Assembly: GCA_049516875.1 (NCBI GenBank)
Contig: JBEKSS010000011.1
Location: forward strand, 47,681 to 111,680
DNA from: Candidatus Bathyarchaeia archaeon
GTDB taxonomy: Archaea; Thermoproteota; Bathyarchaeia; Bathyarchaeales; Bathycorpusculaceae
Length of the DNA stretch: 64,000 bases
Reading direction: 5' to 3'
Position numbers and translations under genes: made by a program. A model generated the notes under the pieces. That model had not been told where the DNA came from, did no database searches, and saw nothing but the letters and a program-made list of their open reading frames with translations. Shown one piece after another: positions 1 to 64,000 of this stretch; position 1 is the stretch's first letter, and every line of letters starts with the position of its first letter.

Positions 1-200
1 TGACGTAGTCGCTCCAATAGTTTCCACCACTCTCGGGAGCAGTACCGTTGTTCCAAGTGTCCATAGCGTTTACCGCAAGCACTAGCGGCGTGTCGCCTAT
101 GATGTTGTTGTGGTATATCGCGTTGCCTTGGCTGAAGACATCAACTATGCATATTTGATTTAGGCCGCTAGTTATGTTGTTCTGAGCAAAGTTGTTCGCG
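1..200 (-). pseudogene. 5'-truncated fragment of a NosD/CASH beta-helix surface protein (runs off the window edge)
   Basis: Minus strand reads ANNFAQNNITSG...GNAIYHNNIIG...DTWNNGTAPESGGNYWSDYV, matching the NTIFHN...GNYWSNY region of the protein at 53279-55393. An in-frame TAA lies a few codons upstream, just past the (CG)5 run at 197-206, with no start codon in between. Confidence 0.7.
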
Positions 201-430
201 CGCGCGATTTAAGCTTTTTTGGAACATTGTTCTATGCTTGCGAACGCGCGCCACTCCCAGAAAACAAAATCAACTCAGAACCGTTCTCCCACCCATGCAA
301 CAACCCTAAATCCCCCCTTCCAAAGCCCCAAACCTCACCCCACCAAACTCAAACACACCAAAACCACCACCAGAAACCACCTGCACAAACAATCTAACAA
401 CTCACAACAACACCCAACAAGCCAGTTTTG

Positions 431-616
431 GGCCTCAGAAAAATCACGGATTGAGTACTCAAACACAATGCCAACTCTAACATGAGAAACTCAACGCCCG
501 AAACTTTTGACACTCAAAGACCTCGCAGAATTGAGTAAAAAAAGCTTCAAACCAACATGCTTCAACAATGTTTTGACACTCAAAGAAATCACGGATTGAG
601 TACTCAAAAGCAAGGC
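431..616. repeat. Dispersed ~190-bp intergenic element, copy 1
   Basis: Its reverse complement aligns colinearly with 8496-8683. Contains TTGAGTACTCAA (451-462, 596-607), TTTGACACTCAAA (506-518, 572-584) and TGAG-AAA-CTCA (483-493). Confidence 0.9.
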
Positions 617-809
617 TTTTCTCACCAAGATGTCCACCAATTCACCAACGTCGGCCCTGAGAAGAAAATGTCTGCGTCTGCGTGGATAAAACGGCCCTAG
701 GCGCAACGCCGTTTCTGCGCGCGGGCAAGGTTTGATACCCGTCTGTCGCATAGTAGGCAATGAACAGGGCTGGCAACGTGGGCTAAGTCATAAAAAAAAA
801 GAAGAGGTT

Positions 810-2234
810 TTAGAGATGTTTGTTGAAGTTCATGACGGCGATTACTATGTCTTTCATGTCGATTCTGCCGTCCGCGTTTATGTCCATGAACGGATTGTAC
901 CGAGGTGTTCCGGCGAAGGCATTGAACGATGGCAGCATAGCCATAATGCCCTTGAAGTTAACGACACCAGTATTGAGGACGTCTCCAGGCAGCATCACAT
1001 AAATGTTGCCGTAGGTTACGTTGTTGTCTGCAGGCGTAGGGTCAGTCGGCAAATCAGCGAACGCGCTGAGCGTGTAGTTGCCTATCACCCATCCAGTCGT
1101 GTTCCACGCGAACGTTAGAGTTGCGTTGTTGTTTGGGCTAAGACCAGTTTCAGTTTGAAGTGGCGCCGCCTGCGTTCCGTTAGCGTAGATTGAGACGCCA
1201 AAGGTTTCACTGAACCCTCCAGAGCCGTCGTTAGTCACCGTCACACTCACGTTCAACGAAAATCCTTGACCAACAGAAGCAGGGTTCAAAGGAACAATCT
1301 TCAAAATAGCCACATCATGCCCAGCCCCTTCTTGTATGATTTGGACTGTACCGAACGGAAAGTTGTTGTCTGCTGGTGTGGGATCTCCCGGCAAGTCTGC
1401 TGTCGCATTGAGGGCGTAGCCGCCTAACGCAAATCCATTCGTGTTCCATATGAAGGTCAGTGTCGTACTGTTACCAGAGGGCAAGGCCGTTGCTGTCTGG
1501 TTGGGTGCTGCTTGCACCGAGTTAACGAAGACCGCCACGTTAAAAGTCTCTGTGAAGCCCCCAGTGTTTGTCACCGTCACGTTCACGTTCAACGAAGAGC
1601 CGTTAACAACACTGGTCCCGTTAGTCACAATCTTCGTCACGGCGACATCATGCTTTGGCCCCGATGGCCCAGTGTAGCTGTAACTAGCACCGACCACATC
1701 AGGCAAAATCGTGAGCAGCCCCCTCAGCAGGTACGTATCTCCATTTGGGGTGGGGGGTTTAGGTTCGAAGTCAATATTGCATGAAACCTGCCCAACCACA
1801 TTAATTATCTTCAAAGTCAACACTGCAAGCCTTCCTGAGCCGTTGAAAGATGCTGCACCAACGCCGACGTTTGCGCCACCAACAGCAAGCCCCGGCTGAC
1901 TCAAATCAAAGGCTGGTATTGGTCCGTCGTATGCAAACACATTGTCCGAAGGAAGTACCATTTTGACCCCCTCAAGAAGCGTTTGATCCCAAGTGATGCC
2001 CACTTGCCAGCCCGACACCAGCGTAGCATTGGTGATGGTTACGTTTATGTCAAAAGTGTCTCCGAGAATTTTCTGGGCAGGTGTGAAGTTGAAGTTGCTT
2101 GACCCATCAAGAGGATTGATTAAGGCAATTGTTGCGCCCGCCGCTGCACGCACTGGGATAGCGATTCCCGCCGCGCTTGCAAGAAACATTGCAATCAAAA
2201 CACAAACCAGAATCTTGTTCAACCTGTATTTCAC
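810..2234 (-). CDS. Secreted cohesin-like + 2x CARDB/Ig-like + C-terminal dockerin protein
   Basis: Signal peptide; cohesin-like segment (FDINVTITNATLVSGWQVGITWD...GSGRLAVLTLKI); two HDVA(V/I)..NVTVTN.G...ETF..DNN repeats; dockerin-like tail PGDVLNTGVVN...DINADGRIDMKDI. Confidence 0.8.
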   Translation of the reverse strand: MKYRLNKILVCVLIAMFLASAAGIAIPVRAAAGATIALINPLDGSSNFNFTPAQKILGDTFDINVTITNATLVSGWQVGITWDQTLLEGVKMVLPSDNVFAYDGPIPAFDLSQPGLAVGGANVGVGAASFNGSGRLAVLTLKIINVVGQVSCNIDFEPKPPTPNGDTYLLRGLLTILPDVVGASYSYTGPSGPKHDVAVTKIVTNGTSVVNGSSLNVNVTVTNTGGFTETFNVAVFVNSVQAAPNQTATALPSGNSTTLTFIWNTNGFALGGYALNATADLPGDPTPADNNFPFGTVQIIQEGAGHDVAILKIVPLNPASVGQGFSLNVSVTVTNDGSGGFSETFGVSIYANGTQAAPLQTETGLSPNNNATLTFAWNTTGWVIGNYTLSAFADLPTDPTPADNNVTYGNIYVMLPGDVLNTGVVNFKGIMAMLPSFNAFAGTPRYNPFMDINADGRIDMKDIVIAVMNFNKHL

Positions 2235-2555
2235 GTTTTTCTCTCCTTATGTTCCACTCTTCCCCTCTACAACGTCTGATGGAATATCTGACGAATTGGA
2301 ACCTTTAAACTTTCTGGAATGTTATTCTATATTATTACCACACTTGCTGGACAGCAATAAACGGTCCAGACAGTCTCCCAAGTCGATGCAGTTGAACACG
2401 ACCAATCTCACCGAAACTCCGCAAGTAACTAGTCAATTCACTCTTCGACACAGAGCCACCTTGAACATTGAAAACCCATCGCCTACGAAACAAACCGAAA
2501 GCTTTTATTGAAGTTCAAAACTTACTTTGGCAATACTGCTTGAAGATGGTGCTTT

Positions 2556-3326
2556 ATGAGTCTACAGAAAGGCGATTTCATACTGGTAGACTACGTTGCC
2601 AAAGTCAAGGAAACAGCCGAAGTCTTCGACACAACCCTTGAAGAAACGGCCAAGAAAGAACACCTATACAAAGAAGGCGACATCTACGAGCCCAAGCTTG
2701 TGGTCATCGGCGAAGGATGGGTCATCAAGGCTCTGGACGAAAACTTGGCAACGATGGAAGTGGACAAAGCTGCCGTAGTCGAAATCCCGCCCGACAAAGC
2801 CTTCGGCCCAAGAGATCCAGAAAAGGTCAAGCGTGTTCCCCTGAAGCAGCTGCTGGCCAAAGACATCACACCCACGTTGGGAAAGCGCATCGAATACAGC
2901 GGCAAAACGGCCACAGTCCGCGCCATAGGAGCCGGCCGTGTTCTCCTCGACTTCAACCCTCCACTCGCTGGAAAGACACTCGTCTACGACACAACCGTGA
3001 AGAAGAAACTTGAGACAGCAAAAGAAAAAATCGCCGCACTCATTCACCGTCGAATACCGACTGTCGAGCAGGCCAAATTTCAGTTCACTGCAAAGTCAAG
3101 AACCGTAAACATCGACATGCCCGAAGAAGCCTTCTACCTTGAAGGAATTCAACTGGCCAAAAGAGGCATAGCCTTGGATATTCAGAGATTCCTTGAAGGC
3201 ATAGCCACCGTCAAGTTCGCTGAAACCTTTAAAACTGAGCCTAAGAAGGCAGAGGCTAAACCAGAAAAAGAGCCTGCAGAGGAAACTGAGACAAAGCCGA
3301 CGACGGAAGCCGAAACCAAAACCTAG
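2556..3326 (+). CDS. slyD: Long-type archaeal FKBP peptidyl-prolyl isomerase (SlyD-like)
   Basis: KGDFILVDY, VFDTT, IPPDKAFGPRDP and DFNPPLAGKTL motifs, plus an archaeal C-terminal domain. Confidence 0.92.
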   Translation: MSLQKGDFILVDYVAKVKETAEVFDTTLEETAKKEHLYKEGDIYEPKLVVIGEGWVIKALDENLATMEVDKAAVVEIPPDKAFGPRDPEKVKRVPLKQLLAKDITPTLGKRIEYSGKTATVRAIGAGRVLLDFNPPLAGKTLVYDTTVKKKLETAKEKIAALIHRRIPTVEQAKFQFTAKSRTVNIDMPEEAFYLEGIQLAKRGIALDIQRFLEGIATVKFAETFKTEPKKAEAKPEKEPAEETETKPTTEAETKT

Positions 3327-3393
3327 TCTTCCAAAAAAGCTGTCGAAAGCACCGCTCTCGCTTGTTACTGCTGTTCCTTGCAACTTCGGCGTT

Positions 3394-4461
3394 TCAGATG
3401 ACCCCTGTCACTTTTGCTAGGTGTTCGTAGGACTCACGCCTCAGGTTCAGCTTGTCCAGAATCGTGTATCTCTCAGGCCTTATGGAAGTGGCCATCCTCA
3501 AAGCCTTAAGCACATCCTCCTTTTCCACCCCGAGTTCCCTCGCGTTCGTGGGGGCTTCGAGCTTCTTCAAGGAGTCTCGTACGCGCTTCCAGTTTCCCCC
3601 GTGCAGGTAGGTCATCATTATCGTTCCCACGCCGCATCTTTCACCGTGCAGGGCATGGTTAGGCCTAATGACATCAAGCGCATGGCTGAACAGGTGTTCT
3701 GAACCGCTGCAAGGGCGGCTGCTTCCCGCGATGCTCATCGCCACTCCACAGCTTATCAACGCCTCCAGGAGAATCCGCAAGCCCTCCTCATTCGCGGTCA
3801 TCATCAACCTCACGTTCCGCATAACGTGCTTCGCACTCATCAAAGCCAAGCTTGCAGCGTACCCGCCGTAATACTCGTTTCTATCCTCATGCGCCAGTTT
3901 CCAGTCTTTGACCGCCGTGAACTTTGCAATCACGTCTTCACAGCCGCTTACGGCAAAGCGCCAAGGCGCTTGCATTATCATTTTCGTGTCCGCCACGATA
4001 GCTAACGGAGCTTGAGCCACAACCGAGTACGGTTTCTCGTAACCCTTGATAGAAGACAGGGGACTCGCGATTCCGTCATGAGAAGCCGTTGTGGGCACAC
4101 TGATGAAAGGGACACCTTGGTTGGCGGAGCTGCACTTTGCAACGTCAATTTTGGTCCCACCCCCCACGGCGAACACGATTTGCGGCTTCAAGGTTTTAAT
4201 TCTCTCTTCAACGGCTTTCACATCGCGTGCAGTTGCGTTTTCAACGAGGAATGTCTGAACCGCCATTCCTTCCTTCTTCTCAAGAAGCTCCTTCACCCTT
4301 TTACCCGCGATGTCAAGAGTTTTTGAACCAGCTATGATGAGCGCAGATTCTGTGAACCCCAAACGTCGGGAGATCTCGCCTATGCGTTCTATCGCCCCGT
4401 GTCCAACGATTACCTCCCTTGGAAACTGCATTCGATGATGTTTCAGGGGCAAAACGATCAC
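3394..4461 (-). CDS. egsA: sn-glycerol-1-phosphate dehydrogenase
   Basis: GGGTKIDVAK, PTTASHDGIASP, SSRPCSGSEHLFSHALD, LHGE and RPERYTIL motifs. Confidence 0.95.
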   Translation of the reverse strand: MIVLPLKHHRMQFPREVIVGHGAIERIGEISRRLGFTESALIIAGSKTLDIAGKRVKELLEKKEGMAVQTFLVENATARDVKAVEERIKTLKPQIVFAVGGGTKIDVAKCSSANQGVPFISVPTTASHDGIASPLSSIKGYEKPYSVVAQAPLAIVADTKMIMQAPWRFAVSGCEDVIAKFTAVKDWKLAHEDRNEYYGGYAASLALMSAKHVMRNVRLMMTANEEGLRILLEALISCGVAMSIAGSSRPCSGSEHLFSHALDVIRPNHALHGERCGVGTIMMTYLHGGNWKRVRDSLKKLEAPTNARELGVEKEDVLKALRMATSIRPERYTILDKLNLRRESYEHLAKVTGVI

Positions 4462-4606
4462 TGCTCAGTCACGTATCTGCAGCCCTTTTTATAGCGATTT
4501 ACGTTCGAAGCTTAAAAAGGCTTCTCATAGAAACACATGCGCGCAGTTGGGGCGAGGGGAAAGATAAATACTTGGTTGACCAATGTTCGGAACAGAGGAA
4601 AGAAAG

Positions 4607-5113
4607 ATGTCATCTTGCAGAAACTGCGGGAACGAGTTGCCGGAAGGCGCAGCCTACTGTCCGAAATGCGGGACGCTGGTGGAAACGGCACGGCAGCTCA
4701 GGTTGGCCTTCTGGGGCGAGAGGTTCTTGGCATGGCTGGTGGACGTTGTTATTCTCGGGATCATCATGGCACCGATAGGAGTTCTTGCTTGGTTAGGATG
4801 GCCTGGCTTCGCGATAGTGCCACGTTTGCCGTTCTGGATTCCGTTCGTGAACTTCGGATTCAGCAACGTCGTTTATTTCTTGTACTGGTTGTTGATGGAA
4901 GGAATCTACGGGCGATCGTTGGGCAAAATGCTCATGAGATTAAGAGTAACGCGGCTAGACGGTGAACACATGGACATGGCGCAGGCAGCGATAGAAAGCG
5001 TTGGAAAGGCTTTCCTGTTTCCATTGGACGTGATTCTGGGATGGATCCTTCATTCTAAAAGAAGGCAGAGAATATTCAATTATCTGTCAGGTACTATCGT
5101 GCTTAAAGCCTGA
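4607..5113 (+). CDS. Zinc-ribbon + RDD family membrane protein
   Basis: CRNCG...YCPKCG ribbon; ERFLAWLVD, GRSLGKMLMRLRV and RRQRIFNYLSGTIV RDD motifs. Confidence 0.88.
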   Translation: MSSCRNCGNELPEGAAYCPKCGTLVETARQLRLAFWGERFLAWLVDVVILGIIMAPIGVLAWLGWPGFAIVPRLPFWIPFVNFGFSNVVYFLYWLLMEGIYGRSLGKMLMRLRVTRLDGEHMDMAQAAIESVGKAFLFPLDVILGWILHSKRRQRIFNYLSGTIVLKA

Positions 5114-5350
5114 GCACACGATGAAAGCTTGGCTTTTGACGCGTAGGCGAAACAGGCGAGGTCGCAATCTGGAAACCTGCTCATGCCCTGCGGGCGCCCC
5201 TTGAGCTTGGTGATTTTCGTTCGCGATGGTTGCTTTTGTTTCTGTGTTCTTGAGCGCAATGTTAATTAACACCTTGATCATGATTAGATGATGCTACTTC
5301 CTTGCGAAGTAATTCCGTGCCGCATTTAGGTTTTGGGGAGACCATTGAAA

Positions 5351-5992
5351 ATGGCAAACAACAATGATGTGATAGACAAGCTAGCGTTGAAAGGAACCAC
5401 GACAATTGGCGTCGTCTGCAAAGACGGGGTAATATTGGCGTCGGACACGCGGGTAACCATGGGTTTCTACGTGGCTCACAAACACGGGAAAAAAGTCTAC
5501 CAGATAGACGACCACTTGGCCATGACGATTGCTGGAAGTGTTGCCGATGCTCAGAGGGCTGTCGACATACTCACTGCTAATGCACACCTTTACAGGATGA
5601 ACATGGGCAGGCCTTTGCCCGTGAACTCTGCTGCAAGGTTCTTGGCGAATCTCCTGTTTTCAGCCAGGTACGTGCCTCTCTTGGCACAGGTTCTAGTGGG
5701 CGGTGTGGATGACACTGGGCCGCACGTGTTCGCGATAGATCCCTTCGGTAGTCTGACAGAGGAGAAATACGTTTCTACGGGTTCAGGATCGCCAGTGGCT
5801 TACGGCATTCTAGAGGACAAGTACCGGGAGGGCGCGGCTGTAAAGGAAATGTTGCCCGTGATTGTCAAGGCTGTTAATGCTTCCATGAAGCGTGACTCGG
5901 CGAGTGGAGACAGTTTCAACGTTGCTGTGATTGATGAGAAGGGCTACAGGGATTTGACTGACAAGGAGAAGAAGCAGCTTCTAGCCGATTGA
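5351..5992 (+). CDS. psmB: 20S proteasome beta subunit
   Basis: Propeptide followed by KG/TTTIG; GSVADAQ, TGSGSP and RDSASGD motifs. Confidence 0.96.
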   Translation: MANNNDVIDKLALKGTTTIGVVCKDGVILASDTRVTMGFYVAHKHGKKVYQIDDHLAMTIAGSVADAQRAVDILTANAHLYRMNMGRPLPVNSAARFLANLLFSARYVPLLAQVLVGGVDDTGPHVFAIDPFGSLTEEKYVSTGSGSPVAYGILEDKYREGAAVKEMLPVIVKAVNASMKRDSASGDSFNVAVIDEKGYRDLTDKEKKQLLAD

Positions 5993-6005
5993 GGAAGTTA
6001 GAACG

Positions 6006-7922
6006 GTGCAGGACTCGGGTAGGGAAAAGATAGAAATCAGTCAGTACATTCTGGGGCATGTTCCGAAAGAAGCTGAGGTGACGAGAATAGAGTACGAAGC
6101 CTCAACGCTTGCCGTGTACACCAAGAGGCCTGAGGTGCTCGTTGAGCAGAGCAGTGTCATCGCGAACATAGTTAACGTCATAAGGAAACGGATAGTCATC
6201 CGTTCTGATCCCTCGGTCAGGCTTCAGGAAGCCGAGGCTGAAAAGATCGCGAAGGACATAATCTCGCCTGAAGCAGAGGTGACGGACATAAACTTTGACC
6301 CCAGCCTGGGCGAGATAATAATCGACGCGAAGAAGCCTGGGCTTGTCATAGGCAAGAACGGGGCGGTTCTGCAGGAGATCATCAGGCGGACTAAGTGGCG
6401 ACCGCACGTTCTGAGGAGCCCACCGCTGAAGTCCAAGATAGTTACTCACATGCGTCACTATCTGCACTCGGAAAGCAAGGAGAGAGAGCGGATACTGCGC
6501 ACTGTGGGGGAAAGGATTTTCAGGCCTAAGGCTTTTGAGGTGGGGGACCTCAGGATTACGGCGCTCGGCGGCTTTCAGGAAGTTGGAAGGTCTGCGATTC
6601 TTGTGCAGACCCGGGAGAGCAGCGTACTCTTGGACTGCGGAATAAACCCAGGTTCGTCGAGACCGTTTGAGGCTTTTCCAAGGCTTGACAATCCCGCGTT
6701 TCAGCTTGAGTCTCTGGACGCCGTTATCGTGAGCCATGCTCATCTGGACCATTGCGGTCTGATACCTTTCTTGTACAAGTATGGCTATGACGGCCCGATT
6801 TACTGTTCAGCGCCGACTTCGAACTTGATGACGTTGCTTCAACTGGATTATTTGGACGTGGCTGGCAAGCAGGGTGTGACACCTTATTATGATCAGAAGG
6901 ACGTTCGTGAGTCAGTGTTGCACACGCTTCCTTTGCGGTTTGGTGTTGTCACTGACATCGCTCCTGACGTTCGGTTGACCTTGCACAACGCTGGTCACAT
7001 CTTGGGTTCTGCGATGGTTCATCTGCACATAGGCGAAGGCTTGCACAACATTGTTTACACTGGTGATTACAAGTTTTCGCGGACGATGCTTCTGGAGGGG
7101 GCGACAACCGAGTTTCCGAGGGTTGAGACGGTGATTACCGAGAGCACCTACGGTGGGCCGGATGATGTTATGCCTTCGCGGATTGAGGCTGAAGAGCGGT
7201 TGGCGGCTGTCGTGAACGAGACTTTGGACCGCAAGGGCAAGGTTTTGATTCCGGTGCCGGCTGTGGGCAGGGCGCAGGAGATTATGCTCGTCCTTGACGA
7301 TTACATGCGGCGCGGAATCATGAAGGAGGCTCCTGTTTTCATTGAAGGAATGATTTCTGAGGCCACGGCGATTCACACGGCTTACCCGGAGTATCTGGGC
7401 AGAGAGGTTCGCAACAGCATACTTCACGATGGCGTTAACCCTTTCCAGTCGGATTACTTCACGATTGTGGAGCATCCGAGCGTCAGGCAGGAGATAATCG
7501 AGGGCGAGCCGTGTATAGTAATGGCTACTTCCGGAATGCTTGAGGGTGGCCCTGTGATTGAATACTTCAAGAGCTTGGCGGATAACGAGAACAACTCGAT
7601 AGTTTTTGTGAGTTATCAGATTGAGGGCACGATGGGTAGAAGGGTGCAGAAGGGCTTGAACGAGGTGGCTTTGATGACTGCTGAAGGCAAGATGGACGTT
7701 ATTAAGGTCAGGCTGCGTACGGAGTCGATAGAAGGCTTTTCGGGGCACAGTGACAGGCGGCAGATATTCAATTACGTGACGCATTTGCAGCCGAAGCCTG
7801 AGAGGGTGGTTGTGTGTCACGGTGAGAGGGCCAAGTGTTTGAGCATGGCTGATTTCATTGAGAGAAGATGTGAAGTTCAGACTCTTGTTCCAGCGGTGAT
7901 GGAGACGTTTAGGCTGCTGTAG
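6006..7922 (+). CDS. fttA: beta-CASP ribonuclease aCPSF1 / transcription termination factor
   Basis: N-terminal KH domains (KKPGLVIGKNG); SHAHLDH, NAGHILGS and GFSGHSD motifs; conserved position after psmB. Confidence 0.96.
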   Translation: MQDSGREKIEISQYILGHVPKEAEVTRIEYEASTLAVYTKRPEVLVEQSSVIANIVNVIRKRIVIRSDPSVRLQEAEAEKIAKDIISPEAEVTDINFDPSLGEIIIDAKKPGLVIGKNGAVLQEIIRRTKWRPHVLRSPPLKSKIVTHMRHYLHSESKERERILRTVGERIFRPKAFEVGDLRITALGGFQEVGRSAILVQTRESSVLLDCGINPGSSRPFEAFPRLDNPAFQLESLDAVIVSHAHLDHCGLIPFLYKYGYDGPIYCSAPTSNLMTLLQLDYLDVAGKQGVTPYYDQKDVRESVLHTLPLRFGVVTDIAPDVRLTLHNAGHILGSAMVHLHIGEGLHNIVYTGDYKFSRTMLLEGATTEFPRVETVITESTYGGPDDVMPSRIEAEERLAAVVNETLDRKGKVLIPVPAVGRAQEIMLVLDDYMRRGIMKEAPVFIEGMISEATAIHTAYPEYLGREVRNSILHDGVNPFQSDYFTIVEHPSVRQEIIEGEPCIVMATSGMLEGGPVIEYFKSLADNENNSIVFVSYQIEGTMGRRVQKGLNEVALMTAEGKMDVIKVRLRTESIEGFSGHSDRRQIFNYVTHLQPKPERVVVCHGERAKCLSMADFIERRCEVQTLVPAVMETFRLL

Positions 7923-8268
7923 GTATAGGCTCGTTGGAGACGGACGTTTTTTCTCGCCAGATTTTCACGTTTGGAGGGCAGATTACGACTCTTTCTTCTC
8001 CGAGTCTTGCGATGTCTCCTCCAACGGATTCAGCGAACTCGCTTAGCTCGTTCACGGCGCGTTTGACGTCGTCGATGCTTTTGTTCGCAAGAGGAGTTAT
8101 CCTGAGGATGAGAATGTTTCCTGAGTTCACCTCGGCCTTCACCGAGTCGATGTCAGACAGTTCACGGAGAGGCATGGCTTTCAGGTAGGCTTTGCCAGAA
8201 CCCTCTTTGACGTCGGCTTCTTTCTCGTCCTTTTTGGACTTGCGGAGTAATCCTCCTAATCCTGGCAA
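7909..8268 (-). CDS. sepF: Archaeal SepF-family protein
   Basis: GNILILRITPL...GGDIARLGEERVVICPPNVKI is typical of the archaeal SepF core. Confidence 0.85.
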   Translation of the reverse strand: MPGLGGLLRKSKKDEKEADVKEGSGKAYLKAMPLRELSDIDSVKAEVNSGNILILRITPLANKSIDDVKRAVNELSEFAESVGGDIARLGEERVVICPPNVKIWREKTSVSNEPIPTAA

Positions 8269-8495
8269 GCTTCTCCTCTCTTATCCTGTATTTGGCTTTC
8301 AAGAGTTTAAGCGTTTCCTAGTCTAACGTCTGAACTGTTAGTGTGAATTGACTATTAAAGTGTTCTAGAATTCCATGTTTGCAAAGGTAAACCTTGGGCG
8401 TTCTTGATGGATGGGAAGGAAAGAAAATGGTTTGCTGTGCGCTATTTTTGGTGCTCCGAATGTTGACAAATGAACGGTGCATGTTGGCGTGTGAG

Positions 8496-8683
8496 GCCTT
8501 GTGTTTGAGTGCTCAATCCGTGATTTCTTTGAGACTCAAAACATTGTTGAAGCATGTTGGTTCCGTGCTTTTTTTACTCAATTCCGCGGGGTTTTTGAGT
8601 GTCAAAAATTTTGGGTGTTGAGTTTCTCATGTTAGAGTTGGCGTTCTTGTGTTTGAGTACTCAATCTGTGATTTTTTTGAGGC
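8496..8683. repeat. Dispersed ~190-bp intergenic element, copy 2 (inverted relative to copy 1)
   Basis: Long shared blocks with the reverse complement of 431-616, e.g. CTCAATCCGTGATTTCTTTGAG, CAAAACATTGTTGAAGCATGTTGGTT and GTTGAGTTTCTCATGTTAGAGTTGGC. Confidence 0.9.
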
Positions 8684-8737
8684 TCCATGGGGTTTTGTTT
8701 GCCGGGTGGGTTGTTTGGGTTCGTTGTCGGTGGGTTG

Positions 8738-9247
8738 TTAGGTTGGGGTGGCGAGTTGTTTTAGTTGGTTCCAGGTTTTGTCTCCGACGTAGTGTGTGTT
8801 TTTGATGATGATGCCTTGTTTGGTGTTTTTTGCTTGTTCTGTGTCGTAGAGGGCTTCGCCGAGTGCGATTGTTTTGCCGTGTTTCTCGTCTGTTATGAGG
8901 ACGAGGTCGCCTTTCTGGAATTCGCCGCGGAACTGTCTGATTCCCGGTGCCATCACGTTTGCTCCTTTGCATATGTAGGGAACGGCTCCCATGTCAACGG
9001 TGACTTTGGGTGCTTGGTCGAGGAATTCTTTGAAAGTCAGTGTCGGGTAGATGTTTTCTCCGGTCTTGGCTAGGACTGGTTTCCCGTTTATGAGGAAGAT
9101 TTCAATGGATTCTGTTTGAACGACTTCAACGTTGACCCTGTCTTTCAATATTTGTTCCAGGTCGATTCTGAGTCTTTTCGAAGCTTTGTCCAGGAGCTCC
9201 TTTGATTCTCTTGCTTTCAAGAAATATCGTCTGTGTTTTCCAGACAT
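8738..9247 (-). CDS. DUF1947 + PUA-domain RNA-binding protein (MCT-1/Tma20-like)
   Basis: IYPTL, VTVDMGAVPYICKGANVMAPGI and HYVGD motifs. Confidence 0.9.
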   Translation of the reverse strand: MSGKHRRYFLKARESKELLDKASKRLRIDLEQILKDRVNVEVVQTESIEIFLINGKPVLAKTGENIYPTLTFKEFLDQAPKVTVDMGAVPYICKGANVMAPGIRQFRGEFQKGDLVLITDEKHGKTIALGEALYDTEQAKNTKQGIIIKNTHYVGDKTWNQLKQLATPT

Positions 9248-9326
9248 TCTGCTTCTCTCTTGGATAAGGTTTAAATGTGTAGGTTTAGGTATAAAAGGCA
9301 TGACTTCATGGGTTTGAGGGTTTAAA

Positions 9327-9554
9327 ATGAGCGAAATGACGACTGAGATACTTGAGCAGAACTTGGGAAAGATCGTGCTCGTGAGATTGAAAGGCGGGAA
9401 AAGCCTGCGTGGAAAACTTAAAGGGTTCGATCAGCACCTGAATCTCGTTCTGGAAGAGACGGAAGACACGACGACTTCTGAAAACGTTAGGAAGCTCGGG
9501 CAGATAATCGTCCGAGGAGACAACGTGGTTCTTATTTCACCGCCGCCAAGGTGA
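9327..9554 (+). CDS. Sm-like archaeal protein (SmAP1/Lsm)
   Basis: GKLKGFDQHLNLVL and IIVRGDNVVLISP; classic linkage to L37e. Confidence 0.95.
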   Translation: MSEMTTEILEQNLGKIVLVRLKGGKSLRGKLKGFDQHLNLVLEETEDTTTSENVRKLGQIIVRGDNVVLISPPPR

Positions 9555-9748
9555 CACCGTTGGGAAAGGGAACACCCTCTTTCGGCAAGCGCCAGGGTAA
9601 AAAGGTTCACATAAAGTGCAGACGATGCGGAAGAAGATCTTACAACGTGACTAAGATGCGGTGTGCCGCCTGCGGCTATGGAGCAACGCCCGTGATGAAA
9701 ACGTATTCTTGGCGGACTAAAACCCTGCACAGGGAAAGAACGCGTTGA
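9551..9748 (+). CDS. rpl37e: 50S ribosomal protein L37e
   Basis: KGTPSFGKR...HIKCRRCGRRSY...CAACGYG...YSW. Confidence 0.96.
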   Translation: MTPLGKGTPSFGKRQGKKVHIKCRRCGRRSYNVTKMRCAACGYGATPVMKTYSWRTKTLHRERTR

Positions 9749-10115
9749 CGCGTTGTCTAAACGGTCATGATGATTTTTCAGCGACCGCTGCCTGCGTTGC
9801 CTACTTCTAGGCCGTGCTTTTCTAAGGTTGCATGATTTGCTGTTAGTGCGCGCTAGAAATGAAAGTCAAGCTGCAGCCGTAGGCAGTGGAAATAGTGGAA
9901 ACGGAAAGGAATTCTGGTTTTGTCTCTGAAAACATGAACTGCATCGGCGATGCAAAATTCCACGAAAGCCTTGAGGCTCCAGCAGCAAACGAGCGTATAT
10001 TCTTGTTCAGAAGCCGACTGTGAAACGATTGAGATTCATAAGCATTAAGAACACAATTGATAGTAATCGTTGTCAGTGACAAAAGACGACACGAAAATGT
10101 AAATAAGGGAGTTAT

Positions 10116-10490
10116 ATGGGCGTGACCAATCCTGCTGTAAGCATCAGTGGACTAAGAGAAAGAACTTCTGGAAAGTATGTCAAAACATCCCTTGATTTGG
10201 TGGTATTGGCAATATTAAACGACAAACCTATGCACGGTTACAAGATAATGGCAGCCATACATACAGAATTCGGCGTTTTGCTAAGTCCGGGTACTCTTTA
10301 CCCTCTTCTTCATTCGTTGGAGGAAAAGAAATTGGTAGAATCACGTGTTGAAGGGGGGAAGAAAGTTTACGAAGCCACCAACGAGGGAAGAACAAGATTC
10401 CAAAATGCGTTCACGATGTTTAAGGTATCAATGAATCAGCTGGAGAGCTTTGTAAAACGAAACGGGAAAAATTCTCTCAATGATTCGTAG
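10116..10490 (+). CDS. PadR-family regulator (GvpE-like wHTH)
   Basis: LDLVVLAILNDKPMHGYKI...LSPGTLYPLLHSLEEKKLV; paralogous to the C-terminal domain of 17569-18402. Confidence 0.88.
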   Translation: MGVTNPAVSISGLRERTSGKYVKTSLDLVVLAILNDKPMHGYKIMAAIHTEFGVLLSPGTLYPLLHSLEEKKLVESRVEGGKKVYEATNEGRTRFQNAFTMFKVSMNQLESFVKRNGKNSLNDS

Positions 10491-10531
10491 GCATTCTAGA
10501 CAAATTCTATGATAAACCTTGACCTATTTTT

Positions 10532-12451
10532 TCATTGTCTCGCTTCCAAGAGAGTTATCATTTCTTTTAGTTTGTTCATCTCCTTCTCGGTATGTCTGTA
10601 CGGTGTTTCTTCAAGTCTCTTTACTGTTTCCGCAATCTCTCTTCTCTCCTCGCTGGATGCTTTGTCACCCAATCCTTTTTCTACTGCAGAGGCCAATGTC
10701 CTGGCTTGGCTTACCCTTTTCACCTTCATGGTCATTCCGTTGGTCTGCTCTACCAACATGTCAATGTAGTCTTTGATTTTGTGAGCATTACTGCTATTCA
10801 ACGTCCCCTCAAGCCTGCCTATAGTTTCTTCCAGAGTCCCTTTTTCCTTTTCAGTGATTTTCCCGGTTACTTCTTCTATCACTTTCTTCGCCTCATAAAT
10901 CACATTCTTTGCCCGGCAACGGATTTCGATGTTCTCTTTTCTCTTTTCGTCTAAATCGTTAAACTTGGTTGCTTCGATGATCATCCTGGTGATTTCTTCT
11001 GCCAACAGCGCTGTCGACTTTAATACTTCAATTGTTTCTTTTTTCCCAGTTTCAAGAATCTCGGCAGAGACGCCCAGTATGCCATCAGCATCAATTTTGA
11101 AGGTAACTTCGACTTTCTGTTCATATCTGGGCGCTGGCAAAATCCCTTCTAGCTTAAACAAACCCAGTGACATGTTGTCCTTCGCCATCTCCCTTTCTCC
11201 TTGTAGAACGTGGATCATCATTGAAGTCTGGTCATCTTCTTCCGTTGCAAAAACCATACATGCCTCGGTTGGAATTGTTGTATTCCTCTTGATCAATCTA
11301 GTAAATATTCCACCAGACGTCTCGACGCCTAAAGACAGAGGAGCAACATCCAGCAAGAGCATATCTCTCATTTCACCTTTCAGAACGCTTGCCTGTATAC
11401 AAGCCCCAATAGCAACAATCCCCATCGGATCTATGCCCCTCTCAGGTTCCAATCTCGAGAAGAAATCTTTGAAGCATCTTCGGACTATTGGCATTCTAGT
11501 TGGTCCGCCCACGAGAACAAGTCTATCTATATCTTGAGAACTAAGGCCGGAATCTTTCAGGGCTTGTCCCAATGGATATTGGAGTCTATCCAGTTCAGGC
11601 TTTATGAGTTCCTCTAGCTTGTCTCGTGCTAGAACAATGCTCGGGTTAATTTCTGTCCCTTCTATGTTGATCTGAGTCTTCACGGTTGTTGAACGCCTAC
11701 TGGACAGGTGAATCTTGGCTAGTTCACCAGCGTCTCTGAGCTTATTCAATATTCTTTGGTCATTTCGTACGTCAACGTTGTATCTTTCTTCGACTTCCTT
11801 GACGAGGTAATCCAGAATTCTGTCGTCCATGTCTTTACCGCCGAGATGGGTGTCTCCGCTTGTAGATAGGACTCTGAAGATTCCGTTATTCATTTGCAGG
11901 ATCGTCACATCAAAGGTTCCAGAGCCCAAATCCAACACCGCGATTTTCAGGTTTTGACCGATCTTGTCTAGACCGTAAGCTAACGAGGCTGCCGTTGGTT
12001 CGCTGATAACTCGCAAAACCTCGAACCCTGCTTTTTCTCCGGCCTCTTTTGTGGCGTTTCTTTGGTTGTTATTGAAATATGCGGGGGTTGAGATTACCGC
12101 TTTGTCTATTTTCTCTCCCAAGTATATTTCAGCATCTTTTTTTATCTTCTTTATTATGAGAGCAGAAATTTCTTGAGAGGTGTACTTGTGACCATCTATT
12201 TCTACAGTGTAGTTTGTGCCGATTTTTCTCTTGATCCATCGTATCGTTCTGTCAGGATGAATGTAAGCGTATGTCTGAGCGTTTTTCCCGATGGCTATTT
12301 GGCCATCTTCTTTGAACGCTACGACAGAGGGAAACATTTTTCCATATGGGGTCGCTCCTTCAGATGCTGGAACAAGCTTTACTTTACCATCCTTCAGCAC
12401 AGCTGCAGCAGAGTTAGTAGTTCCAAGGTCTATTCCTATTGTTCGACCCAT
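10532..12451 (-). CDS. dnaK: Hsp70/DnaK, divergent paralogue at the end of the gvp unit
   Basis: GIDLGTTNS, PAYFN..QR.AT, EPTAASLAYG, DLGSGTFDV, LVGGPTRMP, LLLDVAPLSLG and EVTFKIDADGIL motifs. Confidence 0.93.
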   Translation of the reverse strand: MGRTIGIDLGTTNSAAAVLKDGKVKLVPASEGATPYGKMFPSVVAFKEDGQIAIGKNAQTYAYIHPDRTIRWIKRKIGTNYTVEIDGHKYTSQEISALIIKKIKKDAEIYLGEKIDKAVISTPAYFNNNQRNATKEAGEKAGFEVLRVISEPTAASLAYGLDKIGQNLKIAVLDLGSGTFDVTILQMNNGIFRVLSTSGDTHLGGKDMDDRILDYLVKEVEERYNVDVRNDQRILNKLRDAGELAKIHLSSRRSTTVKTQINIEGTEINPSIVLARDKLEELIKPELDRLQYPLGQALKDSGLSSQDIDRLVLVGGPTRMPIVRRCFKDFFSRLEPERGIDPMGIVAIGACIQASVLKGEMRDMLLLDVAPLSLGVETSGGIFTRLIKRNTTIPTEACMVFATEEDDQTSMMIHVLQGEREMAKDNMSLGLFKLEGILPAPRYEQKVEVTFKIDADGILGVSAEILETGKKETIEVLKSTALLAEEITRMIIEATKFNDLDEKRKENIEIRCRAKNVIYEAKKVIEEVTGKITEKEKGTLEETIGRLEGTLNSSNAHKIKDYIDMLVEQTNGMTMKVKRVSQARTLASAVEKGLGDKASSEERREIAETVKRLEETPYRHTEKEMNKLKEMITLLEARQ

Positions 12452-12477
12452 TCCGATCTGCCATCCCGGAAGATAGC

Positions 12478-13479
12478 TCAGTAACCTTTCTCGTGTATAA
12501 GGAGAGCTTCTTCGACCTTGGATTTGTCAAGAGAGCAGAGATAATGTTCGCAATACTTTGTCAGCAATTCGTGTGCGTTCTTGAGCTTCTTGAATTTCTC
12601 TTCAGCAAGAGGGTCGTCTGGGTGGAGGTCTGGGTGACATTCGCGCGCGAGTAGATTATATGCTGAGTTTACTTCGGACATGCTTGTTTCCTGACTAAGA
12701 TCCAAGATTCTTCGTGCTTCTTCTATAGCCTTGAAATCTATCTTTTTCATTTCAATGTTTACGAAATTGTATGGCGGCAAAGGACTGATGCTCATGAATT
12801 CAAGTTTCCCCTTGTACTTTCTTTCCAATTCCTCTAATCCATCATTAAATTCTTGTTCTTGTCTCTTGTCGACCAAAAAAGAAGCGCTCATTAAGGTGTC
12901 TTGATCAAGGATTTTGCTTTCTTTAAACCCTTCCGCCAAATTCTTCAAAGCGATTTCTATATTCTCCAAGTATTCATTCTTTTTCCTGTCTAGAGCTGAC
13001 TTAACTTTCCTTCCAAGCTCAATCTTCAGTGACTGGTCGTTAATCTCCTTTATTTCTCTGCTTAATGCTCGTATTTCTTCATTTTCTTCCAGAATGGATA
13101 CTAGGATCGATTTGTTCCATGAAATCTTGACGTTGATCTGAACTTTGTGGTCTATGTTTTTCAAGATGTGCTGGAATTTCTTTCGAGCTCGTTTCAAAAC
13201 GTTTCTTATCTCTGTCTCATCTTTGGCTACAACGCCGAAACCAATGGGGATTACTGTGTGAGTCTCCATAATTTTCTGCAGTGCCTTTTCGTGGACCCCA
13301 GCTTCTTCTATGTCAATCTTGAAACTTTCAGGGACATCACTAACTGCGGTGCCAATATCTTCGTATCGAACTACAAATACCTCGCTGTTGTCAATACCAA
13401 TGCAGCCGAAGCTCTCTTCATTTGCTGATCCTACAATTCCATAGACATATTTTCTCGTCTTATCCATACTTTTCTTCAC
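12478..13479 (-). CDS. GvpF/GvpL-family protein fused to a C-terminal J-domain
   Basis: YVYGIV, HEKALQKIMETHTVIPIGFG and PLPPYNFV (GvpF/L), then ARRILDL...AYNLLARECHPDLHPDDPLAEEKFKKLKNAHELL (J-domain with HPD). Confidence 0.85.
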   Translation of the reverse strand: MKKSMDKTRKYVYGIVGSANEESFGCIGIDNSEVFVVRYEDIGTAVSDVPESFKIDIEEAGVHEKALQKIMETHTVIPIGFGVVAKDETEIRNVLKRARKKFQHILKNIDHKVQINVKISWNKSILVSILEENEEIRALSREIKEINDQSLKIELGRKVKSALDRKKNEYLENIEIALKNLAEGFKESKILDQDTLMSASFLVDKRQEQEFNDGLEELERKYKGKLEFMSISPLPPYNFVNIEMKKIDFKAIEEARRILDLSQETSMSEVNSAYNLLARECHPDLHPDDPLAEEKFKKLKNAHELLTKYCEHYLCSLDKSKVEEALLIHEKGY

Positions 13480-14069
13480 CTCATTTCATTTTTGCAATCT
13501 TTCTTGCGATTGAGCGAGGCGAGCAAGGCATTTCCAATTGCTTCCTTGAACTCTCCGATTTCTGAAACATAGACGCGGCCTACTTCGCCGCCAGTGAACT
13601 GAAAATAAAGTTCATCACGCTCTGTTTTGAAGTGAGTTTCCTTTTGCACAATAAGTCCCTCTATCTTATCTAAAGGTGCCTCAAAAACAATCTCGGTAGG
13701 CTCTTTCCTCCAAAGGAAGAGCCTGTTGTTCGTAAGATACCATAGGCCTGGCTTCCACGTGTTCACGATGCCTTGATTGCTCCAGACCGATCCAAAGGCT
13801 TTGATTACTATTTCCTCATCCATGGTTAGCGGCACTGCCACTTTTTTCGCGTATTCTTTCTCATACCATTCCCTTGTGCGCTTGTCCCACGCTTCCATCA
13901 TCCCATATTCAATCATGGTCTCTATACCTGCGATTGCCGCCTTCAAGTTCACCCCTAACAGTGGAACGCCTGCAATAGATATGATCAGGTCTGCGTTCAG
14001 GACTAGCCCATTGTCTAACAATTTCTGTAGAATGTCGTTGATGTCACATTCTCGGTGGCTAGGTCTCAT
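13476..14069 (-). CDS. gvpM: GvpM-like (GvpA/J/M family) protein with an extra C-terminal GRAM/PH-like domain
   Basis: LLDNGLVLNADLIISIAGVPLLGVNLKAAIAGIETMIEYGMMEAWD resembles haloarchaeal GvpM. The C-terminal GLWYLTNNRLFL...PLDKIEGL is GRAM/PH-like. Confidence 0.75.
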   Translation of the reverse strand: MRPSHRECDINDILQKLLDNGLVLNADLIISIAGVPLLGVNLKAAIAGIETMIEYGMMEAWDKRTREWYEKEYAKKVAVPLTMDEEIVIKAFGSVWSNQGIVNTWKPGLWYLTNNRLFLWRKEPTEIVFEAPLDKIEGLIVQKETHFKTERDELYFQFTGGEVGRVYVSEIGEFKEAIGNALLASLNRKKDCKNEMR

Positions 14070-14071
14070 TC

Positions 14072-14902
14072 TCAGATTTCCCCAAGTTTGACAAAACTAA
14101 ATGGTGCCCATGGACCAGTGAAGCGAACCGCATAACCTTCTTGACCTATTTTACCGAGTGCTTGGCCGAGACCCTTGATGTTATCCTCGTGGACCAGGCA
14201 GGAAAACGCTGCAACTAGTTTCTCGTCTTTATAGTTCTCTGGTAAATGTGAAACTCTTCTCTCAATTTCCATTTCTTCAACGTGTTCTTCTATCTGGAAA
14301 GCGAACTCTTCGGCCAGTTTGGCTCGCGTTGCATTACAAGCATCGTTTAGTTTTAGTTCAAGCTTTCGACGAAAAAGGTATCCAGCTCGTTCAGGCATCT
14401 TGCTTGTTTTCTCTTTCAGTTCCCTTAGGGCTTGATCTTCAGCCAAGACTCTTTCCACTAGCCTCTCTTCGTCGGAGAAGATCTGAACCACATATTCTGC
14501 TCTTTGGCTGAGCCGTTCAAGCTCATGCTTGAATTTCTCATGGCACCTTCTCAGCCAGTCTTTGACGGTAATGTCACTACCCTTGACAATGGTGTCAAAA
14601 GAAAAAGGAATTACAGTGCCAAAATGCTCTGTGGCTCCATCGACTACATCATTGTGACTTAGAACCCACTCCATGACTTTTTTTGCGTCCTTTGACTGGT
14701 ATGGCTGGCTTTGACAAGCATGCACTACTGCTGCAACATCCTCGTGGGGAACTGTGTAGACTTCGGCTTTCGCTATTCCTATGTTACCCAAGCTCAGCTT
14801 GGCGGCGCCGTTGACGACACAGTATACGTATCTTCCTTCTGCAAGCTCAGTTTCTCCGAGGAGCTTTGTTTCTTTCATGCTTTTTTCATCTCCTTTTCCC
14901 AT
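14072..14902 (-). CDS. gvpL: Gas vesicle protein GvpL (GvpF/L family)
   Basis: GRYVYCVV, HNDVVD...TVIPFSFDT and FTGPWAPFSFV motifs; follows gvpK. Confidence 0.85.
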   Translation of the reverse strand: MGKGDEKSMKETKLLGETELAEGRYVYCVVNGAAKLSLGNIGIAKAEVYTVPHEDVAAVVHACQSQPYQSKDAKKVMEWVLSHNDVVDGATEHFGTVIPFSFDTIVKGSDITVKDWLRRCHEKFKHELERLSQRAEYVVQIFSDEERLVERVLAEDQALRELKEKTSKMPERAGYLFRRKLELKLNDACNATRAKLAEEFAFQIEEHVEEMEIERRVSHLPENYKDEKLVAAFSCLVHEDNIKGLGQALGKIGQEGYAVRFTGPWAPFSFVKLGEI

Positions 14903-15180
14903 CTTTCTGGGTTTAGAAATACGTCGGTTACTTCAGAAAGGCCATCAATTACAGAATCTACGACATCTTGAATGTCGTTCTCTTTCTTTATGTGGTTCAA
15001 TGCCTCGTTAAGGTCGGCTAGGGCTTCGCTGAGCCTTGCTTCTTCTTCAGCAGTCAACCTACCACTCTCAATTCGCCTTAGGGCTTGCCTCTCAAGAGCT
15101 TCTTCTATTATTTCAGCTAGAGCAACTACGAGCCCTAACAAGCCTTGTTTGAGGTTGCCTTCATCAACCTTGATTACCAT
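14875..15180 (-). CDS. gvpK: Gas vesicle protein GvpK
   Basis: GLLGLVVALAEIIEEALERQALRRIESGRLTAEEEARLSEAL. Confidence 0.93.
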   Translation of the reverse strand: MVIKVDEGNLKQGLLGLVVALAEIIEEALERQALRRIESGRLTAEEEARLSEALADLNEALNHIKKENDIQDVVDSVIDGLSEVTDVFLNPERWEKEMKKA

Positions 15181-15730
15181 GTCTTCTCACCGCTTTTTTC
15201 AGTACAACTTCTAAAACGCCGTTGTTAACTGTCTTTTTCATATTTCCTTCAACAGCGCTTGTAAGCAAGACTTCTTGATGATATTTTTTTCCAGCTATTA
15301 TGAGGAAACTGTCTTTGATTTCAAGTTTGATGTCTTCTTCTTGCAGGGGTATTGAAGCTGTTACCCTTAGAGTATCCTTTTCGTCGTGGAGGTCGAATGA
15401 TTTGCCGTTGGGTATATATTCTGTTAGTTCTTCGTTCAGCCACCACGAAAAAGTGATTTTTTCGCCTGTTAATGGATCAAGTTTGGAAGGCTCAAAAATG
15501 ATGAGAGGCTGCCCCGTAGTCTCTTGAACCTTTGGATTAATGACCTCCCTTATTTTGACCAAGACTTCCATGTCGGAAGAGGCATTGATAAGATCTGCCA
15601 GTTTTCTGATCCCTGCATGTCTCTCTTTTAGAAGATAAATTAGGATCTGGACGCTCTTCTGGTCTAGCGGGTTCATGGCTTGATTCGTGTTCGTCGAGTC
15701 TAAGTGTGAACTTGATGGTTTCCAAGTCAT
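15164..15730 (-). CDS. GvpH-like protein (HTH-like N-terminus + alpha-crystallin/Hsp20 C-terminus)
   Basis: C-terminal DLHDEKDTLRVTASIP...NNGVLEVVLKK; located inside the gvp unit. Confidence 0.65.
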   Translation of the reverse strand: MTWKPSSSHLDSTNTNQAMNPLDQKSVQILIYLLKERHAGIRKLADLINASSDMEVLVKIREVINPKVQETTGQPLIIFEPSKLDPLTGEKITFSWWLNEELTEYIPNGKSFDLHDEKDTLRVTASIPLQEEDIKLEIKDSFLIIAGKKYHQEVLLTSAVEGNMKKTVNNGVLEVVLKKAVRRHGNQG

Positions 15731-15760
15731 TCTTGTCGCCTCAGTTGGCTAGAGCCTCAA

Positions 15761-16138
15761 TTAGGTGAGCTTCACTTTCACTAATGCTTCTTCTTTCGTG
15801 ATGGCGCTTGCGCTTTTCCATCCACACCATGGACACTGATCATCGAGGAGTTGCTCTTTCTCCACGATTTTGTTGCATTGTGGACACCGTTCGTTGTCTT
15901 TTGTGGCTTCTTTCCACGCTTTTGTCTCTAGGTTTGTGCCAGATGGAAACTCTAAACCATATCTTGCTGCAGTCTCGAAAGAGGCTAACGCAGCTCTTAT
16001 TTTGATTCCAAGTAGTTCAACGCCGGCAACAGATACGGCGATGTCAGCATTGATGACTAACCCTTTGTCTAGAATCCTGTCTATGGCATCTGCCAAACCT
16101 CCAGAAGAATTTTCCTTCTGAGGCGTTAATGTTGTCAT
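15761..16138 (-). CDS. gvpJ: Gas vesicle protein GvpJ with a C-terminal zinc ribbon
   Basis: LADAIDRILDKGLVINADIAVSVAGVELLGIKIRAALASFETAARYGLEFP, then CPQC...CPWCGW. Confidence 0.88.
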   Translation of the reverse strand: MTTLTPQKENSSGGLADAIDRILDKGLVINADIAVSVAGVELLGIKIRAALASFETAARYGLEFPSGTNLETKAWKEATKDNERCPQCNKIVEKEQLLDDQCPWCGWKSASAITKEEALVKVKLT

Positions 16139-16164
16139 CTCTTCTTCCCCGACGGATCTAAGGT

Positions 16165-16560
16165 TCACCATATAGCATGGGTCTCCATATCTCTTGAAAT
16201 TCTGTGATCTGAATCAATTTTAGGCGTTTTTCTGCTTGGCCTAAGGTACACAATAGCGTTAACCTCGGTTTCTACGTTGTGTGATTTCAATGTACATAAG
16301 CAATATTCAAAAACCCGATACGAAATTTGTTTCGAAAATTGATAACCTCTTGCCGGATTGTCTCCTTCGTTGGTATCCATTCAAAAACGGTGACAACAAT
16401 AAGCTCCACATCTTTTGCTCGTATGATAAGCCTCCATTTCTGCATCTTCTATCGTTTCGTTTAGAAAAAGTTGCAGCTTCCCTTGCATCCGTTGCGATTA
16501 TGTACCCCAGCATGCTGTAGAGGAGACGACTTGGTTCGCTTCTTCTAAGTTGTTTTCATT
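16165..16560 (-). pseudogene. Probable decayed gene between gvpG and gvpJ
   Basis: ~400 bp inside an otherwise tightly coupled unit, broken into short minus-strand ORFs; one ends overlapping the gvpJ leader. No recognisable motif. Confidence 0.3.
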
Positions 16561-16563
16561 ATT

Positions 16564-16851
16564 CTATTCTGGTATCATCTTCTTTTTGAGGTCTTTTCTG
16601 TTCCTAAGATTGCTTATCTTTTGTTGCTGGTTTAATTCCCTATTTTTGCTTTCGTATTCCTCTTTTGTTGTTTCACCCAGTTCGTAGAGCAATCTGTTCT
16701 CTTTTACTTTGTCGTTAATTCTTCGTTGGATCTCCTCATATCTTGCATCCTCAACGTAATTCGTGATTGTTTCCAGCAGCCAGAGTGTATCAAATGGCGG
16801 TACTGATATGCCGAGTGTTCGAAGCAAAATGTCATCTATTAGAAACGGCAT
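16564..16851 (-). CDS. gvpG: Gas vesicle protein GvpG
   Basis: MPFLIDDILL...KENRLLYELGETTKEEYE; directly follows gvpF. Confidence 0.85.
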   Translation of the reverse strand: MPFLIDDILLRTLGISVPPFDTLWLLETITNYVEDARYEEIQRRINDKVKENRLLYELGETTKEEYESKNRELNQQQKISNLRNRKDLKKKMIPE

Positions 16852-17567
16852 TAGTTCACATGTTTTTTGTTGATTTCGATGCCTTGGGCTCCGATTTTTA
16901 TGTAAACGAAATTGTGTGGGGGCCAGGGGCCGCTATAAAGAAGCTTCAGCATGGGATATTTTTCCTGCAAACTTGCCACTTTGTCTGAAAATGCATCAAT
17001 ATCTCCTTTCTTGACCAGAAAAGATGTGTTTAGAATCAGTCTGTTGGTGAACAAGTTGCCTACGACTGATTGTTTTGCCACGGTGTTTAGTGTCCCTAAG
17101 ATGTCTGATATGCATTCCTTTCTTTTTTCAGGGTCAGTAAACCCGATGTCTGAGTTTAGAACAGCCTTCACCCCTAGCTCAATCATGTTATCAACTAGCT
17201 GTAGGCATTTTCTAGTTGGATCATAAGACTTTGTCAACAAGTGTTTCAATATTTTTTCGTTTTTTATCGTCGTTCCATATTCCACCGGTATGACTGTGTA
17301 TCTCTCCATTATCTGTCTCAAGACTTCTATATGCCTCCGTGTATTGTCTTCAGTAATCTCATAATCCTTCATAGGCAAATCGCTAACTAGGGCCGCGATG
17401 TCTCTATAAGGAATCGCGTGGACCTCGTCACCGTTCATTCCTATGTGCCCAAAACTTTTTCCTTCGTTACACAGTATCACGCCATAGAAATATTTTCCTT
17501 GTTCGTTTCCTCTCCCCTCTTTTCGCTCGGACCTCTTGGCAAGCTCTGCGCATTCTTCGCTTGTCAC
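16851..17567 (-). CDS. gvpF: Gas vesicle protein GvpF
   Basis: GKYFYGVI, YRDIAALVSD, HIEVLRQIMERYTVIPVEYGT and YSGPWPPHNFV motifs. Confidence 0.88.
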   Translation of the reverse strand: MTSEECAELAKRSERKEGRGNEQGKYFYGVILCNEGKSFGHIGMNGDEVHAIPYRDIAALVSDLPMKDYEITEDNTRRHIEVLRQIMERYTVIPVEYGTTIKNEKILKHLLTKSYDPTRKCLQLVDNMIELGVKAVLNSDIGFTDPEKRKECISDILGTLNTVAKQSVVGNLFTNRLILNTSFLVKKGDIDAFSDKVASLQEKYPMLKLLYSGPWPPHNFVYIKIGAQGIEINKKHVN

Positions 17568-17568
17568 T

Positions 17569-18402
17569 TCAATCTGTCTCCTTGACGATTTGTTCCGCCA
17601 TTAGGTAGTTGGCCAGTAGCTTACGAGCTTGAATGCGCTCCTCAATTATGTTTTTTATTTTCAATTCTGCGTCTCTTGCAGGGGCATACCTTTTTGCTTT
17701 GCCATCCTTGCCAGAAGTTAACAAACCCCTATCTCTTAATGACTGAAGGAGAGGATAGATTGTTCCTGGGCTAAGTAGCACGTTGAATTCCAGATGTATA
17801 GTTCCTATTATTTCAGTTCCACACATGTTTTTCCTTTGAAGCAGGGCAAGAATTATGGTCTCAAGATTATCTTTCACCATTTCTTCGACGGAGTCGCATG
17901 ATAACCTAGATTTGTCAATGAAATTTCCAGATAGCATTGTTATGTCGCTTGTTGTTAGTTGAAGGTGATTGTGGTATGCTGCAAATCGTCTAATTGTGTC
18001 GGAATCAAGTCTAGTAACCTCATATGTGCACAGACAGCGTAGAGGCTGCTTCTTGCCCAGCTCGTTTATGTAGTGTTCCCTTTCTGTGATTTCTTGGTCT
18101 TCTTGGTCAAGCATCGATCCAGCGTCTATGATTACGCGTAGCTTGCAGTTTCCCTTGTTTTCAAGGTCTCTAAGTTCTTCTGGTTTGATGATTCCTAACT
18201 CAACGTTCATGAACTTGAATTCTTTGATAAGTGATGCGGGATCGTCTCTAGTTACATATACTGCCCTTTCATCTTTTCTCATAAAAACCAAAAAAGCTCT
18301 TTGAATTTCGTATTTATCCACTTTCGACGTGTATAGGTGGAGGGTATGGTCTAAGCCTTCAAGACTTGTATTGGACCGTGGCTTCAAATTGACCGACTCC
18401 AT
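17569..18402 (-). CDS. MEDS-like sensor domain + PadR/GvpE-like wHTH regulator
   Basis: N-terminal HTLHLY...ERAVYVT...LRCLCTY resembles the MEDS pattern; C-terminal NLETIILALL...LSPGTIYPLLQSLRDRGLL. Confidence 0.75.
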   Translation of the reverse strand: MESVNLKPRSNTSLEGLDHTLHLYTSKVDKYEIQRAFLVFMRKDERAVYVTRDDPASLIKEFKFMNVELGIIKPEELRDLENKGNCKLRVIIDAGSMLDQEDQEITEREHYINELGKKQPLRCLCTYEVTRLDSDTIRRFAAYHNHLQLTTSDITMLSGNFIDKSRLSCDSVEEMVKDNLETIILALLQRKNMCGTEIIGTIHLEFNVLLSPGTIYPLLQSLRDRGLLTSGKDGKAKRYAPARDAELKIKNIIEERIQARKLLANYLMAEQIVKETD

Positions 18403-18444
18403 ACCCTCTCATCTTATCAATAACAATTGTGTGATCCAGAGTAG

Positions 18445-18729
18445 TTACCTGTATCTCTCTGCTTTTCTGTTAAGTTTCGCTGTTCTTGTGCCCCATTTCG
18501 CCTTCCGTGCTAAGTCTTTACATGCTCTTCTTCTCTCTAGCAAATCCACGCTTCTTATCGTTTCAATTACTGTTTCGGAGTTTGTTTTGGAATGCTGCAT
18601 GGCGTGATCCTTTTGAAGTCTCATACTTCCCTCCATTCTTCGTCTTGATTCCAGGTCACGGGAGGATTTTGCTCCCATCAAGTGAAAGTAGCTATTTAGA
18701 CTTCTCTGCCACGAGCTTCGTCTTCCCAT
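18445..18729 (-). CDS. Small basic hypothetical protein in the gvp unit
   Basis: ATG 11 bp after the gvpO stop and co-oriented; Arg/Lys-rich. No family recognised. Confidence 0.5.
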   Translation of the reverse strand: MGRRSSWQRSLNSYFHLMGAKSSRDLESRRRMEGSMRLQKDHAMQHSKTNSETVIETIRSVDLLERRRACKDLARKAKWGTRTAKLNRKAERYR

Positions 18730-18740
18730 AATTACGTCCC

Positions 18741-19040
18741 TTAGCTAGTTTCTGTCTCGGTTTCAGAGGGCGATACCTTGTCACATCGTCTTCTAATGAC
18801 CTTCTGTGTCCAGCCGATTAACGCGCCGTTCTTGTTGAGTCTAATCTCGTATCTTCCCAGAAGATCCTGCGAGTCCGGTATGGACCTTCTCTCCAACACT
18901 TCAACAGTTATTCTCCATTCTCCCTCTAGTTGTTCGACACTTAAGATGGCTTCTGGTTCTTTACGTATGTACTTCTTTGCAATGGCAAATGCCCGATCGG
19001 TGACCTCTTCTATTGACACGCTAGTTTTCTCTGCCATCAT
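18741..19040 (-). CDS. gvpO: Gas vesicle protein GvpO
   Basis: GEWRITVEVLERRSIPDSQDLLGRYEIRL...G.L...RR. Confidence 0.92.
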   Translation of the reverse strand: MMAEKTSVSIEEVTDRAFAIAKKYIRKEPEAILSVEQLEGEWRITVEVLERRSIPDSQDLLGRYEIRLNKNGALIGWTQKVIRRRCDKVSPSETETETS

Positions 19041-19121
19041 TCCATATTTCCCCCAAGGGATAAGAATGTGGAATTAATTCCCAAGCCTGAAAATTGTTTA
19101 TCTCCATTCTGAACCGTGTCA

Positions 19122-20150
19122 TTACGTGTTTTCATTTTGAGAATCTCCATAGGCTTCTTTGATTACAGTCTGTATGAGGTCACTTTTCTTCAATAGTTCT
19201 TTTTGGTCGCCTATTTTTGTTGCAAGAACATCCATGTATATTTGTTCAATGTCTTCTTTTGAGCGGTTGCGTCCCAATGCTTTCAGTCCTTGGCAGATCA
19301 TTATTTCTGCTCTAGTACTTGGCTTGGAAGGTTCAGGCATCTTTTCCCTGATTGTTCTAATGACTTGTACTACTTTTTCTGCTTCACCAAATGGCAATTG
19401 AGTGTGAGCTTGAGCGATCTTTAGTTCAGTGCCATAGTCGTAGTAGTCCATGTAAATGTTTATCATCCTGTCAAGCAAGGCGTCCTGAGGTTTGTGTATT
19501 CCTGCATATTCTATGGAGTTGCTTGTTAAGATTATCGCGAAATCTGGATGGACCTTGATGTATCTATTATCTCCAAACATTGTCGGGAGTTCGAGAATCT
19601 TCTCTTCTAGCACAGAGAGAAGGACGTTGTTAGCTTCCGGTTTGGATCTGGCGAACTCATTGTAGACCAGTGTGTAGCCGTACTTACACGCTAGGGTCAG
19701 GGGGTTGTCTACCCATGAGAACTTGGTCCTATCTCTTGCTTTCATGACGTTGTGAATATATTTGTCTCTCACGCTTTCGGCTTCCATTTCTGAGTATCCT
19801 CCGATTAAATCTGTTGTTGTCATTTGTTCGTCGCCGTTGATCCACACAGTGGGTCTTCCCAAATCCTTTGCGACTTCCATTGCCAGTGTTGTTTTTCCGC
19901 AACCTGTTGGTCCTACAATCTGAAGGGGGCATCCTGCATTGACCCAAAGTTTGACTCTGTCCTTCAGCTTCTTAACATGCTCGGTTTCAACAAAATTCTT
20001 AACCGTCGGCACTAGAAATTCTGTCTTCACGCTTCTGACCAAAAGTTCTACGGCATATTCTTCATTTTCCTGTTTTGAAAGTCTCTCTTGCGCTGTCTCA
20101 TGAATTCTCGTTCCTCTAACTTCTCTTTTATGTGCAGATGTGTATTTCAT
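19122..20150 (-). CDS. gvpN: Gas vesicle AAA+ ATPase GvpN
   Basis: GPTGCGKTTLA, WVDNPLTLACKYGYTLVYNEFARSKPEANNVLLSVLEE and EYAGIHKPQDALLDRM. Confidence 0.96.
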   Translation of the reverse strand: MKYTSAHKREVRGTRIHETAQERLSKQENEEYAVELLVRSVKTEFLVPTVKNFVETEHVKKLKDRVKLWVNAGCPLQIVGPTGCGKTTLAMEVAKDLGRPTVWINGDEQMTTTDLIGGYSEMEAESVRDKYIHNVMKARDRTKFSWVDNPLTLACKYGYTLVYNEFARSKPEANNVLLSVLEEKILELPTMFGDNRYIKVHPDFAIILTSNSIEYAGIHKPQDALLDRMINIYMDYYDYGTELKIAQAHTQLPFGEAEKVVQVIRTIREKMPEPSKPSTRAEIMICQGLKALGRNRSKEDIEQIYMDVLATKIGDQKELLKKSDLIQTVIKEAYGDSQNENT

Positions 20151-20484
20151 ATTCTAAAACCACACTCTTGTTGAAGAAGAATTTGAGGTATGTTTACTTA
20201 AGTAATATTCAAGAGATTGATACGAATTTTGTGTCAGAAATCGTAAGCGCTCGCGCTAATTAATCGGGGCAGCTGATTCTCTTTTGTCACGTACAGAGTA
20301 CAAGAAAGGAGATTGGAGCTGCGGAGATGCCATAGAGTCGCTTTATTGAGAAAAGAAGAAGCTATTCAAATAACATTGCATGTATCAAAGGGAGACATGG
20401 AAGCTGGCCTCTTCAAGCTAACAGAGACAATAAATCAGATTGCAGCGGATTACTGCCAATGTATAAACATTGGAATTGTTTTGG

Positions 20485-21057
20485 TTACGCTTTTTCGCAT
20501 AGTTTTTTCAATCTAAGTTGTAGAATATTGTTTCTATAGGTCAAATCTGTTGTGTCTTTGTTGATGCGAGTTGGAAGCCTGACCATCTTAAAATACTTCT
20601 TCTCTGTATTTTCCGCCGTTATGGTTACAGAGTTTTCATCTGCTTTTACCTTCACGTCTTTCTCGTCTATGCCCGGCAGCTCTGTTAAAACTACCAAGTA
20701 GTTTTCTTCTTCAAAAACGTCGATTGGTGGCTGTCTCTCGTTCATCAAACTGGGTATATGATGGAGTAATTCGAAACTTCGTGTTGCTCCTGGTCTTCTT
20801 AATCTTCTTACGACATTAAAGGAGTCTTTCAATGTCATCGTATTGGAGGTAACTGCTTTCCTTGTTGCGTGCGTTTGTGGGACATAGGTTTGTTCAAAGC
20901 GAACGATGTGTCTGCAACCTCGGCAATGGTCTATGCTGACTCTGTCTCTTTGAGTGCTTCTGATCGAGGGACAGAAAACCCATTCAGCTCCCGCGATACC
21001 TCTAACTAAGAGTTTGTTTTTTCCTCTTCCGAAAGTTGCTCCACAAATCAGCCACAT
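20485..21057 (-). CDS. Hsp20/alpha-crystallin protein with a Cys-rich N-terminus
   Basis: PPIDVFEEENYLVVLTELPGIDEKDV...YRNNILQLRLKK; N-terminal FCP...HCRGCRH. Confidence 0.8.
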   Translation of the reverse strand: MWLICGATFGRGKNKLLVRGIAGAEWVFCPSIRSTQRDRVSIDHCRGCRHIVRFEQTYVPQTHATRKAVTSNTMTLKDSFNVVRRLRRPGATRSFELLHHIPSLMNERQPPIDVFEEENYLVVLTELPGIDEKDVKVKADENSVTITAENTEKKYFKMVRLPTRINKDTTDLTYRNNILQLRLKKLCEKA

Positions 21058-21253
21058 TCAACGTTCACACACGATGGATATGGATATTCAGAAGAGCGTG
21101 CATAAGCCATATTTCGCAATTTGGAATATTCCGTGGGGTATAGTGCACTGTTGTGTCGATGTTCGATACGAAGTCGGTTACGTTCCATTGAATATATCTT
21201 AAATAGTACTATTCACTACGTGAGTCATCGTATAACATAAAAAGGTGAAAAAA

Positions 21254-21478
21254 ATGGTTGGACAAACTCCTAACTCGACTAGTTTGGCTGAAGTTCTTGA
21301 CAGAGTGCTTGACAAAGGAATCGTCGTTGACCTTTGGGCCAGAGTCTCACCAGTCGGCATCGAACTCTTGACCATAGAGGCTAGAGTCGTTGTCGCCTCA
21401 GTAGACACCTTCCTGCACTACGCCGAAGAGATCACGAAGATAGAACAAGCAGCCATCGGAGTACCCGCTACCGCATAA
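21254..21478 (+). CDS. gvpA: Major gas vesicle structural protein GvpA
   Basis: [23 protein letters not shown](P)[27 protein letters not shown]; SD-like AGGTGA at 21243-21248. Confidence 0.96.
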
Positions 21479-21586
21479 GACCAAGGACAGCAAGCGGCCC
21501 ATATAGGAGATGAAAAAACGTCTGAAAAACAGGGAAAAGCGGCAAAACATGCGCAAACGGTTGCCAACACTGCAAAAAAGGCACCT

Positions 21587-21994
21587 GTGAAAAAGCACGG
21601 TCAAAGGGCCGCCATGCCAGTGAAAAAGCCAGAAGAGACCCCTCATTCAACAGTCAGAGGCAAGATTGAAGCAATCCAAAGAGAAATAAAAGCAATTCAA
21701 ATCAAAAGAGCGGCTATTGAAGAAGGCGCTGCTGAAATTCACACTGGCATACGAGCTATGGAAGTAAGCATAAACAAACAGATCGATAAATACAAAGATG
21801 CGATCGCCGTCTTTCATGCAAGTGTTGGAGACTTCAATAACTCTATTCTTGCGCAGTCGAAGGAAAACGAAAAAGCTGCCGCAACTATCTATTCTGGCGC
21901 ACGAGAAATCCAAGCAGGCATAGAAGCTATGCGGTCAAGTATCGAAGGCAAGATAATGGAAAACGCAGGGTACGTAAAGGACTTTTACGGGTAA
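21587..21994 (+). CDS. GvpC-like helical repeat protein (start uncertain)
   Basis: Directly after gvpA; ~25-residue amphipathic repeats (EIHTGIRAMEVSINKQI / EIQAGIEAMRSSIEGKI); followed by a C/T-rich tract. Confidence 0.6.
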   Translation: MKKHGQRAAMPVKKPEETPHSTVRGKIEAIQREIKAIQIKRAAIEEGAAEIHTGIRAMEVSINKQIDKYKDAIAVFHASVGDFNNSILAQSKENEKAAATIYSGAREIQAGIEAMRSSIEGKIMENAGYVKDFYG

Positions 21995-21997
21995 ATA

Positions 21998-22008
21998 CCC
22001 CCTTTTTT
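21998..22008 (+). terminator. Oligo-T terminator-like tract after the gvpA-gvpC unit
   Basis: CCCCCTTTTTT immediately after the stop codon. Confidence 0.5.
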
Positions 22009-22039
22009 CGATTTCTTAAGCTCATGTTAGACTTATAGT

Positions 22040-22225
22040 TTGGAGGTGGCAAAAATCACTATTATGAGACCGAAAACCCATTTGCGCGCTCAAGAAAGAG
22101 AAAGAAAGCAAAAGTGGTATATGCAAGAAATGGAAAAACTGCAACACTTATCTATCGCCATGCGTCCACAAGCGATTCGCGCCTTATGGGTAAGAGATGT
22201 CGTTAAGAAAGAAGAGGAAGAATAA
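22040..22225 (+). CDS. Small hypothetical protein
   Basis: Co-oriented between the gvpC-like ORF and cdc48; GGAGGTG precedes an internal ATG (MRPKTH...). Confidence 0.35.
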
Positions 22226-22314
22226 CCGCTTGCAGAAGGACATCTCCTTTCTGTTTTTCAGTTCCGATGTTTGAGCGCGCGCATAGTGACCTGCAGGTTA
22301 GGAAAGGTGGACGT

Positions 22315-24510
22315 GTGCTGGAGCATACACAAAAATCGAATATCTTGACACTTCGTGTGGCTGAAGCCTCGCAAAGAGACTTTGGCAGGGGCGTAGCTAG
22401 AGTCGACCCCGAAGACCTGGGAAAAATCAGTGCGGAAACCGGCGACGTTATCATAATTACTGGGAAGAAGAGAACTGCTGCGAAGGTTATGCCAGCATAC
22501 CCAGAAAACCGTGGCAAAGGCATCATCCAGATCGACGGGATAACCAGGAACAATGCACTTGTCGGAATTGACGACAAGGTTCACATCGAGCGAGTTACTG
22601 CTGAAAAAGCCGAAACCGTTGTTCTCGCGCCTTTGGACAAGACCCAGTCTTGGCTTAGAGAGAAAACATACGAAGACCATGCGAAGAAGCTTTTGGAAGG
22701 TTTGCCACTGACTGAAGGAGACCAAGTCAGGTTTAGCTTTCTTGGGACAAGTGCCTCCTTTGTCGTAGCGCAATTGAAGCCGAAGAGTATGGCTGTTATA
22801 GTTTATCCCAGCACAAGAATAATGATACAAGAAAAGGCCGTGGAAACGGGAAGAACAGTAGGCGTCACGTACGAAGACATTGGTGGGCTCCGCGAACAGA
22901 CTCAGAGAATAAGAGAGATGATAGAGCTTCCACTTCGACATCCAGAGGTCTTTGACCGGCTAGGTATAGAACCGCCTAAAGGTGTCTTGCTGCACGGTCC
23001 ACCAGGCACAGGAAAAACCCTCATTGCAAAAGCCGTCGCGAACGAAACTTTCGCGACTTTTATCAGTCTCAGCGGCGCCGAAATCCACGGCAAATATTAC
23101 GGAGAATCAGAGGCTCATCTAAGAGAAATCTTCAATCAAGCCGCACAAAATAAACCGTGCATCATATTCATCGACGAAATCGATGCCATAGCACCCAAGA
23201 GAGAAGAGGTTACGGGAGAAGTTGAAAAGAGAGTAGTTTCCCAACTGCTAGCTCTGATGGATGGATTGGAACCTAGAGGACAAGTGATGATCATTGGAGC
23301 GACAAATCGGCCTAATGCCATTGACCCGGCTCTTAGAAGATCAGGGAGGTTCGACCGGGAAATTGAAATAGGGATACCCAACAGGGAAGGGCGATTCGAG
23401 ATTCTTCAAATTCACACGCGAGGTATGCCGTTGACCCAAAATGTAAACTTGCGAAGACTTGGTGACTTGACTCATGGCTTCACTGGTGCTGATATGTCGG
23501 GATTATGCAAAGAGGCATCTATGAAAGCCTTGCGGAGAGTTCTGCCTGAGATTGACTTCGAAGCAGAGTATATCCCAGCAGAAGTTCTTAACAAACTTGT
23601 AGTAACGATGGAAGATTTTGTGGATGCCTTGCGTTTTGTAGAACCTTCCGCCTTAAGGGAAGTGTTGATCGAAACACCTAATGTCGGTTGGAGCGACATT
23701 GGGGGGCTGGAAGAAGTGAAACAGGCCCTGATGGAAGCCATTGAATGGCCATTGAAATACCCCGACATCTTTGAAAGAATGGGGGCGAAGCCTCCGAAAG
23801 GCATATTGCTATACGGGCCTCCCGGAACTGGCAAAACTCTGTTAGCCAAAGCTGTGGCTAAGGAAGGCGAGGCAAATTTCATTCACGTTAAAGGGCCATC
23901 TCTCATGAGCAAGTTCGTGGGCGAATCGGAGAAAGGCATAAGAGAAACCTTCAGGAAAGCAAAGCAAACTGCGCCGTGCATAATCTTCTTTGATGAGATA
24001 GATTCTATGACGCCTAGGCGCGGAAGCGGAATTACAGACTCGCATGTTTCAGAAAGAGTGATAAGCCAACTTCTTACCGAAATGGACGGGCTGGAGGAAC
24101 TTCAGGGAGTCATCATTCTAGCCGCAACAAATCGAATAGATCTGATTGACCCGGCACTACTGAGACCCGGAAGATTCGACTATCTTCTTTCCATTCCGGC
24201 ACCAGACGAAAAAGGGAGAGCAGAAATTTTCAGGATTCGCACCAAGAAGAGTTCTCTAGCCAAAAGTGTTTCCCTCAAGAAGTTGGTTGCAGAAACTGAA
24301 GGATACACGGGGGCTGACATAGAAGGGATCTGCAGAGAGGCTGTGATGCTAGCCATCAGAAGATATATAGGCAAAAGCACAAAACAAGACGAAAACAGAC
24401 GAAAACACTCCAAGCTTGAAGTGACCATGGAAGACTTCCAAGAAGCAATCAAGAAAATGAAGGAACGCAAAAAATCAGTTGACACCAATCAGGAAGAACC
24501 TATCCTATGA
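22315..24510 (+). CDS. cdc48: CDC48/VCP (VAT-like) AAA+ ATPase
   Basis: N-domain ([12 protein letters not shown]) and two AAA modules (GPPGTGKTL twice; IFIDEIDAI / IFFDEIDS; ALRRSGRFD / ALLRPGRFD). Confidence 0.95.
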
Positions 24511-25499
24511 GAAAACTGACGGCCAACGGAATTCAAAGTCTGAACTTTCAAGGAGACATAGAATCTACTAAAAAATTGATCAATCAGACACTCCGGAAAA
24601 TCCATAAAAAAATGGTAGAATTATTCAACATCGATTTCACGTACTTTAGAGACATCAACATAATCAAGCAACCCGAACTTCTCAAGCAATTGGCCAAACG
24701 CATGTGGAGCGATCTCAAGGAAAGCGGCGTAGTATGTAGCAACGACCATATGAAACAAATCCTCGACAGCCTTTCAAAGAACCAAGTGGAAGGATTCTTC
24801 GAAAACTTCGCTTTCTATAACCCGAAAGATGAAATTCTGTACATAAATGAAAATGTCATAACAAACCACCCAAAAAGAGTGATTCCTATATGCGCACACG
24901 AGCTGTCGGAGAAGCTTCTGTCCACTTATCTTTCGAAGTCCCTTAAAGCGCCCACCCAAGTTCTTATCAGGAAATATGTTGAAGCTAAGAGAACTAACAG
25001 CATAAGGAAGTTTTATGAGTATTTGGACATGTACATAGATACGGTTTTCAAGAGTGTTTTCAAAGAAGGGTGTTGCGAGGCATTGGCTCTTCGAACCTTG
25101 CGCGACACAGAATATGGAGTTGAGACGGCGTCGCTGGAAAAAGAGTTGTTGATAGGTCATTCAAAATGTGTAAAACTTCTCTTTTCTCTTGAAAGCATAA
25201 GGAGTGCAGAAAGGGCAAGAAAAGCCGAAGTGCACCTGCAACGCGAAGGGGGCCAAGGTCAAGAGATAAACGCGGAGAATCTGGCCAAAGAGTTTTTCCG
25301 GGATTCCCAGGTGATTAAGGGGCTCTCGTATTATTTAGGTTACCCACTAGCAAAGGCTGTTTTAGAGAAGTACTCGATTGAGGGTGTGAAAGCTGCTCTG
25401 GAAAAGAGCCCCCCGCTTGAGGCCAAGTATTTTGCTGCTCCGGAAGAGTACGTAGCCCTGCTGGAAGAACTGCAAGTAGCTAGTGAACAGAGGAGGTGA
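24507..25499 (+). CDS. Hypothetical protein, possible degenerate zincin-like fold
   Basis: [14 protein letters not shown]...[10 protein letters not shown]...KEGCCEALA...[15 protein letters not shown]; overlaps the cdc48 stop (ATGA). Confidence 0.6.
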
Positions 25500-26238
25500 A
25501 AAAACGACTAAAAAAGCGAAAAAAGACTTGGAAACACTCAGGACCGAAATTAAGCAAAAAGAAGAGGAAATTGAACAGTTGAAAGAAAAAGTGGAAAAGA
25601 TGGGGGTTCAAATCCAAGAAAAAGAGAAACAAGAGAAAACTGGTGAACCAGAGCTGGGCAAGATGATCGAGAATGTCTCAGGTCTGCTTGACGTTGGTTT
25701 CGGCATTTTTGGCACGTCGGAGAAGAGCCAAGGCGGAAAATCGAAAGGTCAAGGATTGATTGGATTAATCGATGATTTAAGCAAACTGACGGAGAAATCT
25801 CAGACATATCAAAAGAGAGTTGAGCTTGGAAAAACGGGGGAAGTCAACTTCCGCGTGACTTCTCGTCCGATAAGAGGGCCTGCGGCAAATATGGCAGACA
25901 GAATAAAGATGAGTAAGCCTCAGAACAAGGTTTCTCCTGCTCCGACAAAGATTCCTGCAGGGCCAATAAAGGAGAGAGAACCAATAGTTGATGTCTTCGA
26001 AGATGGAGATTTCGTAAATGTCATGGCTGAGCTGCTTGGTGTAGAAGAAAGCAAGGTAAAACTGGAAGTAGAGAACGATGTCTTAACGATAAGGAGTGAC
26101 ACTTCTGCAAGGAAATACTATAAAGAAGTAAAACTTCCGACATCTGTCAAGAAAGACCCTGTTGAATCAAAGTTCAGGAACGGTATCTTAGAAATCAAGT
26201 TAGTCAAGGCAAAGCGTTCTCCAGGAAAAGATGCTTAG
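25483..26238 (+). CDS. Hsp20/alpha-crystallin protein with an N-terminal coiled coil
   Basis: EREPIVDVFEDGDFVNVMAELLGVEE...RKYYKEVKLP...FRNGILEIKLVK. Confidence 0.85.
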   Translation: MNRGGEKTTKKAKKDLETLRTEIKQKEEEIEQLKEKVEKMGVQIQEKEKQEKTGEPELGKMIENVSGLLDVGFGIFGTSEKSQGGKSKGQGLIGLIDDLSKLTEKSQTYQKRVELGKTGEVNFRVTSRPIRGPAANMADRIKMSKPQNKVSPAPTKIPAGPIKEREPIVDVFEDGDFVNVMAELLGVEESKVKLEVENDVLTIRSDTSARKYYKEVKLPTSVKKDPVESKFRNGILEIKLVKAKRSPGKDA

Positions 26239-27075
26239 CACGAGGGTTTCATGAAACATCAGTGTCACATTAGCTTGCGCTAGGATCTTGGTTTTAGACT
26301 GCTGCGTTTTTCTATTTGTCTGTTTCTTGATTGGCTTATTCTTGAAGATTTGAGACAGATTCTGTTTTCTTGATTCGTCGTTTCTGGTCAATAACATGAC
26401 AAATTCTTCGCGCGCGACTTTGTGCATATCTCACTATGAGATACGGGCCCATCAAGTCGGTGATCTCTTACGCAAGTTCGCTTAAGATGACTTTCAGTCC
26501 ATTAGCCCTGCTTTAGTTTTCTCCCTGAGCAACCACGCGTTGAAGAGTTTTGAGAAGCCCAGCACTTGTTACAAATTGAAATGCACGCACAGAAGATAAG
26601 GTCTGCTAGTGCTCAGATTCGGAGTGCTGAATAATGATTATATCTAGAGGCTTCGAATGCCACGCGTTTCTCACACTGAGGAACGATGGAATGAAGCAGA
26701 AAAAGAGCACACTAATCTCAACTGCGATGATAGGTTGTAGTTGGAAGACGCAGTTCGTAAGACGTCATCTTGTTCTTTGTGGCAACCCTCCTTATGTTAT
26801 GTCGGTTAAGACAGTAAGGATTGGAAGGGAACCCGCCGAACCAACGGCGGGCGTTGACCTACGATATGTGCTTGATGGTCATGTGTGCGCCCGAAAACAA
26901 AGGGCTGAGAAAGCATGAGCACAGTAACAACAACAGCATATAGAGCGCGCGCTAACCTGATAGCGCTTCCACATCCTTTGAGTGCAACGGCAGTTCTGAC
27001 TCTGAGTTTGAAATATCAGCGTTTCATAAGCGATAATACTCGCCCCCTGGTTATCGCAAAGGGAGAGACGAAACA

Positions 27076-27196
27076 AATGAATTCAGAGGTTACGGAATTA
27101 AGCCGGATAATATGCAATCGCTGTGACCAGAAGGAATATGAAAAATGCAGAACTTGCAGAATCTATCAACTCATAAACAGAATAGTTGCGAGATAG
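27076..27196 (+). CDS. Small Cys-rich peptide (CxxC...CxxC), approximate start
   Basis: GGAG upstream of MNSEVTELSRIICNRCDQKEYEKCRTCRIYQLINRIVAR. Confidence 0.45.
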
Positions 27197-27235
27197 GCGC
27201 GCGTATCCATCTAACTCCTTTGCTGTGTGCGCGCG

Positions 27236-27468
27236 AGAGGATGCTGAAGACGAGGTTTGCACACTGGCTTGACCATTTTGGGATACGGTTTCACCAGATA
27301 CACGCTTCTGGACATATGAACAAAGAGCAGATAGGAAGTCTCATCAGTAAGATAGAACCAAATAAAATCTGTCCTGTGCACACAGAAAATGCGCGTTTAC
27401 TCAAAAAGATAGCGCGCATTGTTGAGAGGAATCCGTACGTATGCAAGCGCTATTATGATGATTGGTAG
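27236..27468 (+). pseudogene. C-terminal fragment of a metallo-beta-lactamase/RNase J-like nuclease
   Basis: WLDHFG...HQIHASGHMN...IEPNKICPVHTEN (RMMBL-type motif); no N-terminal HxHxDH domain upstream. Confidence 0.75.
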
Positions 27469-28103
27469 TAGCCTTTATCGACTTTAACGAAGATTAACGG
27501 ACCCTTGCTTTGGGCCAGTTCTCGCGCCTTTCTCAAAGTGTCGTTTACGACGTTCAGTATTCGTTCTTCATCGCTTTCGTAGTCTTTCTTTTCGTCTCCC
27601 AGCTCCATTTTGATGAGGTTCTCTGCCAGGATTGATGTGCCGCAGATCTCGCCGTTCTTGACGAGGGTAGATATGAGGACATCTTCGATTTCATGACGAT
27701 TCGAAAGGCTTCCCCACGCTGCTTCGCCGTTGCTCAGAATCTTTGTCGCGTGGTTCCATTTCTTAGAGTTCTCATTGCCGATTAGCAGCTTTACTCGTTC
27801 CTTCCACTTGGTAAGCCAGATTCCAGTCCAGACTCCTAGGAACTCTTCCAGCTCGCTTGCGTTTTCGTTGAAGAACTTTTCAAGCCTTTCTACGATTTCG
27901 CATTCATTTGCTTCTTTTCCTACAAGATCCCAGTGGACTTTGAGATAGTTTGTCAGGTCCTGACATGCAATTTGGAGTACCTTGCGGTCAGAGCCTAAGA
28001 CATCTAACATTGGGTTCTTGTCTTTGAGTTTTTCTGATAGCAATATTTCTATGAAGTTCATGGTACTCCCGTCTCGAAGCCTTCTCCATCCTAACCTAGA
28101 CAT
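27453..28103 (-). CDS. Hypothetical helical protein
   Basis: 216-aa ORF with protein-like composition; no family recognised. Confidence 0.7.
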   Translation of the reverse strand: MSRLGWRRLRDGSTMNFIEILLSEKLKDKNPMLDVLGSDRKVLQIACQDLTNYLKVHWDLVGKEANECEIVERLEKFFNENASELEEFLGVWTGIWLTKWKERVKLLIGNENSKKWNHATKILSNGEAAWGSLSNRHEIEDVLISTLVKNGEICGTSILAENLIKMELGDEKKDYESDEERILNVVNDTLRKARELAQSKGPLIFVKVDKGYYQSS

Positions 28104-28206
28104 TTGCGCTTTTAATAAGCTTTATTCGTAGTGGCCTCTATAACATTCCTCAGTAGTTTTCAGCTATATTTCCCCTCTAGAAATATTCTAATGCCCCTTC
28201 AACGAC

Positions 28207-28866
28207 CTATTCGACATATATCGTGAGTTCGTTAACGTTCTGCAAGATCAAGTCAGGTTTCTCCCTCGCCAACTCTTCGCGCGAGAATATTCCTGACAAG
28301 ACCGCCACTGTGCGGGCTCCAGCATTCTTTCCAGCTCTTATGTCAATGACAGAGTCGCCTACGACTGCACAATCACGTATTTTCACATCCAAATGTTCTG
28401 CGCATTTGATGAGTGCTTCTGGAGAGGGTTTTGGTTTCAACGTGTCCTGAGATGTTACAATCTTCTGGATGTGTTTTGCTAAGCCAAACTTTGTCAACTC
28501 TCTCTTCACTTCTGTCTCAGGGATGTTGCGCCTTGTGGTCACAGCCAACTTTGCCTTGGATGAGAGTTTCTCAAGTGTGTCTGCAATGTTTGGAAATGGT
28601 TTGTTTTTCTTGATTGTGGCTTGATAATATGCCCCGAGGTAGATTTCCTTGAACCTCTTCACGTCAACTCCAATTATCAGATCATCTATGGGCAAGTCCT
28701 GCTCAAGTCTCCGGGGAATCTCCGTCACAATTCTTTCGTCAACCATCCTTTGTCCTGTTGAGGCAAAAGCGGTTTCAGCTGCTTCAGAGTATGCTCCTCT
28801 CGAATCCACCAATGTCCCGTCCAGATCAAAGATTATCGCCTTCACTTTCAACTTTGGGTTCTGCAT
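28207..28866 (-). CDS. HAD-superfamily hydrolase (phosphoglycolate phosphatase-like)
   Basis: FDLDGTLVDS, KPKPSPE and VGDSVIDIRAGKNAG motifs. Confidence 0.93.
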   Translation of the reverse strand: MQNPKLKVKAIIFDLDGTLVDSRGAYSEAAETAFASTGQRMVDERIVTEIPRRLEQDLPIDDLIIGVDVKRFKEIYLGAYYQATIKKNKPFPNIADTLEKLSSKAKLAVTTRRNIPETEVKRELTKFGLAKHIQKIVTSQDTLKPKPSPEALIKCAEHLDVKIRDCAVVGDSVIDIRAGKNAGARTVAVLSGIFSREELAREKPDLILQNVNELTIYVE

Positions 28867-29270
28867 GTTTCATCCTCAAACAGGCTGGATTCGGTCTTAC
28901 TGCTCGTTTCGATAAGTTTTTATTCGCTGCGTCTTGGAGATATCTCCCGCGCAATCCCCTTTTTTCTTTTTTGGTGAGCATGTCTCTTAAATGTTTTGGG
29001 TTGGTGGAAATGGGGCACACAGAGCTCAACCTGTGGAAACTTCGAAGGGTTCGAAGGCAAGAAGGGAACTGCGTAACGGTTTAGGTGCTGTTCTTGGCTG
29101 GGGCTCGTGGAAGTAAAAATTCTTGCGGTTCAATATCACCTTTCTACACGTGCGGAAATCTTGCGTGCGGTCGTCATCCCGCCAGGTGTATCTATCAGCG
29201 TGAACAATGTTCTAGACGTCGTGAAAGGCGAGGTCTTGGTTGATAGTCGTGGCCAGGGAAGTTTTCAGCG

Positions 29271-29711
29271 GTGAAAAACGAGGGGGTCTATGGAACGTTG
29301 CGGGCTCGTGTGCCTTACAACGTTCTGGTGGCCCGTCGTATTTTTCAACTTCGACGAAGCGTTAGGCTTGATACGCAGCGTTTGAGGACGAGGACGATTG
29401 AGCGGTTGGATCAGCTTTTTGCTTTTGCCACGTTGATTGCGAGTGGGCAGATGAAGTGGCAGAGGGTTGAGGGTGAGGAGCGGCCGATAACGTTGAAGCA
29501 GCGGCAGATGTGGGCGCATGTGGCTGCCTACATTGGGCAGATTATGGGTAACCTCGCAAACGGCTATGACGAGAGGCAGGTGGACGAGGATTTAGCTGAA
29601 CTGGAACGGCTTGTGGATGAGATCAAGAAACAAATCAAGGCTAAGGGGGCTCAAGCAGGAATTCCAGGAGACCAGAAGCCAGGGGACAACTCCAAACCTA
29701 GCACTGCCTGA
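29271..29711 (+). CDS. Helical protein upstream of the terminase fragment (possible terminase small subunit)
   Basis: Overlaps the start of the TerL-like fragment; the assignment is positional only. Confidence 0.5.
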   Translation: MKNEGVYGTLRARVPYNVLVARRIFQLRRSVRLDTQRLRTRTIERLDQLFAFATLIASGQMKWQRVEGEERPITLKQRQMWAHVAAYIGQIMGNLANGYDERQVDEDLAELERLVDEIKKQIKAKGAQAGIPGDQKPGDNSKPSTA

Positions 29712-29826
29712 AGACCCCGTTCAGTTTGTTCAAGTACTCTTCGGCTTCACACCCAAGGAATACCAGGCCAGCCTCCTACGGGACGAGAAGAAGGGGATTG
29801 TTGTCCGCTGCTCTCAGCAGGCGTGA
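29617..29826 (+). pseudogene. Truncated terminase large subunit N-terminus
   Basis: PEDPVQFVQVLFGFTPKEYQASLLRDEKKGIVVRCSQQA* resembles the TerL adenine-binding YQ motif and stops where the RQxGK(T/S) Walker A should be. Confidence 0.7.
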
Positions 29827-29864
29827 AGCCCCCCTTGAAGACAGCTCCAGAAATTTGTAGCCTT

Positions 29865-29896
29865 GTATAGAAGTTTCTATGTATAGACGTTTCTAT
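29865..29896. repeat. Tandem palindromic 16-mers at the 3' end of the ATPase gene
   Basis: GTATAGAAGTTTCTAT followed by GTATAGACGTTTCTAT; the first 16-mer recurs exactly at 31064-31079. Confidence 0.8.
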
Positions 29897-31056
29897 TCTT
29901 TTTGCGTCAGAAAGTAGTTATTGACAATTTTGTCGGTGATTGAGTATTTTCCCTCGTTCTTCTCGATTAGATCGTATTTTTCCAGTTCTTGAAGGTAGAA
30001 GGGAAGGCTGGACAGTTTCAGTTTTATCTGTTTTGATATCTGGGAGGCTGTATTGTTTCCTTGCGAAATTGCTTGGAGGATCCGCTTCAGTCTTGCCTCT
30101 TTTGTTGATGAGCCCAAGTCTTCCTTCAGAATGTAGTTGACGTACAGGTTGAGTGCGCCCGAGGTGCTTGTAAGAATCCTCTCATACGTTTGTCTCAGGG
30201 TTTCTCCGGGTTTCCAGTTTTCTGCCAGCATTATGAGATAGTAGGGATGACCGCCCACGAGTTGCCATGCGCTCTCTGCCTCTTTCTTGCTGCATTCGGC
30301 GGTCTGCATGAACAGCTCAACGGCGTATTTTTCAGACAGCGGGCTTATCTCCATAATGACGAAGTGTCCGAACAGCGGGCTTTCACCTTTTCCCAGCACG
30401 TCTCTCATGAAGTGTACCCTTGACCCGCTTACGACGTATTCGACGTTTTCTCGGTTCTCAAGCACGCTTCTGAACAGTTCAGTTATCGCTTCAAGCTTGG
30501 AATACCGTTTAAATTCGATGAGGCTTGGAAACTCGTCTATGATTATTACGATTCTTCTGCCGCTCTTTTCTGACACTTCGTTGGCGTAGCCGAAAGCTAG
30601 CAGAAAGAGGCTGCGGTAATCTTCGGTCTCTTTCAATTCAGGGTGAATCTGGACTGAGAACTGTCCCTTTTCATCTACCGATGGCTCGATGGTGAAGCTT
30701 AGTTTCTTGAGTTTCTTCAGTGTTCTTATGAGGTTGCTGACGGTGACTTGGGCCTTTTCAATCTTACCAAGATCTTTGGCATAGGCGTTCGTTATCTGCG
30801 ACATCACGTTCTGCGCAAAATCATAGGGTGAGAACCTGTAAACCGAAAGGTCAACGTACACAGTTATTATTCCCTTTCTCTGCAGCTCCTCCCTGACTTT
30901 CAGGAGTATAGTTGTTTTTCCAATTCTCCTCGGACCTATCAAGGCATAGTTAACGTCCTTTAATGGATTTGAGAGACTGCCCACAAGCCTTGTGACTTCC
31001 TCTTCCCTGTTTGTAATCTCCTTACGAGGCTTTCCCACAGTCATATTCGAGGCCAA
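29893..31056 (-). CDS. Archaeal ATPase (AAA+/STAND-like) with a C-terminal wHTH
   Basis: ITNREEEV, GPRRIGKTT, IIIDEFP, VVSGS, SPLFG, GGHPYYL and a C-terminal HTH. Confidence 0.88.
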   Translation of the reverse strand: MASNMTVGKPRKEITNREEEVTRLVGSLSNPLKDVNYALIGPRRIGKTTILLKVREELQRKGIITVYVDLSVYRFSPYDFAQNVMSQITNAYAKDLGKIEKAQVTVSNLIRTLKKLKKLSFTIEPSVDEKGQFSVQIHPELKETEDYRSLFLLAFGYANEVSEKSGRRIVIIIDEFPSLIEFKRYSKLEAITELFRSVLENRENVEYVVSGSRVHFMRDVLGKGESPLFGHFVIMEISPLSEKYAVELFMQTAECSKKEAESAWQLVGGHPYYLIMLAENWKPGETLRQTYERILTSTSGALNLYVNYILKEDLGSSTKEARLKRILQAISQGNNTASQISKQIKLKLSSLPFYLQELEKYDLIEKNEGKYSITDKIVNNYFLTQKE

Positions 31057-31063
31057 GAGCTAA

Positions 31064-31095
31064 GTATAGAAGTTTCTATATATATCAATTTCTAT
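31064..31095. repeat. Palindromic 16-mer plus a degenerate copy at the 5' end of the ATPase gene
   Basis: TATAGAA-GT-TTCTATA has perfect 7-bp arms (31065-31080). Confidence 0.8.
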
Positions 31096-31252
31096 ACCAT
31101 GCGCCCTCTGCACAATATAGTAGAAAAAGAGCGCGTTAGAAAAGGCATTGAAGTGTGTCGTAAGTGAGCTAGTTGAAAGTGATGGAAGAATCATGCAGAA
31201 AGTCAATCTCTTGTACTTCTTTACTCTGCAGCAGCGCGCACGGCGCGCGCTT

Positions 31253-31378
31253 GATGACCAATGGACCGTTAGAGTCGCAACCGACGTGAAAGAGGCCTGC
31301 ACCCTCACAGAAGCAGGCTTCGAATACATCACAGGAGAATACGGCGATGGCGGCAAAATCTTCAGAAAAGGGAAATAG
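31253..31378 (+). pseudogene. Extreme C-terminal fragment of an archaeal tyrosine integrase
   Basis: DDQWTVRVATDVKEACTLTEAGFEYITGEYGDGGKIFRKGK* resembles the xVAxxxxEAxxLxEAGFEY...KIFRKxK tail I recall from TACK integrases; the catalytic domain is absent. Confidence 0.65.
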
Positions 31379-31505
31379 CCCAAATCATCAAGGTACTGTA
31401 AATACAGTCAAAAACTACGTCGATAAGTTTTTATTTACGGCTAGTTGTCTAAGGTAGATACCTAATAAATCTGTTTAGAAGTAGAAGCGTCAGGAATGAT
31501 GGGCG

Positions 31506-31814
31506 ATGGTTAGGAAAGCACGAATACGCTTGACGAGTACGGACTACACAAAACTGGAGGAAGTGTGTGGTGAACTGAAAGTCATCGCCCAGAAAACAGG
31601 AGTCAAGATAAACGGTCCAGTTCCATTACCCACCAAACGTTTGAAAGTTCCAGTGTTGAAGTCGCCGTGTGGCGAAGGAACTGCAACGTGGGACAGGTGG
31701 GAAATGCGTATTCACAAACGTCTGATTGACATTGACGCTGAAGAGCGTGTTATGCGGCGTATCATGCGCATTCGCGTTCCAGAAGAGGTTCATGTTACTA
31801 TAGAGCTTCTCTAG
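31506..31814 (+). CDS. rps10: 30S ribosomal protein S10 (uS10)
   Basis: KARIRLTS...[10 protein letters not shown]...[25 protein letters not shown]. Confidence 0.97.
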
Positions 31815-31817
31815 CGT

Positions 31818-32114
31818 TCAAAGCAGAGTTTTCAGCTTTTCCTTGTCCCAGCCGAACAGGGGGCAAGCCTCGCATTTCTCCATAAATTCTAGTCCTTTCT
31901 TCGTTGTCTTGAAGTTTTGTCTCTCGTCGATTTGCAGTAGTCCTCTGTCTACTAGTTCGCCGAGGTACAGTTTAGCCTGCAAGTATGACAGGCCTACGTC
32001 TCTCATCAGTTCAGTTTTCTTTTTTCCAGAAACAGCCCTGTTCATTATTTCAATCGCGATCTCGTGCCTATCTCTGTTAACCATTTGATCCCAACTGAAA
32101 ACTGCTATATCCAT
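31818..32114 (-). CDS. Small archaeal winged-HTH regulator
   Basis: RDRHEIAIEIM...KKTELMRDVGLSY....YLGELVDRGLL....FKTTKKGLEF. Confidence 0.85.
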   Translation of the reverse strand: MDIAVFSWDQMVNRDRHEIAIEIMNRAVSGKKKTELMRDVGLSYLQAKLYLGELVDRGLLQIDERQNFKTTKKGLEFMEKCEACPLFGWDKEKLKTLL

Positions 32115-32160
32115 TCAGTGTTGCCGTTCTACAAAATATATGCCTTTTCCTGTTTGTACT

Positions 32161-32961
32161 TCACGACATTGGGCTAAAAAGAACCAAGTATGTCATGAGA
32201 ACCGCGCTCGCGGCGAAGGTCAAGACCCAGACTCTCTTGTCCCAGACGAAAACTTTCAGTCCATCAAATATTCCGAAGGGAATCAGATTGAAGACAGCTA
32301 TCCAAGCATTGAAAAACGCAATGACTGCAAAGTCCAATGTGTGACTTGGCAACACAGCCGTAGCAACTGAAAAGATCGTTGCCAACACAATATTCGTAGC
32401 GGGTCCTGCGACGGCTGTTTTCCCCATCGTTTTCCGATCGGGACCACCAGCCACCATAACTGCACCTGGGGATATGAACTTCACAAATGGCAAGAATATG
32501 GAAAACAGTGTTAGGACTGCGCCCATCAATGTCAATCTGAACTCTGCCCACAGTCCATGTTTTTGCGCAACTATTTTGTGGGCTATTTCGTGTAAGAGGA
32601 ATGAGGCCGTGAACGCCGCTATGGACAAGGCTAGCAAGAGGTAGTCTCCGTTCATGGTGCTTGCAAAATCCAATGATAGTCCCACGCCGACAACGAGTAT
32701 CGTTGCCAAGGCCAGGTGTCCGATTTCCTTGTTGCTGAAGTGGAATTGTCTCTGCGTTGGCTTGAGCGAAACGTAAGTGTACTCGTTTGGCTTTCGCTCT
32801 TGAACCATTACTGGCGGTGCCTGGTCTTTAGGCAAGCGTGCCTGTGCCATTTGCGGGCAACCGTGGTTTTCTGGCAGCCGATGTTCAGAACAGAAGTAGC
32901 CCCCGCAGTACTGACATCTGAAAGGCAGGAACGTTTCTTGTCCACACTTTTGGCACATCAT
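32161..32961 (-). CDS. AN1-type zinc finger + M50 (site-2) intramembrane metalloprotease
   Basis: CQKC...LPFRCQYCGGYFCSEHRLPENHGC; HEIAH, AGPATN and NLIPFGIFDG motifs. Confidence 0.9.
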   Translation of the reverse strand: MMCQKCGQETFLPFRCQYCGGYFCSEHRLPENHGCPQMAQARLPKDQAPPVMVQERKPNEYTYVSLKPTQRQFHFSNKEIGHLALATILVVGVGLSLDFASTMNGDYLLLALSIAAFTASFLLHEIAHKIVAQKHGLWAEFRLTLMGAVLTLFSIFLPFVKFISPGAVMVAGGPDRKTMGKTAVAGPATNIVLATIFSVATAVLPSHTLDFAVIAFFNAWIAVFNLIPFGIFDGLKVFVWDKRVWVLTFAASAVLMTYLVLFSPMS

Positions 32962-33179
32962 TGCATTGTTTTCACCAGTATCTGTTTCTTTGAAAGAAGG
33001 GCTTATGATGTTTATATGTTTCTATTTTCGTGGAAAGCTGCATTGTTTGTGCTTTCTGGCCTTCATTTTTGATGAATCGAGTTTTCAGGGCCTTTTATGT
33101 GAATAGGGAAGGAAACCACAAGCGAAAAGTAAAGCTCGTAACTTATTTAACATGTCAGAATGATAAACTAACGCGCGTG

Positions 33180-34397
33180 ATGGTGAAGAGTCTGAAGCCT
33201 TTCAGTTTTGTACATGTGGCTGATTTGCACTTGGGCTATTCACAGTATGGCTTGGAAGTTCGTCGTGAAGACTTCGACGGAGCCTTCAAAGAGTTGGTAG
33301 ATAAAACGATGGAACTGAAGCCCGACTTCATGATTATTGCTGGAGATCTCTTCCATCAGGCACGACCTTCCAACATCACGTTAGAAAACAGCATTAGAGA
33401 CTTCAATCGTCTGCGCGAGGCTGGGATCTCAGTGTTGACAGTTGACGGTTCGCACGATTCGGCTCCGAACTCGATAACAGGGACGATTATGAATCCGTTG
33501 GACAGTGCCGGTTTGATTTACCATTTGCCCAGGCATGAAGGAGCGTGTTGGCGAAAGGCCGCCTGTTGTTATGTTTACGGCGTGCCCAACTACAGGAACA
33601 GGCATAGGACAGAAGAGTTGCTTCCGACTTTCATGGAGCAGAACAGGCCAAATCCAGATACATCAGTGTTCAATATCTTCGTTTTCCATATGGCTCTAGA
33701 CCTTCCAAACGTCAAGCCTCCCTACATTGAGGCTGAAGCTACGCCTGAACTCATACCTGAGGGCTTCGACTACTATGCTGCCGGGCACGTGCACAAACCA
33801 TACATGGGAAAGTTCAAGACTGGTCTTCTGGTTTACAGTGGATGCACTGAGACAACAGACTATGTTGAAGCAAGAATCAAGAAAGGCTTCTACTACGTCA
33901 AGGTGAACCAAGAGGGAGTAGCTACTCCAGAATTTACAGAGTTTGAATCCTCTCGCGAATTTGTGATATTGGAGCAAGACTTCACAGGCCTCGCTCCTTC
34001 AAGAATCACGGAGCAGTCCATTCAAGCAGTCAAGGCGGCTGACAAAGAGGGAGCAGTCATTATTCCAGTTCTCAAAGGTATCCTGCCTGCTGGAGCAACT
34101 CGTATAGAAGTTGACGTCGCACGAATTAGAGCGGCTGCGGAGAAGGCTTTGTTGGTGCATCCTGTTGTTTTATTACGTGAGAGTGAAGTCTCAGAAGAGC
34201 TAGTTCGTTCAATCTTCGAGAGTGAAGTCAAGGATTTGAAAACGAAGGCTTTCGAATATTTCTTGCAGATCTTTTCCGAACGTCACAGTAAGGAAGAAGC
34301 AGAAAAAATATCCCACATTGCAGTCAGTCTGATAGAGCCGCTCACTAAGAAGCAGGAGGAAAAAGTGAAACAAGCCATAGAGGAGCTTCTTCAATGA
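33180..34397 (+). CDS. mre11: Mre11 nuclease
   Basis: HVADLHLG, AGDLFH, GSHD and GHVH motifs; coupled to rad50. Confidence 0.9.
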   Translation: MVKSLKPFSFVHVADLHLGYSQYGLEVRREDFDGAFKELVDKTMELKPDFMIIAGDLFHQARPSNITLENSIRDFNRLREAGISVLTVDGSHDSAPNSITGTIMNPLDSAGLIYHLPRHEGACWRKAACCYVYGVPNYRNRHRTEELLPTFMEQNRPNPDTSVFNIFVFHMALDLPNVKPPYIEAEATPELIPEGFDYYAAGHVHKPYMGKFKTGLLVYSGCTETTDYVEARIKKGFYYVKVNQEGVATPEFTEFESSREFVILEQDFTGLAPSRITEQSIQAVKAADKEGAVIIPVLKGILPAGATRIEVDVARIRAAAEKALLVHPVVLLRESEVSEELVRSIFESEVKDLKTKAFEYFLQIFSERHSKEEAEKISHIAVSLIEPLTKKQEEKVKQAIEELLQ

Positions 34398-36481
34398 GAA
34401 TTGAGATTGTGCAACTTGAAAACATTCGTTCACACGTGAAGTCAACAGTGCCCTTTGCGCGGGGATTCAACTGCTTAGTAGGCGGTCTAGGATGTGGCAA
34501 ATCCAGCATCCTGTACTCTATTGATTTCGCACTGTTCGGGGACCCTATTGGCAGAGCCTTTGACTACCTGTTGCGGGAGGATGCAACCGTTGGAAGAGTC
34601 ATTGTTCAATTCACTCAGAACGGAAAGAGCTACAGAATCTTCCGAGCCTTGAAAAGGCATGGGAAAGGCATAAGTCAGGACTTTAACGAGTTGAAGCTTT
34701 TCGTGGGCGAAGACCTGATATCAAGCACAAAAAATGACGCTGTTGCTGAACAACTCAAGGCGATAACAGGCTTGGACAGGGATCTTTTTCGTGAGATAAT
34801 CTGGGTCAGACAAGAGCACCTGAAAGAGTTTCTGAATCTACAGCCGAGGGAAAGACAAAGACGTTTGGACGAGCTGTTTGGCCTGTCAGACTATGAAACA
34901 GCATGGAGCAATCTTGCTGGCTACGTGCGGGAATACGGAGGGGAAAAAAAGGCTTATGAAAAGGACCCTGACGTTGCTGGGATGGAAAAACTCGGTGAAG
35001 AGTACGATAGAACGGCAGTTGAGTTTTCACGAGTCGAGATTGAACTCCAAGACGTTGCGAAGAAGTTGGTCTCTACCAAGAAGGTTTTGGAAGAAGCTGA
35101 TTTGAAGCTCAGAGAGCTGGAAGAAGTCAGAGCGCAGAACGAAGAGCTCAGACGGAAAGAGGCGAAAATACACGCCAACTTGACGAGCATGCAAGAAGCA
35201 AATGCTTCCTTGGTCGAGGAAGTCGAAGGCAAAAGAGGTAGGATTGAAAACCTTCAGCGAAGATTGAACGCCATGGGAAAACAGTTGGAATCCTTCAATT
35301 CGGAACTCAAAGAGCTTGGAATTTCGAATGATCAGCCGATTGAATCATTGAGAAGGCAGATTGCAACATTTGATGACCAAATCTCAAGCCTGAAGGGTGG
35401 GCAGGAGGCGACTCTCAGAAACCTGCAAGCAGACGAGAAGCGACTTTCCTCGCTCTCGTCGGAGAATCGATGTCCACTCTGCATGCAAACTCTGGACGAA
35501 GCCTACAAGGAGGGGTTAACACAACGAATTGTGGAGGAGAATGAAGGGCGAAAAAGAAGAGTGAACCAGCTTCGCGGCTCGATAGAAGAGCTGCAGCAAT
35601 TGAAGGCCAAGGTGAGCACTGTTTTCTCGAATATGCAGATACTTGCTCCTAGGATTGAAGATTTGAAATTGCGACTAAGAGAGGAAAATGATGCGTTGTC
35701 CGAAATCTTGGGTGAGCTGGAAAAGAAACAGAAGTTGGAGAGCGAACTGCGTGTTCAGGTCGAGGTTGTTCGTCAGGAGCTAAACAGGTTCGACATCTCA
35801 AGCTTGGAAACTGCAAAAACAAGAAGGGAGCAAGCCTTTAGGCAGTATTATCTCTTAGAATCCGATTTGCATGCCAAGGAAAACCGCAAAAAAGATTTGA
35901 CTAAACACTTGGATGAAATGAAGGAAAGAATCGACAACGGGCAACAGAAAATCGAGCGCATGAAAAAGATAGAAAAGGTCATCGAGATCATAGAGGGAAT
36001 ACGCAGTGCTTACAGAAGCATACAGCCCAAGCTTCGAACTGAATTTGTGAAAGTCTTGAGAGGTTTTGTTCAACAGGTTCTTGACAGTCTAGCCGGCGAA
36101 GAGGGCCCGTTATTGAATTTGTCGATTGACGAAACCTACACGCCGTACGTGATTAGCGAAGGCAACGTTGAACGAGAAGTTTCGAATTTATCCGGTGGGG
36201 AACGGACAATGCTTGCCTTCGCATACCGTCTCGGCTTGGGCCAGTTGATTATGCAGTCCAGAACAGGCCACGGATTGACCCTGCTTCTGCTTGACGAACC
36301 TACCGAAAGTCTCGGAACAGAAGACGGTTCAGTGCACCGTTTGGCTGAAGCAATTTCCAGGTTCAAAGCGATAGAACAAACGATTGCAGTTACACACAGC
36401 GATGCGTTTGCAGAAAAGGCTGAACATGTAATCAGACTTGAGAAAGAATTGGGCCAAAGCAAGATTTCAGTTGAAAAATGA
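34394..36481 (+). CDS. rad50: Rad50 (SMC-like) ATPase
   Basis: LENIRSH, GCGKSSI, Q-loop VRQE, coiled coils, CPLC zinc hook, LSGGE, LLLLDEPT and VTH. Confidence 0.9.
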   Translation: MRIEIVQLENIRSHVKSTVPFARGFNCLVGGLGCGKSSILYSIDFALFGDPIGRAFDYLLREDATVGRVIVQFTQNGKSYRIFRALKRHGKGISQDFNELKLFVGEDLISSTKNDAVAEQLKAITGLDRDLFREIIWVRQEHLKEFLNLQPRERQRRLDELFGLSDYETAWSNLAGYVREYGGEKKAYEKDPDVAGMEKLGEEYDRTAVEFSRVEIELQDVAKKLVSTKKVLEEADLKLRELEEVRAQNEELRRKEAKIHANLTSMQEANASLVEEVEGKRGRIENLQRRLNAMGKQLESFNSELKELGISNDQPIESLRRQIATFDDQISSLKGGQEATLRNLQADEKRLSSLSSENRCPLCMQTLDEAYKEGLTQRIVEENEGRKRRVNQLRGSIEELQQLKAKVSTVFSNMQILAPRIEDLKLRLREENDALSEILGELEKKQKLESELRVQVEVVRQELNRFDISSLETAKTRREQAFRQYYLLESDLHAKENRKKDLTKHLDEMKERIDNGQQKIERMKKIEKVIEIIEGIRSAYRSIQPKLRTEFVKVLRGFVQQVLDSLAGEEGPLLNLSIDETYTPYVISEGNVEREVSNLSGGERTMLAFAYRLGLGQLIMQSRTGHGLTLLLLDEPTESLGTEDGSVHRLAEAISRFKAIEQTIAVTHSDAFAEKAEHVIRLEKELGQSKISVEK

Positions 36482-36494
36482 AAAGGCCTTTTGC

Positions 36495-37457
36495 ATGCAG
36501 AGAAGAACAAGAAAGACTTCTTTGGCAGAAGGTGCAACCGCAGGGTTTCTCTTTGGGACTGCGTCCATCTTCGTGAGGTTTCTGCAAGACCTGAACGGAT
36601 TCTCAATAGTTTTCTGGCGGTCAGTCATCGCTTGCTTCGCGTTGCTTGTGACATTGCTTGTACTCAGAAAGCCATTTGACCGGCGTCTTGTGAGACAGAA
36701 TTTCAAGGAGTTGTTTGTTCTAGGCTTTTTTCTTGCCCTTCACTTCATACTCTTTGTTCTTGCGGTGAAAGACACTACAATTCTTAATGCGACCGTTCTT
36801 GTAAACACGACTCCGTTCTTCTCACTGGTCGTATCGAGTTTCGTCTTCAAGATAAAACCGTCCCACATGCAACTTGTAGGTTTGTCAGTCTCTTTCATCG
36901 GCTTATGTACAATTGCGCTTGCCGCAAGCGGAACTGCTCATACCGGAGGCTTTTCTCCGAACCTGAAAGGTGATTTGGAAGCTGTGCTAGCAGCGGTAGT
37001 GGAATCTCTTTATCTCAACTATGGCAAGAAAATGCGTAATCAAATGAATGTCCTTTCTTCGATGTTGCCAATCTATGCTTTAGCAGCTGTTGTGGCGGGA
37101 GCTCTAAGCCTCGTTGGTGGGAAAACAGTTTTGACTTTGCCAACGCAGGAAGGAACTATACTTTCGATATTGGGACTGGGTTTGCTTCCGACTGCAATTG
37201 CACACACATTGTATTTCTCGTCTCTGTCAAACCTCAAATCCTTTGAAACCGCGACCATGGCTTTGCTTGAGCCCGTAGGTGCAACGCTGTTGGGTGTGTT
37301 TCTGTTCCAAGAGGTGCCTGCACCCGTGTTCGTGCTGGGGGCAATCGTCGTTTCTGCGGGCATCCTTTTTATTGGCAGAAACCAGAATCAAGAGAGAGCT
37401 CAAGTTCTGCTGAGCGGATCGACAAAAGCAACGTGCTATTGTAGCACATTCAACTGA
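36495..37457 (+). CDS. DMT/EamA-family transporter
   Basis: About 10 hydrophobic segments; NATVLVNTTPFF and LLEPVGATLLGVFLFQE. Confidence 0.9.
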   Translation: MQRRTRKTSLAEGATAGFLFGTASIFVRFLQDLNGFSIVFWRSVIACFALLVTLLVLRKPFDRRLVRQNFKELFVLGFFLALHFILFVLAVKDTTILNATVLVNTTPFFSLVVSSFVFKIKPSHMQLVGLSVSFIGLCTIALAASGTAHTGGFSPNLKGDLEAVLAAVVESLYLNYGKKMRNQMNVLSSMLPIYALAAVVAGALSLVGGKTVLTLPTQEGTILSILGLGLLPTAIAHTLYFSSLSNLKSFETATMALLEPVGATLLGVFLFQEVPAPVFVLGAIVVSAGILFIGRNQNQERAQVLLSGSTKATCYCSTFN

Positions 37458-37514
37458 GTATAATTGCTGTGGAGGAAGATTTAATCTTTAGTCTTTCAGG
37501 AATAGGTATGAGGT

Positions 37515-37799
37515 CTACTCTTCTTCAGCTATTTTCACTTCTTTGACAACTAAAGTGTTGTCTTTGCCGCCTATTACCCTGTAAACGTCTCTTAATTCTT
37601 TTCTGTGTATGAACTTGCGCAAGAGTACCCGCAGATAGGTTCTTGAGATAGCTTCTTCTCCCTCGGCTTTGACTGTGATTTCCTTCATTCCTGCCTCAAC
37701 TTTCGCATGCGTTTTTTCTTCCAGAAAAGCCGTTAGCTCCTTCACGACCTCGCTTCCTTCACTTTTCAGGTCTGAAATATCAATCTTTGTTTCCACCAT
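37515..37799 (-). CDS. Ribosomal protein eL22-like
   Basis: AFLEEK...ISRTYLRVLLRKFIHRKELRDVYRVI parallels eukaryotic eL22 FSKRYLKYLTKKYLKKxxLRDWLRVV; acidic tail. Confidence 0.7.
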   Translation of the reverse strand: MVETKIDISDLKSEGSEVVKELTAFLEEKTHAKVEAGMKEITVKAEGEEAISRTYLRVLLRKFIHRKELRDVYRVIGGKDNTLVVKEVKIAEEE

Positions 37800-37810
37800 G
37801 TTTTGTCACC

Positions 37811-38476
37811 CTATTTTCTAACCATTATCACTCTTACCTGATCACAGGCGTCCTCACACGAGTCTGCAATCATTTCCAACGCCTCAAAAAGTTGGCTTGC
37901 TAGTATCGCTACTCCGGCCTTCGGAAGGTCCTCTGTTCCAATCAGAACTCTGGCCTTTTCGTGTATGTCATCAACCTTTTCCTCTTCTCGTTCTACCATG
38001 TCAGCGGCTTGAAGGGCTTCTCCTGGTTTTGTCATAATTTTGTTCACGCACTTCTGGAGGGAAACAGTGCATTCTTTCACGCTTTTAACCATTTCTATGA
38101 ATGCGTTTTTGATTGTGTCGGGCACGTGTTCCATCGGTATCGCACCTAGCACGCGGGTGGACTCTCTGCTCCAGTCTGCGACCATGTCCACCCTCTTCAC
38201 AAGGTCCATTAGGTCTTCTCTGTCTGTTGGCGAGAGTTCTCCAGTTGAGATTTCGTCCATGACTTTTCTTCGCAAGGAATCTGCTTCTTTCTCGCCGCTG
38301 GCCACTCTTCCTATGCAAGCTTGCATTTCTTTCAAGTCTTCTTCCACTGCTGCTTTTATCGCGTTCTGCAAGTCTTCAACTATGCCTGTTGTCAAAGCTA
38401 GATGCCGCTGGATATTCGCCAAAGCCTTGGTTTCTTTTCGCTTTTCGAACCATTTTATCAGTTCACTCAACGGCAA
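37811..38476 (-). CDS. DUF47 (PhoU-like) protein
   Basis: EKEADSLRR, DREDL..L...D.VAD, EEKVDD and EMIADSCEDACD motifs. Confidence 0.88.
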   Translation of the reverse strand: MPLSELIKWFEKRKETKALANIQRHLALTTGIVEDLQNAIKAAVEEDLKEMQACIGRVASGEKEADSLRRKVMDEISTGELSPTDREDLMDLVKRVDMVADWSRESTRVLGAIPMEHVPDTIKNAFIEMVKSVKECTVSLQKCVNKIMTKPGEALQAADMVEREEEKVDDIHEKARVLIGTEDLPKAGVAILASQLFEALEMIADSCEDACDQVRVIMVRK

Positions 38477-39566
38477 TTTCCTCCTTCAACCCTGTCGTCG
38501 GATACTCGAACACGTGGGCTTTCTCCGGCGGAAAGCTCACCGTTACTTTATCCTCAACACTAAACCATTCTCCTGTCATGGAAGGTTTCACAACTACAAT
38601 TAGATCCTGGTTTTCAAGCCTAATTTCGTAGCGTATATTTGTTCCCTCAAACGTCACTCTTTCAACCACTCCTGCAATCGAGTTCTTGTTCTTTTCCGTT
38701 CCTTTCTCAACTAGAAAAGTCTCTGGCCTTATGGCCAACACCACTCTTTCGCCCTTTCTTGCTTCGTCATGAGTCACTCCAAACTGAATTCCACCGCGAA
38801 GCTCTATTGTCATCTCCTTGTCACCTTCATTAGCAACATATCCTTCCAAGAAGTTTGATTCTCCTATAAAGTTGGCTACAAACACGTTTCCTGGCGCCAT
38901 ATAAAGCTCACTTGGAGTTCCAACCTGTTTGATTCTTCCTTTCTTCATGACAGCTATCCTGTCCGAGATTGCCATTGCTTCAGCCTGGTCATGAGTCACG
39001 TGAATGGCCGTTAACCCCAAGTCCTTGGCCATCCTTCTTATTTCATACCTCAAGTCATTCCGCACTTTTGCATCCAGCTGCCCCAAGGGTTCGTCCAGAA
39101 GCAACAGTTTGGCCCCTGCGGCTAAGGCTCTCGCTACGGCTATCCTCTGCATCATTCCTCCGCTCAACTCGTTCGGAAAAGCGTCCAGACGCTCATTCAA
39201 TCTCACCATTTCAAGCACCTCATGCCCGATAGTCCCTGCCTTCTTCATGTCAAAGCCTTTTACTCTAGGCCCGTAGGTAACGTTGTTCCATGCGTTCATG
39301 TGCGGGAATAATGCAAAAGTCTGGAAGACGAAACCCACGTCACGATCTTCTGGAGGAACATTGTTCACGAGTCTGTTACCTATGTATATTTTGCCCTCGT
39401 CTGGCTGAATTAGTCCCGCGATAAGCCTGAGAAGTGTTGTTTTCCCGCATCCACTGGGTCCTAGTAGAGCGAAGTATTCTTTGTCTCTTACGTGAAGGCT
39501 AACACCATCTACAGCGACGAGTTTGCCGAATCTTTTTGTGACGTTTTCTATAACGACATCAGGCAT
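38463..39566 (-). CDS. ABC transporter ATP-binding subunit (PotA/FbpC-like, TOBE)
   Basis: GPSGCGKTT, LSGGMMQR, LLLDEP and HVTHDQ motifs; C-terminal TOBE. Confidence 0.93.
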   Translation of the reverse strand: MPDVVIENVTKRFGKLVAVDGVSLHVRDKEYFALLGPSGCGKTTLLRLIAGLIQPDEGKIYIGNRLVNNVPPEDRDVGFVFQTFALFPHMNAWNNVTYGPRVKGFDMKKAGTIGHEVLEMVRLNERLDAFPNELSGGMMQRIAVARALAAGAKLLLLDEPLGQLDAKVRNDLRYEIRRMAKDLGLTAIHVTHDQAEAMAISDRIAVMKKGRIKQVGTPSELYMAPGNVFVANFIGESNFLEGYVANEGDKEMTIELRGGIQFGVTHDEARKGERVVLAIRPETFLVEKGTEKNKNSIAGVVERVTFEGTNIRYEIRLENQDLIVVVKPSMTGEWFSVEDKVTVSFPPEKAHVFEYPTTGLKEEIAVE

Positions 39567-39640
39567 CTGTTGTTCCTCTTATACGGATCTTAGCGGTTTT
39601 TTGAGGATATTGATAGTTCTCCGGTTCTTTATTAATCATG

Positions 39641-41317
39641 TCAGTATCTTCCTCTTCCCTTTACGATTAGTCTCAATGCTAGGAGAATGATGAATGAAAA
39701 CAGTATCAAGAAACCGCTTCCTAATCCTATCTGCAACAGCGTGGCGGGCTGCTGTCCAAGCGGAGGCCTTATCCAGTTTACGAGGACCACCGGTACGGTT
39801 CTGAGCGTCGTCGTCACTGCCGTCGTCGCGCCGGTTTCGCTTACGCTTCTTGTGAAGACTAGTATGGCGCCTGAAAGTATAGAGTATTTGGTCAGGGGCA
39901 GAACGATGGTCCTGAAAACTCCTAAAGGTTTAGCGCCGAGTGTTCTTGAAGCTTCTTCCATGTCCATGCTGATCCTCTCTACAGCCGCCGACATTGACCT
40001 TACGAAATATGGGTACGTGATTGTAAGGTGAGCAAATATCAGCAGCAAAAGGTCTGGTATGAAAGCGAAGGTCTGTTTCCAGAAAATTCCCAGCGAAAAC
40101 CCCAGTGCTATTGAGGGCACAACAAGAGGAATGTTGACAAGAATGTCCAGAATTGCTGATTGTGACGAACCGAACTTTCTCCTCGCAATCGCAATGGCCA
40201 TAGGTAATCCTATGATTATGTTGAGCACGGTGACTATTGCGGCAAGGGTATAGGAAAGAACTAGCCCCTGCCAATAGTCTCCCCATATCCCTACACGTTG
40301 CAGGGATTCGTTCAACGTGCTCGTGAAAGCCGCGCGGAACGCTGGAAGTGCAACAAAAAGAGATGGTGCTAAGACAATAACCAAGAAGATGGCAAGCGTG
40401 ACAGTGTTTCTTGAGGATTCTGCTTTTGAATAGCTAAGCTTTCTCTCAAAAGACGGCCAAATTCGTCTGACGGGCAACTTAAACCTCGGACCCACCGCGC
40501 GAATTATTATGAAAATTGACACAGAAACAGCGATGAGGATGAAACTTGCAAAAACGGTGGCCCCGTAATAGATGGTGTTGTTGACACCGAGGTAAGCGTT
40601 CTTCATGTTCTGCAAGAAGACCGGACCATTTTCAAAGAAGGTTCCCGCGACGATGAACGTTGCGCCCGTTTCTGAGAGTGATCTTGAAAAAGCAAGTATG
40701 AAAGCGGCTATCAATGATGGTTTTATTATTGGAAACGTAACGGTTCTTGAAGCTGTAAATGGTGGGGCACCCAGTGTCCTTGATGCGTTCTCGAACTCTC
40801 GTTTGTAGTCGAGCAACGCTCCGACGATGACTCTGACGACGACAGGGAAGGAGAAAGTAAAATGAAGGAGTATTACCAGCAGCCACCCCTCTGAAATCAG
40901 CGGCCCGCTGAATAGCATCGAAATGCCCTCAGGCCCGTTCCAGAAAAGCAGAAGCGAGTAACCGAGCACGGCGGTCGGGACGATGAATGGGATATCAGAC
41001 AACGTGTCAAGGATGCTTAGCCATCGCGATTTTTTCCGCGCAATGAGCCAAGCCATCGGAATTCCAGCAATAAGATCAATGGCTGATACGAACAATGCTA
41101 TTGTGAAACTATTCGTAATCGCACTAAGGGCACGATTCTTGAGCGATGCATCATCAAGAACTACTTTGATTGCACCCCAATTGATGGCTATTCCCAGTAT
41201 GGGAGGGAGCAGAATTAACCCGAAGAACAGGACTATCGCGATCAAGTACACAGCGTACTTTATGGTTCTTTTTGATGATACGGCGTCTAGAGCCTCGATG
41301 ATCTTCTTTTTGAGCAA
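39641..41317 (-). CDS. Fused two-domain ABC permease (FbpB/ThiP-like)
   Basis: Two EAA loops (FENASRTLGA, MEEASRTLGA). Confidence 0.9.
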   Translation of the reverse strand: MLKKKIIEALDAVSSKRTIKYAVYLIAIVLFFGLILLPPILGIAINWGAIKVVLDDASLKNRALSAITNSFTIALFVSAIDLIAGIPMAWLIARKKSRWLSILDTLSDIPFIVPTAVLGYSLLLFWNGPEGISMLFSGPLISEGWLLVILLHFTFSFPVVVRVIVGALLDYKREFENASRTLGAPPFTASRTVTFPIIKPSLIAAFILAFSRSLSETGATFIVAGTFFENGPVFLQNMKNAYLGVNNTIYYGATVFASFILIAVSVSIFIIIRAVGPRFKLPVRRIWPSFERKLSYSKAESSRNTVTLAIFLVIVLAPSLFVALPAFRAAFTSTLNESLQRVGIWGDYWQGLVLSYTLAAIVTVLNIIIGLPMAIAIARRKFGSSQSAILDILVNIPLVVPSIALGFSLGIFWKQTFAFIPDLLLLIFAHLTITYPYFVRSMSAAVERISMDMEEASRTLGAKPLGVFRTIVLPLTKYSILSGAILVFTRSVSETGATTAVTTTLRTVPVVLVNWIRPPLGQQPATLLQIGLGSGFLILFSFIILLALRLIVKGRGRY

Positions 41318-41549
41318 GTTTTCCCTTTTCCGTATCGCGACTTATATTGGTGCATCGTAATTTTTCTTTTTTCACTTGTATTTTTGTTCATAAATTTTCC
41401 GTGTAAGATTATGTCAGTTCGCCCGTCGAGTCACATCACAGCAACTGCTCTGTTGACTCTCGTTCTCATCATCCTGGCTGAACTAGGGGATACGACAAAA
41501 CTTAAGGCTTGTGCACCGCAAATTGTCAGACTCGGAGTTGAAGTAACGT

Positions 41550-42083
41550 ATGGATGTACTTGAGGCAATTAAGGGGAGGAGAAGCGTAAGAGCCTTCAGG
41601 AGCGAGAAGAATGTCTCGGAGGAAACTGTTCAAGAGCTCATTGATGCAGCTTGTTGGGCGCCTTCTGCTGGTAACATACAGCCATGGGAATTCGTAATCG
41701 TCAGAAAACCGGAAATCAAAAGAAGACTCGTTGAAGCCGCATTTAAGCAATCATTCTTAGAGGATGCTTCAGTCGTGATTGTTGTTTGTGCAGACGAAGA
41801 ACGTTCTTCTGAAGGCTATGGTCAAAGGGGTGGAACACTGTATTGCTTACAGGACACAGCTGCCGCAATACAGAACATTCTCTTAGCTGCTTACTCACTT
41901 GGCCTAGGTACGTGCTGGGTCGGCGCGTTCAAAGAAGAAGAGGCAAGGGAAATCCTGAAGATTCCGCGGGGAATACGACCCGTAGCGCTGATTCCTGTAG
42001 GCTATCCACTCAAGTTTCCTTCTCCCCGGGCCAAGCGAGCAGTCAGCGAGATAGTCCATTATGAAGTTTTTCATTCCAGATGA
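41550..42083 (+). CDS. Nitroreductase family protein
   Basis: RRSVRAF, APSAGNIQPWEF and QNILLAAYSLGLGTCWVG motifs. Confidence 0.93.
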   Translation: MDVLEAIKGRRSVRAFRSEKNVSEETVQELIDAACWAPSAGNIQPWEFVIVRKPEIKRRLVEAAFKQSFLEDASVVIVVCADEERSSEGYGQRGGTLYCLQDTAAAIQNILLAAYSLGLGTCWVGAFKEEEAREILKIPRGIRPVALIPVGYPLKFPSPRAKRAVSEIVHYEVFHSR

Positions 42084-42192
42084 CACACAAAGTTTCTTGA
42101 AACGAAACACTTCAACACCTCGATTTGCCCTGCTGTCTTAGTGTGAAATTTTAATATGCCGTTGAATCCACTTTACCTGTGAGGCTTTCAAG

Positions 42193-43956
42193 TTGAGGTA
42201 CAGCGTAATTGCCGACGCTTATGAAAAGATTGAAGCCACTAGTAAGAGGCTTGAAATGACAGACTTGCTGGTTGATCTTCTCAGGAACACGCCGAAAGAA
42301 CTCATAGGCAGAGTTGCTTATTTGACTCAGGGCCGAATACATCCTGATTTCTTAGGTATTGAAATTGGCGTAGCTGAAAAACTGGCGATAAAAGCTCTCG
42401 CAAGAACTTGTGGAAGAAGAGAAGTTGACGTTGAAGAAGACCTCAAGCATACCGGGGACATAGGTGAAACTGCTCAAAAACTCATAGGCAGCAAGAGACA
42501 GGTGACGTTCTTCCAGGAGCCGTTAACAGTTCAAAGGGTCTATGAGACACTCGAGAAAATGGCCAGAACTTCAGGGTCGGGCGCTGTTGACCTTAAGCTT
42601 TCGCTCCTAGCTGGGCTTCTGGCTGCGGCAACTCCGAAAGAAGCCAAGTACATTATGAGAAACGTTACGGGCAATCTGCGTTTGGGCATAGCTGACATGA
42701 CGGTTCTGGACGCGTTAGCTATAGCATACGGAGGAGGTAAGGAAACGCGTGAACTTGTCGAACGGGCTTACAACATCTGCTCAGACCTTGGAAGAGTCGC
42801 TGAAACCATCGCTCGGCGAGGGATTGAAGGAATCAAAGGATTCCGAGTGTCCATCAATGAGCCTATAAGGCCGATGTTGGCTGAAAGACTTTCCTCTCCT
42901 GAAGAAATTCTAGAAAAACTGGGCGGAAAGTGCGTGGCTGAGTACAAGTATGATGGTGAACGCCTTCAAGCGCACAAACAAGGTGAGAAAATAACGCTTT
43001 ATTCTAGGCGTTTGGAGAGTATTTCAAGCCAATACCCTGATGCTATTGAACTATTCAAGAAGCATGTTAAGGCAAAAGAGGCTATTCTTGAGTGTGAATG
43101 TGTGGCTGTTGATCCTGACACGGGTGAGATGCGTCCGTTTCAGGAGCTTATGCATCGGAGACGCAAGTATGGAATCGAAAAGGCCATCGAGGATTATCCT
43201 GTTTCGCTGTTCATGTTTGAAGCACTTTACGTTGATGGGAAGGATTTGACGTTGGAGCCTTATCCGGCAAGAAGGAAAATGCTTGAAAAGGTCGTTGAAA
43301 GAAGCGACAGGACCAAAGTAGCCGATTGCCTAATCACGAAGGATGCGGGTGAGCTTGAAAAGTTCTTTCTAGAAGCGATAGAGAATGGCTGTGAAGGTCT
43401 GGTCTGTAAGTCAATCGCCAAGGACTCGGTGTACCAGGCCGGAGCACGCGGTTGGCTTTGGATAAAATATAAACGCGACTACAAGAGCGAGATGACTGAC
43501 ACGGTTGACTTGGTCACAGTCGGCGCTTTCCATGGACGAGGAAAGAGGGCTGGGGCTTACGGTGCTCTGCTGCTCGCGGCCTACAATCCAGAAAACGACA
43601 CTTTTGAAACCGTTACTAAGTGTGGAACAGGCTTCACCGATGAAGATCTTGCTAAGCTTCCCAAGATGCTACAGAACCACGTTGTTGCGCACAAGCATCC
43701 GCGAATTAATTCAACACTTGAGGCCGATGTCTGGTTTGAACCAAGTTTGACTATCGAAATCTTGGGTGCAGAAATTACACTGAGTCCAATTCACACATGT
43801 GCTATGGACTCCGTTCGGAAAGGAAGCGGACTCGCTATCAGGTTTCCGAGATTCACTGGCAACTACCGTCCAGACAAAGCACCCGAGGACGCAACAACTT
43901 CTGGAGAAATACTAGAAATGTATCGCAATCAACTCAAAAAGATCAGCGAAACTTGA
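42193..43956 (+). CDS. lig: ATP-dependent DNA ligase
   Basis: PMLA, EYKYDGERLQ, EGLVCK, WIKYKRDY and IRFPRF motifs. Confidence 0.96.
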   Translation: MRYSVIADAYEKIEATSKRLEMTDLLVDLLRNTPKELIGRVAYLTQGRIHPDFLGIEIGVAEKLAIKALARTCGRREVDVEEDLKHTGDIGETAQKLIGSKRQVTFFQEPLTVQRVYETLEKMARTSGSGAVDLKLSLLAGLLAAATPKEAKYIMRNVTGNLRLGIADMTVLDALAIAYGGGKETRELVERAYNICSDLGRVAETIARRGIEGIKGFRVSINEPIRPMLAERLSSPEEILEKLGGKCVAEYKYDGERLQAHKQGEKITLYSRRLESISSQYPDAIELFKKHVKAKEAILECECVAVDPDTGEMRPFQELMHRRRKYGIEKAIEDYPVSLFMFEALYVDGKDLTLEPYPARRKMLEKVVERSDRTKVADCLITKDAGELEKFFLEAIENGCEGLVCKSIAKDSVYQAGARGWLWIKYKRDYKSEMTDTVDLVTVGAFHGRGKRAGAYGALLLAAYNPENDTFETVTKCGTGFTDEDLAKLPKMLQNHVVAHKHPRINSTLEADVWFEPSLTIEILGAEITLSPIHTCAMDSVRKGSGLAIRFPRFTGNYRPDKAPEDATTSGEILEMYRNQLKKISET

Positions 43957-43976
43957 CCAAGGAAGGACACAGTTCA

Positions 43977-44237
43977 CTATTTCGCTGAATCCCTTAATGT
44001 TTGGGTAATCGACTTCAGAATATCTTCTTGGGACAGTCCAGCACTCAATCCGTTTGCTTTCGCTTTTCTGTTTGGTGGGTAGCAGCCATAGTATTCCAAG
44101 AACCTTCTCACAGCGTCTTTTATGAACTCCGAACGGCTTGAATATGCACATCCTTCGTTGTCTATTATTTCGTCAACCATCCTTGCCAGAACAGTAGGTA
44201 TATGGACTGTAGTGTATTTCTCCTTGTTAACTACCAT
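43977..44237 (-). CDS. Ribbon-helix-helix (CopG-like) regulator
   Basis: YTTVHIPTVLARMVDEII...YSSRSEFIKDAVRRFL. Confidence 0.85.
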   Translation of the reverse strand: MVVNKEKYTTVHIPTVLARMVDEIIDNEGCAYSSRSEFIKDAVRRFLEYYGCYPPNRKAKANGLSAGLSQEDILKSITQTLRDSAK

Positions 44238-45750
44238 ACTTTCTCATATCCCAAGCAGGTACCAGTTGAAGATATATGTAACTGAAAAATGCTATATAAG
44301 AATTGCCCATTGTGTAGAGACAAATCTGAATCAAATACAACATATTTACCGTATCAGTCTGATACAGCAAAGTGACAGAGTCCTATGAATTATCGGAACT
44401 GACTTTCAAGAAACACATTCAATCAGGCTGATTCTGGATGAACACAAATCAAAAGGAAAGGGGGCAGGAAGATGAGCAAGGGAGAAAGGGTAAGTTTTCA
44501 GAGAGGTACCTGCTAGGGATACTGCTCGCTGCACCTACTCGGGATCCTCAAACACCTTCCTGCTTCCCTTGGGTTATGTTTGTTTTCTTAGGATATAAAG
44601 TTTATCAATGTATGACCTATGCATAGCTAGTATGTGGGCCAACTGTAAGTCCACCGGGATAACGTTGGTATTAACCATGCGACAGGGATAAACACTGAGA
44701 AAGTTGCTTGGTTGTAGAAAAACACAGGAAAATGGCGTTGTTTAGGTGTAAAGGTATTGGACCACCAGTTTCTTGCATGAATCCAGCCATTAACCTTGTA
44801 TGTGAAGATGCGCCACACACATAAGTATTCTTCGGAAATAGGAAACAGGAAATAGAGAAAGAAGAACCTACCTGTGTGGCACACCTGATTTATCATACGA
44901 TACGAACGGATTAAAACCTTCCTTAAGAATGTCTTCTTCAATCGCATCAAGCAATGCCGGCGCCGCAACCATGAGTTTCAAAACCTTCAAAACCGTCAGA
45001 AACGATGCAGGGCGGTTTAGGTGACACTGATAGAGAGGTATTCAGAATTGTTCTTTCTTCCAAATATCGTGTTGGCATCGACTCTGGCAGTAGGTGTTTC
45101 GCTTGTAGATCCGGTTCTCTGTCCATCAGGGGTTGCGCGCGAGTAAGAGGTAACGTTACTGCTAGCGTTATCCTCGGCTGGCTGGATTTCATTGTGATGT
45201 ATCTTGCGTTCTTTTCAGGTGGATTTAATTTTTTGGCAGAAACTGGCCAAGTTTACTGCTCCAGGCGCAATAGTTGCCGCCATCGTTGCTGTCCTCTGCT
45301 TCTCAAGAGTTGTCACAATCTGCTCCAGCAGAGAGTGCATCTGTTCTTAAGAGCCCGGCGTTGAGGAAGGAGATGGATGTTTCGTTCGGGGCACCCTCTA
45401 GAAGATAGCTCCATGAAGCATTTTGATGCAAATGAACTAACAGTCTTCTCTAATTTCAGGAATGGCGGGTCCCTCATTTGCGACAATAGGAGAAAGGAGA
45501 AGTAAAGGAAAACTGAGCTTCGCCCGCCTTCCTTGTCACTAGTTATTTTCTAGGTGTATTTTAGCGTTAACCTGCAAGAATATGGAACAGCGTCCTTTTT
45601 CGCTTCAATTCCAGACGTGTTTTTTGACGTTGTCATGTATAACTCACGCTCTCAAAGCTTTGTTCCTAGATGATATCATGTATAGCAAGGGGTTCAAGTT
45701 TCTGCTCGGTTTGGCGTATCCTGCGTTTTTAGAAGTCGCTGGCTACAGAA

Positions 45751-48700
45751 CTATTCGTGTTCGCGAAAGTAGGCGACGGCCAGGGCTATGTCTTTCATGT
45801 CGACTACGCCGTCGTCGTTGATGTCTGCGTTGGGCTTCCAGTTCAGCGAACTCGGCTTGGTGTTGAACAAACTTATCAAGTAGGCTATGTCTTTCATGTC
45901 GACAATTCCGTCGCAAACGCCTGGCATTGTGCCGGACACGTCGCCTGGAACGCCCACGTGAACTGGGGTGTCGGAAACGTAGGAGTTGTTTGTTGTGTCG
46001 TTTTCTCCTTGAACAGGCGAAGCGTACGCGTTTATGGTGTAGTTGCCGTAAGCAAAGCCGGTGGTGTTCCACGTGGAGGCGGCGGTTGTGGACTTTCCGC
46101 TTGTCAAGATAGTGTTCTCGAACGTGGCGATGATGGTCTGGTTAGCGTAGAGTGTGATGTTGAAGGTTTCTGTATAGTTGCCTTGGTTTGTAACCGTCAC
46201 ATTTATGATCGTTGAAAATCCTCGTCCGACGATGTTTTTGACAGTAGTTAGGTTGGTTATGGCTATGTCGTGCATCGGGGATGATGATGTGTAGTGGGCT
46301 GTTGCCGTGCGAGCAGTGTTCATGCTGACCGTGATTGGGTTAATTTCGCTGCCCTGCGGTGCGCCGTCTACATCCCAGTAGCTGAACTGGAAGTTTTGAA
46401 CTGTTGAGGCAGTTAGTGTTACGGGTGCTGCTTCGTCGTACCAGCCTTCTCCAGGAATTGTTGCAATGCCAGTTGGATCCGTTCTTACTGTTAGGTGGTA
46501 TTGGGTCTTGTAGTTTCCAGCTATGGCCGTGGGCGCAGAAACCGTGATTGGGGAGACAGGTCCTGTGACGCTGTCAAGCCTGAACCTCTTACCTAAGACG
46601 GTGCTTGAGACCGGGGAATTATAAGAGTAGGTGACTGAAGAGCCGCTGTCAACCCATAAGGTGAAGGGGAGATCACCGAAAGCTTTCGCATTACCATTAA
46701 CAGTCACAAGGGTGCTAGTGGCGTCTGAGGAAAGCCCGGTTTGAGTGAAAAGCACTGTGTATTGTGTTATGTAATGTGCTGTTGCAGTATGATGAACGTC
46801 CATGTGAACAGTGATCGGGTTGACCCCGCTGCCCTGTGAAATTCCATCAACGTCCCAGTAACTAAACCGGTAGTGAGTGTTAGATGAATCAACAGATGCT
46901 GGAGCGGTCAGCACAGCATTAGTGGCCAGAATGTACCAGCCTCCGCCAGGGATTGATGCGACGCCTGCTGGTTCTGTTTGAACACTCAAAGAGTTTATGA
47001 CCCAAGACGATCCATCGTAGGTTCCGAGGGGACTCATCTCTATTTCTATTTGAAAAACGAAGGATGGAGGCAGGTTAAACGCAAAGTTTCCGTTCGCGTC
47101 TGTCAGGGTGTACATGGTCTGTCCGTTTGAATTGACTTTCAGATAGACTGGTTGGAGCAGTGATCCGCCTATGACCGTCAATTTGCCCGTTATCGTGCCA
47201 CCATTCAGGTTGGCGTCAATCTGTGTTTGGTAACCCCGCGTAGCTGCGGGATCCGTCGTGTACCGGATCTTGTTGCCGTTTCCATCTGATGCCTCAATAA
47301 TCAGAGATAGTTTCTGGGTCCCCGTGGGAAGTGTCAAGTCTGCGGAGAAGGCATTGTTACCAAGGTTTGTCAGGCTGGAGGTGATGTATGGGCCACTGTT
47401 TGTAGAGTACGATAGGGAAACGTTGCTGATTCCATCGTTGTCGGCCAGTTGTATTTTCACGTGATGCTCATTGTTCGTGAAGCATGGGTCACAGTCTATT
47501 CTTGTTATTGAGGGTGGGATGAGGTCTGTGCTCGTGCTCGTGTAGTTTATCGTGTATTCAGCAGTGTTTTGTGAGCTGTAGTTGAAGCTTGTTCCGGTAT
47601 TGACCACGAAGGTGTACAGGCCGGGGCCGTTGGAACTCAGGAATTGAGTGATTGGGATTGGAGCTTGCGCCCAGAGTGGTGTGCTACTTGATATGAGGTA
47701 GCCGTTCTTGAAGACTTGAAGTGTTTTCGTGGCTCCCGCGGCAGACTTGGCTATGAACAGGTTTTGCTCTACACGCAGGGGATAGTATGGGATGTACAGT
47801 CCGTTTCCAACATATGGAGGACTGTTCACAACGTCCTGGGGCAGGAGCGGCGTTTTTCCCATGCTGTATGAAGCGTTCTCGCCTTGGGTTATCGGCTGGA
47901 AATGTCTGTCTATCACGAAGTACTCCGGATCCGCATAGGGATAAGTCGTCATTGTGTATATGCAAGACCATTCCAGGTCTGAATAGTTTTCAGACTGCTG
48001 CTGCTTGTAATGATACGGGAGTATGTGAGCCTTCCAGTTGATCCCTGGGTGTGTCGGTGTGCCGTACCAGACTCCTGTCTGCCACAACCCTGCTATCTGG
48101 TTGAACCACATCTCGCAGACTGCTGTGGATTTTGGCATTAGGTTTTCAATGCCGAAAGTTGCCAGCTCAGAGTTTGCGTAGCTTAGGCTGGTCAAACTGC
48201 CCAGCCCGAAGTTGCTGATGTCCCAGCCGATGAAGTACGCGTCAACGTCCGAAGTCAGGACGCCTCCTTTTGACCAAGAGACATCGTCTGCCGACAAGCC
48301 GGTGAAACCGAAAAAGCCTGGTGGTTTCATGTATTCGCTGATGTTTGTCAAGTATATGCTCTGGCTGGCCAACACACCCATGTCTGCAGCGTAGCCCATC
48401 GAGTAGTATGGGCTAAGAATCCGCTTCAGCGTTAACTGCAGTGGAGCGCCGTTTGCATCAGTAGTGCGAACGTTAACCTTATAGGCTGAAGTCAGTGAAA
48501 GCTGTAGATTCTTGGTTTCGCCCACTCCTAATGAAAACTTTTGGTGGATGATAAAGGCGAGAGAAGGATCGATGTTTCCAGAAACCTCCCAGGCGTAGAC
48601 GTTCATGGCTTGAATGACGTAGCTTCCCTGAGTGACCGTGAAGTGGGCTTTTGCAGACTCTGAACAGAATGCCTTCATCTGCCCTGTGGTAGCGTCTATG

Positions 48701-50550
48701 AGTGAAAAAGCAGCCATTAGTTTCGAGCCCGCCTCGTTGACAACTTCAACGTTCAACTGGGAGACGATACAGAAGAAAATAGGAATGCGGGCACTTGTCG
48801 TGCCGAATGCCACGTTGACATCTCCCTCAAAGTAGCCTCCTGGCAAGCCCACACCTGTGTTCAGCTGAAGCTGAACCAGGTTCTCCGCCCCTGGGGAAAT
48901 GTACAATGTTGATGTGCTCAGCGAGGCTGCTGGGTAATGCGTCCCGTCGCCGATGAGCCAGGTTTCCACGCTTAGGGTTACGCTGATTCCTTGGTTCCCC
49001 AGATTCCGAAACACAATGTTTGACCAATAAATCGTGTTCAGACTCACTGCGCCAAAGCCTACGCTTGAATTACCTATAACAGAGGCTGTCACGGCTTTGC
49101 ACACGTCTATCCTGCCTGATCCCTGCTGTAACACGTTTGAGCCCAGGTCTTTAGCATAGTTTGCCAGTGACGCTTTAACCATCGATGGGGTCCACGATGG
49201 ATGTGCGTCCAGAAGCAGTGCTGCTGCGCCTGCAACGTGCGGGGTTGCCATTGAGGTCCCCGAAAGCATTGTGTAATACTGCGAGACGGGTGTTCCTAGG
49301 CTTGTTCCGCTTGCACGGGCTGCCACTATGTTGACTCCCGGAGCCACCAAGTCTGGTTTCACTCGATTATCGCTTGTCGGCCCTACCGAGCTGAAACTGG
49401 CGAGAGTATCATCTTTGGCAGAGGCCCCGACCGTTATCGCGAGCTCAGCGGCCGCTGGGCTGCCAATCGTGTACATGTCTGACCCAGAGTTTCCTGCGGC
49501 AACAGCGCACACTGCGCCTTGCTGGGTTGCCCAGCTGACCGTTGTTGATATAGGGTCTGTTCCGTCGCTACTGGTGTCGCTGCCGAAGCTCATGCTCAGT
49601 ATGTTTGCATGGTGATCGACCGCCCATTGGATTCCGCTTATTATCCAGCTCTCCTGACCGTCTCCTTGATTGTCTAGGACTTTGACGTTCAGGAGCGTAG
49701 CTCCCGGAGCAACTCCGGTGTACTGACCTCCGCTGGCCGCTCCTGTTCCAGCAGCTATGCTTGCACAGTGTGTACCGTGTCCATAGCCATCTGCCGTTGA
49801 TTCTCCAGTGAAGGAAATCGCCGAGGCGATTTTGGAGGTGGCGTTTGGAAAGTAGAAGTCAGGATGGCTGGCGTCGATGCCTGTGTCCAGGATTGCTATT
49901 GTGACTCCAGTACCGTTGATGGACCTGTTGTATGACGCTCCTATCTGAGCCCATTCCGTTGGGTCCTTGATTAGTGGGACACTCTGGTCCAGGCACACTT
50001 GGAAGTTGCGGTCCAGCCAGACATGGTCGACTTCTGGCGATTCGGCAAGTTCGAGTATCGTCGTATAGTCCAGATGAGCTGCGAAGAAGTTCATCTGAGG
50101 GTAGGCATGCTCACTGTGGTACAGCGTTTTGGCCTTGAAGAGAGTTGTGAATGACGTGAGGTCGGCTTGGGGCATGTTTCTGTTTGAGACGGAGATTATG
50201 ACGTTTGTCTGGTTGTCGTTGATGTATCCTTCTGTTACTAGTCCTGTCAAGTTCAGCAGGTTTGCGTCGATCTTGCCCTTGATCTCTGTTGGTGGACTTA
50301 CGAGAGTTGAGGAACCGATGTTCATCCATGTTACGTTCATTCTGTTGCTGATGATGACCACTGTGGACTCGTTTTTGTCATTGAGGACGCGGGCCATCGA
50401 GTCGCAAACTGTGTTCTCCGTAATTCCCGGCATAGCTGGACCTGCGACATGTGGAGAGCCAATCGAGAAGTTTTCTACTAAACCTGTCCCGAAGCTGCAT
50501 ATCAGAAGACACGCGGTCAAGAGTGTGGCAACAATTCTCTTTAGCGCCAT
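45751..50550 (-). CDS. Secreted S8 subtilisin-like protease with Ig-like repeats, CARDB and a C-terminal dockerin
   Basis: Signal peptide; catalytic triad motifs ILDTGID, GHGTHCAS and SGTSMATPHVAG; YWDVDG repeat modules; PGDVSG...DGIVDMKDI...ADINDDGVVDMKDI. Confidence 0.92.
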   Translation of the reverse strand: MALKRIVATLLTACLLICSFGTGLVENFSIGSPHVAGPAMPGITENTVCDSMARVLNDKNESTVVIISNRMNVTWMNIGSSTLVSPPTEIKGKIDANLLNLTGLVTEGYINDNQTNVIISVSNRNMPQADLTSFTTLFKAKTLYHSEHAYPQMNFFAAHLDYTTILELAESPEVDHVWLDRNFQVCLDQSVPLIKDPTEWAQIGASYNRSINGTGVTIAILDTGIDASHPDFYFPNATSKIASAISFTGESTADGYGHGTHCASIAAGTGAASGGQYTGVAPGATLLNVKVLDNQGDGQESWIISGIQWAVDHHANILSMSFGSDTSSDGTDPISTTVSWATQQGAVCAVAAGNSGSDMYTIGSPAAAELAITVGASAKDDTLASFSSVGPTSDNRVKPDLVAPGVNIVAARASGTSLGTPVSQYYTMLSGTSMATPHVAGAAALLLDAHPSWTPSMVKASLANYAKDLGSNVLQQGSGRIDVCKAVTASVIGNSSVGFGAVSLNTIYWSNIVFRNLGNQGISVTLSVETWLIGDGTHYPAASLSTSTLYISPGAENLVQLQLNTGVGLPGGYFEGDVNVAFGTTSARIPIFFCIVSQLNVEVVNEAGSKLMAAFSLIDATTGQMKAFCSESAKAHFTVTQGSYVIQAMNVYAWEVSGNIDPSLAFIIHQKFSLGVGETKNLQLSLTSAYKVNVRTTDANGAPLQLTLKRILSPYYSMGYAADMGVLASQSIYLTNISEYMKPPGFFGFTGLSADDVSWSKGGVLTSDVDAYFIGWDISNFGLGSLTSLSYANSELATFGIENLMPKSTAVCEMWFNQIAGLWQTGVWYGTPTHPGINWKAHILPYHYKQQQSENYSDLEWSCIYTMTTYPYADPEYFVIDRHFQPITQGENASYSMGKTPLLPQDVVNSPPYVGNGLYIPYYPLRVEQNLFIAKSAAGATKTLQVFKNGYLISSSTPLWAQAPIPITQFLSSNGPGLYTFVVNTGTSFNYSSQNTAEYTINYTSTSTDLIPPSITRIDCDPCFTNNEHHVKIQLADNDGISNVSLSYSTNSGPYITSSLTNLGNNAFSADLTLPTGTQKLSLIIEASDGNGNKIRYTTDPAATRGYQTQIDANLNGGTITGKLTVIGGSLLQPVYLKVNSNGQTMYTLTDANGNFAFNLPPSFVFQIEIEMSPLGTYDGSSWVINSLSVQTEPAGVASIPGGGWYILATNAVLTAPASVDSSNTHYRFSYWDVDGISQGSGVNPITVHMDVHHTATAHYITQYTVLFTQTGLSSDATSTLVTVNGNAKAFGDLPFTLWVDSGSSVTYSYNSPVSSTVLGKRFRLDSVTGPVSPITVSAPTAIAGNYKTQYHLTVRTDPTGIATIPGEGWYDEAAPVTLTASTVQNFQFSYWDVDGAPQGSEINPITVSMNTARTATAHYTSSSPMHDIAITNLTTVKNIVGRGFSTIINVTVTNQGNYTETFNITLYANQTIIATFENTILTSGKSTTAASTWNTTGFAYGNYTINAYASPVQGENDTTNNSYVSDTPVHVGVPGDVSGTMPGVCDGIVDMKDIAYLISLFNTKPSSLNWKPNADINDDGVVDMKDIALAVAYFREHE

Positions 50551-51166
50551 GCCGATAACCTGTCAACAATAAAAAAAACACAGCTTAGGATAAAAACCCT
50601 TGCCCAACTTTGGGCATATGTTCTATTTTGAAATTGGGTTCCACTTTTCTGTCTTTGAAGTGAATTGTTGCGGGTGTTAAATAGTTTAGTGCTTCGCGGG
50701 GTCGTGTGGTTGTAGTAGCGTATGAAGCTCCAGTGCTGGTTGAACAGGTGCGGTTCGGTTTCGTATGCTTTGTGGAACGCTTACGTCTTGCCTAGGGTTG
50801 TGGGTCTGTGCTTCTTGGCGGTGATGTGCTGGATTCCTATGTCCTGGAAGCGTCTGGCAAAATCCGATGTGCCTCCTCTGGCAGGCTTAAACTGTGTTCC
50901 CTGATCAGTATCTGCTCTGGAACACCATGTCGCTTAGGGCGCGCTTCACACATAGAAAAGGTGCACCGAAAGGCGGTTGCACATTTCCCTCATGACTCGT
51001 TGCTATAGTTACACATCCAAATGTCAAACGTGCTCCCTATGCTGTGCGCTAGATATGAAATGGAGCGCTAACACACTCAGACCGAACTGATTTGCCGGTG
51101 TGATGTGTTCATCATCACACTTGATGTGCTTTACTATTCCAAAATCGTTTATTGTTGATAGATTTG

Positions 51167-51233
51167 ATAGGAGCGCTGGAGATTAGCGGAAATAGGAGCG
51201 CTGGAGAGTGACGGAGATAGGAGCCAAGGAGAC
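51167..51233 (+). repeat. 25-bp-period tandem repeat (~2.7 units)
   Basis: ATAGGAGC begins at 51167, 51192 and 51217; unit approximately ATAGGAGCGCTGGAGAnTnnCGGAr. Confidence 0.8.
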
Positions 51234-51288
51234 TTGGTAACCGTAACTGTCTGGACCAGCGCTTCTTGAGTGTGACGTGTGCAAGGGC

Positions 51289-51372
51289 CTATAAATAGGG
51301 TTGGAACTTTAACCGGGTCGTTAGAGAATGCTTATCTATTTAATGTTTAATCTATTCATGAATGATTAACCT
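51289..51372 (+). promoter_or_regulatory. Promoter-like 84-bp segment, repeated at 52195-52278
   Basis: CTATAAA(T/A)AGGGTTGGAACTT matches at 20/21, and ATGAAT..TTAACCT lies at the same +69 offset in both copies. Confidence 0.65.
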
Positions 51373-51384
51373 CTCGCTACAGCT

Positions 51385-51957
51385 TTGAGAAAAATGAATG
51401 GGAACTGCTTGAAGGTCTCAAAGATGAGTCGAAGTGCTTCCAAGCTGAAAGCTAATGATTGGAGCCTTTTGAACGTCTTCGGGAATGACGTTCGCGTTGA
51501 GATAGTAAAGGTGCTGTTGGCGTTTGAGTTTAGAAGCTTGTCAGACATCGCAAGTATTCTGGGGGAGCGTGGGTGGAGAATGACTCTTTCAGGCGTGCTG
51601 AAACATATGAGAGAGCTTGAGAACGCTGGATTAGTGAAACATGAACCTGGAATCTTCTTGGACATTCCAGATGCACGAAAGACTATGTATTTCTTAGAAG
51701 GTCGAGAAAGGGTCGAAAAGTTGCTGCAAGGACTTGAGCTTGGCGTGATGGACCCGCTGGTTGCGGGACTGGTGTTTAGCGAGACTGGAAAACTGGCTCG
51801 TGAAATAGCAGGCACAAGGAGAGGATTGACAGAGAAAGAGAAGGAAAGGTTGAACTCGTTGCTTGTTGAATGTGAGTCAGAAAACGTTTTCAGACATTTG
51901 ACAGGTGATGAGAAGAAGAAGCTGAAGCTTTGGAGAATGATGATGTCGATTACGTAG
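51385..51957 (+). CDS. ArsR-like winged-HTH regulator with a C-terminal extension
   Basis: VFGNDVRVEIVKVL...SLSDIA...TLSGVLKHMRELENAGLV. Confidence 0.85.
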   Translation: MRKMNGNCLKVSKMSRSASKLKANDWSLLNVFGNDVRVEIVKVLLAFEFRSLSDIASILGERGWRMTLSGVLKHMRELENAGLVKHEPGIFLDIPDARKTMYFLEGRERVEKLLQGLELGVMDPLVAGLVFSETGKLAREIAGTRRGLTEKEKERLNSLLVECESENVFRHLTGDEKKKLKLWRMMMSIT

Positions 51958-52194
51958 CGCAACTTTCGATTCTTGAGAAGATCTCCAGAGCGATTACGGA
52001 GCAAGTTAGAGAAGCCGAAAAATATTGGTTTAATCAGTCGCCGTGACACGCACAGGCAATTGACATGAATTGTCCCTATTATCAGTTCTGTTAGAATATT
52101 GATAGAGGAGAAGCGTTGCAACCCAAGTAAGCGTGACGGAAATAGGACGAAAGGAGGAGTTACACCGCTTTCCAATATTGGAGGGGTTGATGGA

Positions 52195-52278
52195 CTATAA
52201 AAAGGGTTGGAACTTGTATCACTTTGTCAAGTGACGCTTCTGTGTTAAACGGTTTATTCGTTAATGAATAGTTAACCT
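52195..52278 (+). repeat. Second copy of the 84-bp promoter-like segment
   Basis: Colinear with 51289-51372; no long + strand ORF follows. Confidence 0.65.
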
Positions 52279-52397
52279 TCCAGTGCATGGTCGAAATCGA
52301 CAGAAAGGCACGCAGTTGGACAGCAAAATGATTGTAATATCCACAGAAGAGCGCAGTTTGGGTTCTTAGCTTGGGGCGTCAATTGCGCGCCCCTCTT

Positions 52398-53195
52398 CTA
52401 GAGTTTTGGAGGATTGATTACTTCTTGGAGCAGTTTTATAACATCTTTCTCCTCATTCTTGGTTTTGTTGAGAAGCCAGGCTGCTATCTTGTCAATCTCT
52501 TTTGTGAATTCGTTTTCGGAGGGTCTGCTGTAGGCGAGGAAAGGTTTCTTTGATCCTACTCCTCCATATGATTGTGCCACTTCTGGATCTTCCGTTATTT
52601 GTGCTATGCACGAGACTTCAAGGAGATTCTCGAGGTCTTCGACGAATCCTTTTGTGAACTTTTCAGGTGTTTTTATGCGGTTTAGTATGAATCCGAGGGG
52701 AATTGACTTCAGGAAGTATTTTCCAAGCCTTAGCGTATCTATCGTGGATTCTACGCACAGAACGAACTCGTCTTCAGTTAGGATTGGGACGAAGTACTCG
52801 CAGAGTCCTAATGAGAGGAATGCCGCTTTGCCTAGTGGGAAGGGAACATCGACAAGCATGAAATCCGTTTCGAGGCTGCAGAGTTTGCGGGCGAACCTGA
52901 TGGGATCTATTTCGAAGTAACCTTGAAGAGAAACGCCGGAAGGAATCAAAAACAGATTGTCGAATTGTGTGCGATAAACCGCTTTGTTGATTTCGGTGTC
53001 TTTTTCCACGGCGTCTTCGAGTTTGAAGTCTTTGGGCGAGAAGGTTAGTCCAAGGACTGTTCTTAGTGGTTGATTTGTGTCCCCCTCGACCAGTACTACT
53101 TTTTTTCCTTTTTTGGCCAAAGCAGCTCCAACGTTTGCCGTCAAAAGGGACTTGCCGACCCCACCTTTTGATACAGTGAACGTGATTGATCTCAT
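52398..53195 (-). CDS. MinD/ParA-family ATPase
   Basis: Deviant Walker A SKGGVGKS; GKKVVLVEGD, MLVDVP and GFILNR; C-terminal amphipathic DVIKLLQEVI. Confidence 0.85.
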   Translation of the reverse strand: MRSITFTVSKGGVGKSLLTANVGAALAKKGKKVVLVEGDTNQPLRTVLGLTFSPKDFKLEDAVEKDTEINKAVYRTQFDNLFLIPSGVSLQGYFEIDPIRFARKLCSLETDFMLVDVPFPLGKAAFLSLGLCEYFVPILTEDEFVLCVESTIDTLRLGKYFLKSIPLGFILNRIKTPEKFTKGFVEDLENLLEVSCIAQITEDPEVAQSYGGVGSKKPFLAYSRPSENEFTKEIDKIAAWLLNKTKNEEKDVIKLLQEVINPPKL

Positions 53196-53278
53196 TACTC
53201 CTCACCACGCTTGTTTGCTGTGTAGTGAAGAAAAAACGTGCAGTTAGTGAACGAATAGGTTAAATGTGTACTCACTTT

Positions 53279-55393
53279 TCAATCCTCCCTTTTCTTCTTC
53301 AGCTCCAAGTTTTTTATGACATCTTCGAGGGTGTCGCGCGGGCGGACTTCGATGCCGTATTTGCTCTGAAAATCCTCGATTTTTCCTTTTCGTCTCTGAA
53401 CGTCAGCCTCGAATTGTCTTCTGGCAACCTCCGAGAGACTTATTCTTTCCAGTTCGCTCCTGTATTTTTCAGCTAGGGTTTCTTGTCTTCTGGATTCTCT
53501 GTGATATCTTACGGCTGCTGAAGACGTTGTGATTATCGTTGCTACGGCGGCGATGGAGACCATCACGAGGGCAAGGCGGGTATTGGCATATTCTGATTCC
53601 GTCTTGCTATAGGTCAGACTCAGTGAATTGAACTGTGTTAACAAATTGTAGTAAGTGCTATTTGCTTCTTGATACGTCTGGTTGAGTGTCTCGAAGTTGT
53701 TCGAGAGCTGCACGTAGTTGGCCAGAGTCTTCTGATATGTTTGGTTCAATGAATTATACAATTCTAGGAAGGACTGAGATTGGTTTATGTAGGTCTGGTT
53801 CATTTGGTAGAAAGTTGAGTTTAGTTTTCGGAAGTTTTCCAGTAAGATCTCATAGTCGTTGAGTAGTTCATAGTAAGGTTCTGACAGTATTTTGATTTCC
53901 TGTACGCTTTGATTGTAAACAAAATATAGAAGAGTGTTGGAAGAGTTTGAAGTTGGAAGCACGGTTGTGTTGGCTTTTTTGTCGTCAAGCAGGACCGCAT
54001 AGGGTCTGCCGGACAGTTCTTGAGGTATATCAATTCTGCAAAACCCTGCATTGTTGTTGTTTGTGACGTTGAAAGTCAGCATTTTGATTGTTTCGTTAAA
54101 CTGGAATTGTGAGATTGTGGAGTTGCTTATGACTGGGACGTGATATGTCTTCTGTTGGTAGGGTACGAGAAAGTCTGTGAATGCTCCCATGAGGGGGTAA
54201 TTGTCTTGGTTGTCTTTGTCAATTACGTAGGGTGTGTCGCCGATGCCGTCTTGGTCTTCGTCTGTTCCTTTGTAGTTACTCCAGTAGTTGCCTTCTAGCC
54301 CGTTGTCTAGATGGTTGGTCGAATTAACGCTTGCTAGCGTTCTGGCGCCGTCACCAATGCTGTTGTGGAAAATTGTGTTGTTGTTGGAATAGAAAAGAAG
54401 AATTGCGCGCACCACGTTTTCCGAAATAGTATTGCCTGCTATTATGTTGCTGTCGGAATATTCTGAATCTATTCCAAACTGGCTGTTCGCGAGAAGGTTA
54501 TTGTTTGTCAAGGCGTTGGTCGTGGAATTGTCTATGAGGATTCCGGTTAGGTCGTTTGAGAACGTGTTGTTGTTCACGAAGTTGTTGGTGGATTGGATTA
54601 GCCGAATTCCAGACTGTGTATTCGAGAAGGCGCTGTTATTGAAAAAGACGTTGTTGCTAGAAGCAAAGACGTAGAAACCGTCCGTGTCTTGAGAGACATT
54701 ATTGTCTGCGAACGTGTTATTGTCGGATGCTAGAAGGGCCACTCCGAAAGTGCTTCTTGTGATGCTGTTGTCTGCCACGGTCACGTTGTTGGAATCGCTG
54801 ATGCGTATTCCCGTGTCTTCGTTTGAGGAGACGGTGTTTTGGGTGATGCTGTTGCTGTTTGATGCGCTGAGAGAGATTCCGTAATAGTTGTTTGAGACGT
54901 CGTTGTCAGCTAGGGTGTTGCCGTTCGAATCCAAAAGGCGGATTCCGTTGTAGTTGCCTTCTATTACGTTTTGGCTAATGTCGTTGCCTGTGGAACCAAG
55001 TATTGAAACGCCGCTGGAGGTTGGTCCGCCGTTTCGTACTGTGAACCCTGTAACGTTGACGTTGTCGGCTTCTATCGTGATAGCGTCTCCTGTCTGGTTT
55101 GCGTCTATGACCGTGAGATTCTTGTCTTGACCCTGAAGGGTCACAGATTTGGTGATGCTAAGCTGTTCGTAGTATGTTCCGTTGTACACGAAGATTGTGT
55201 CTCCGTTTAATGCCTCTGTCAATCCGCTAGTGATGTTCTGGTAGGGGTTCTGTATGGTTCCGTACCATGGGCCCGGCCATTTTTCGTCAACGTAAATGAT
55301 TCTGGGACTTGCCGCATGAACTTCGGAGTGTAGCATGAACGCGACGGTTAAGAGCAATAGAAGAGCTATTTTCAGAAGAGGCCTTCTCATCAT
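53279..55393 (-). CDS. NosD/CASH beta-helix surface protein with coiled coil, TM helix and cytoplasmic tail
   Basis: Signal peptide; GDTIFVYNGTYYE; many GI.L..S..N.I..N repeats; GNYWSNY...DGIGDTPY...DNYPLM; LNQTY repeats; one TM helix. Confidence 0.88.
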   Translation of the reverse strand: MMRRPLLKIALLLLLTVAFMLHSEVHAASPRIIYVDEKWPGPWYGTIQNPYQNITSGLTEALNGDTIFVYNGTYYEQLSITKSVTLQGQDKNLTVIDANQTGDAITIEADNVNVTGFTVRNGGPTSSGVSILGSTGNDISQNVIEGNYNGIRLLDSNGNTLADNDVSNNYYGISLSASNSNSITQNTVSSNEDTGIRISDSNNVTVADNSITRSTFGVALLASDNNTFADNNVSQDTDGFYVFASSNNVFFNNSAFSNTQSGIRLIQSTNNFVNNNTFSNDLTGILIDNSTTNALTNNNLLANSQFGIDSEYSDSNIIAGNTISENVVRAILLFYSNNNTIFHNSIGDGARTLASVNSTNHLDNGLEGNYWSNYKGTDEDQDGIGDTPYVIDKDNQDNYPLMGAFTDFLVPYQQKTYHVPVISNSTISQFQFNETIKMLTFNVTNNNNAGFCRIDIPQELSGRPYAVLLDDKKANTTVLPTSNSSNTLLYFVYNQSVQEIKILSEPYYELLNDYEILLENFRKLNSTFYQMNQTYINQSQSFLELYNSLNQTYQKTLANYVQLSNNFETLNQTYQEANSTYYNLLTQFNSLSLTYSKTESEYANTRLALVMVSIAAVATIITTSSAAVRYHRESRRQETLAEKYRSELERISLSEVARRQFEADVQRRKGKIEDFQSKYGIEVRPRDTLEDVIKNLELKKKRED

Positions 55394-55569
55394 TATTCCT
55401 TTCTGTTCTCTTCTATTGCACCTTAAAGCTTTTTGCATATCATTCCGTATCCATGTATGGTCTAATTTGATACAAGAATAGAACTAAGAATCGTTAGTTT
55501 TATATACATGTGTGGATACTCTGTTATATTGCACGCTTCGGCGTGACGGAAATAGGAGAAAAGGAGAAA

Positions 55570-58347
55570 ATGAAAAATACTAAAATAGCAGCTACGATAA
55601 TCGTTCTATCGCTTTTCCTAGCAACATTCGCAGTCTTACCGATAGTTTTCAAAGCCAATGCAGTTACAATGTATCACTTGGATGTGTACACAAACCCCTC
55701 AGCTATACCGGTGCCTCCTGGAACAAACGATTATACACCAGGAACATATGTGCAGCTAAACGCAACTGACCCCGTCATTATTGGCAATACGAAATACATA
55801 TTTTCGTACTGGGATATTGACGGTGCAGGAAGCTACGGCAACCCGCTACAATGGGTGCTCATGGATGCATATCACAACGCGACTGCTCACTACAATACCC
55901 AATACAAGGTGACAATTGCGGATCCTGGACTGCCTGGGGTCACAGTAGGCATCTACGTTGACGGTGGCGGCTGGGTCACAGAAACCTCAGCATGGGTAGA
56001 CTCAAGCCAAATCTGCTGGGTAGGTGTACACGGGTTGTGGTCAAGCCCAGCCGGCGTATACTTTGACCCGCCCACTGACGACAAATGGATATACTTGGTC
56101 AACTTTACCGTCAATGGCGTACAGTTTGGCAACCACGTGAGCGGTGCAGATCCTACTTGGATGTGCAGCGACATGATCACTGTGAACGGCTACAAGGCCG
56201 GAGACACAGTTTGGGCCATGATGTACCAACTACACGTATCTAACACCCTCAACCCGCCAGTGCCAACCCCAGGAGGGGCTGGCTGGTACTATGCCAATAC
56301 AATTGTGCCATTGATTGCTCCGGAATACAACCCAGGAGGAGGACGACGCTACATACTCGACCGTTGGACGGTTGACGGAAACCCAGCGAGTGTCAACGGA
56401 ACTGGTTGGCTAAATGTCCTAATGGATAAGAACCACACTGCAATCGCCCTTTACAAGAGGCAATCGTTCGTGTACCTGCTGGACAACCTTTTCAACGCCT
56501 CAGGCATAGAGGACACCGGCAACTGGTACGACGATGGGGTTGTCTACACGTTCGGTCCGCCACACGTACCACAAGACGTTTCGGTGGGTCTCAACGTACG
56601 TTATGATTTCAGGTATTGGGACAAGCCATCTTATGTATGGACAAGCAGCAGCTTCCCACTGAGCATAGCCTTTGACGCGTCATGGGACGGGGAACACCTC
56701 AGAGCAAGATACCAGACACAGTACTATTGCGTCATCCAATCTAGCCCAACAGTAGGAGGATACACGTATACGGACAGTCCTGTGACTGGTTGGTTTGATG
56801 CGTGGAGCCTTGTTACCCTGAAGGCGAGACCAGAGGTCGACGTTGGATCCCAGCAGCGCTACATCTTCCAAGACTGGACGAACCAGTTCGGCGCAGGTCC
56901 GGCTGGAGTGAACAACCTCACTGTGACAGCCGATCAACCATACGTTTGGACGGCTGTATACCAGCTGCAATGGCTGATTACTTGGAGCCACTCGCCTTCA
57001 TCGATAACTGTCACAGGCTCGCCGGGACAGGATTGGCGCGCCAACGACACTGTCGTTTGGTACAACCTACCCCTGACCGACACAGGCACCCAGTTCCAGT
57101 TCTACTACTGGACCATCAACGGCGTAAACTATACTCAAGGAGCGAACAACGTTCATGTGACAGACCATCTTGCAGGTCCCATTAGTGGGACTGCCTACTA
57201 CGCCAACATGACAAAGATTTTCATGTCGCCAAACATTCAGCCAGAACAATCGCCTGCCTACTGTACCTTGTTCAACGTCACTGCCTACGCAGCAAACTTT
57301 GATGCGAATCGCCTGGATACTTTCGGACACCCGATGGACATATACGGTTTCGACATCAAAGTCAAGTGGGACCCAACCCTCTTGGACCTGAAGAGTGTCA
57401 CATCGAACCTTGTCGCCTTCTTTGCGCCCAACGCTTACTACGTCGCCGTGAACAACACTGACCACGTCAACGGAGTTTACGAGTTGGCTGCAGCCGTGAA
57501 GGGTAACTACACAGGGTTCTCCGGCACAAAGGCAATGTTCACGATGCTCTTCCACGTCATCTACGACGCCTGCTATCCAAACGCGCCCGGATGCTCAATA
57601 TACTTCCTGTACGGCAGAATCGAAAACCACTTGGGCCAAGACATACAGCCTGAACTCGGCTGGCCTGGTTGCTGGTACCAATTGAACACCGTGCAACCCA
57701 TGTTAGACGTACGGAATGCAGCGGACAAGTCACACCTGGTCAAAGTCGACATGAACGTTCCACAGCAATTCTTCGACGTTGAAGTGTACCTGTGGTACGG
57801 CGTCAAAGTCAGCGACTTCTATGTGATAATACACTTTGACTATACCCAAATCAACGCCCTCTCAGTTGCTATGGGAACCTACCTGCAACCTCCATACATA
57901 GTGAACGCCTGGTCCATCGACAACAACAACGGAAACGTGTACGTACAGCTTATACAAGATCCATCTGTATCTTACCAGAACGGGTCAGGAGTGCTGTTCA
58001 CCATACACTTCGCGGTCACCAACCAGATCTACTACAAGATAGTTGGACCATTTACACTAAGCAGCGTCATCTCAGTGTCCTACGGCGAATTAAGTGCTCA
58101 CTGTCCAGGCCTAGTGTATCAGACAACAAACAACCTATATCTCGGAACGACACCCTGCAACTACGTTTATAACCCATTGCCAGGAGACCTGAACTTCGAC
58201 GGATATGTCAATGTCCTAGACCTGCAACTGATAGCGGACAACTGGGGCACAGGCAACTATAACCTCTTCGGCGACGGTAGATGCGATTTGAACGAATTAG
58301 TCTTCGTAGCACTACGCTTCGGAAACAAACTGCCTGGCCTTCCGTAA
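55570..58347 (+). CDS. Secreted multi-module protein: Ig-like repeats + two cohesin-like domains + dockerin
   Basis: Signal peptide; FSYWDIDG-type repeats; IYGFDIKVKWDPTLL and VSDFYVIIHFDYTQI...GSGVLFTIHF segments; LPGDLNFDGYVNVLDL...DGRCDLNEL. Confidence 0.8.
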   Translation: MKNTKIAATIIVLSLFLATFAVLPIVFKANAVTMYHLDVYTNPSAIPVPPGTNDYTPGTYVQLNATDPVIIGNTKYIFSYWDIDGAGSYGNPLQWVLMDAYHNATAHYNTQYKVTIADPGLPGVTVGIYVDGGGWVTETSAWVDSSQICWVGVHGLWSSPAGVYFDPPTDDKWIYLVNFTVNGVQFGNHVSGADPTWMCSDMITVNGYKAGDTVWAMMYQLHVSNTLNPPVPTPGGAGWYYANTIVPLIAPEYNPGGGRRYILDRWTVDGNPASVNGTGWLNVLMDKNHTAIALYKRQSFVYLLDNLFNASGIEDTGNWYDDGVVYTFGPPHVPQDVSVGLNVRYDFRYWDKPSYVWTSSSFPLSIAFDASWDGEHLRARYQTQYYCVIQSSPTVGGYTYTDSPVTGWFDAWSLVTLKARPEVDVGSQQRYIFQDWTNQFGAGPAGVNNLTVTADQPYVWTAVYQLQWLITWSHSPSSITVTGSPGQDWRANDTVVWYNLPLTDTGTQFQFYYWTINGVNYTQGANNVHVTDHLAGPISGTAYYANMTKIFMSPNIQPEQSPAYCTLFNVTAYAANFDANRLDTFGHPMDIYGFDIKVKWDPTLLDLKSVTSNLVAFFAPNAYYVAVNNTDHVNGVYELAAAVKGNYTGFSGTKAMFTMLFHVIYDACYPNAPGCSIYFLYGRIENHLGQDIQPELGWPGCWYQLNTVQPMLDVRNAADKSHLVKVDMNVPQQFFDVEVYLWYGVKVSDFYVIIHFDYTQINALSVAMGTYLQPPYIVNAWSIDNNNGNVYVQLIQDPSVSYQNGSGVLFTIHFAVTNQIYYKIVGPFTLSSVISVSYGELSAHCPGLVYQTTNNLYLGTTPCNYVYNPLPGDLNFDGYVNVLDLQLIADNWGTGNYNLFGDGRCDLNELVFVALRFGNKLPGLP

Positions 58348-58370
58348 GAGCCTACCAAAGGCCAAAACAA

Positions 58371-58384
58371 TCCTCCCTTTTTTT
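58371..58384 (+). terminator. Oligo-T terminator-like tract
   Basis: TCCTCCCTTTTTTT ~25 bp after the stop codon. Confidence 0.55.
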
Positions 58385-58559
58385 GTATCTTGAGCCTATT
58401 GACATAGTCGACCGGAGCAATCGCACATACCCCGTTTATGCTCCCAAAGAAAATATGCTCGAATGGATTAGGAGAGAATCTGTTGATGTTCCTCCGATAA
58501 TCTCTATCGAACGATTCTGTTTGAGCGACGTGACGCTTTCCAACGGCATCTGATTCTAC

Positions 58560-58760
58560 GAAAGTCGGCCTATGGACTGTGTTCTCCGAACGTTTTGCCA
58601 TTCCTGCAAGGTCTTTGAAGGTGATTTCACGGTCGCGGTTCATGCAGCGGTATGGACTCTATATCTGCGGAGTGTAGACTCCTGAAAAGCTGCCGGAACA
58701 GTTTGCAGCAACGGATAAGTCTTGGCCATCAAGCCTTTCATCTGGAACAAAAATCGCAAG
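58560..58760 (-). pseudogene. Decayed dockerin module
   Basis: One frame reads FVPDERLDGQDLSVAANCSGSFSGVYTPQI*SPYRCMNRDREITFKDLAGMAKRSEN: two eroded dockerin loops with a TAG where intact copies have W/Y. Confidence 0.55.
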
Positions 58761-58937
58761 CGTTTGAACTTCTGCCATTCAAATCAATCCGCGCCGCGCG
58801 CTAGTGTCGCAAGTTCTATGTGTCCACCACTTTTAATGTTCCACGTGGGCCACTAGAGGATATTTTCACAAGCTTTATCTTGCAGATGCGGCGCTAAACA
58901 CTGTTGAGGGCGCAAAGGCGGCATTGGAGAAGGGAAA

Positions 58938-60572
58938 GTGAACAGGTTTTCGAAACGAGCCTTCACTCTAACGGTAGCCTTGCTTATTGTATTTTCTATT
59001 CTTCTTTTTCAGCGCGTTGTTCCCGTGTACGCCTCCGAACCCAGCCTTACGGACATTTTTAGCAGTCTTGGTTTCACCAACGTCAGTCCGCTAACGGTTG
59101 AAACGTTTCCATCTGGAACGTACAACATCACTCTGTACGCAAAGTTCGGCGGCAACAACTATGATCACGTTGACGTAAACGAACTGAGTTACTACCAGAT
59201 TAATGCGAGCAGCTTTAACGTGTTGTTCACACCTTCAGAGCCAACCATCTACGGGTACGTCACTCCAACACTGACGAAGACGTTTTCTGCCGAATACCAG
59301 TTCGGCCTTTCCCTACTCTCCTGGCTGGACACCAGATACTTCACTGAAACCGCCCTGAACCCTGACGTACTTCCCCATGCGAGCGTGTACATCAACCTGA
59401 ACAACCCGAACATGCTACTGATTGGGTTTGATGAACGCTCGTACTGCACCAAAATGGGCGACGGGGATTTCAACGATATGGTCTTTTCCCTCCAACTGCA
59501 ATACTATCTCAACGTGTCCTCTCAATACGACACCCCGGCAGGCCAGGGATGGTACTACAACGGCACAAACGCCTACGCGTCCTTGGCAAACGGCGTGGTC
59601 GACCATGGAAATGGAACTCGCAGAGTCTTCACCCACTGGAACAACGACGCGTCTGGAACAGACTACACACAAAGTAACCCCATCTTCATGAACCAAAACA
59701 AAACCGCAGTAGCAGTCTGGAACACTCAGTATTACTTGACCGTTAAAACGGACCCGACCGGCACAGCGACGATTACTGGAGAAGGCTGGTACGATGAAGG
59801 TACGAACGCAACTCTGACGGCCCCAGCAGTCGCCGGCTACGCCTTTGCTTACTGGGACGTTGACGGCACATCTCGAGGCAACGGAATCAACCCGATCACG
59901 GTCAGCGCGAACGGGCTGCACACAGCCACGGCTCACTACTCAAAAACCTACACCCTCAAGATTGAGTCCACCCTAGGCGGCTCAACCAACCCACTTCCAG
60001 GAACCTACACTCCCATCGTGAACTCCACAGTTCAGGTGACGGCCAGCGCGAACGCAGGCTACGCGCTTGACCATTGGGAACTCGACGGAGCAAACGCTGG
60101 ATCCGCAAACCCCTATTCAATTCTGATGGACGGAAACCACACCCTAAGAGCGGTTTTCAAAGCTCTACCTTCCATTTCGGTGACAATAAACCCAGTGTCA
60201 GCCACGGTCTACCTGGGTCAACCCGTAACGTTCACATCAACAGTCAACGGAGGCACACCACCATACAGTTATCAGTGGTATCTCGACGGAAACCCTGTTT
60301 CGGGAGCAACCTCAGACAGCTGGAAGTTCACACCGTCCACAGCCGGGATCCATTACATCTACTTGAAAGTCACAGACTTCAACAACAACACAGCGCAATC
60401 AGAAACGGCCAAGGTTGAAACGTCAACTCCAGTAGGAGGATATTCCGTTTCACTCAGCAAGCACACAACGGTAGAACCTCTGGCCCTCAATGCCAGCCTA
60501 GTCGCAGGGCTGGCCATATTCCTCATTTCTTTCAAGCACAAAAAGAAGAAAAACTTGAATGGCGCCCGCTAA
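58938..60572 (+). CDS. Membrane-anchored surface protein (DUF4114-like, Ig-like repeats, PKD-like, PVGG + TM tail)
   Basis: Signal peptide; IGFDE...GDGDFNDMVF; GWY/YWDVDG repeats; GGTPPYSYQWYLDG; PVGGYS + hydrophobic helix + KHKKKK. Confidence 0.8.
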   Translation: MNRFSKRAFTLTVALLIVFSILLFQRVVPVYASEPSLTDIFSSLGFTNVSPLTVETFPSGTYNITLYAKFGGNNYDHVDVNELSYYQINASSFNVLFTPSEPTIYGYVTPTLTKTFSAEYQFGLSLLSWLDTRYFTETALNPDVLPHASVYINLNNPNMLLIGFDERSYCTKMGDGDFNDMVFSLQLQYYLNVSSQYDTPAGQGWYYNGTNAYASLANGVVDHGNGTRRVFTHWNNDASGTDYTQSNPIFMNQNKTAVAVWNTQYYLTVKTDPTGTATITGEGWYDEGTNATLTAPAVAGYAFAYWDVDGTSRGNGINPITVSANGLHTATAHYSKTYTLKIESTLGGSTNPLPGTYTPIVNSTVQVTASANAGYALDHWELDGANAGSANPYSILMDGNHTLRAVFKALPSISVTINPVSATVYLGQPVTFTSTVNGGTPPYSYQWYLDGNPVSGATSDSWKFTPSTAGIHYIYLKVTDFNNNTAQSETAKVETSTPVGGYSVSLSKHTTVEPLALNASLVAGLAIFLISFKHKKKKNLNGAR

Positions 60573-60854
60573 CTCTACGTTGCTTGCGTCTGATTCTTAG
60601 CGCGCGCACCTTCTGTCAGGGCCGCTCTCATTCTACTCAAATGAAGCACGGGCCAACGCATCGTTTCGATCGGACAACACCTTTCCTGCAGGACAACAGT
60701 GCCGCGTCACGCTGAAACAATAACACCACTCTTTCCCCGTTTCATCCCTAAAGACCATCTCAGTGCCTTTCATTGATCGCACAGGCTTATCTGAATATGA
60801 CATTATGGAAGATTAAAATACTCAGAATCTGAAGCAACACTCAGGTCCAAACAC

Positions 60855-61463
60855 ATGTCAGTATCTAAACCTGTTCAGGTTCTTGAATGTCTGACACTCA
60901 TGCTCTTCCTAACAACGTCGCAAGGTGCAACAGTCCGTGCCAGCTTGACGCGCGTTTTTATAGATCCGCCGAGCCTGACTATTGACGCCGGAGATTCTTT
61001 CACAGTGAATGTCAGCATAAGTAACGTGTCGAGCCTGTACGGTTGCGAGTTTAAACTGTACTACAATTCAACCGCGATGAATGGGACGCAAGTCGCTGAA
61101 GGTTCTTTTCTCGAAAGCGGCGGCTCAGTTTTGTTCCGGGTGATGAACTTCACCGATCATTATGATACAGCTCAAGGTCTAGCATGGGTTATCTGTACCT
61201 TAGTGAGAAGCAACGTGTCTGTAAATGGCAGTGGAGTGCTGGCAACGATGACGTTCAAGTCCCTCTCTGCAGGCGAGCCCGCTCTCCTCCATTTAGCAGA
61301 CGTCTCACTTCTCGATCCCAGCTATTCCCCAATTCCCTATGAAGACGTCGACGGGACAATCACTGTTATTCCCGAGTTCCCACCGCTCGTTCCAGCTCTA
61401 ACTCTGATTGCTGCCTCAATACCCATCGTTCTCGTTCGAAAGCGAACAACACGCAAAGTCTAG
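60855..61463 (+). CDS. Single cohesin-like domain with a PEF-CTERM anchor
   Basis: FTVNVSISNVSSLYGCEFKLYYNST...GSGVLATMTF...DGTITVIPEFP + TM + RKRTTRK. Confidence 0.82.
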   Translation: MSVSKPVQVLECLTLMLFLTTSQGATVRASLTRVFIDPPSLTIDAGDSFTVNVSISNVSSLYGCEFKLYYNSTAMNGTQVAEGSFLESGGSVLFRVMNFTDHYDTAQGLAWVICTLVRSNVSVNGSGVLATMTFKSLSAGEPALLHLADVSLLDPSYSPIPYEDVDGTITVIPEFPPLVPALTLIAASIPIVLVRKRTTRKV

Positions 61464-61854
61464 GTCTAGGTTGCCCGCAACTCTAGAAAATCGAGACGCC
61501 CACGCACGCCCTTCAAATAGCGCGACGGAAATAGGAAAAAGCGGAGCATGCGCGGGCACTGGATGTATGAGTGAGATTGTATTTATGAGTTATTCTGATT
61601 TCTGAGTGTCTCGCATTGTCGGCCAAAACCTTGAGAACTGCGATCAATCGGAGCGCCATATTCGACCTTGAAAAGCTTTCTTGTCCCCTTTTCTGCGTGG
61701 CCTGTGATGCTCATTTGTCATTGTCGTTGATTTCACAGTCATTATGCCCTTTTGTTGCATAATTTCGGCATAAAAAATAGAACATTCTTCCATACGAAAT
61801 GAATATAGCGTAGAATGTGCAAGTAATACCAAGAGAGGAAGGGGAGATAGCAGA

Positions 61855-62898
61855 ATGGTTAAGACAAGACCTGTAGCTGATATGATTTTGTTTGTGTTGA
61901 TTATGATGCCGGTCCTCAGTGTTTTCAGCTTCCCGTCCCGGGCTAATACTCAAGCAGACCCCACAATTTCGCTTGACCCACAGTTTACTCAAACACTGGT
62001 AAACTCAACTTTCGTTTTAGACTTGGACATAACGGGTGCACATGACGTTTGCAGCTGGCAAGCCTACATATACTACAGGAACGACGTTCTTGAGGGAGTA
62101 TCCTATTTTGAGGGACAATTCCTCCAGTCACACGGTTCCACACTTTTCGACGGCGAATTCCACAACGACTACAATCAAACTCACGGTCAACTCTGGATGT
62201 ACGGCCTGAGAACGTGGACAGGAAGCGGCGTGGACGGCGACGGAACACTAGCAGTCATAACGTTCAGAGGCAAGAATGGAGGAACTTCACCCGTGAACCT
62301 AGCAGACACCGTTCTAGGAAACGCAAGTGCACAACCCATTGACCATACAACCAGAGACGCCGAAGTTCAAGTTGGCGGCGATGACATCGCCTTGCTCCTT
62401 GTGTCTCCAAACAAGAACATTGTCGGACAGGGCTTCGAGATGAAGATTAACGTCACAGTTGCAAATCAAGGTTACAATCCCGAAACATTCAACGTCACTG
62501 TTTACGCAAACACGTCCTCGATAAATTTGCAGACAATCACCCTCTCGAACGGAAGTTCGACCGTTGTGACTTCTAGTTGGAATACTACCGGCTGGTCTAA
62601 GGGCAACTACACCATGAGCGCCTATGCCTGGCCCCCTCCAGGCGACACCAACACGGCAAACAACAACTGCACTTGCACGATCCCAGTTCACGTGGGTGTT
62701 CCAGGCGACGTGTCCGGCACGACTCCAGGAGTGTACGACGGAATCACGAACATGAAGGACGTCGCCTACCTGGTCAGCCTGTTCAACACTAAGCCGAGTT
62801 CGCCGAACTGGCAGCCCAACGCAGACGTCAACGACGACGGCGTCTGCAACATGAAGGACATAGCAATAGCTGTAGTCTACTTCAACCAGCACGAGTAG
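61855..62898 (+). CDS. Secreted cohesin-like + CARDB + dockerin protein
   Basis: FVLDLDITGAHDVCSWQAYIYY...GDGTLAVITF; INVTVANQG..PETFNVT; PGDVSG...ADVNDDGVCNMKDI. Confidence 0.85.
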   Translation: MVKTRPVADMILFVLIMMPVLSVFSFPSRANTQADPTISLDPQFTQTLVNSTFVLDLDITGAHDVCSWQAYIYYRNDVLEGVSYFEGQFLQSHGSTLFDGEFHNDYNQTHGQLWMYGLRTWTGSGVDGDGTLAVITFRGKNGGTSPVNLADTVLGNASAQPIDHTTRDAEVQVGGDDIALLLVSPNKNIVGQGFEMKINVTVANQGYNPETFNVTVYANTSSINLQTITLSNGSSTVVTSSWNTTGWSKGNYTMSAYAWPPPGDTNTANNNCTCTIPVHVGVPGDVSGTTPGVYDGITNMKDVAYLVSLFNTKPSSPNWQPNADVNDDGVCNMKDIAIAVVYFNQHE

Positions 62899-62900
62899 TT

Positions 62901-62996
62901 TCAAACTGGAACTCTGATTGTGAATTGAATCAAGACGGCATAGTGAACACGAAGGACATAGCCATCATGGTGCTCAACTTCAACAAACACTGCTAA
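62901..62996 (+). pseudogene. Orphan second half of a dockerin directly after the stop codon
   Basis: Reads SNWNSDCELNQDGIVNTKDIAIMVLNFNKHC*, followed by the T-tract at ~63001-63013. Confidence 0.85.
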
Positions 62997-63146
62997 ACAA
63001 TCCCTCTTTTTTTCTCTTAACTCAACGATTCAGCGCGTGCGCTAGATTAAGAACACTATCAACATTAAGGATACCTGCGATCTGATTGTAAACAACTTCG
63101 TTTATTGTGGCTGTCGTGCGCGCTCGGCACCTTCTTCATTTGCTGC

Positions 63147-64000
63147 TTATAAGTGGTTTCCGTAGTTCTGTACTATTAGGACTCCGTCTTGTTTATCCAC
63201 AACTCCGTCTCCGTTGACGTCTGCCTGCGGGTTCCAGTTGGGGTCCCCAGGATGGCTTCCCAAGGCAGCGTTCCAAGCGTTCAAGTCGTTAATGTCAACG
63301 TTGCCGTCTCCGTTCACGTCCCCTACCAGCTTCAGCTTGACCTGACCATCCACATAGACGTTGTTCGTCGCGTTCGTCTCGTAAGGCAGGACTTCAGCTT
63401 CAGCCTTGATGCCGTATGGACTCATGCTTGGTTGGAAGTCTGACGTGTTCCAATCGTACACCACGTCTCTCGTTTCGCTAGGCAGCAGGTTCTGAATCTG
63501 CAAAGCTGAGATGTTAATTCCGCCTGCGGAGATTGTTACGGTGAAGTTTTCAGGCACGTCGCCGTAGTCATGCAGTGTGACCACTATCCTCACGGTTCTG
63601 CCCACGAAAGTCTCGTTCGTGTACGAGACATACGTGGCTCCTGTGACCACATACGTGACTCCCGTGACCGCTACGTCGTGCTTGATGATTGCTATGTAGC
63701 CGTCTTGGGTTTGGGTTGGAATAATCTGGCTGTTGCCGTCTTTGACGGTGATGTCATGGAAGTGCAGTGTCGTGATTCCATAGTCCACCACTGCAAGGTT
63801 AAGGATTAAGAGTGTTGCATTGCCGTTGACCGTGACGGGACTCTTGTACGTGAGCCTCATGTACAAATAGCCTAAATAATCCTCAATTTCGCAGTAGACT
63901 GACGGAATTCGGCCTTGGATCGGCTGCTTCGCCACTTCCACGATGTAGAAGATGCTTGGAACGTAGCTCATGTTAAACTCGCAATACGCCATGTTCGTCA
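63147..64000 (-). CDS. Cohesin-like + CARDB + dockerin protein (5' end beyond the window)
   Basis: Frame open to the window edge; HDVAVT CARDB start; VGDVNGDGNVDINDL...ADVNGDGVVDKQD. Confidence 0.85.
   Translation of the reverse strand, partial: TNMAYCEFNMSYVPSIFYIVEVAKQPIQGRIPSVYCEIEDYLGYLYMRLTYKSPVTVNGNATLLILNLAVVDYGITTLHFHDITVKDGNSQIIPTQTQDGYIAIIKHDVAVTGVTYVVTGATYVSYTNETFVGRTVRIVVTLHDYGDVPENFTVTISAGGINISALQIQNLLPSETRDVVYDWNTSDFQPSMSPYGIKAEAEVLPYETNATNNVYVDGQVKLKLVGDVNGDGNVDINDLNAWNAALGSHPGDPNWNPQADVNGDGVVDKQDGVLIVQNYGNHL

Follow-up and report, generated by a model that had tools for sequence, protein, structure and literature searches.

Gas vesicle gene cluster of a Bathyarchaeon from peat or wetland with a putative client-specific Hsp70 system

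The gas vesicle genes of Halobacterium salinarum are organized as gvpACNO and gvpDEFGHIJKLM. Outside gas vesicle formation, HscA/HscB is an Hsp70/J pair dedicated to the Fe-S scaffold protein IscU and works without GrpE. GvpF/L-family proteins have been reported as the hub contacting GvpA and the accessory proteins, with GvpF as the sole partner of GvpA and GvpL binding all accessory Gvps (PMC7688916). GvpF and GvpG have been hypothesized to be chaperones of GvpA2 (PMC11445434), GvpA2 aggregation is reported to be proteotoxic in E. coli (PMC12848028), and GvpM may be chaperoned by GvpH (PMC6107691). The presence of sHsp genes within gvp clusters is already known, and bacterial gvp clusters are described that carry hsp20 and an ArsA-like second ATPase, which is thought to energize a biogenesis step (PMC2963123).

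The window, a stretch of 64,000 nucleotides from a Bathyarchaeia genome, contains a gas vesicle island (Table 1). The gvp, sHsp, DnaK, and CDC48 genes named in the original prediction were all found where it had placed them, at positions 10116–26238, and the overlapping stop and start codons that it described correspond to overlapping or abutting genes. The packing is tight: gvpLJ/gvpM and CDC48/u330 overlap by 4 nt, gvpL/gvpK by 28 nt, gvpK/sHsp2 and u330/sHsp3 by 17 nt, and gvpG/gvpF by 1 nt. Genes gvpA, O, F, G, J, K, L, and M are present, as had been claimed, with the match of GvpG lying below the curated cut-offs. Similar to the H. salinarum cluster, the island encodes homologues of GvpA, N, O, F, G, J, K, L, and M, an Hsp20-like equivalent of GvpH, and a C-like protein encoded after gvpA. 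No match to GvpD, GvpE, or GvpI was seen in the island. In contrast to H. salinarum, its regulators are a MEDS-PadR and a PadR protein, its GvpJ and GvpM bear C-terminal extensions, and it additionally encodes three sHsps, a DnaK of its own, a further CDC48 accompanied by u330, and a third GvpL/F paralog fused to a J-domain. The divergent orientation of gvpA-gvpC holds for the window but is peculiar to its lineage, since gvpA, gvpC, and gvpN lie on one strand in L008, L009, L013, and L018. As in the bacterial hsp20/ArsA-like clusters, a chaperone and an additional ATPase extend the gvp operon; here, however, the additions are CDC48 and an Hsp70 with a fused J-domain, and the island showed no ArsA homologue.

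Table 1. Features of the gas vesicle island (positions in the window; scores are given with family cut-offs where available)
Feature	Position	Strand	Match
PadR-family regulator, divergent from dnaK	10116..10490	+	PF03551 62.6 bits (cut-off 27)
Island DnaK, second divergent Hsp70 paralog	10532..12451	-	PF00012 592 bits
GvpL/F + J-domain fusion (GvpLJ)	12478..13479	-	PF06386 181.8 bits, PF00226 48.2 bits; both above cut-off
GvpM-like, GvpA-family, C-terminal extension	13476..14069	-	PF00741 44.1 bits
GvpL	14072..14902	-	NF045778 213 bits (200); PF06386 202 bits
GvpK	14875..15180	-	PF05121 59.9 bits (25)
sHsp2, between gvpJ and gvpK	15164..15730	-	NF041800 archaeal Hsp20 E 2.3e-12, 46.8 bits, below cut-off
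GvpJ, C-terminal CPxC...CPxC zinc-ribbon-like tail	15761..16171	-	PF00741 59.3 bits
GvpG (weak match)	16564..16851	-	PF05120 26.6 bits (30.6); NF045779 35.8 bits (85)
GvpF-like GvpL/F paralog	16851..17567	-	PF06386 139.8 bits
MEDS + PadR-type regulator, within operon	17569..18402	-	PF14417 30.8 bits (29.8); PF03551 30.3 bits (27)
Basic 94-aa ORF, no known family	18445..18729	-	
GvpO	18741..19040	-	PF05800 67.5 bits (25)
GvpN AAA+ ATPase	19122..20150	-	TIGR02640 328 bits (267)
sHsp1, GvpH-like, N-terminal extension of ~100 aa	20485..21057	-	PF00011 24.5 bits (20.8); NF041800 E 1.1e-24
GvpA, major shell protein	21245..21478	+	NF046092 129 bits (112); PF00741 53.9 bits
gvpC-like coiled-coil ORF	21587..21994	+	Position and internal repeat
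Island CDC48 (N domain, D1, D2)	22267..24510	+	TIGR01243 1012 bits (803)
u330, 330-aa ORF, HExxEK motif	24507..25499	+	Narrow family
sHsp3, long coiled-coil and low-complexity N-terminal extension	25483..26238	+	PF00011 27.3 bits (20.8); NF041800 E 4.4e-26

The predicted J-domain is present but is not encoded by a separate gene. It forms residues 258–308 at the C-terminus of the third GvpL/F paralog, with the HPD motif at 282–284 and the GvpL/F domain at residues 10–241. A profile search against the PDB matched residues 3–238 to the GvpF structures 6l5d and 4qsg and residues 248–303 to J-domains, including that of E. coli DnaJ. HPD was invariant in alignments A1 and A4, one of which comprises 15 fusions at 27–66% identity, and all 79 metagenome matches to the fusion have it intact. 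Both domains occurred in all 120 relatives listed for the window protein and in 49 of the 120 listed for a Dehalococcoidales fusion protein. The dN/dS value of GvpLJ was 0.18, and its AlphaFold2 model was poor (pLDDT 53.9).

As had been predicted, the chaperone genes are conserved beside gvp genes. The DnaK gene immediately follows the GvpL/F-J gene in 16/16 archaeal genome loci, and it directly follows the fusion gene in all 16 close metagenome loci that extend at least 600 nt downstream. In a second, distant Bathyarchaeia family, the same order was found in 3/3 loci, with DnaK at 52% and GvpLJ at 33–37% identity. Taking these two sets of genome loci together, DnaK lies between gvpLJ and gvpM in 12. 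The DnaK and GvpL/F-J pair is thus conserved across two distant Bathyarchaeia families.

The island copies are also distinct from housekeeping copies, as expected from the original prediction: outside the island, the genome of the window (G000) carries two further CDC48 genes and a grpE-dnaK-dnaJ operon, and the island DnaKs and CDC48s each form a clade of their own. Island DnaK is 46–49% identical to housekeeping DnaK copies, and its dN/dS against L008 was 0.22. It scored 663 bits with NF001413 (cut-off, 648) and 654 bits with TIGR02350, below the cut-off of 822. In trees built from Bathyarchaeia and Dehalococcoidales sequences and containing long branches, the 18 island DnaKs formed one clade (support 100/100, stem 0.65), sister to Bathyarchaeial housekeeping DnaK, and the gvp-linked Dehalococcoidales DnaKs, which are second copies in their genomes, formed a separate clade. 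With this sampling, the AU test rejected a single clade for all gvp-linked DnaKs (p 0.023), suggesting independent recruitment.

Similar to HscA/HscB, the island carries a specialized Hsp70 paralog beside a J-protein whose non-J domain is predicted to bind one client class. In G008 (100% complete), G403 (BA2 record), and G261 (69% complete), the island Hsp70 and J-domain were the sole copies found; neither GrpE nor a full DnaJ was found in these three genomes, which parallels the GrpE-independent function of HscA/HscB. On the other hand, the predicted client-binding domain is GvpL/F and not an HscB C-domain, and the Hsp70 scores as DnaK, its HscA score of 502 bits being below the cut-off.

Taken together, the island is probably a functional gvp cluster with a client-specific Hsp70 system of its own, belonging to a Bathyarchaeon of peat or wetland. 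The GvpL/F domain of the fusion would bind the hydrophobic, aggregation-prone GvpA-family shell proteins (GvpA, J, and M), a client that we infer from the homologues GvpF and GvpL in Halobacterium and Bacillus. The fused J-domain would then trigger ATP hydrolysis by island DnaK, which would clamp the client and keep it soluble and assembly-competent until it is passed to the growing shell. The three sHsps may serve as ATP-independent holdases, as proposed for GvpH. sHsp1 scored 21.6 bits with PF05455 (GvpH), just under the cut-off of 22, and its residues 1–190 were matched in L008 and L009. For sHsp2, no Pfam match was obtained at E<=0.01; its position is kept in 14/16 archaeal loci, and the other two (L021 and L024) end before that part of the cluster.

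CDC48, u330, and sHsp3 may constitute an optional second module, in which the unfoldase would extract or recycle misassembled or collapsed shell protein. Like Cdc48/p97, which works with adaptors, island CDC48 has N, D1, and D2 regions (CDC48_N, CDC48_2, and two AAA domains matched). Island CDC48 copies formed a clade (SH-aLRT 100); in contrast to the other Bathyarchaeial paralogs, the copy in the window lacks the conserved C-terminal tail common to these. CDC48 recurs paired with an sHsp, which is sHsp3 in the window, in archaeal and Dehalococcoidales-type clusters. Of the 45 distant metagenome loci with room for it, 24 have CDC48 immediately upstream of the fusion gene. The island-type CDC48 was not found in G162, and no CDC48 was visible within reach in L011 or L016. 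CDC48 is therefore an optional, not a constant, partner of the island. u330, which follows CDC48 in the window, L014, and L028, is predicted to be translationally coupled to it. A search of 1.84 billion proteins yielded 17 representatives at E<=0.001, with H131, E132, E135, K136, E187, G188, and E191 invariant. The AlphaFold2 model (pLDDT 81.6) had 3cmn as its best PDB fold match (probability 0.99, E 0.066, TM 0.44–0.48), a weak lead toward a zincin-like fold. The arrangement recalls FtsH, an AAA+ protein fused to a zincin protease, but u330 has HExxE instead of HExxH and the fold match is weak.

The dN/dS of GvpA was 0.10. The GvpM-like protein matched NF046091 (GvpM) best at 80 bits (cut-off, 109), and its C-terminal extension of ~120 aa had no Pfam or other family match. 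GvpJ matched NF046090 (GvpJ) best at 99.7 bits, below the cut-off of 125; the cysteine pairs of its tail are seen in the translation. The position of gvpG between gvpF and gvpJ is conserved in relatives. No family match above noise was obtained for the gvpC-like ORF, a provisional name given for its position and internal repeat; it follows gvpA in relatives at 30–81% identity. The 94-aa ORF had no Pfam or NCBIfam match and is recognizable in relatives at 37–78% identity (dN/dS 0.54). In both Bathyarchaeia families, the MEDS-PadR gene keeps its place between gvpO and gvpF, and a PadR homologue lies just past DnaK or GvpM in 13/16 archaeal loci. These regulators may stand in for haloarchaeal GvpD/E.

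An assembly role and a disassembly role of the DnaK/J pair would be indistinguishable from sequence. In the latter case, GvpL/F-J would dock on finished or collapsed vesicles and bring in DnaK, together with CDC48, and GvpA would be stripped from the lattice much as clathrin is uncoated by auxilin and Hsc70; the cell could then lose buoyancy rapidly or recycle its shell protein. Collapsed gas vesicles cannot be re-inflated, which counts for such a role, as do the occurrence of an unfoldase in the same island, its place directly upstream of the fusion gene in many distant loci, and its predicted coupling to the tentatively zincin-like u330. However, the Bathyarchaeial pair is embedded among the early assembly genes gvpL, gvpM, and gvpK and not beside CDC48, it is kept in islands without nearby CDC48 (L011, L016, and L026), and GvpF-family proteins reportedly bind GvpA while it is still free, at an early stage of assembly (PMC7688916; PMC11445434). 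We consider disassembly unlikely as the function of the pair.

It is far less probable that DnaK/J controls gene expression and not the shell, with the MEDS-PadR or PadR regulators, GvpN, or GvpO as its targets. The control of sigma-32 by DnaK in E. coli provides a model for this, and the island has two conserved PadR-type regulators, the gene of one lying directly past dnaK; but the J-domain is fused to GvpL/F, whose homologues are reported to bind structural Gvps and not regulators (PMC7688916), and type II loci retain the fusion although MEDS-PadR had no matches there in the tblastn map. A general stress island merely adjoining gvp genes, or a silent relic cluster, is equally hard to credit. 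Hsp20 genes often adjoin gvp genes, which has been interpreted as a link to heat shock (PMC7325909), and the GC content of the island (43.5% versus 47.2% for the genome; lowest 1.7% of 16-kb windows) fits a transferred block. Nevertheless, the J-domain is covalently joined to a Gvp protein, the dnaK gene lies in among gvp genes, every ORF is intact and shows purifying selection, and gene order is preserved in the second Bathyarchaeia family at 33–52% protein identity. Moreover, in the three genomes in which the island Hsp70 and J-domain were the only copies found, the lack of a detected GrpE or full DnaJ would make them a poor basis for general proteostasis.

We favor the reading of a client-specific Hsp70 system for shell assembly. 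Within the class, such clusters are rare: among 401 genomes, the fusion was found in 7, which include all 5 gvpA-bearing genomes. Of the 18 related genome loci, 14 are labelled Bathyarchaeia or Bathyarchaeota, in line with the probable Bathyarchaeon of the original prediction. Island DNA is found in metagenomes from peat, wetland, groundwater, and sediment; the view that buoyancy is unexpected in a sediment lineage is therefore softened, with sediment being one source among several. In Dehalococcoidales gvp clusters, the same fusion adjoins CDC48 and an sHsp, and some of these clusters include an additional DnaK of their own. The distant (type II) loci mostly lack DnaK (any DnaK in 6/59, and in 3/12 among loci of at least 14 kb), so that the J-domain there would have to use a housekeeping Hsp70. 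Full-text literature searches gave no description of a gvp cluster with a GvpL/F-J fusion and a private Hsp70, in agreement with the expectation that the arrangement had not been described. The same layout is found in many uncultured archaea and bacteria and points to chaperone-driven building of gas vesicles.

The ORF listing and HMM scans confirmed a compact gas-vesicle island at 10116-26238, and the gene list of the original prediction was therefore correct (see table). Curated Pfam or NCBIfam cut-offs were used for the gvp calls. GvpN, GvpL, GvpK, GvpO, the GvpF/L paralogs, and the Gas_vesicle domain of GvpJ and GvpM scored above these cut-offs, whereas GvpG and the models specific for GvpJ and for GvpM were the best matches yet remained below them. 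The overlaps reported between neighboring genes were borne out by the coordinates, with many overlaps of 1-28 nt. The ORF after gvpA (21587-21994), described as gvpC-like, fits in its position and coiled-coil character, but the HMM scans yielded no GvpC family match for it. Among the three proteins assigned to the alpha-crystallin family, two exceeded the PF00011 cut-off, whereas the one encoded at 15164-15730 matched only NCBIfam Hsp20, below the cut-off. Neither the tRNA scan nor the Rfam scan of the whole window gave a match.

Genes of the gas-vesicle island, with their order of transcription on the minus strand where applicable
Feature	Coordinates	Strand	Minus-strand order	Evidence
PadR	10116-10490	+		
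GvpA, major shell protein	21245-21478	+		NF046092, 129 bits (cut-off 112); PF00741, 53.9 bits
Coiled-coil ORF at gvpC position	21587-21994	+		No family match
CDC48	22267-24510	+		TIGR01243, 1012 (cut-off 803)
u330, 330-aa ORF of no known family	24507-25499	+		
sHsp with long N-terminal extension	25483-26238	+		PF00011 above cut-off
sHsp/GvpH-like (sHsp1)	20485-21057	-	1	PF00011 above cut-off
GvpN, AAA+ ATPase		-	2	TIGR02640, 328 (cut-off 267)
GvpO		-	3	Above curated cut-off
Basic 94-aa ORF		-	4	
MEDS+PadR regulator	17569-18402	-	5	
GvpF		-	6	GvpL/F paralog above curated cut-off
GvpG		-	7	Best match, below cut-offs
GvpJ with Cys4 tail	15761-16171	-	8	Gas_vesicle domain above cut-off; specific GvpJ model below
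sHsp	15164-15730	-	9	NCBIfam Hsp20 only, E 2.3e-12, below cut-off
GvpK		-	10	Above curated cut-off
GvpL		-	11	NF045778, 213 (cut-off 200)
GvpM-like with C-terminal extension of ~120 aa	13476-14069	-	12	Gas_vesicle domain above cut-off; specific GvpM model below
GvpL/F protein ending in J-domain (GvpLJ)	12478-13479	-	13	PF06386 and PF00226
DnaK	10532-12451	-	14 (last)	PF00012, 592 bits

The decisive detail, unstated in the original prediction, is the fusion of a J-domain to a Gvp protein. In GvpLJ, PF06386 matched residues 10-241 and PF00226 matched residues 258-308, each exceeding its cut-off; the J-domain scored 48.2 bits against a cut-off of 27.8, and its HPD tripeptide, at residues 282-284, is invariant in the aligned fusions. 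HPD was also present in all 79 metagenome matches that reached the J-domain among the best 80 of 527 relatives. The family profile aligned with solved structures of GvpF (6l5d and 4qsg) over residues 3-238 and with solved J-domains, including that of E. coli DnaJ, over residues 248-303. The AlphaFold2 model of the fusion had a pLDDT of 53.9, with low-confidence helices at 267-281 and 290-314 flanking HPD. For a complex between the GvpL/F domain (residues 1-245) and GvpA, prediction runs made without controls gave scores of 0.17 and 0.30 (mark, 0.32), which are taken neither for nor against binding. Databases label the fusion 'GvpL/GvpF family gas vesicle protein' or 'hypothetical', and one source names both domains. 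By its J-domain and HPD, the fusion is assigned to the J-domain proteins (Hsp40 class C, type III), and stimulation of a partner Hsp70 is predicted from the conserved adjacency of DnaK.

This adjacency extends beyond the window, and so does the synteny of gvp and chaperone genes. A scan of the genome collection gave 18 related loci, whose records were titled Bathyarchaeia or Bathyarchaeota (14, including the BA2 record), Thermoproteota (one), 'Micrarchaeota' (one), and Dehalococcoidales (two), and the closest shared 87-89% protein identity with the window. DnaK was encoded directly after the fusion gene in 16 of the 16 archaeal genome loci and lay between gvpLJ and gvpM in nine of them. Among 401 Bathyarchaeia genomes, seven carried the fusion: the window's own genome (G000) and 3 of 103 others in its family, and 3 of 71 in a second family. 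The second family keeps the order N-O-MEDS/PadR-F-G-J-K-L-LJ-DnaK-M, with identities to the window of only 33-37% for GvpLJ and 52% for DnaK. gvpA was found in five of the 401 genomes, all of them among the seven with the fusion; thus, no chaperone-free gvp cluster was seen in this class sample.

In the metagenome survey, the best 80 of 527 confirmed relatives were analyzed, one of the 80 being the window's own sequence. Among these best 80, 21 loci were close (at least 50% identity), and DnaK lay directly downstream of the fusion in all 16 that had at least 600 nt of room. In the 59 distant loci of the same best 80, the gene immediately preceding the fusion encoded CDC48 in 24 of the 45 with upstream room, and the 12 distant loci of at least 14 kb contained CDC48, sHsp, and DnaK in 11, 11, and 3 cases, respectively.

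Relative to the related locus L008, most island genes had dN/dS values of 0.08-0.31 (DnaK, 0.22; GvpLJ, 0.18), and higher values of 0.40-0.82 were obtained for GvpG, the 94-aa ORF, the gvpC-like ORF, and GvpO. DNA of the window recurred in peat, wetland, groundwater, and sediment metagenomes, with 20 holders from 17 studies and five flagged as possible sources. The GC content of the island was 43.5%, compared with 47.2% for the genome, placing it in the lowest 1.7% of 16-kb windows. This low GC content and the patchy distribution (7/401 genomes) fit horizontal spread of the island. One locus (L014), in a record titled 'Candidatus Micrarchaeota', has a Bathyarchaeia-type island with GvpLJ, DnaK, and CDC48 62%, 76%, and 77% identical to those of the window, respectively; either its contig was mis-binned or the island was transferred. 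In another related locus, L019, the island dnaK (10995-12903) was matched in two frames joining near 11641, reflecting a frameshift or a sequencing error.

Several further features of the island are shared with relatives. The MEDS+PadR fusion within the operon and the PadR gene beyond dnaK are kept in both Bathyarchaeia families and probably stand in for the haloarchaeal regulators GvpD/E. The GvpJ tail, CPxC...CPxC, is zinc-ribbon-like, and this extension is kept in relatives; the C-terminal extension of the GvpM-like protein has no family match yet is conserved in relatives. In remoter relatives, the position corresponding to 16165-16563 is occupied by a second GvpJ-like paralog that has a zinc ribbon and of which there is no trace in the window. 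A candidate ORF of 71 aa, u71 (16165-16380), is probably not a gene because it is split over two frames in the closest relatives (L007-L009) and has no family match; its dN/dS was 0.40 over 37 aligned residues. Just outside the island, a short ORF (27145-27468) is possibly a gene fragment; its only match was to the C-terminal RMMBL domain found in beta-CASP RNases (26.5 bits).

Four related loci (L008, L009, L013, and L018) carry the segment with sHsp1, gvpA, and gvpC in the opposite orientation to the window; the ends of the inverted segment lie at approximately 20250/20454 and 22272/22284. As a result of the inversion, gvpA-gvpC is oriented into CDC48, and the gvpN operon begins with sHsp1. 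Both breakpoints were bridged in the window orientation by contigs of runs not flagged as a source (X6 records 12 and 16; X8 records 25 and 30) and likewise by X10 record 8, a 4937-nt contig from a relative about 96% identical. Since contigs from other runs bridge both breakpoints, the inversion is real and common to close strains. An invertible switch around gvpA-gvpC was also considered. No inverted repeat longer than 22 nt at 73% complementarity was found in 19900-22400, the two breakpoints share only an 11-nt inverted match, and the contigs contained no strand-changing joints. The inversion is therefore read as fixed rather than switching, with the proviso that contigs can miss rare variants.

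The island DnaK matched PF00012 over profile positions 100-595 plus the N-terminus; it scored just above the cut-off of NF001413 and below that of TIGR02350. Its linker (LLLDVxPLSLG) and substrate-binding domain motifs align with those of housekeeping copies, and its identity to Bathyarchaeial housekeeping DnaKs is 46-49%. Two residues are missing from the nucleotide-binding domain, the conserved PRGVPQ is replaced by PRYEQ, and a longer helical tail takes the place of the Q/P-rich one. The original prediction would have been refuted if the island chaperones were the only housekeeping copies; they are not, as G000 (97.5% complete) holds a canonical grpE-dnaK-dnaJ operon on another contig and two further CDC48 genes. 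Hsp70 is patchy across the class (295/401 genomes), and in three genomes, G008 (100% complete), G261 (69% complete), and G403 (the BA2 record), no Hsp70 and no J-domain were found outside the island. In some genomes, therefore, the Hsp70/J pair occurs only inside the gvp cluster. GrpE was not found in these three genomes and was present in G000 and in a further compared genome, G187; the island itself encodes none.

In a DnaK tree of 30 rows (IQ-TREE, LG+G4), which was sparsely sampled and had several long branches, one clade (100/100, stem 0.65) united the 18 archaeal island DnaKs and was sister to the six Bathyarchaeial housekeeping copies (99/99), and the two Dehalococcoidales gvp-linked DnaKs formed a separate clade (100/100). 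A single origin of all gvp-linked DnaKs was rejected under this limited sampling, the forced clade costing 23.5 log-likelihood units (AU p 0.023). The simplest reading of the tree would be separate recruitment in archaea and in bacteria, of a different Hsp70 paralog in each case, to a cluster in which the J-domain fusion was already present.

The two Dehalococcoidales loci contain gvpA, N, F, J, K, L, M, and O and consecutive genes for sHsp, CDC48, and GvpL/F-J. Of 201 Dehalococcoidales genomes sampled, 15 had a GvpL/F match, which ran through the J-domain in seven; in two of these seven (G434 and G535), DnaK lies directly after gvpM, and this DnaK is a second copy in addition to a housekeeping one. 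Relatives of the bacterial fusion included records named Dehalococcoidia, Patescibacteria group, and Berkelbacteria, and both domains were present in 49 of 120 among the matches listed. In one Dehalococcoidales locus (L023), a stand-alone 77-aa DnaJ-type CXXCXGXG Cys-rich zinc finger is encoded just upstream of gvpN (2135-2368; PF00684, 32.0 bits; cut-off, 32.7).

The CDC48 assignment was upheld by the presence of CDC48_N, CDC48_2, and two AAA domains, with GPPGTGKT occurring twice in the translation. Island CDC48s from four genomes, with both families represented, formed a clade (SH-aLRT 100); they lack the C-terminal tail that is conserved in the other paralogs. The gvp-linked copy of a Dehalococcoidales genome, the only full-length CDC48 found there, was left outside any resolved placement. 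An island-type CDC48 was not found in G162, a compared genome, and none was visible near the BA2 cluster (L011) or in L016; CDC48 is not obligatory in the island.

The u330 gene overlaps the stop codon of the CDC48 gene and follows it in the window, L014, and another related locus, L028. Its family has only 17 representatives among 1.84 billion proteins, with an invariant HExxEK followed downstream by EGxxEA. The AlphaFold2 model was fair (pLDDT 81.6, pTM 0.84), and the best solved fold match by Foldseek was 3cmn, a 'putative hydrolase with a novel fold' (probability 0.99, E 0.066, TM 0.44-0.48). A protein atlas gave Zincin_2 and DUF5700 as leads only (0.86-0.89). A zincin metalloprotease would carry HExxH, which is absent, and because the motif is HExxE, u330 was not counted as a zincin; it is treated as a putative CDC48-associated protein, perhaps a degenerate zincin.

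GvpA is described as extremely hydrophobic, and its aggregation in E. coli as proteotoxic if assembly factors are not in place beforehand (PMC12848028). In Halobacterium, GvpF is reported as the sole partner of GvpA, and GvpL as binding all accessory Gvps (PMC7688916). GvpF and GvpG of the B. megaterium system are hypothesized to be chaperones of GvpA2, and a chaperone role of GvpF and GvpL is presented there only as a hypothesis (PMC11445434); GvpH is described as a possible chaperone of GvpM (PMC6107691). The GvpL/F-J fusion adjoining a dedicated Hsp70 links the GvpL/F family to chaperone-assisted client handling. In the proposed mechanism, the GvpL/F domain of the fusion would pick GvpA-family clients and its J-domain would load them onto the island DnaK, while the sHsps would hold clients and CDC48, with or without u330, would unfold or recycle off-pathway or collapsed material. 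HscA and HscB are an Hsp70/J pair dedicated to one client and run without GrpE; they may be the closest working analogy to the island pair. The main rival reading borrows from another pair, auxilin and Hsc70, which act in the disassembly of clathrin: the island chaperones may similarly serve disassembly. For vesicle building, we tentatively suggest, with more doubt than conviction, a joint reading in which the process is powered by Hsp70. A J-fused GvpL/F adaptor would feed shell protein to a private, GrpE-independent Hsp70, this being the sole purpose of that Hsp70 in some Bathyarchaeia; Dehalococcoidales and archaea would have recruited different Hsp70 paralogs independently; and CDC48 with the HExxE protein u330 would form an unfoldase module for shell recycling.

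Hsp20 is described as common in gvp clusters (PMC2963123), and the sHsp part of the island is already known. No description of an Hsp70, J-domain, or CDC48 as part of a gas-vesicle cluster was found in the main texts of the open literature, and the same search found no description of gas vesicles in Bathyarchaeia. We regard the island, with its predicted function, as genuine and conserved, and as a variation on the gas-vesicle system that has apparently not been described before.

Gas-vesicle reporters in E. coli are described as limited by GvpA aggregation (PMC12848028), and clusters that encode chaperones of their own are candidate acoustic reporter genes with better behavior. If the joint reading is true, the chaperone role long suspected for GvpF/L would gain direct genetic evidence from the fusion, and the island would be a source of ready-made components to relieve GvpA toxicity in engineered hosts. 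The archaeal Hsp70 seems dedicated to its clients, and some genomes that carry it yielded no GrpE, which bears on the specialization of Hsp70 systems. Judging from these gene clusters, a small part of the Bathyarchaeia and Dehalococcoidales of peat and wetland is probably buoyant.
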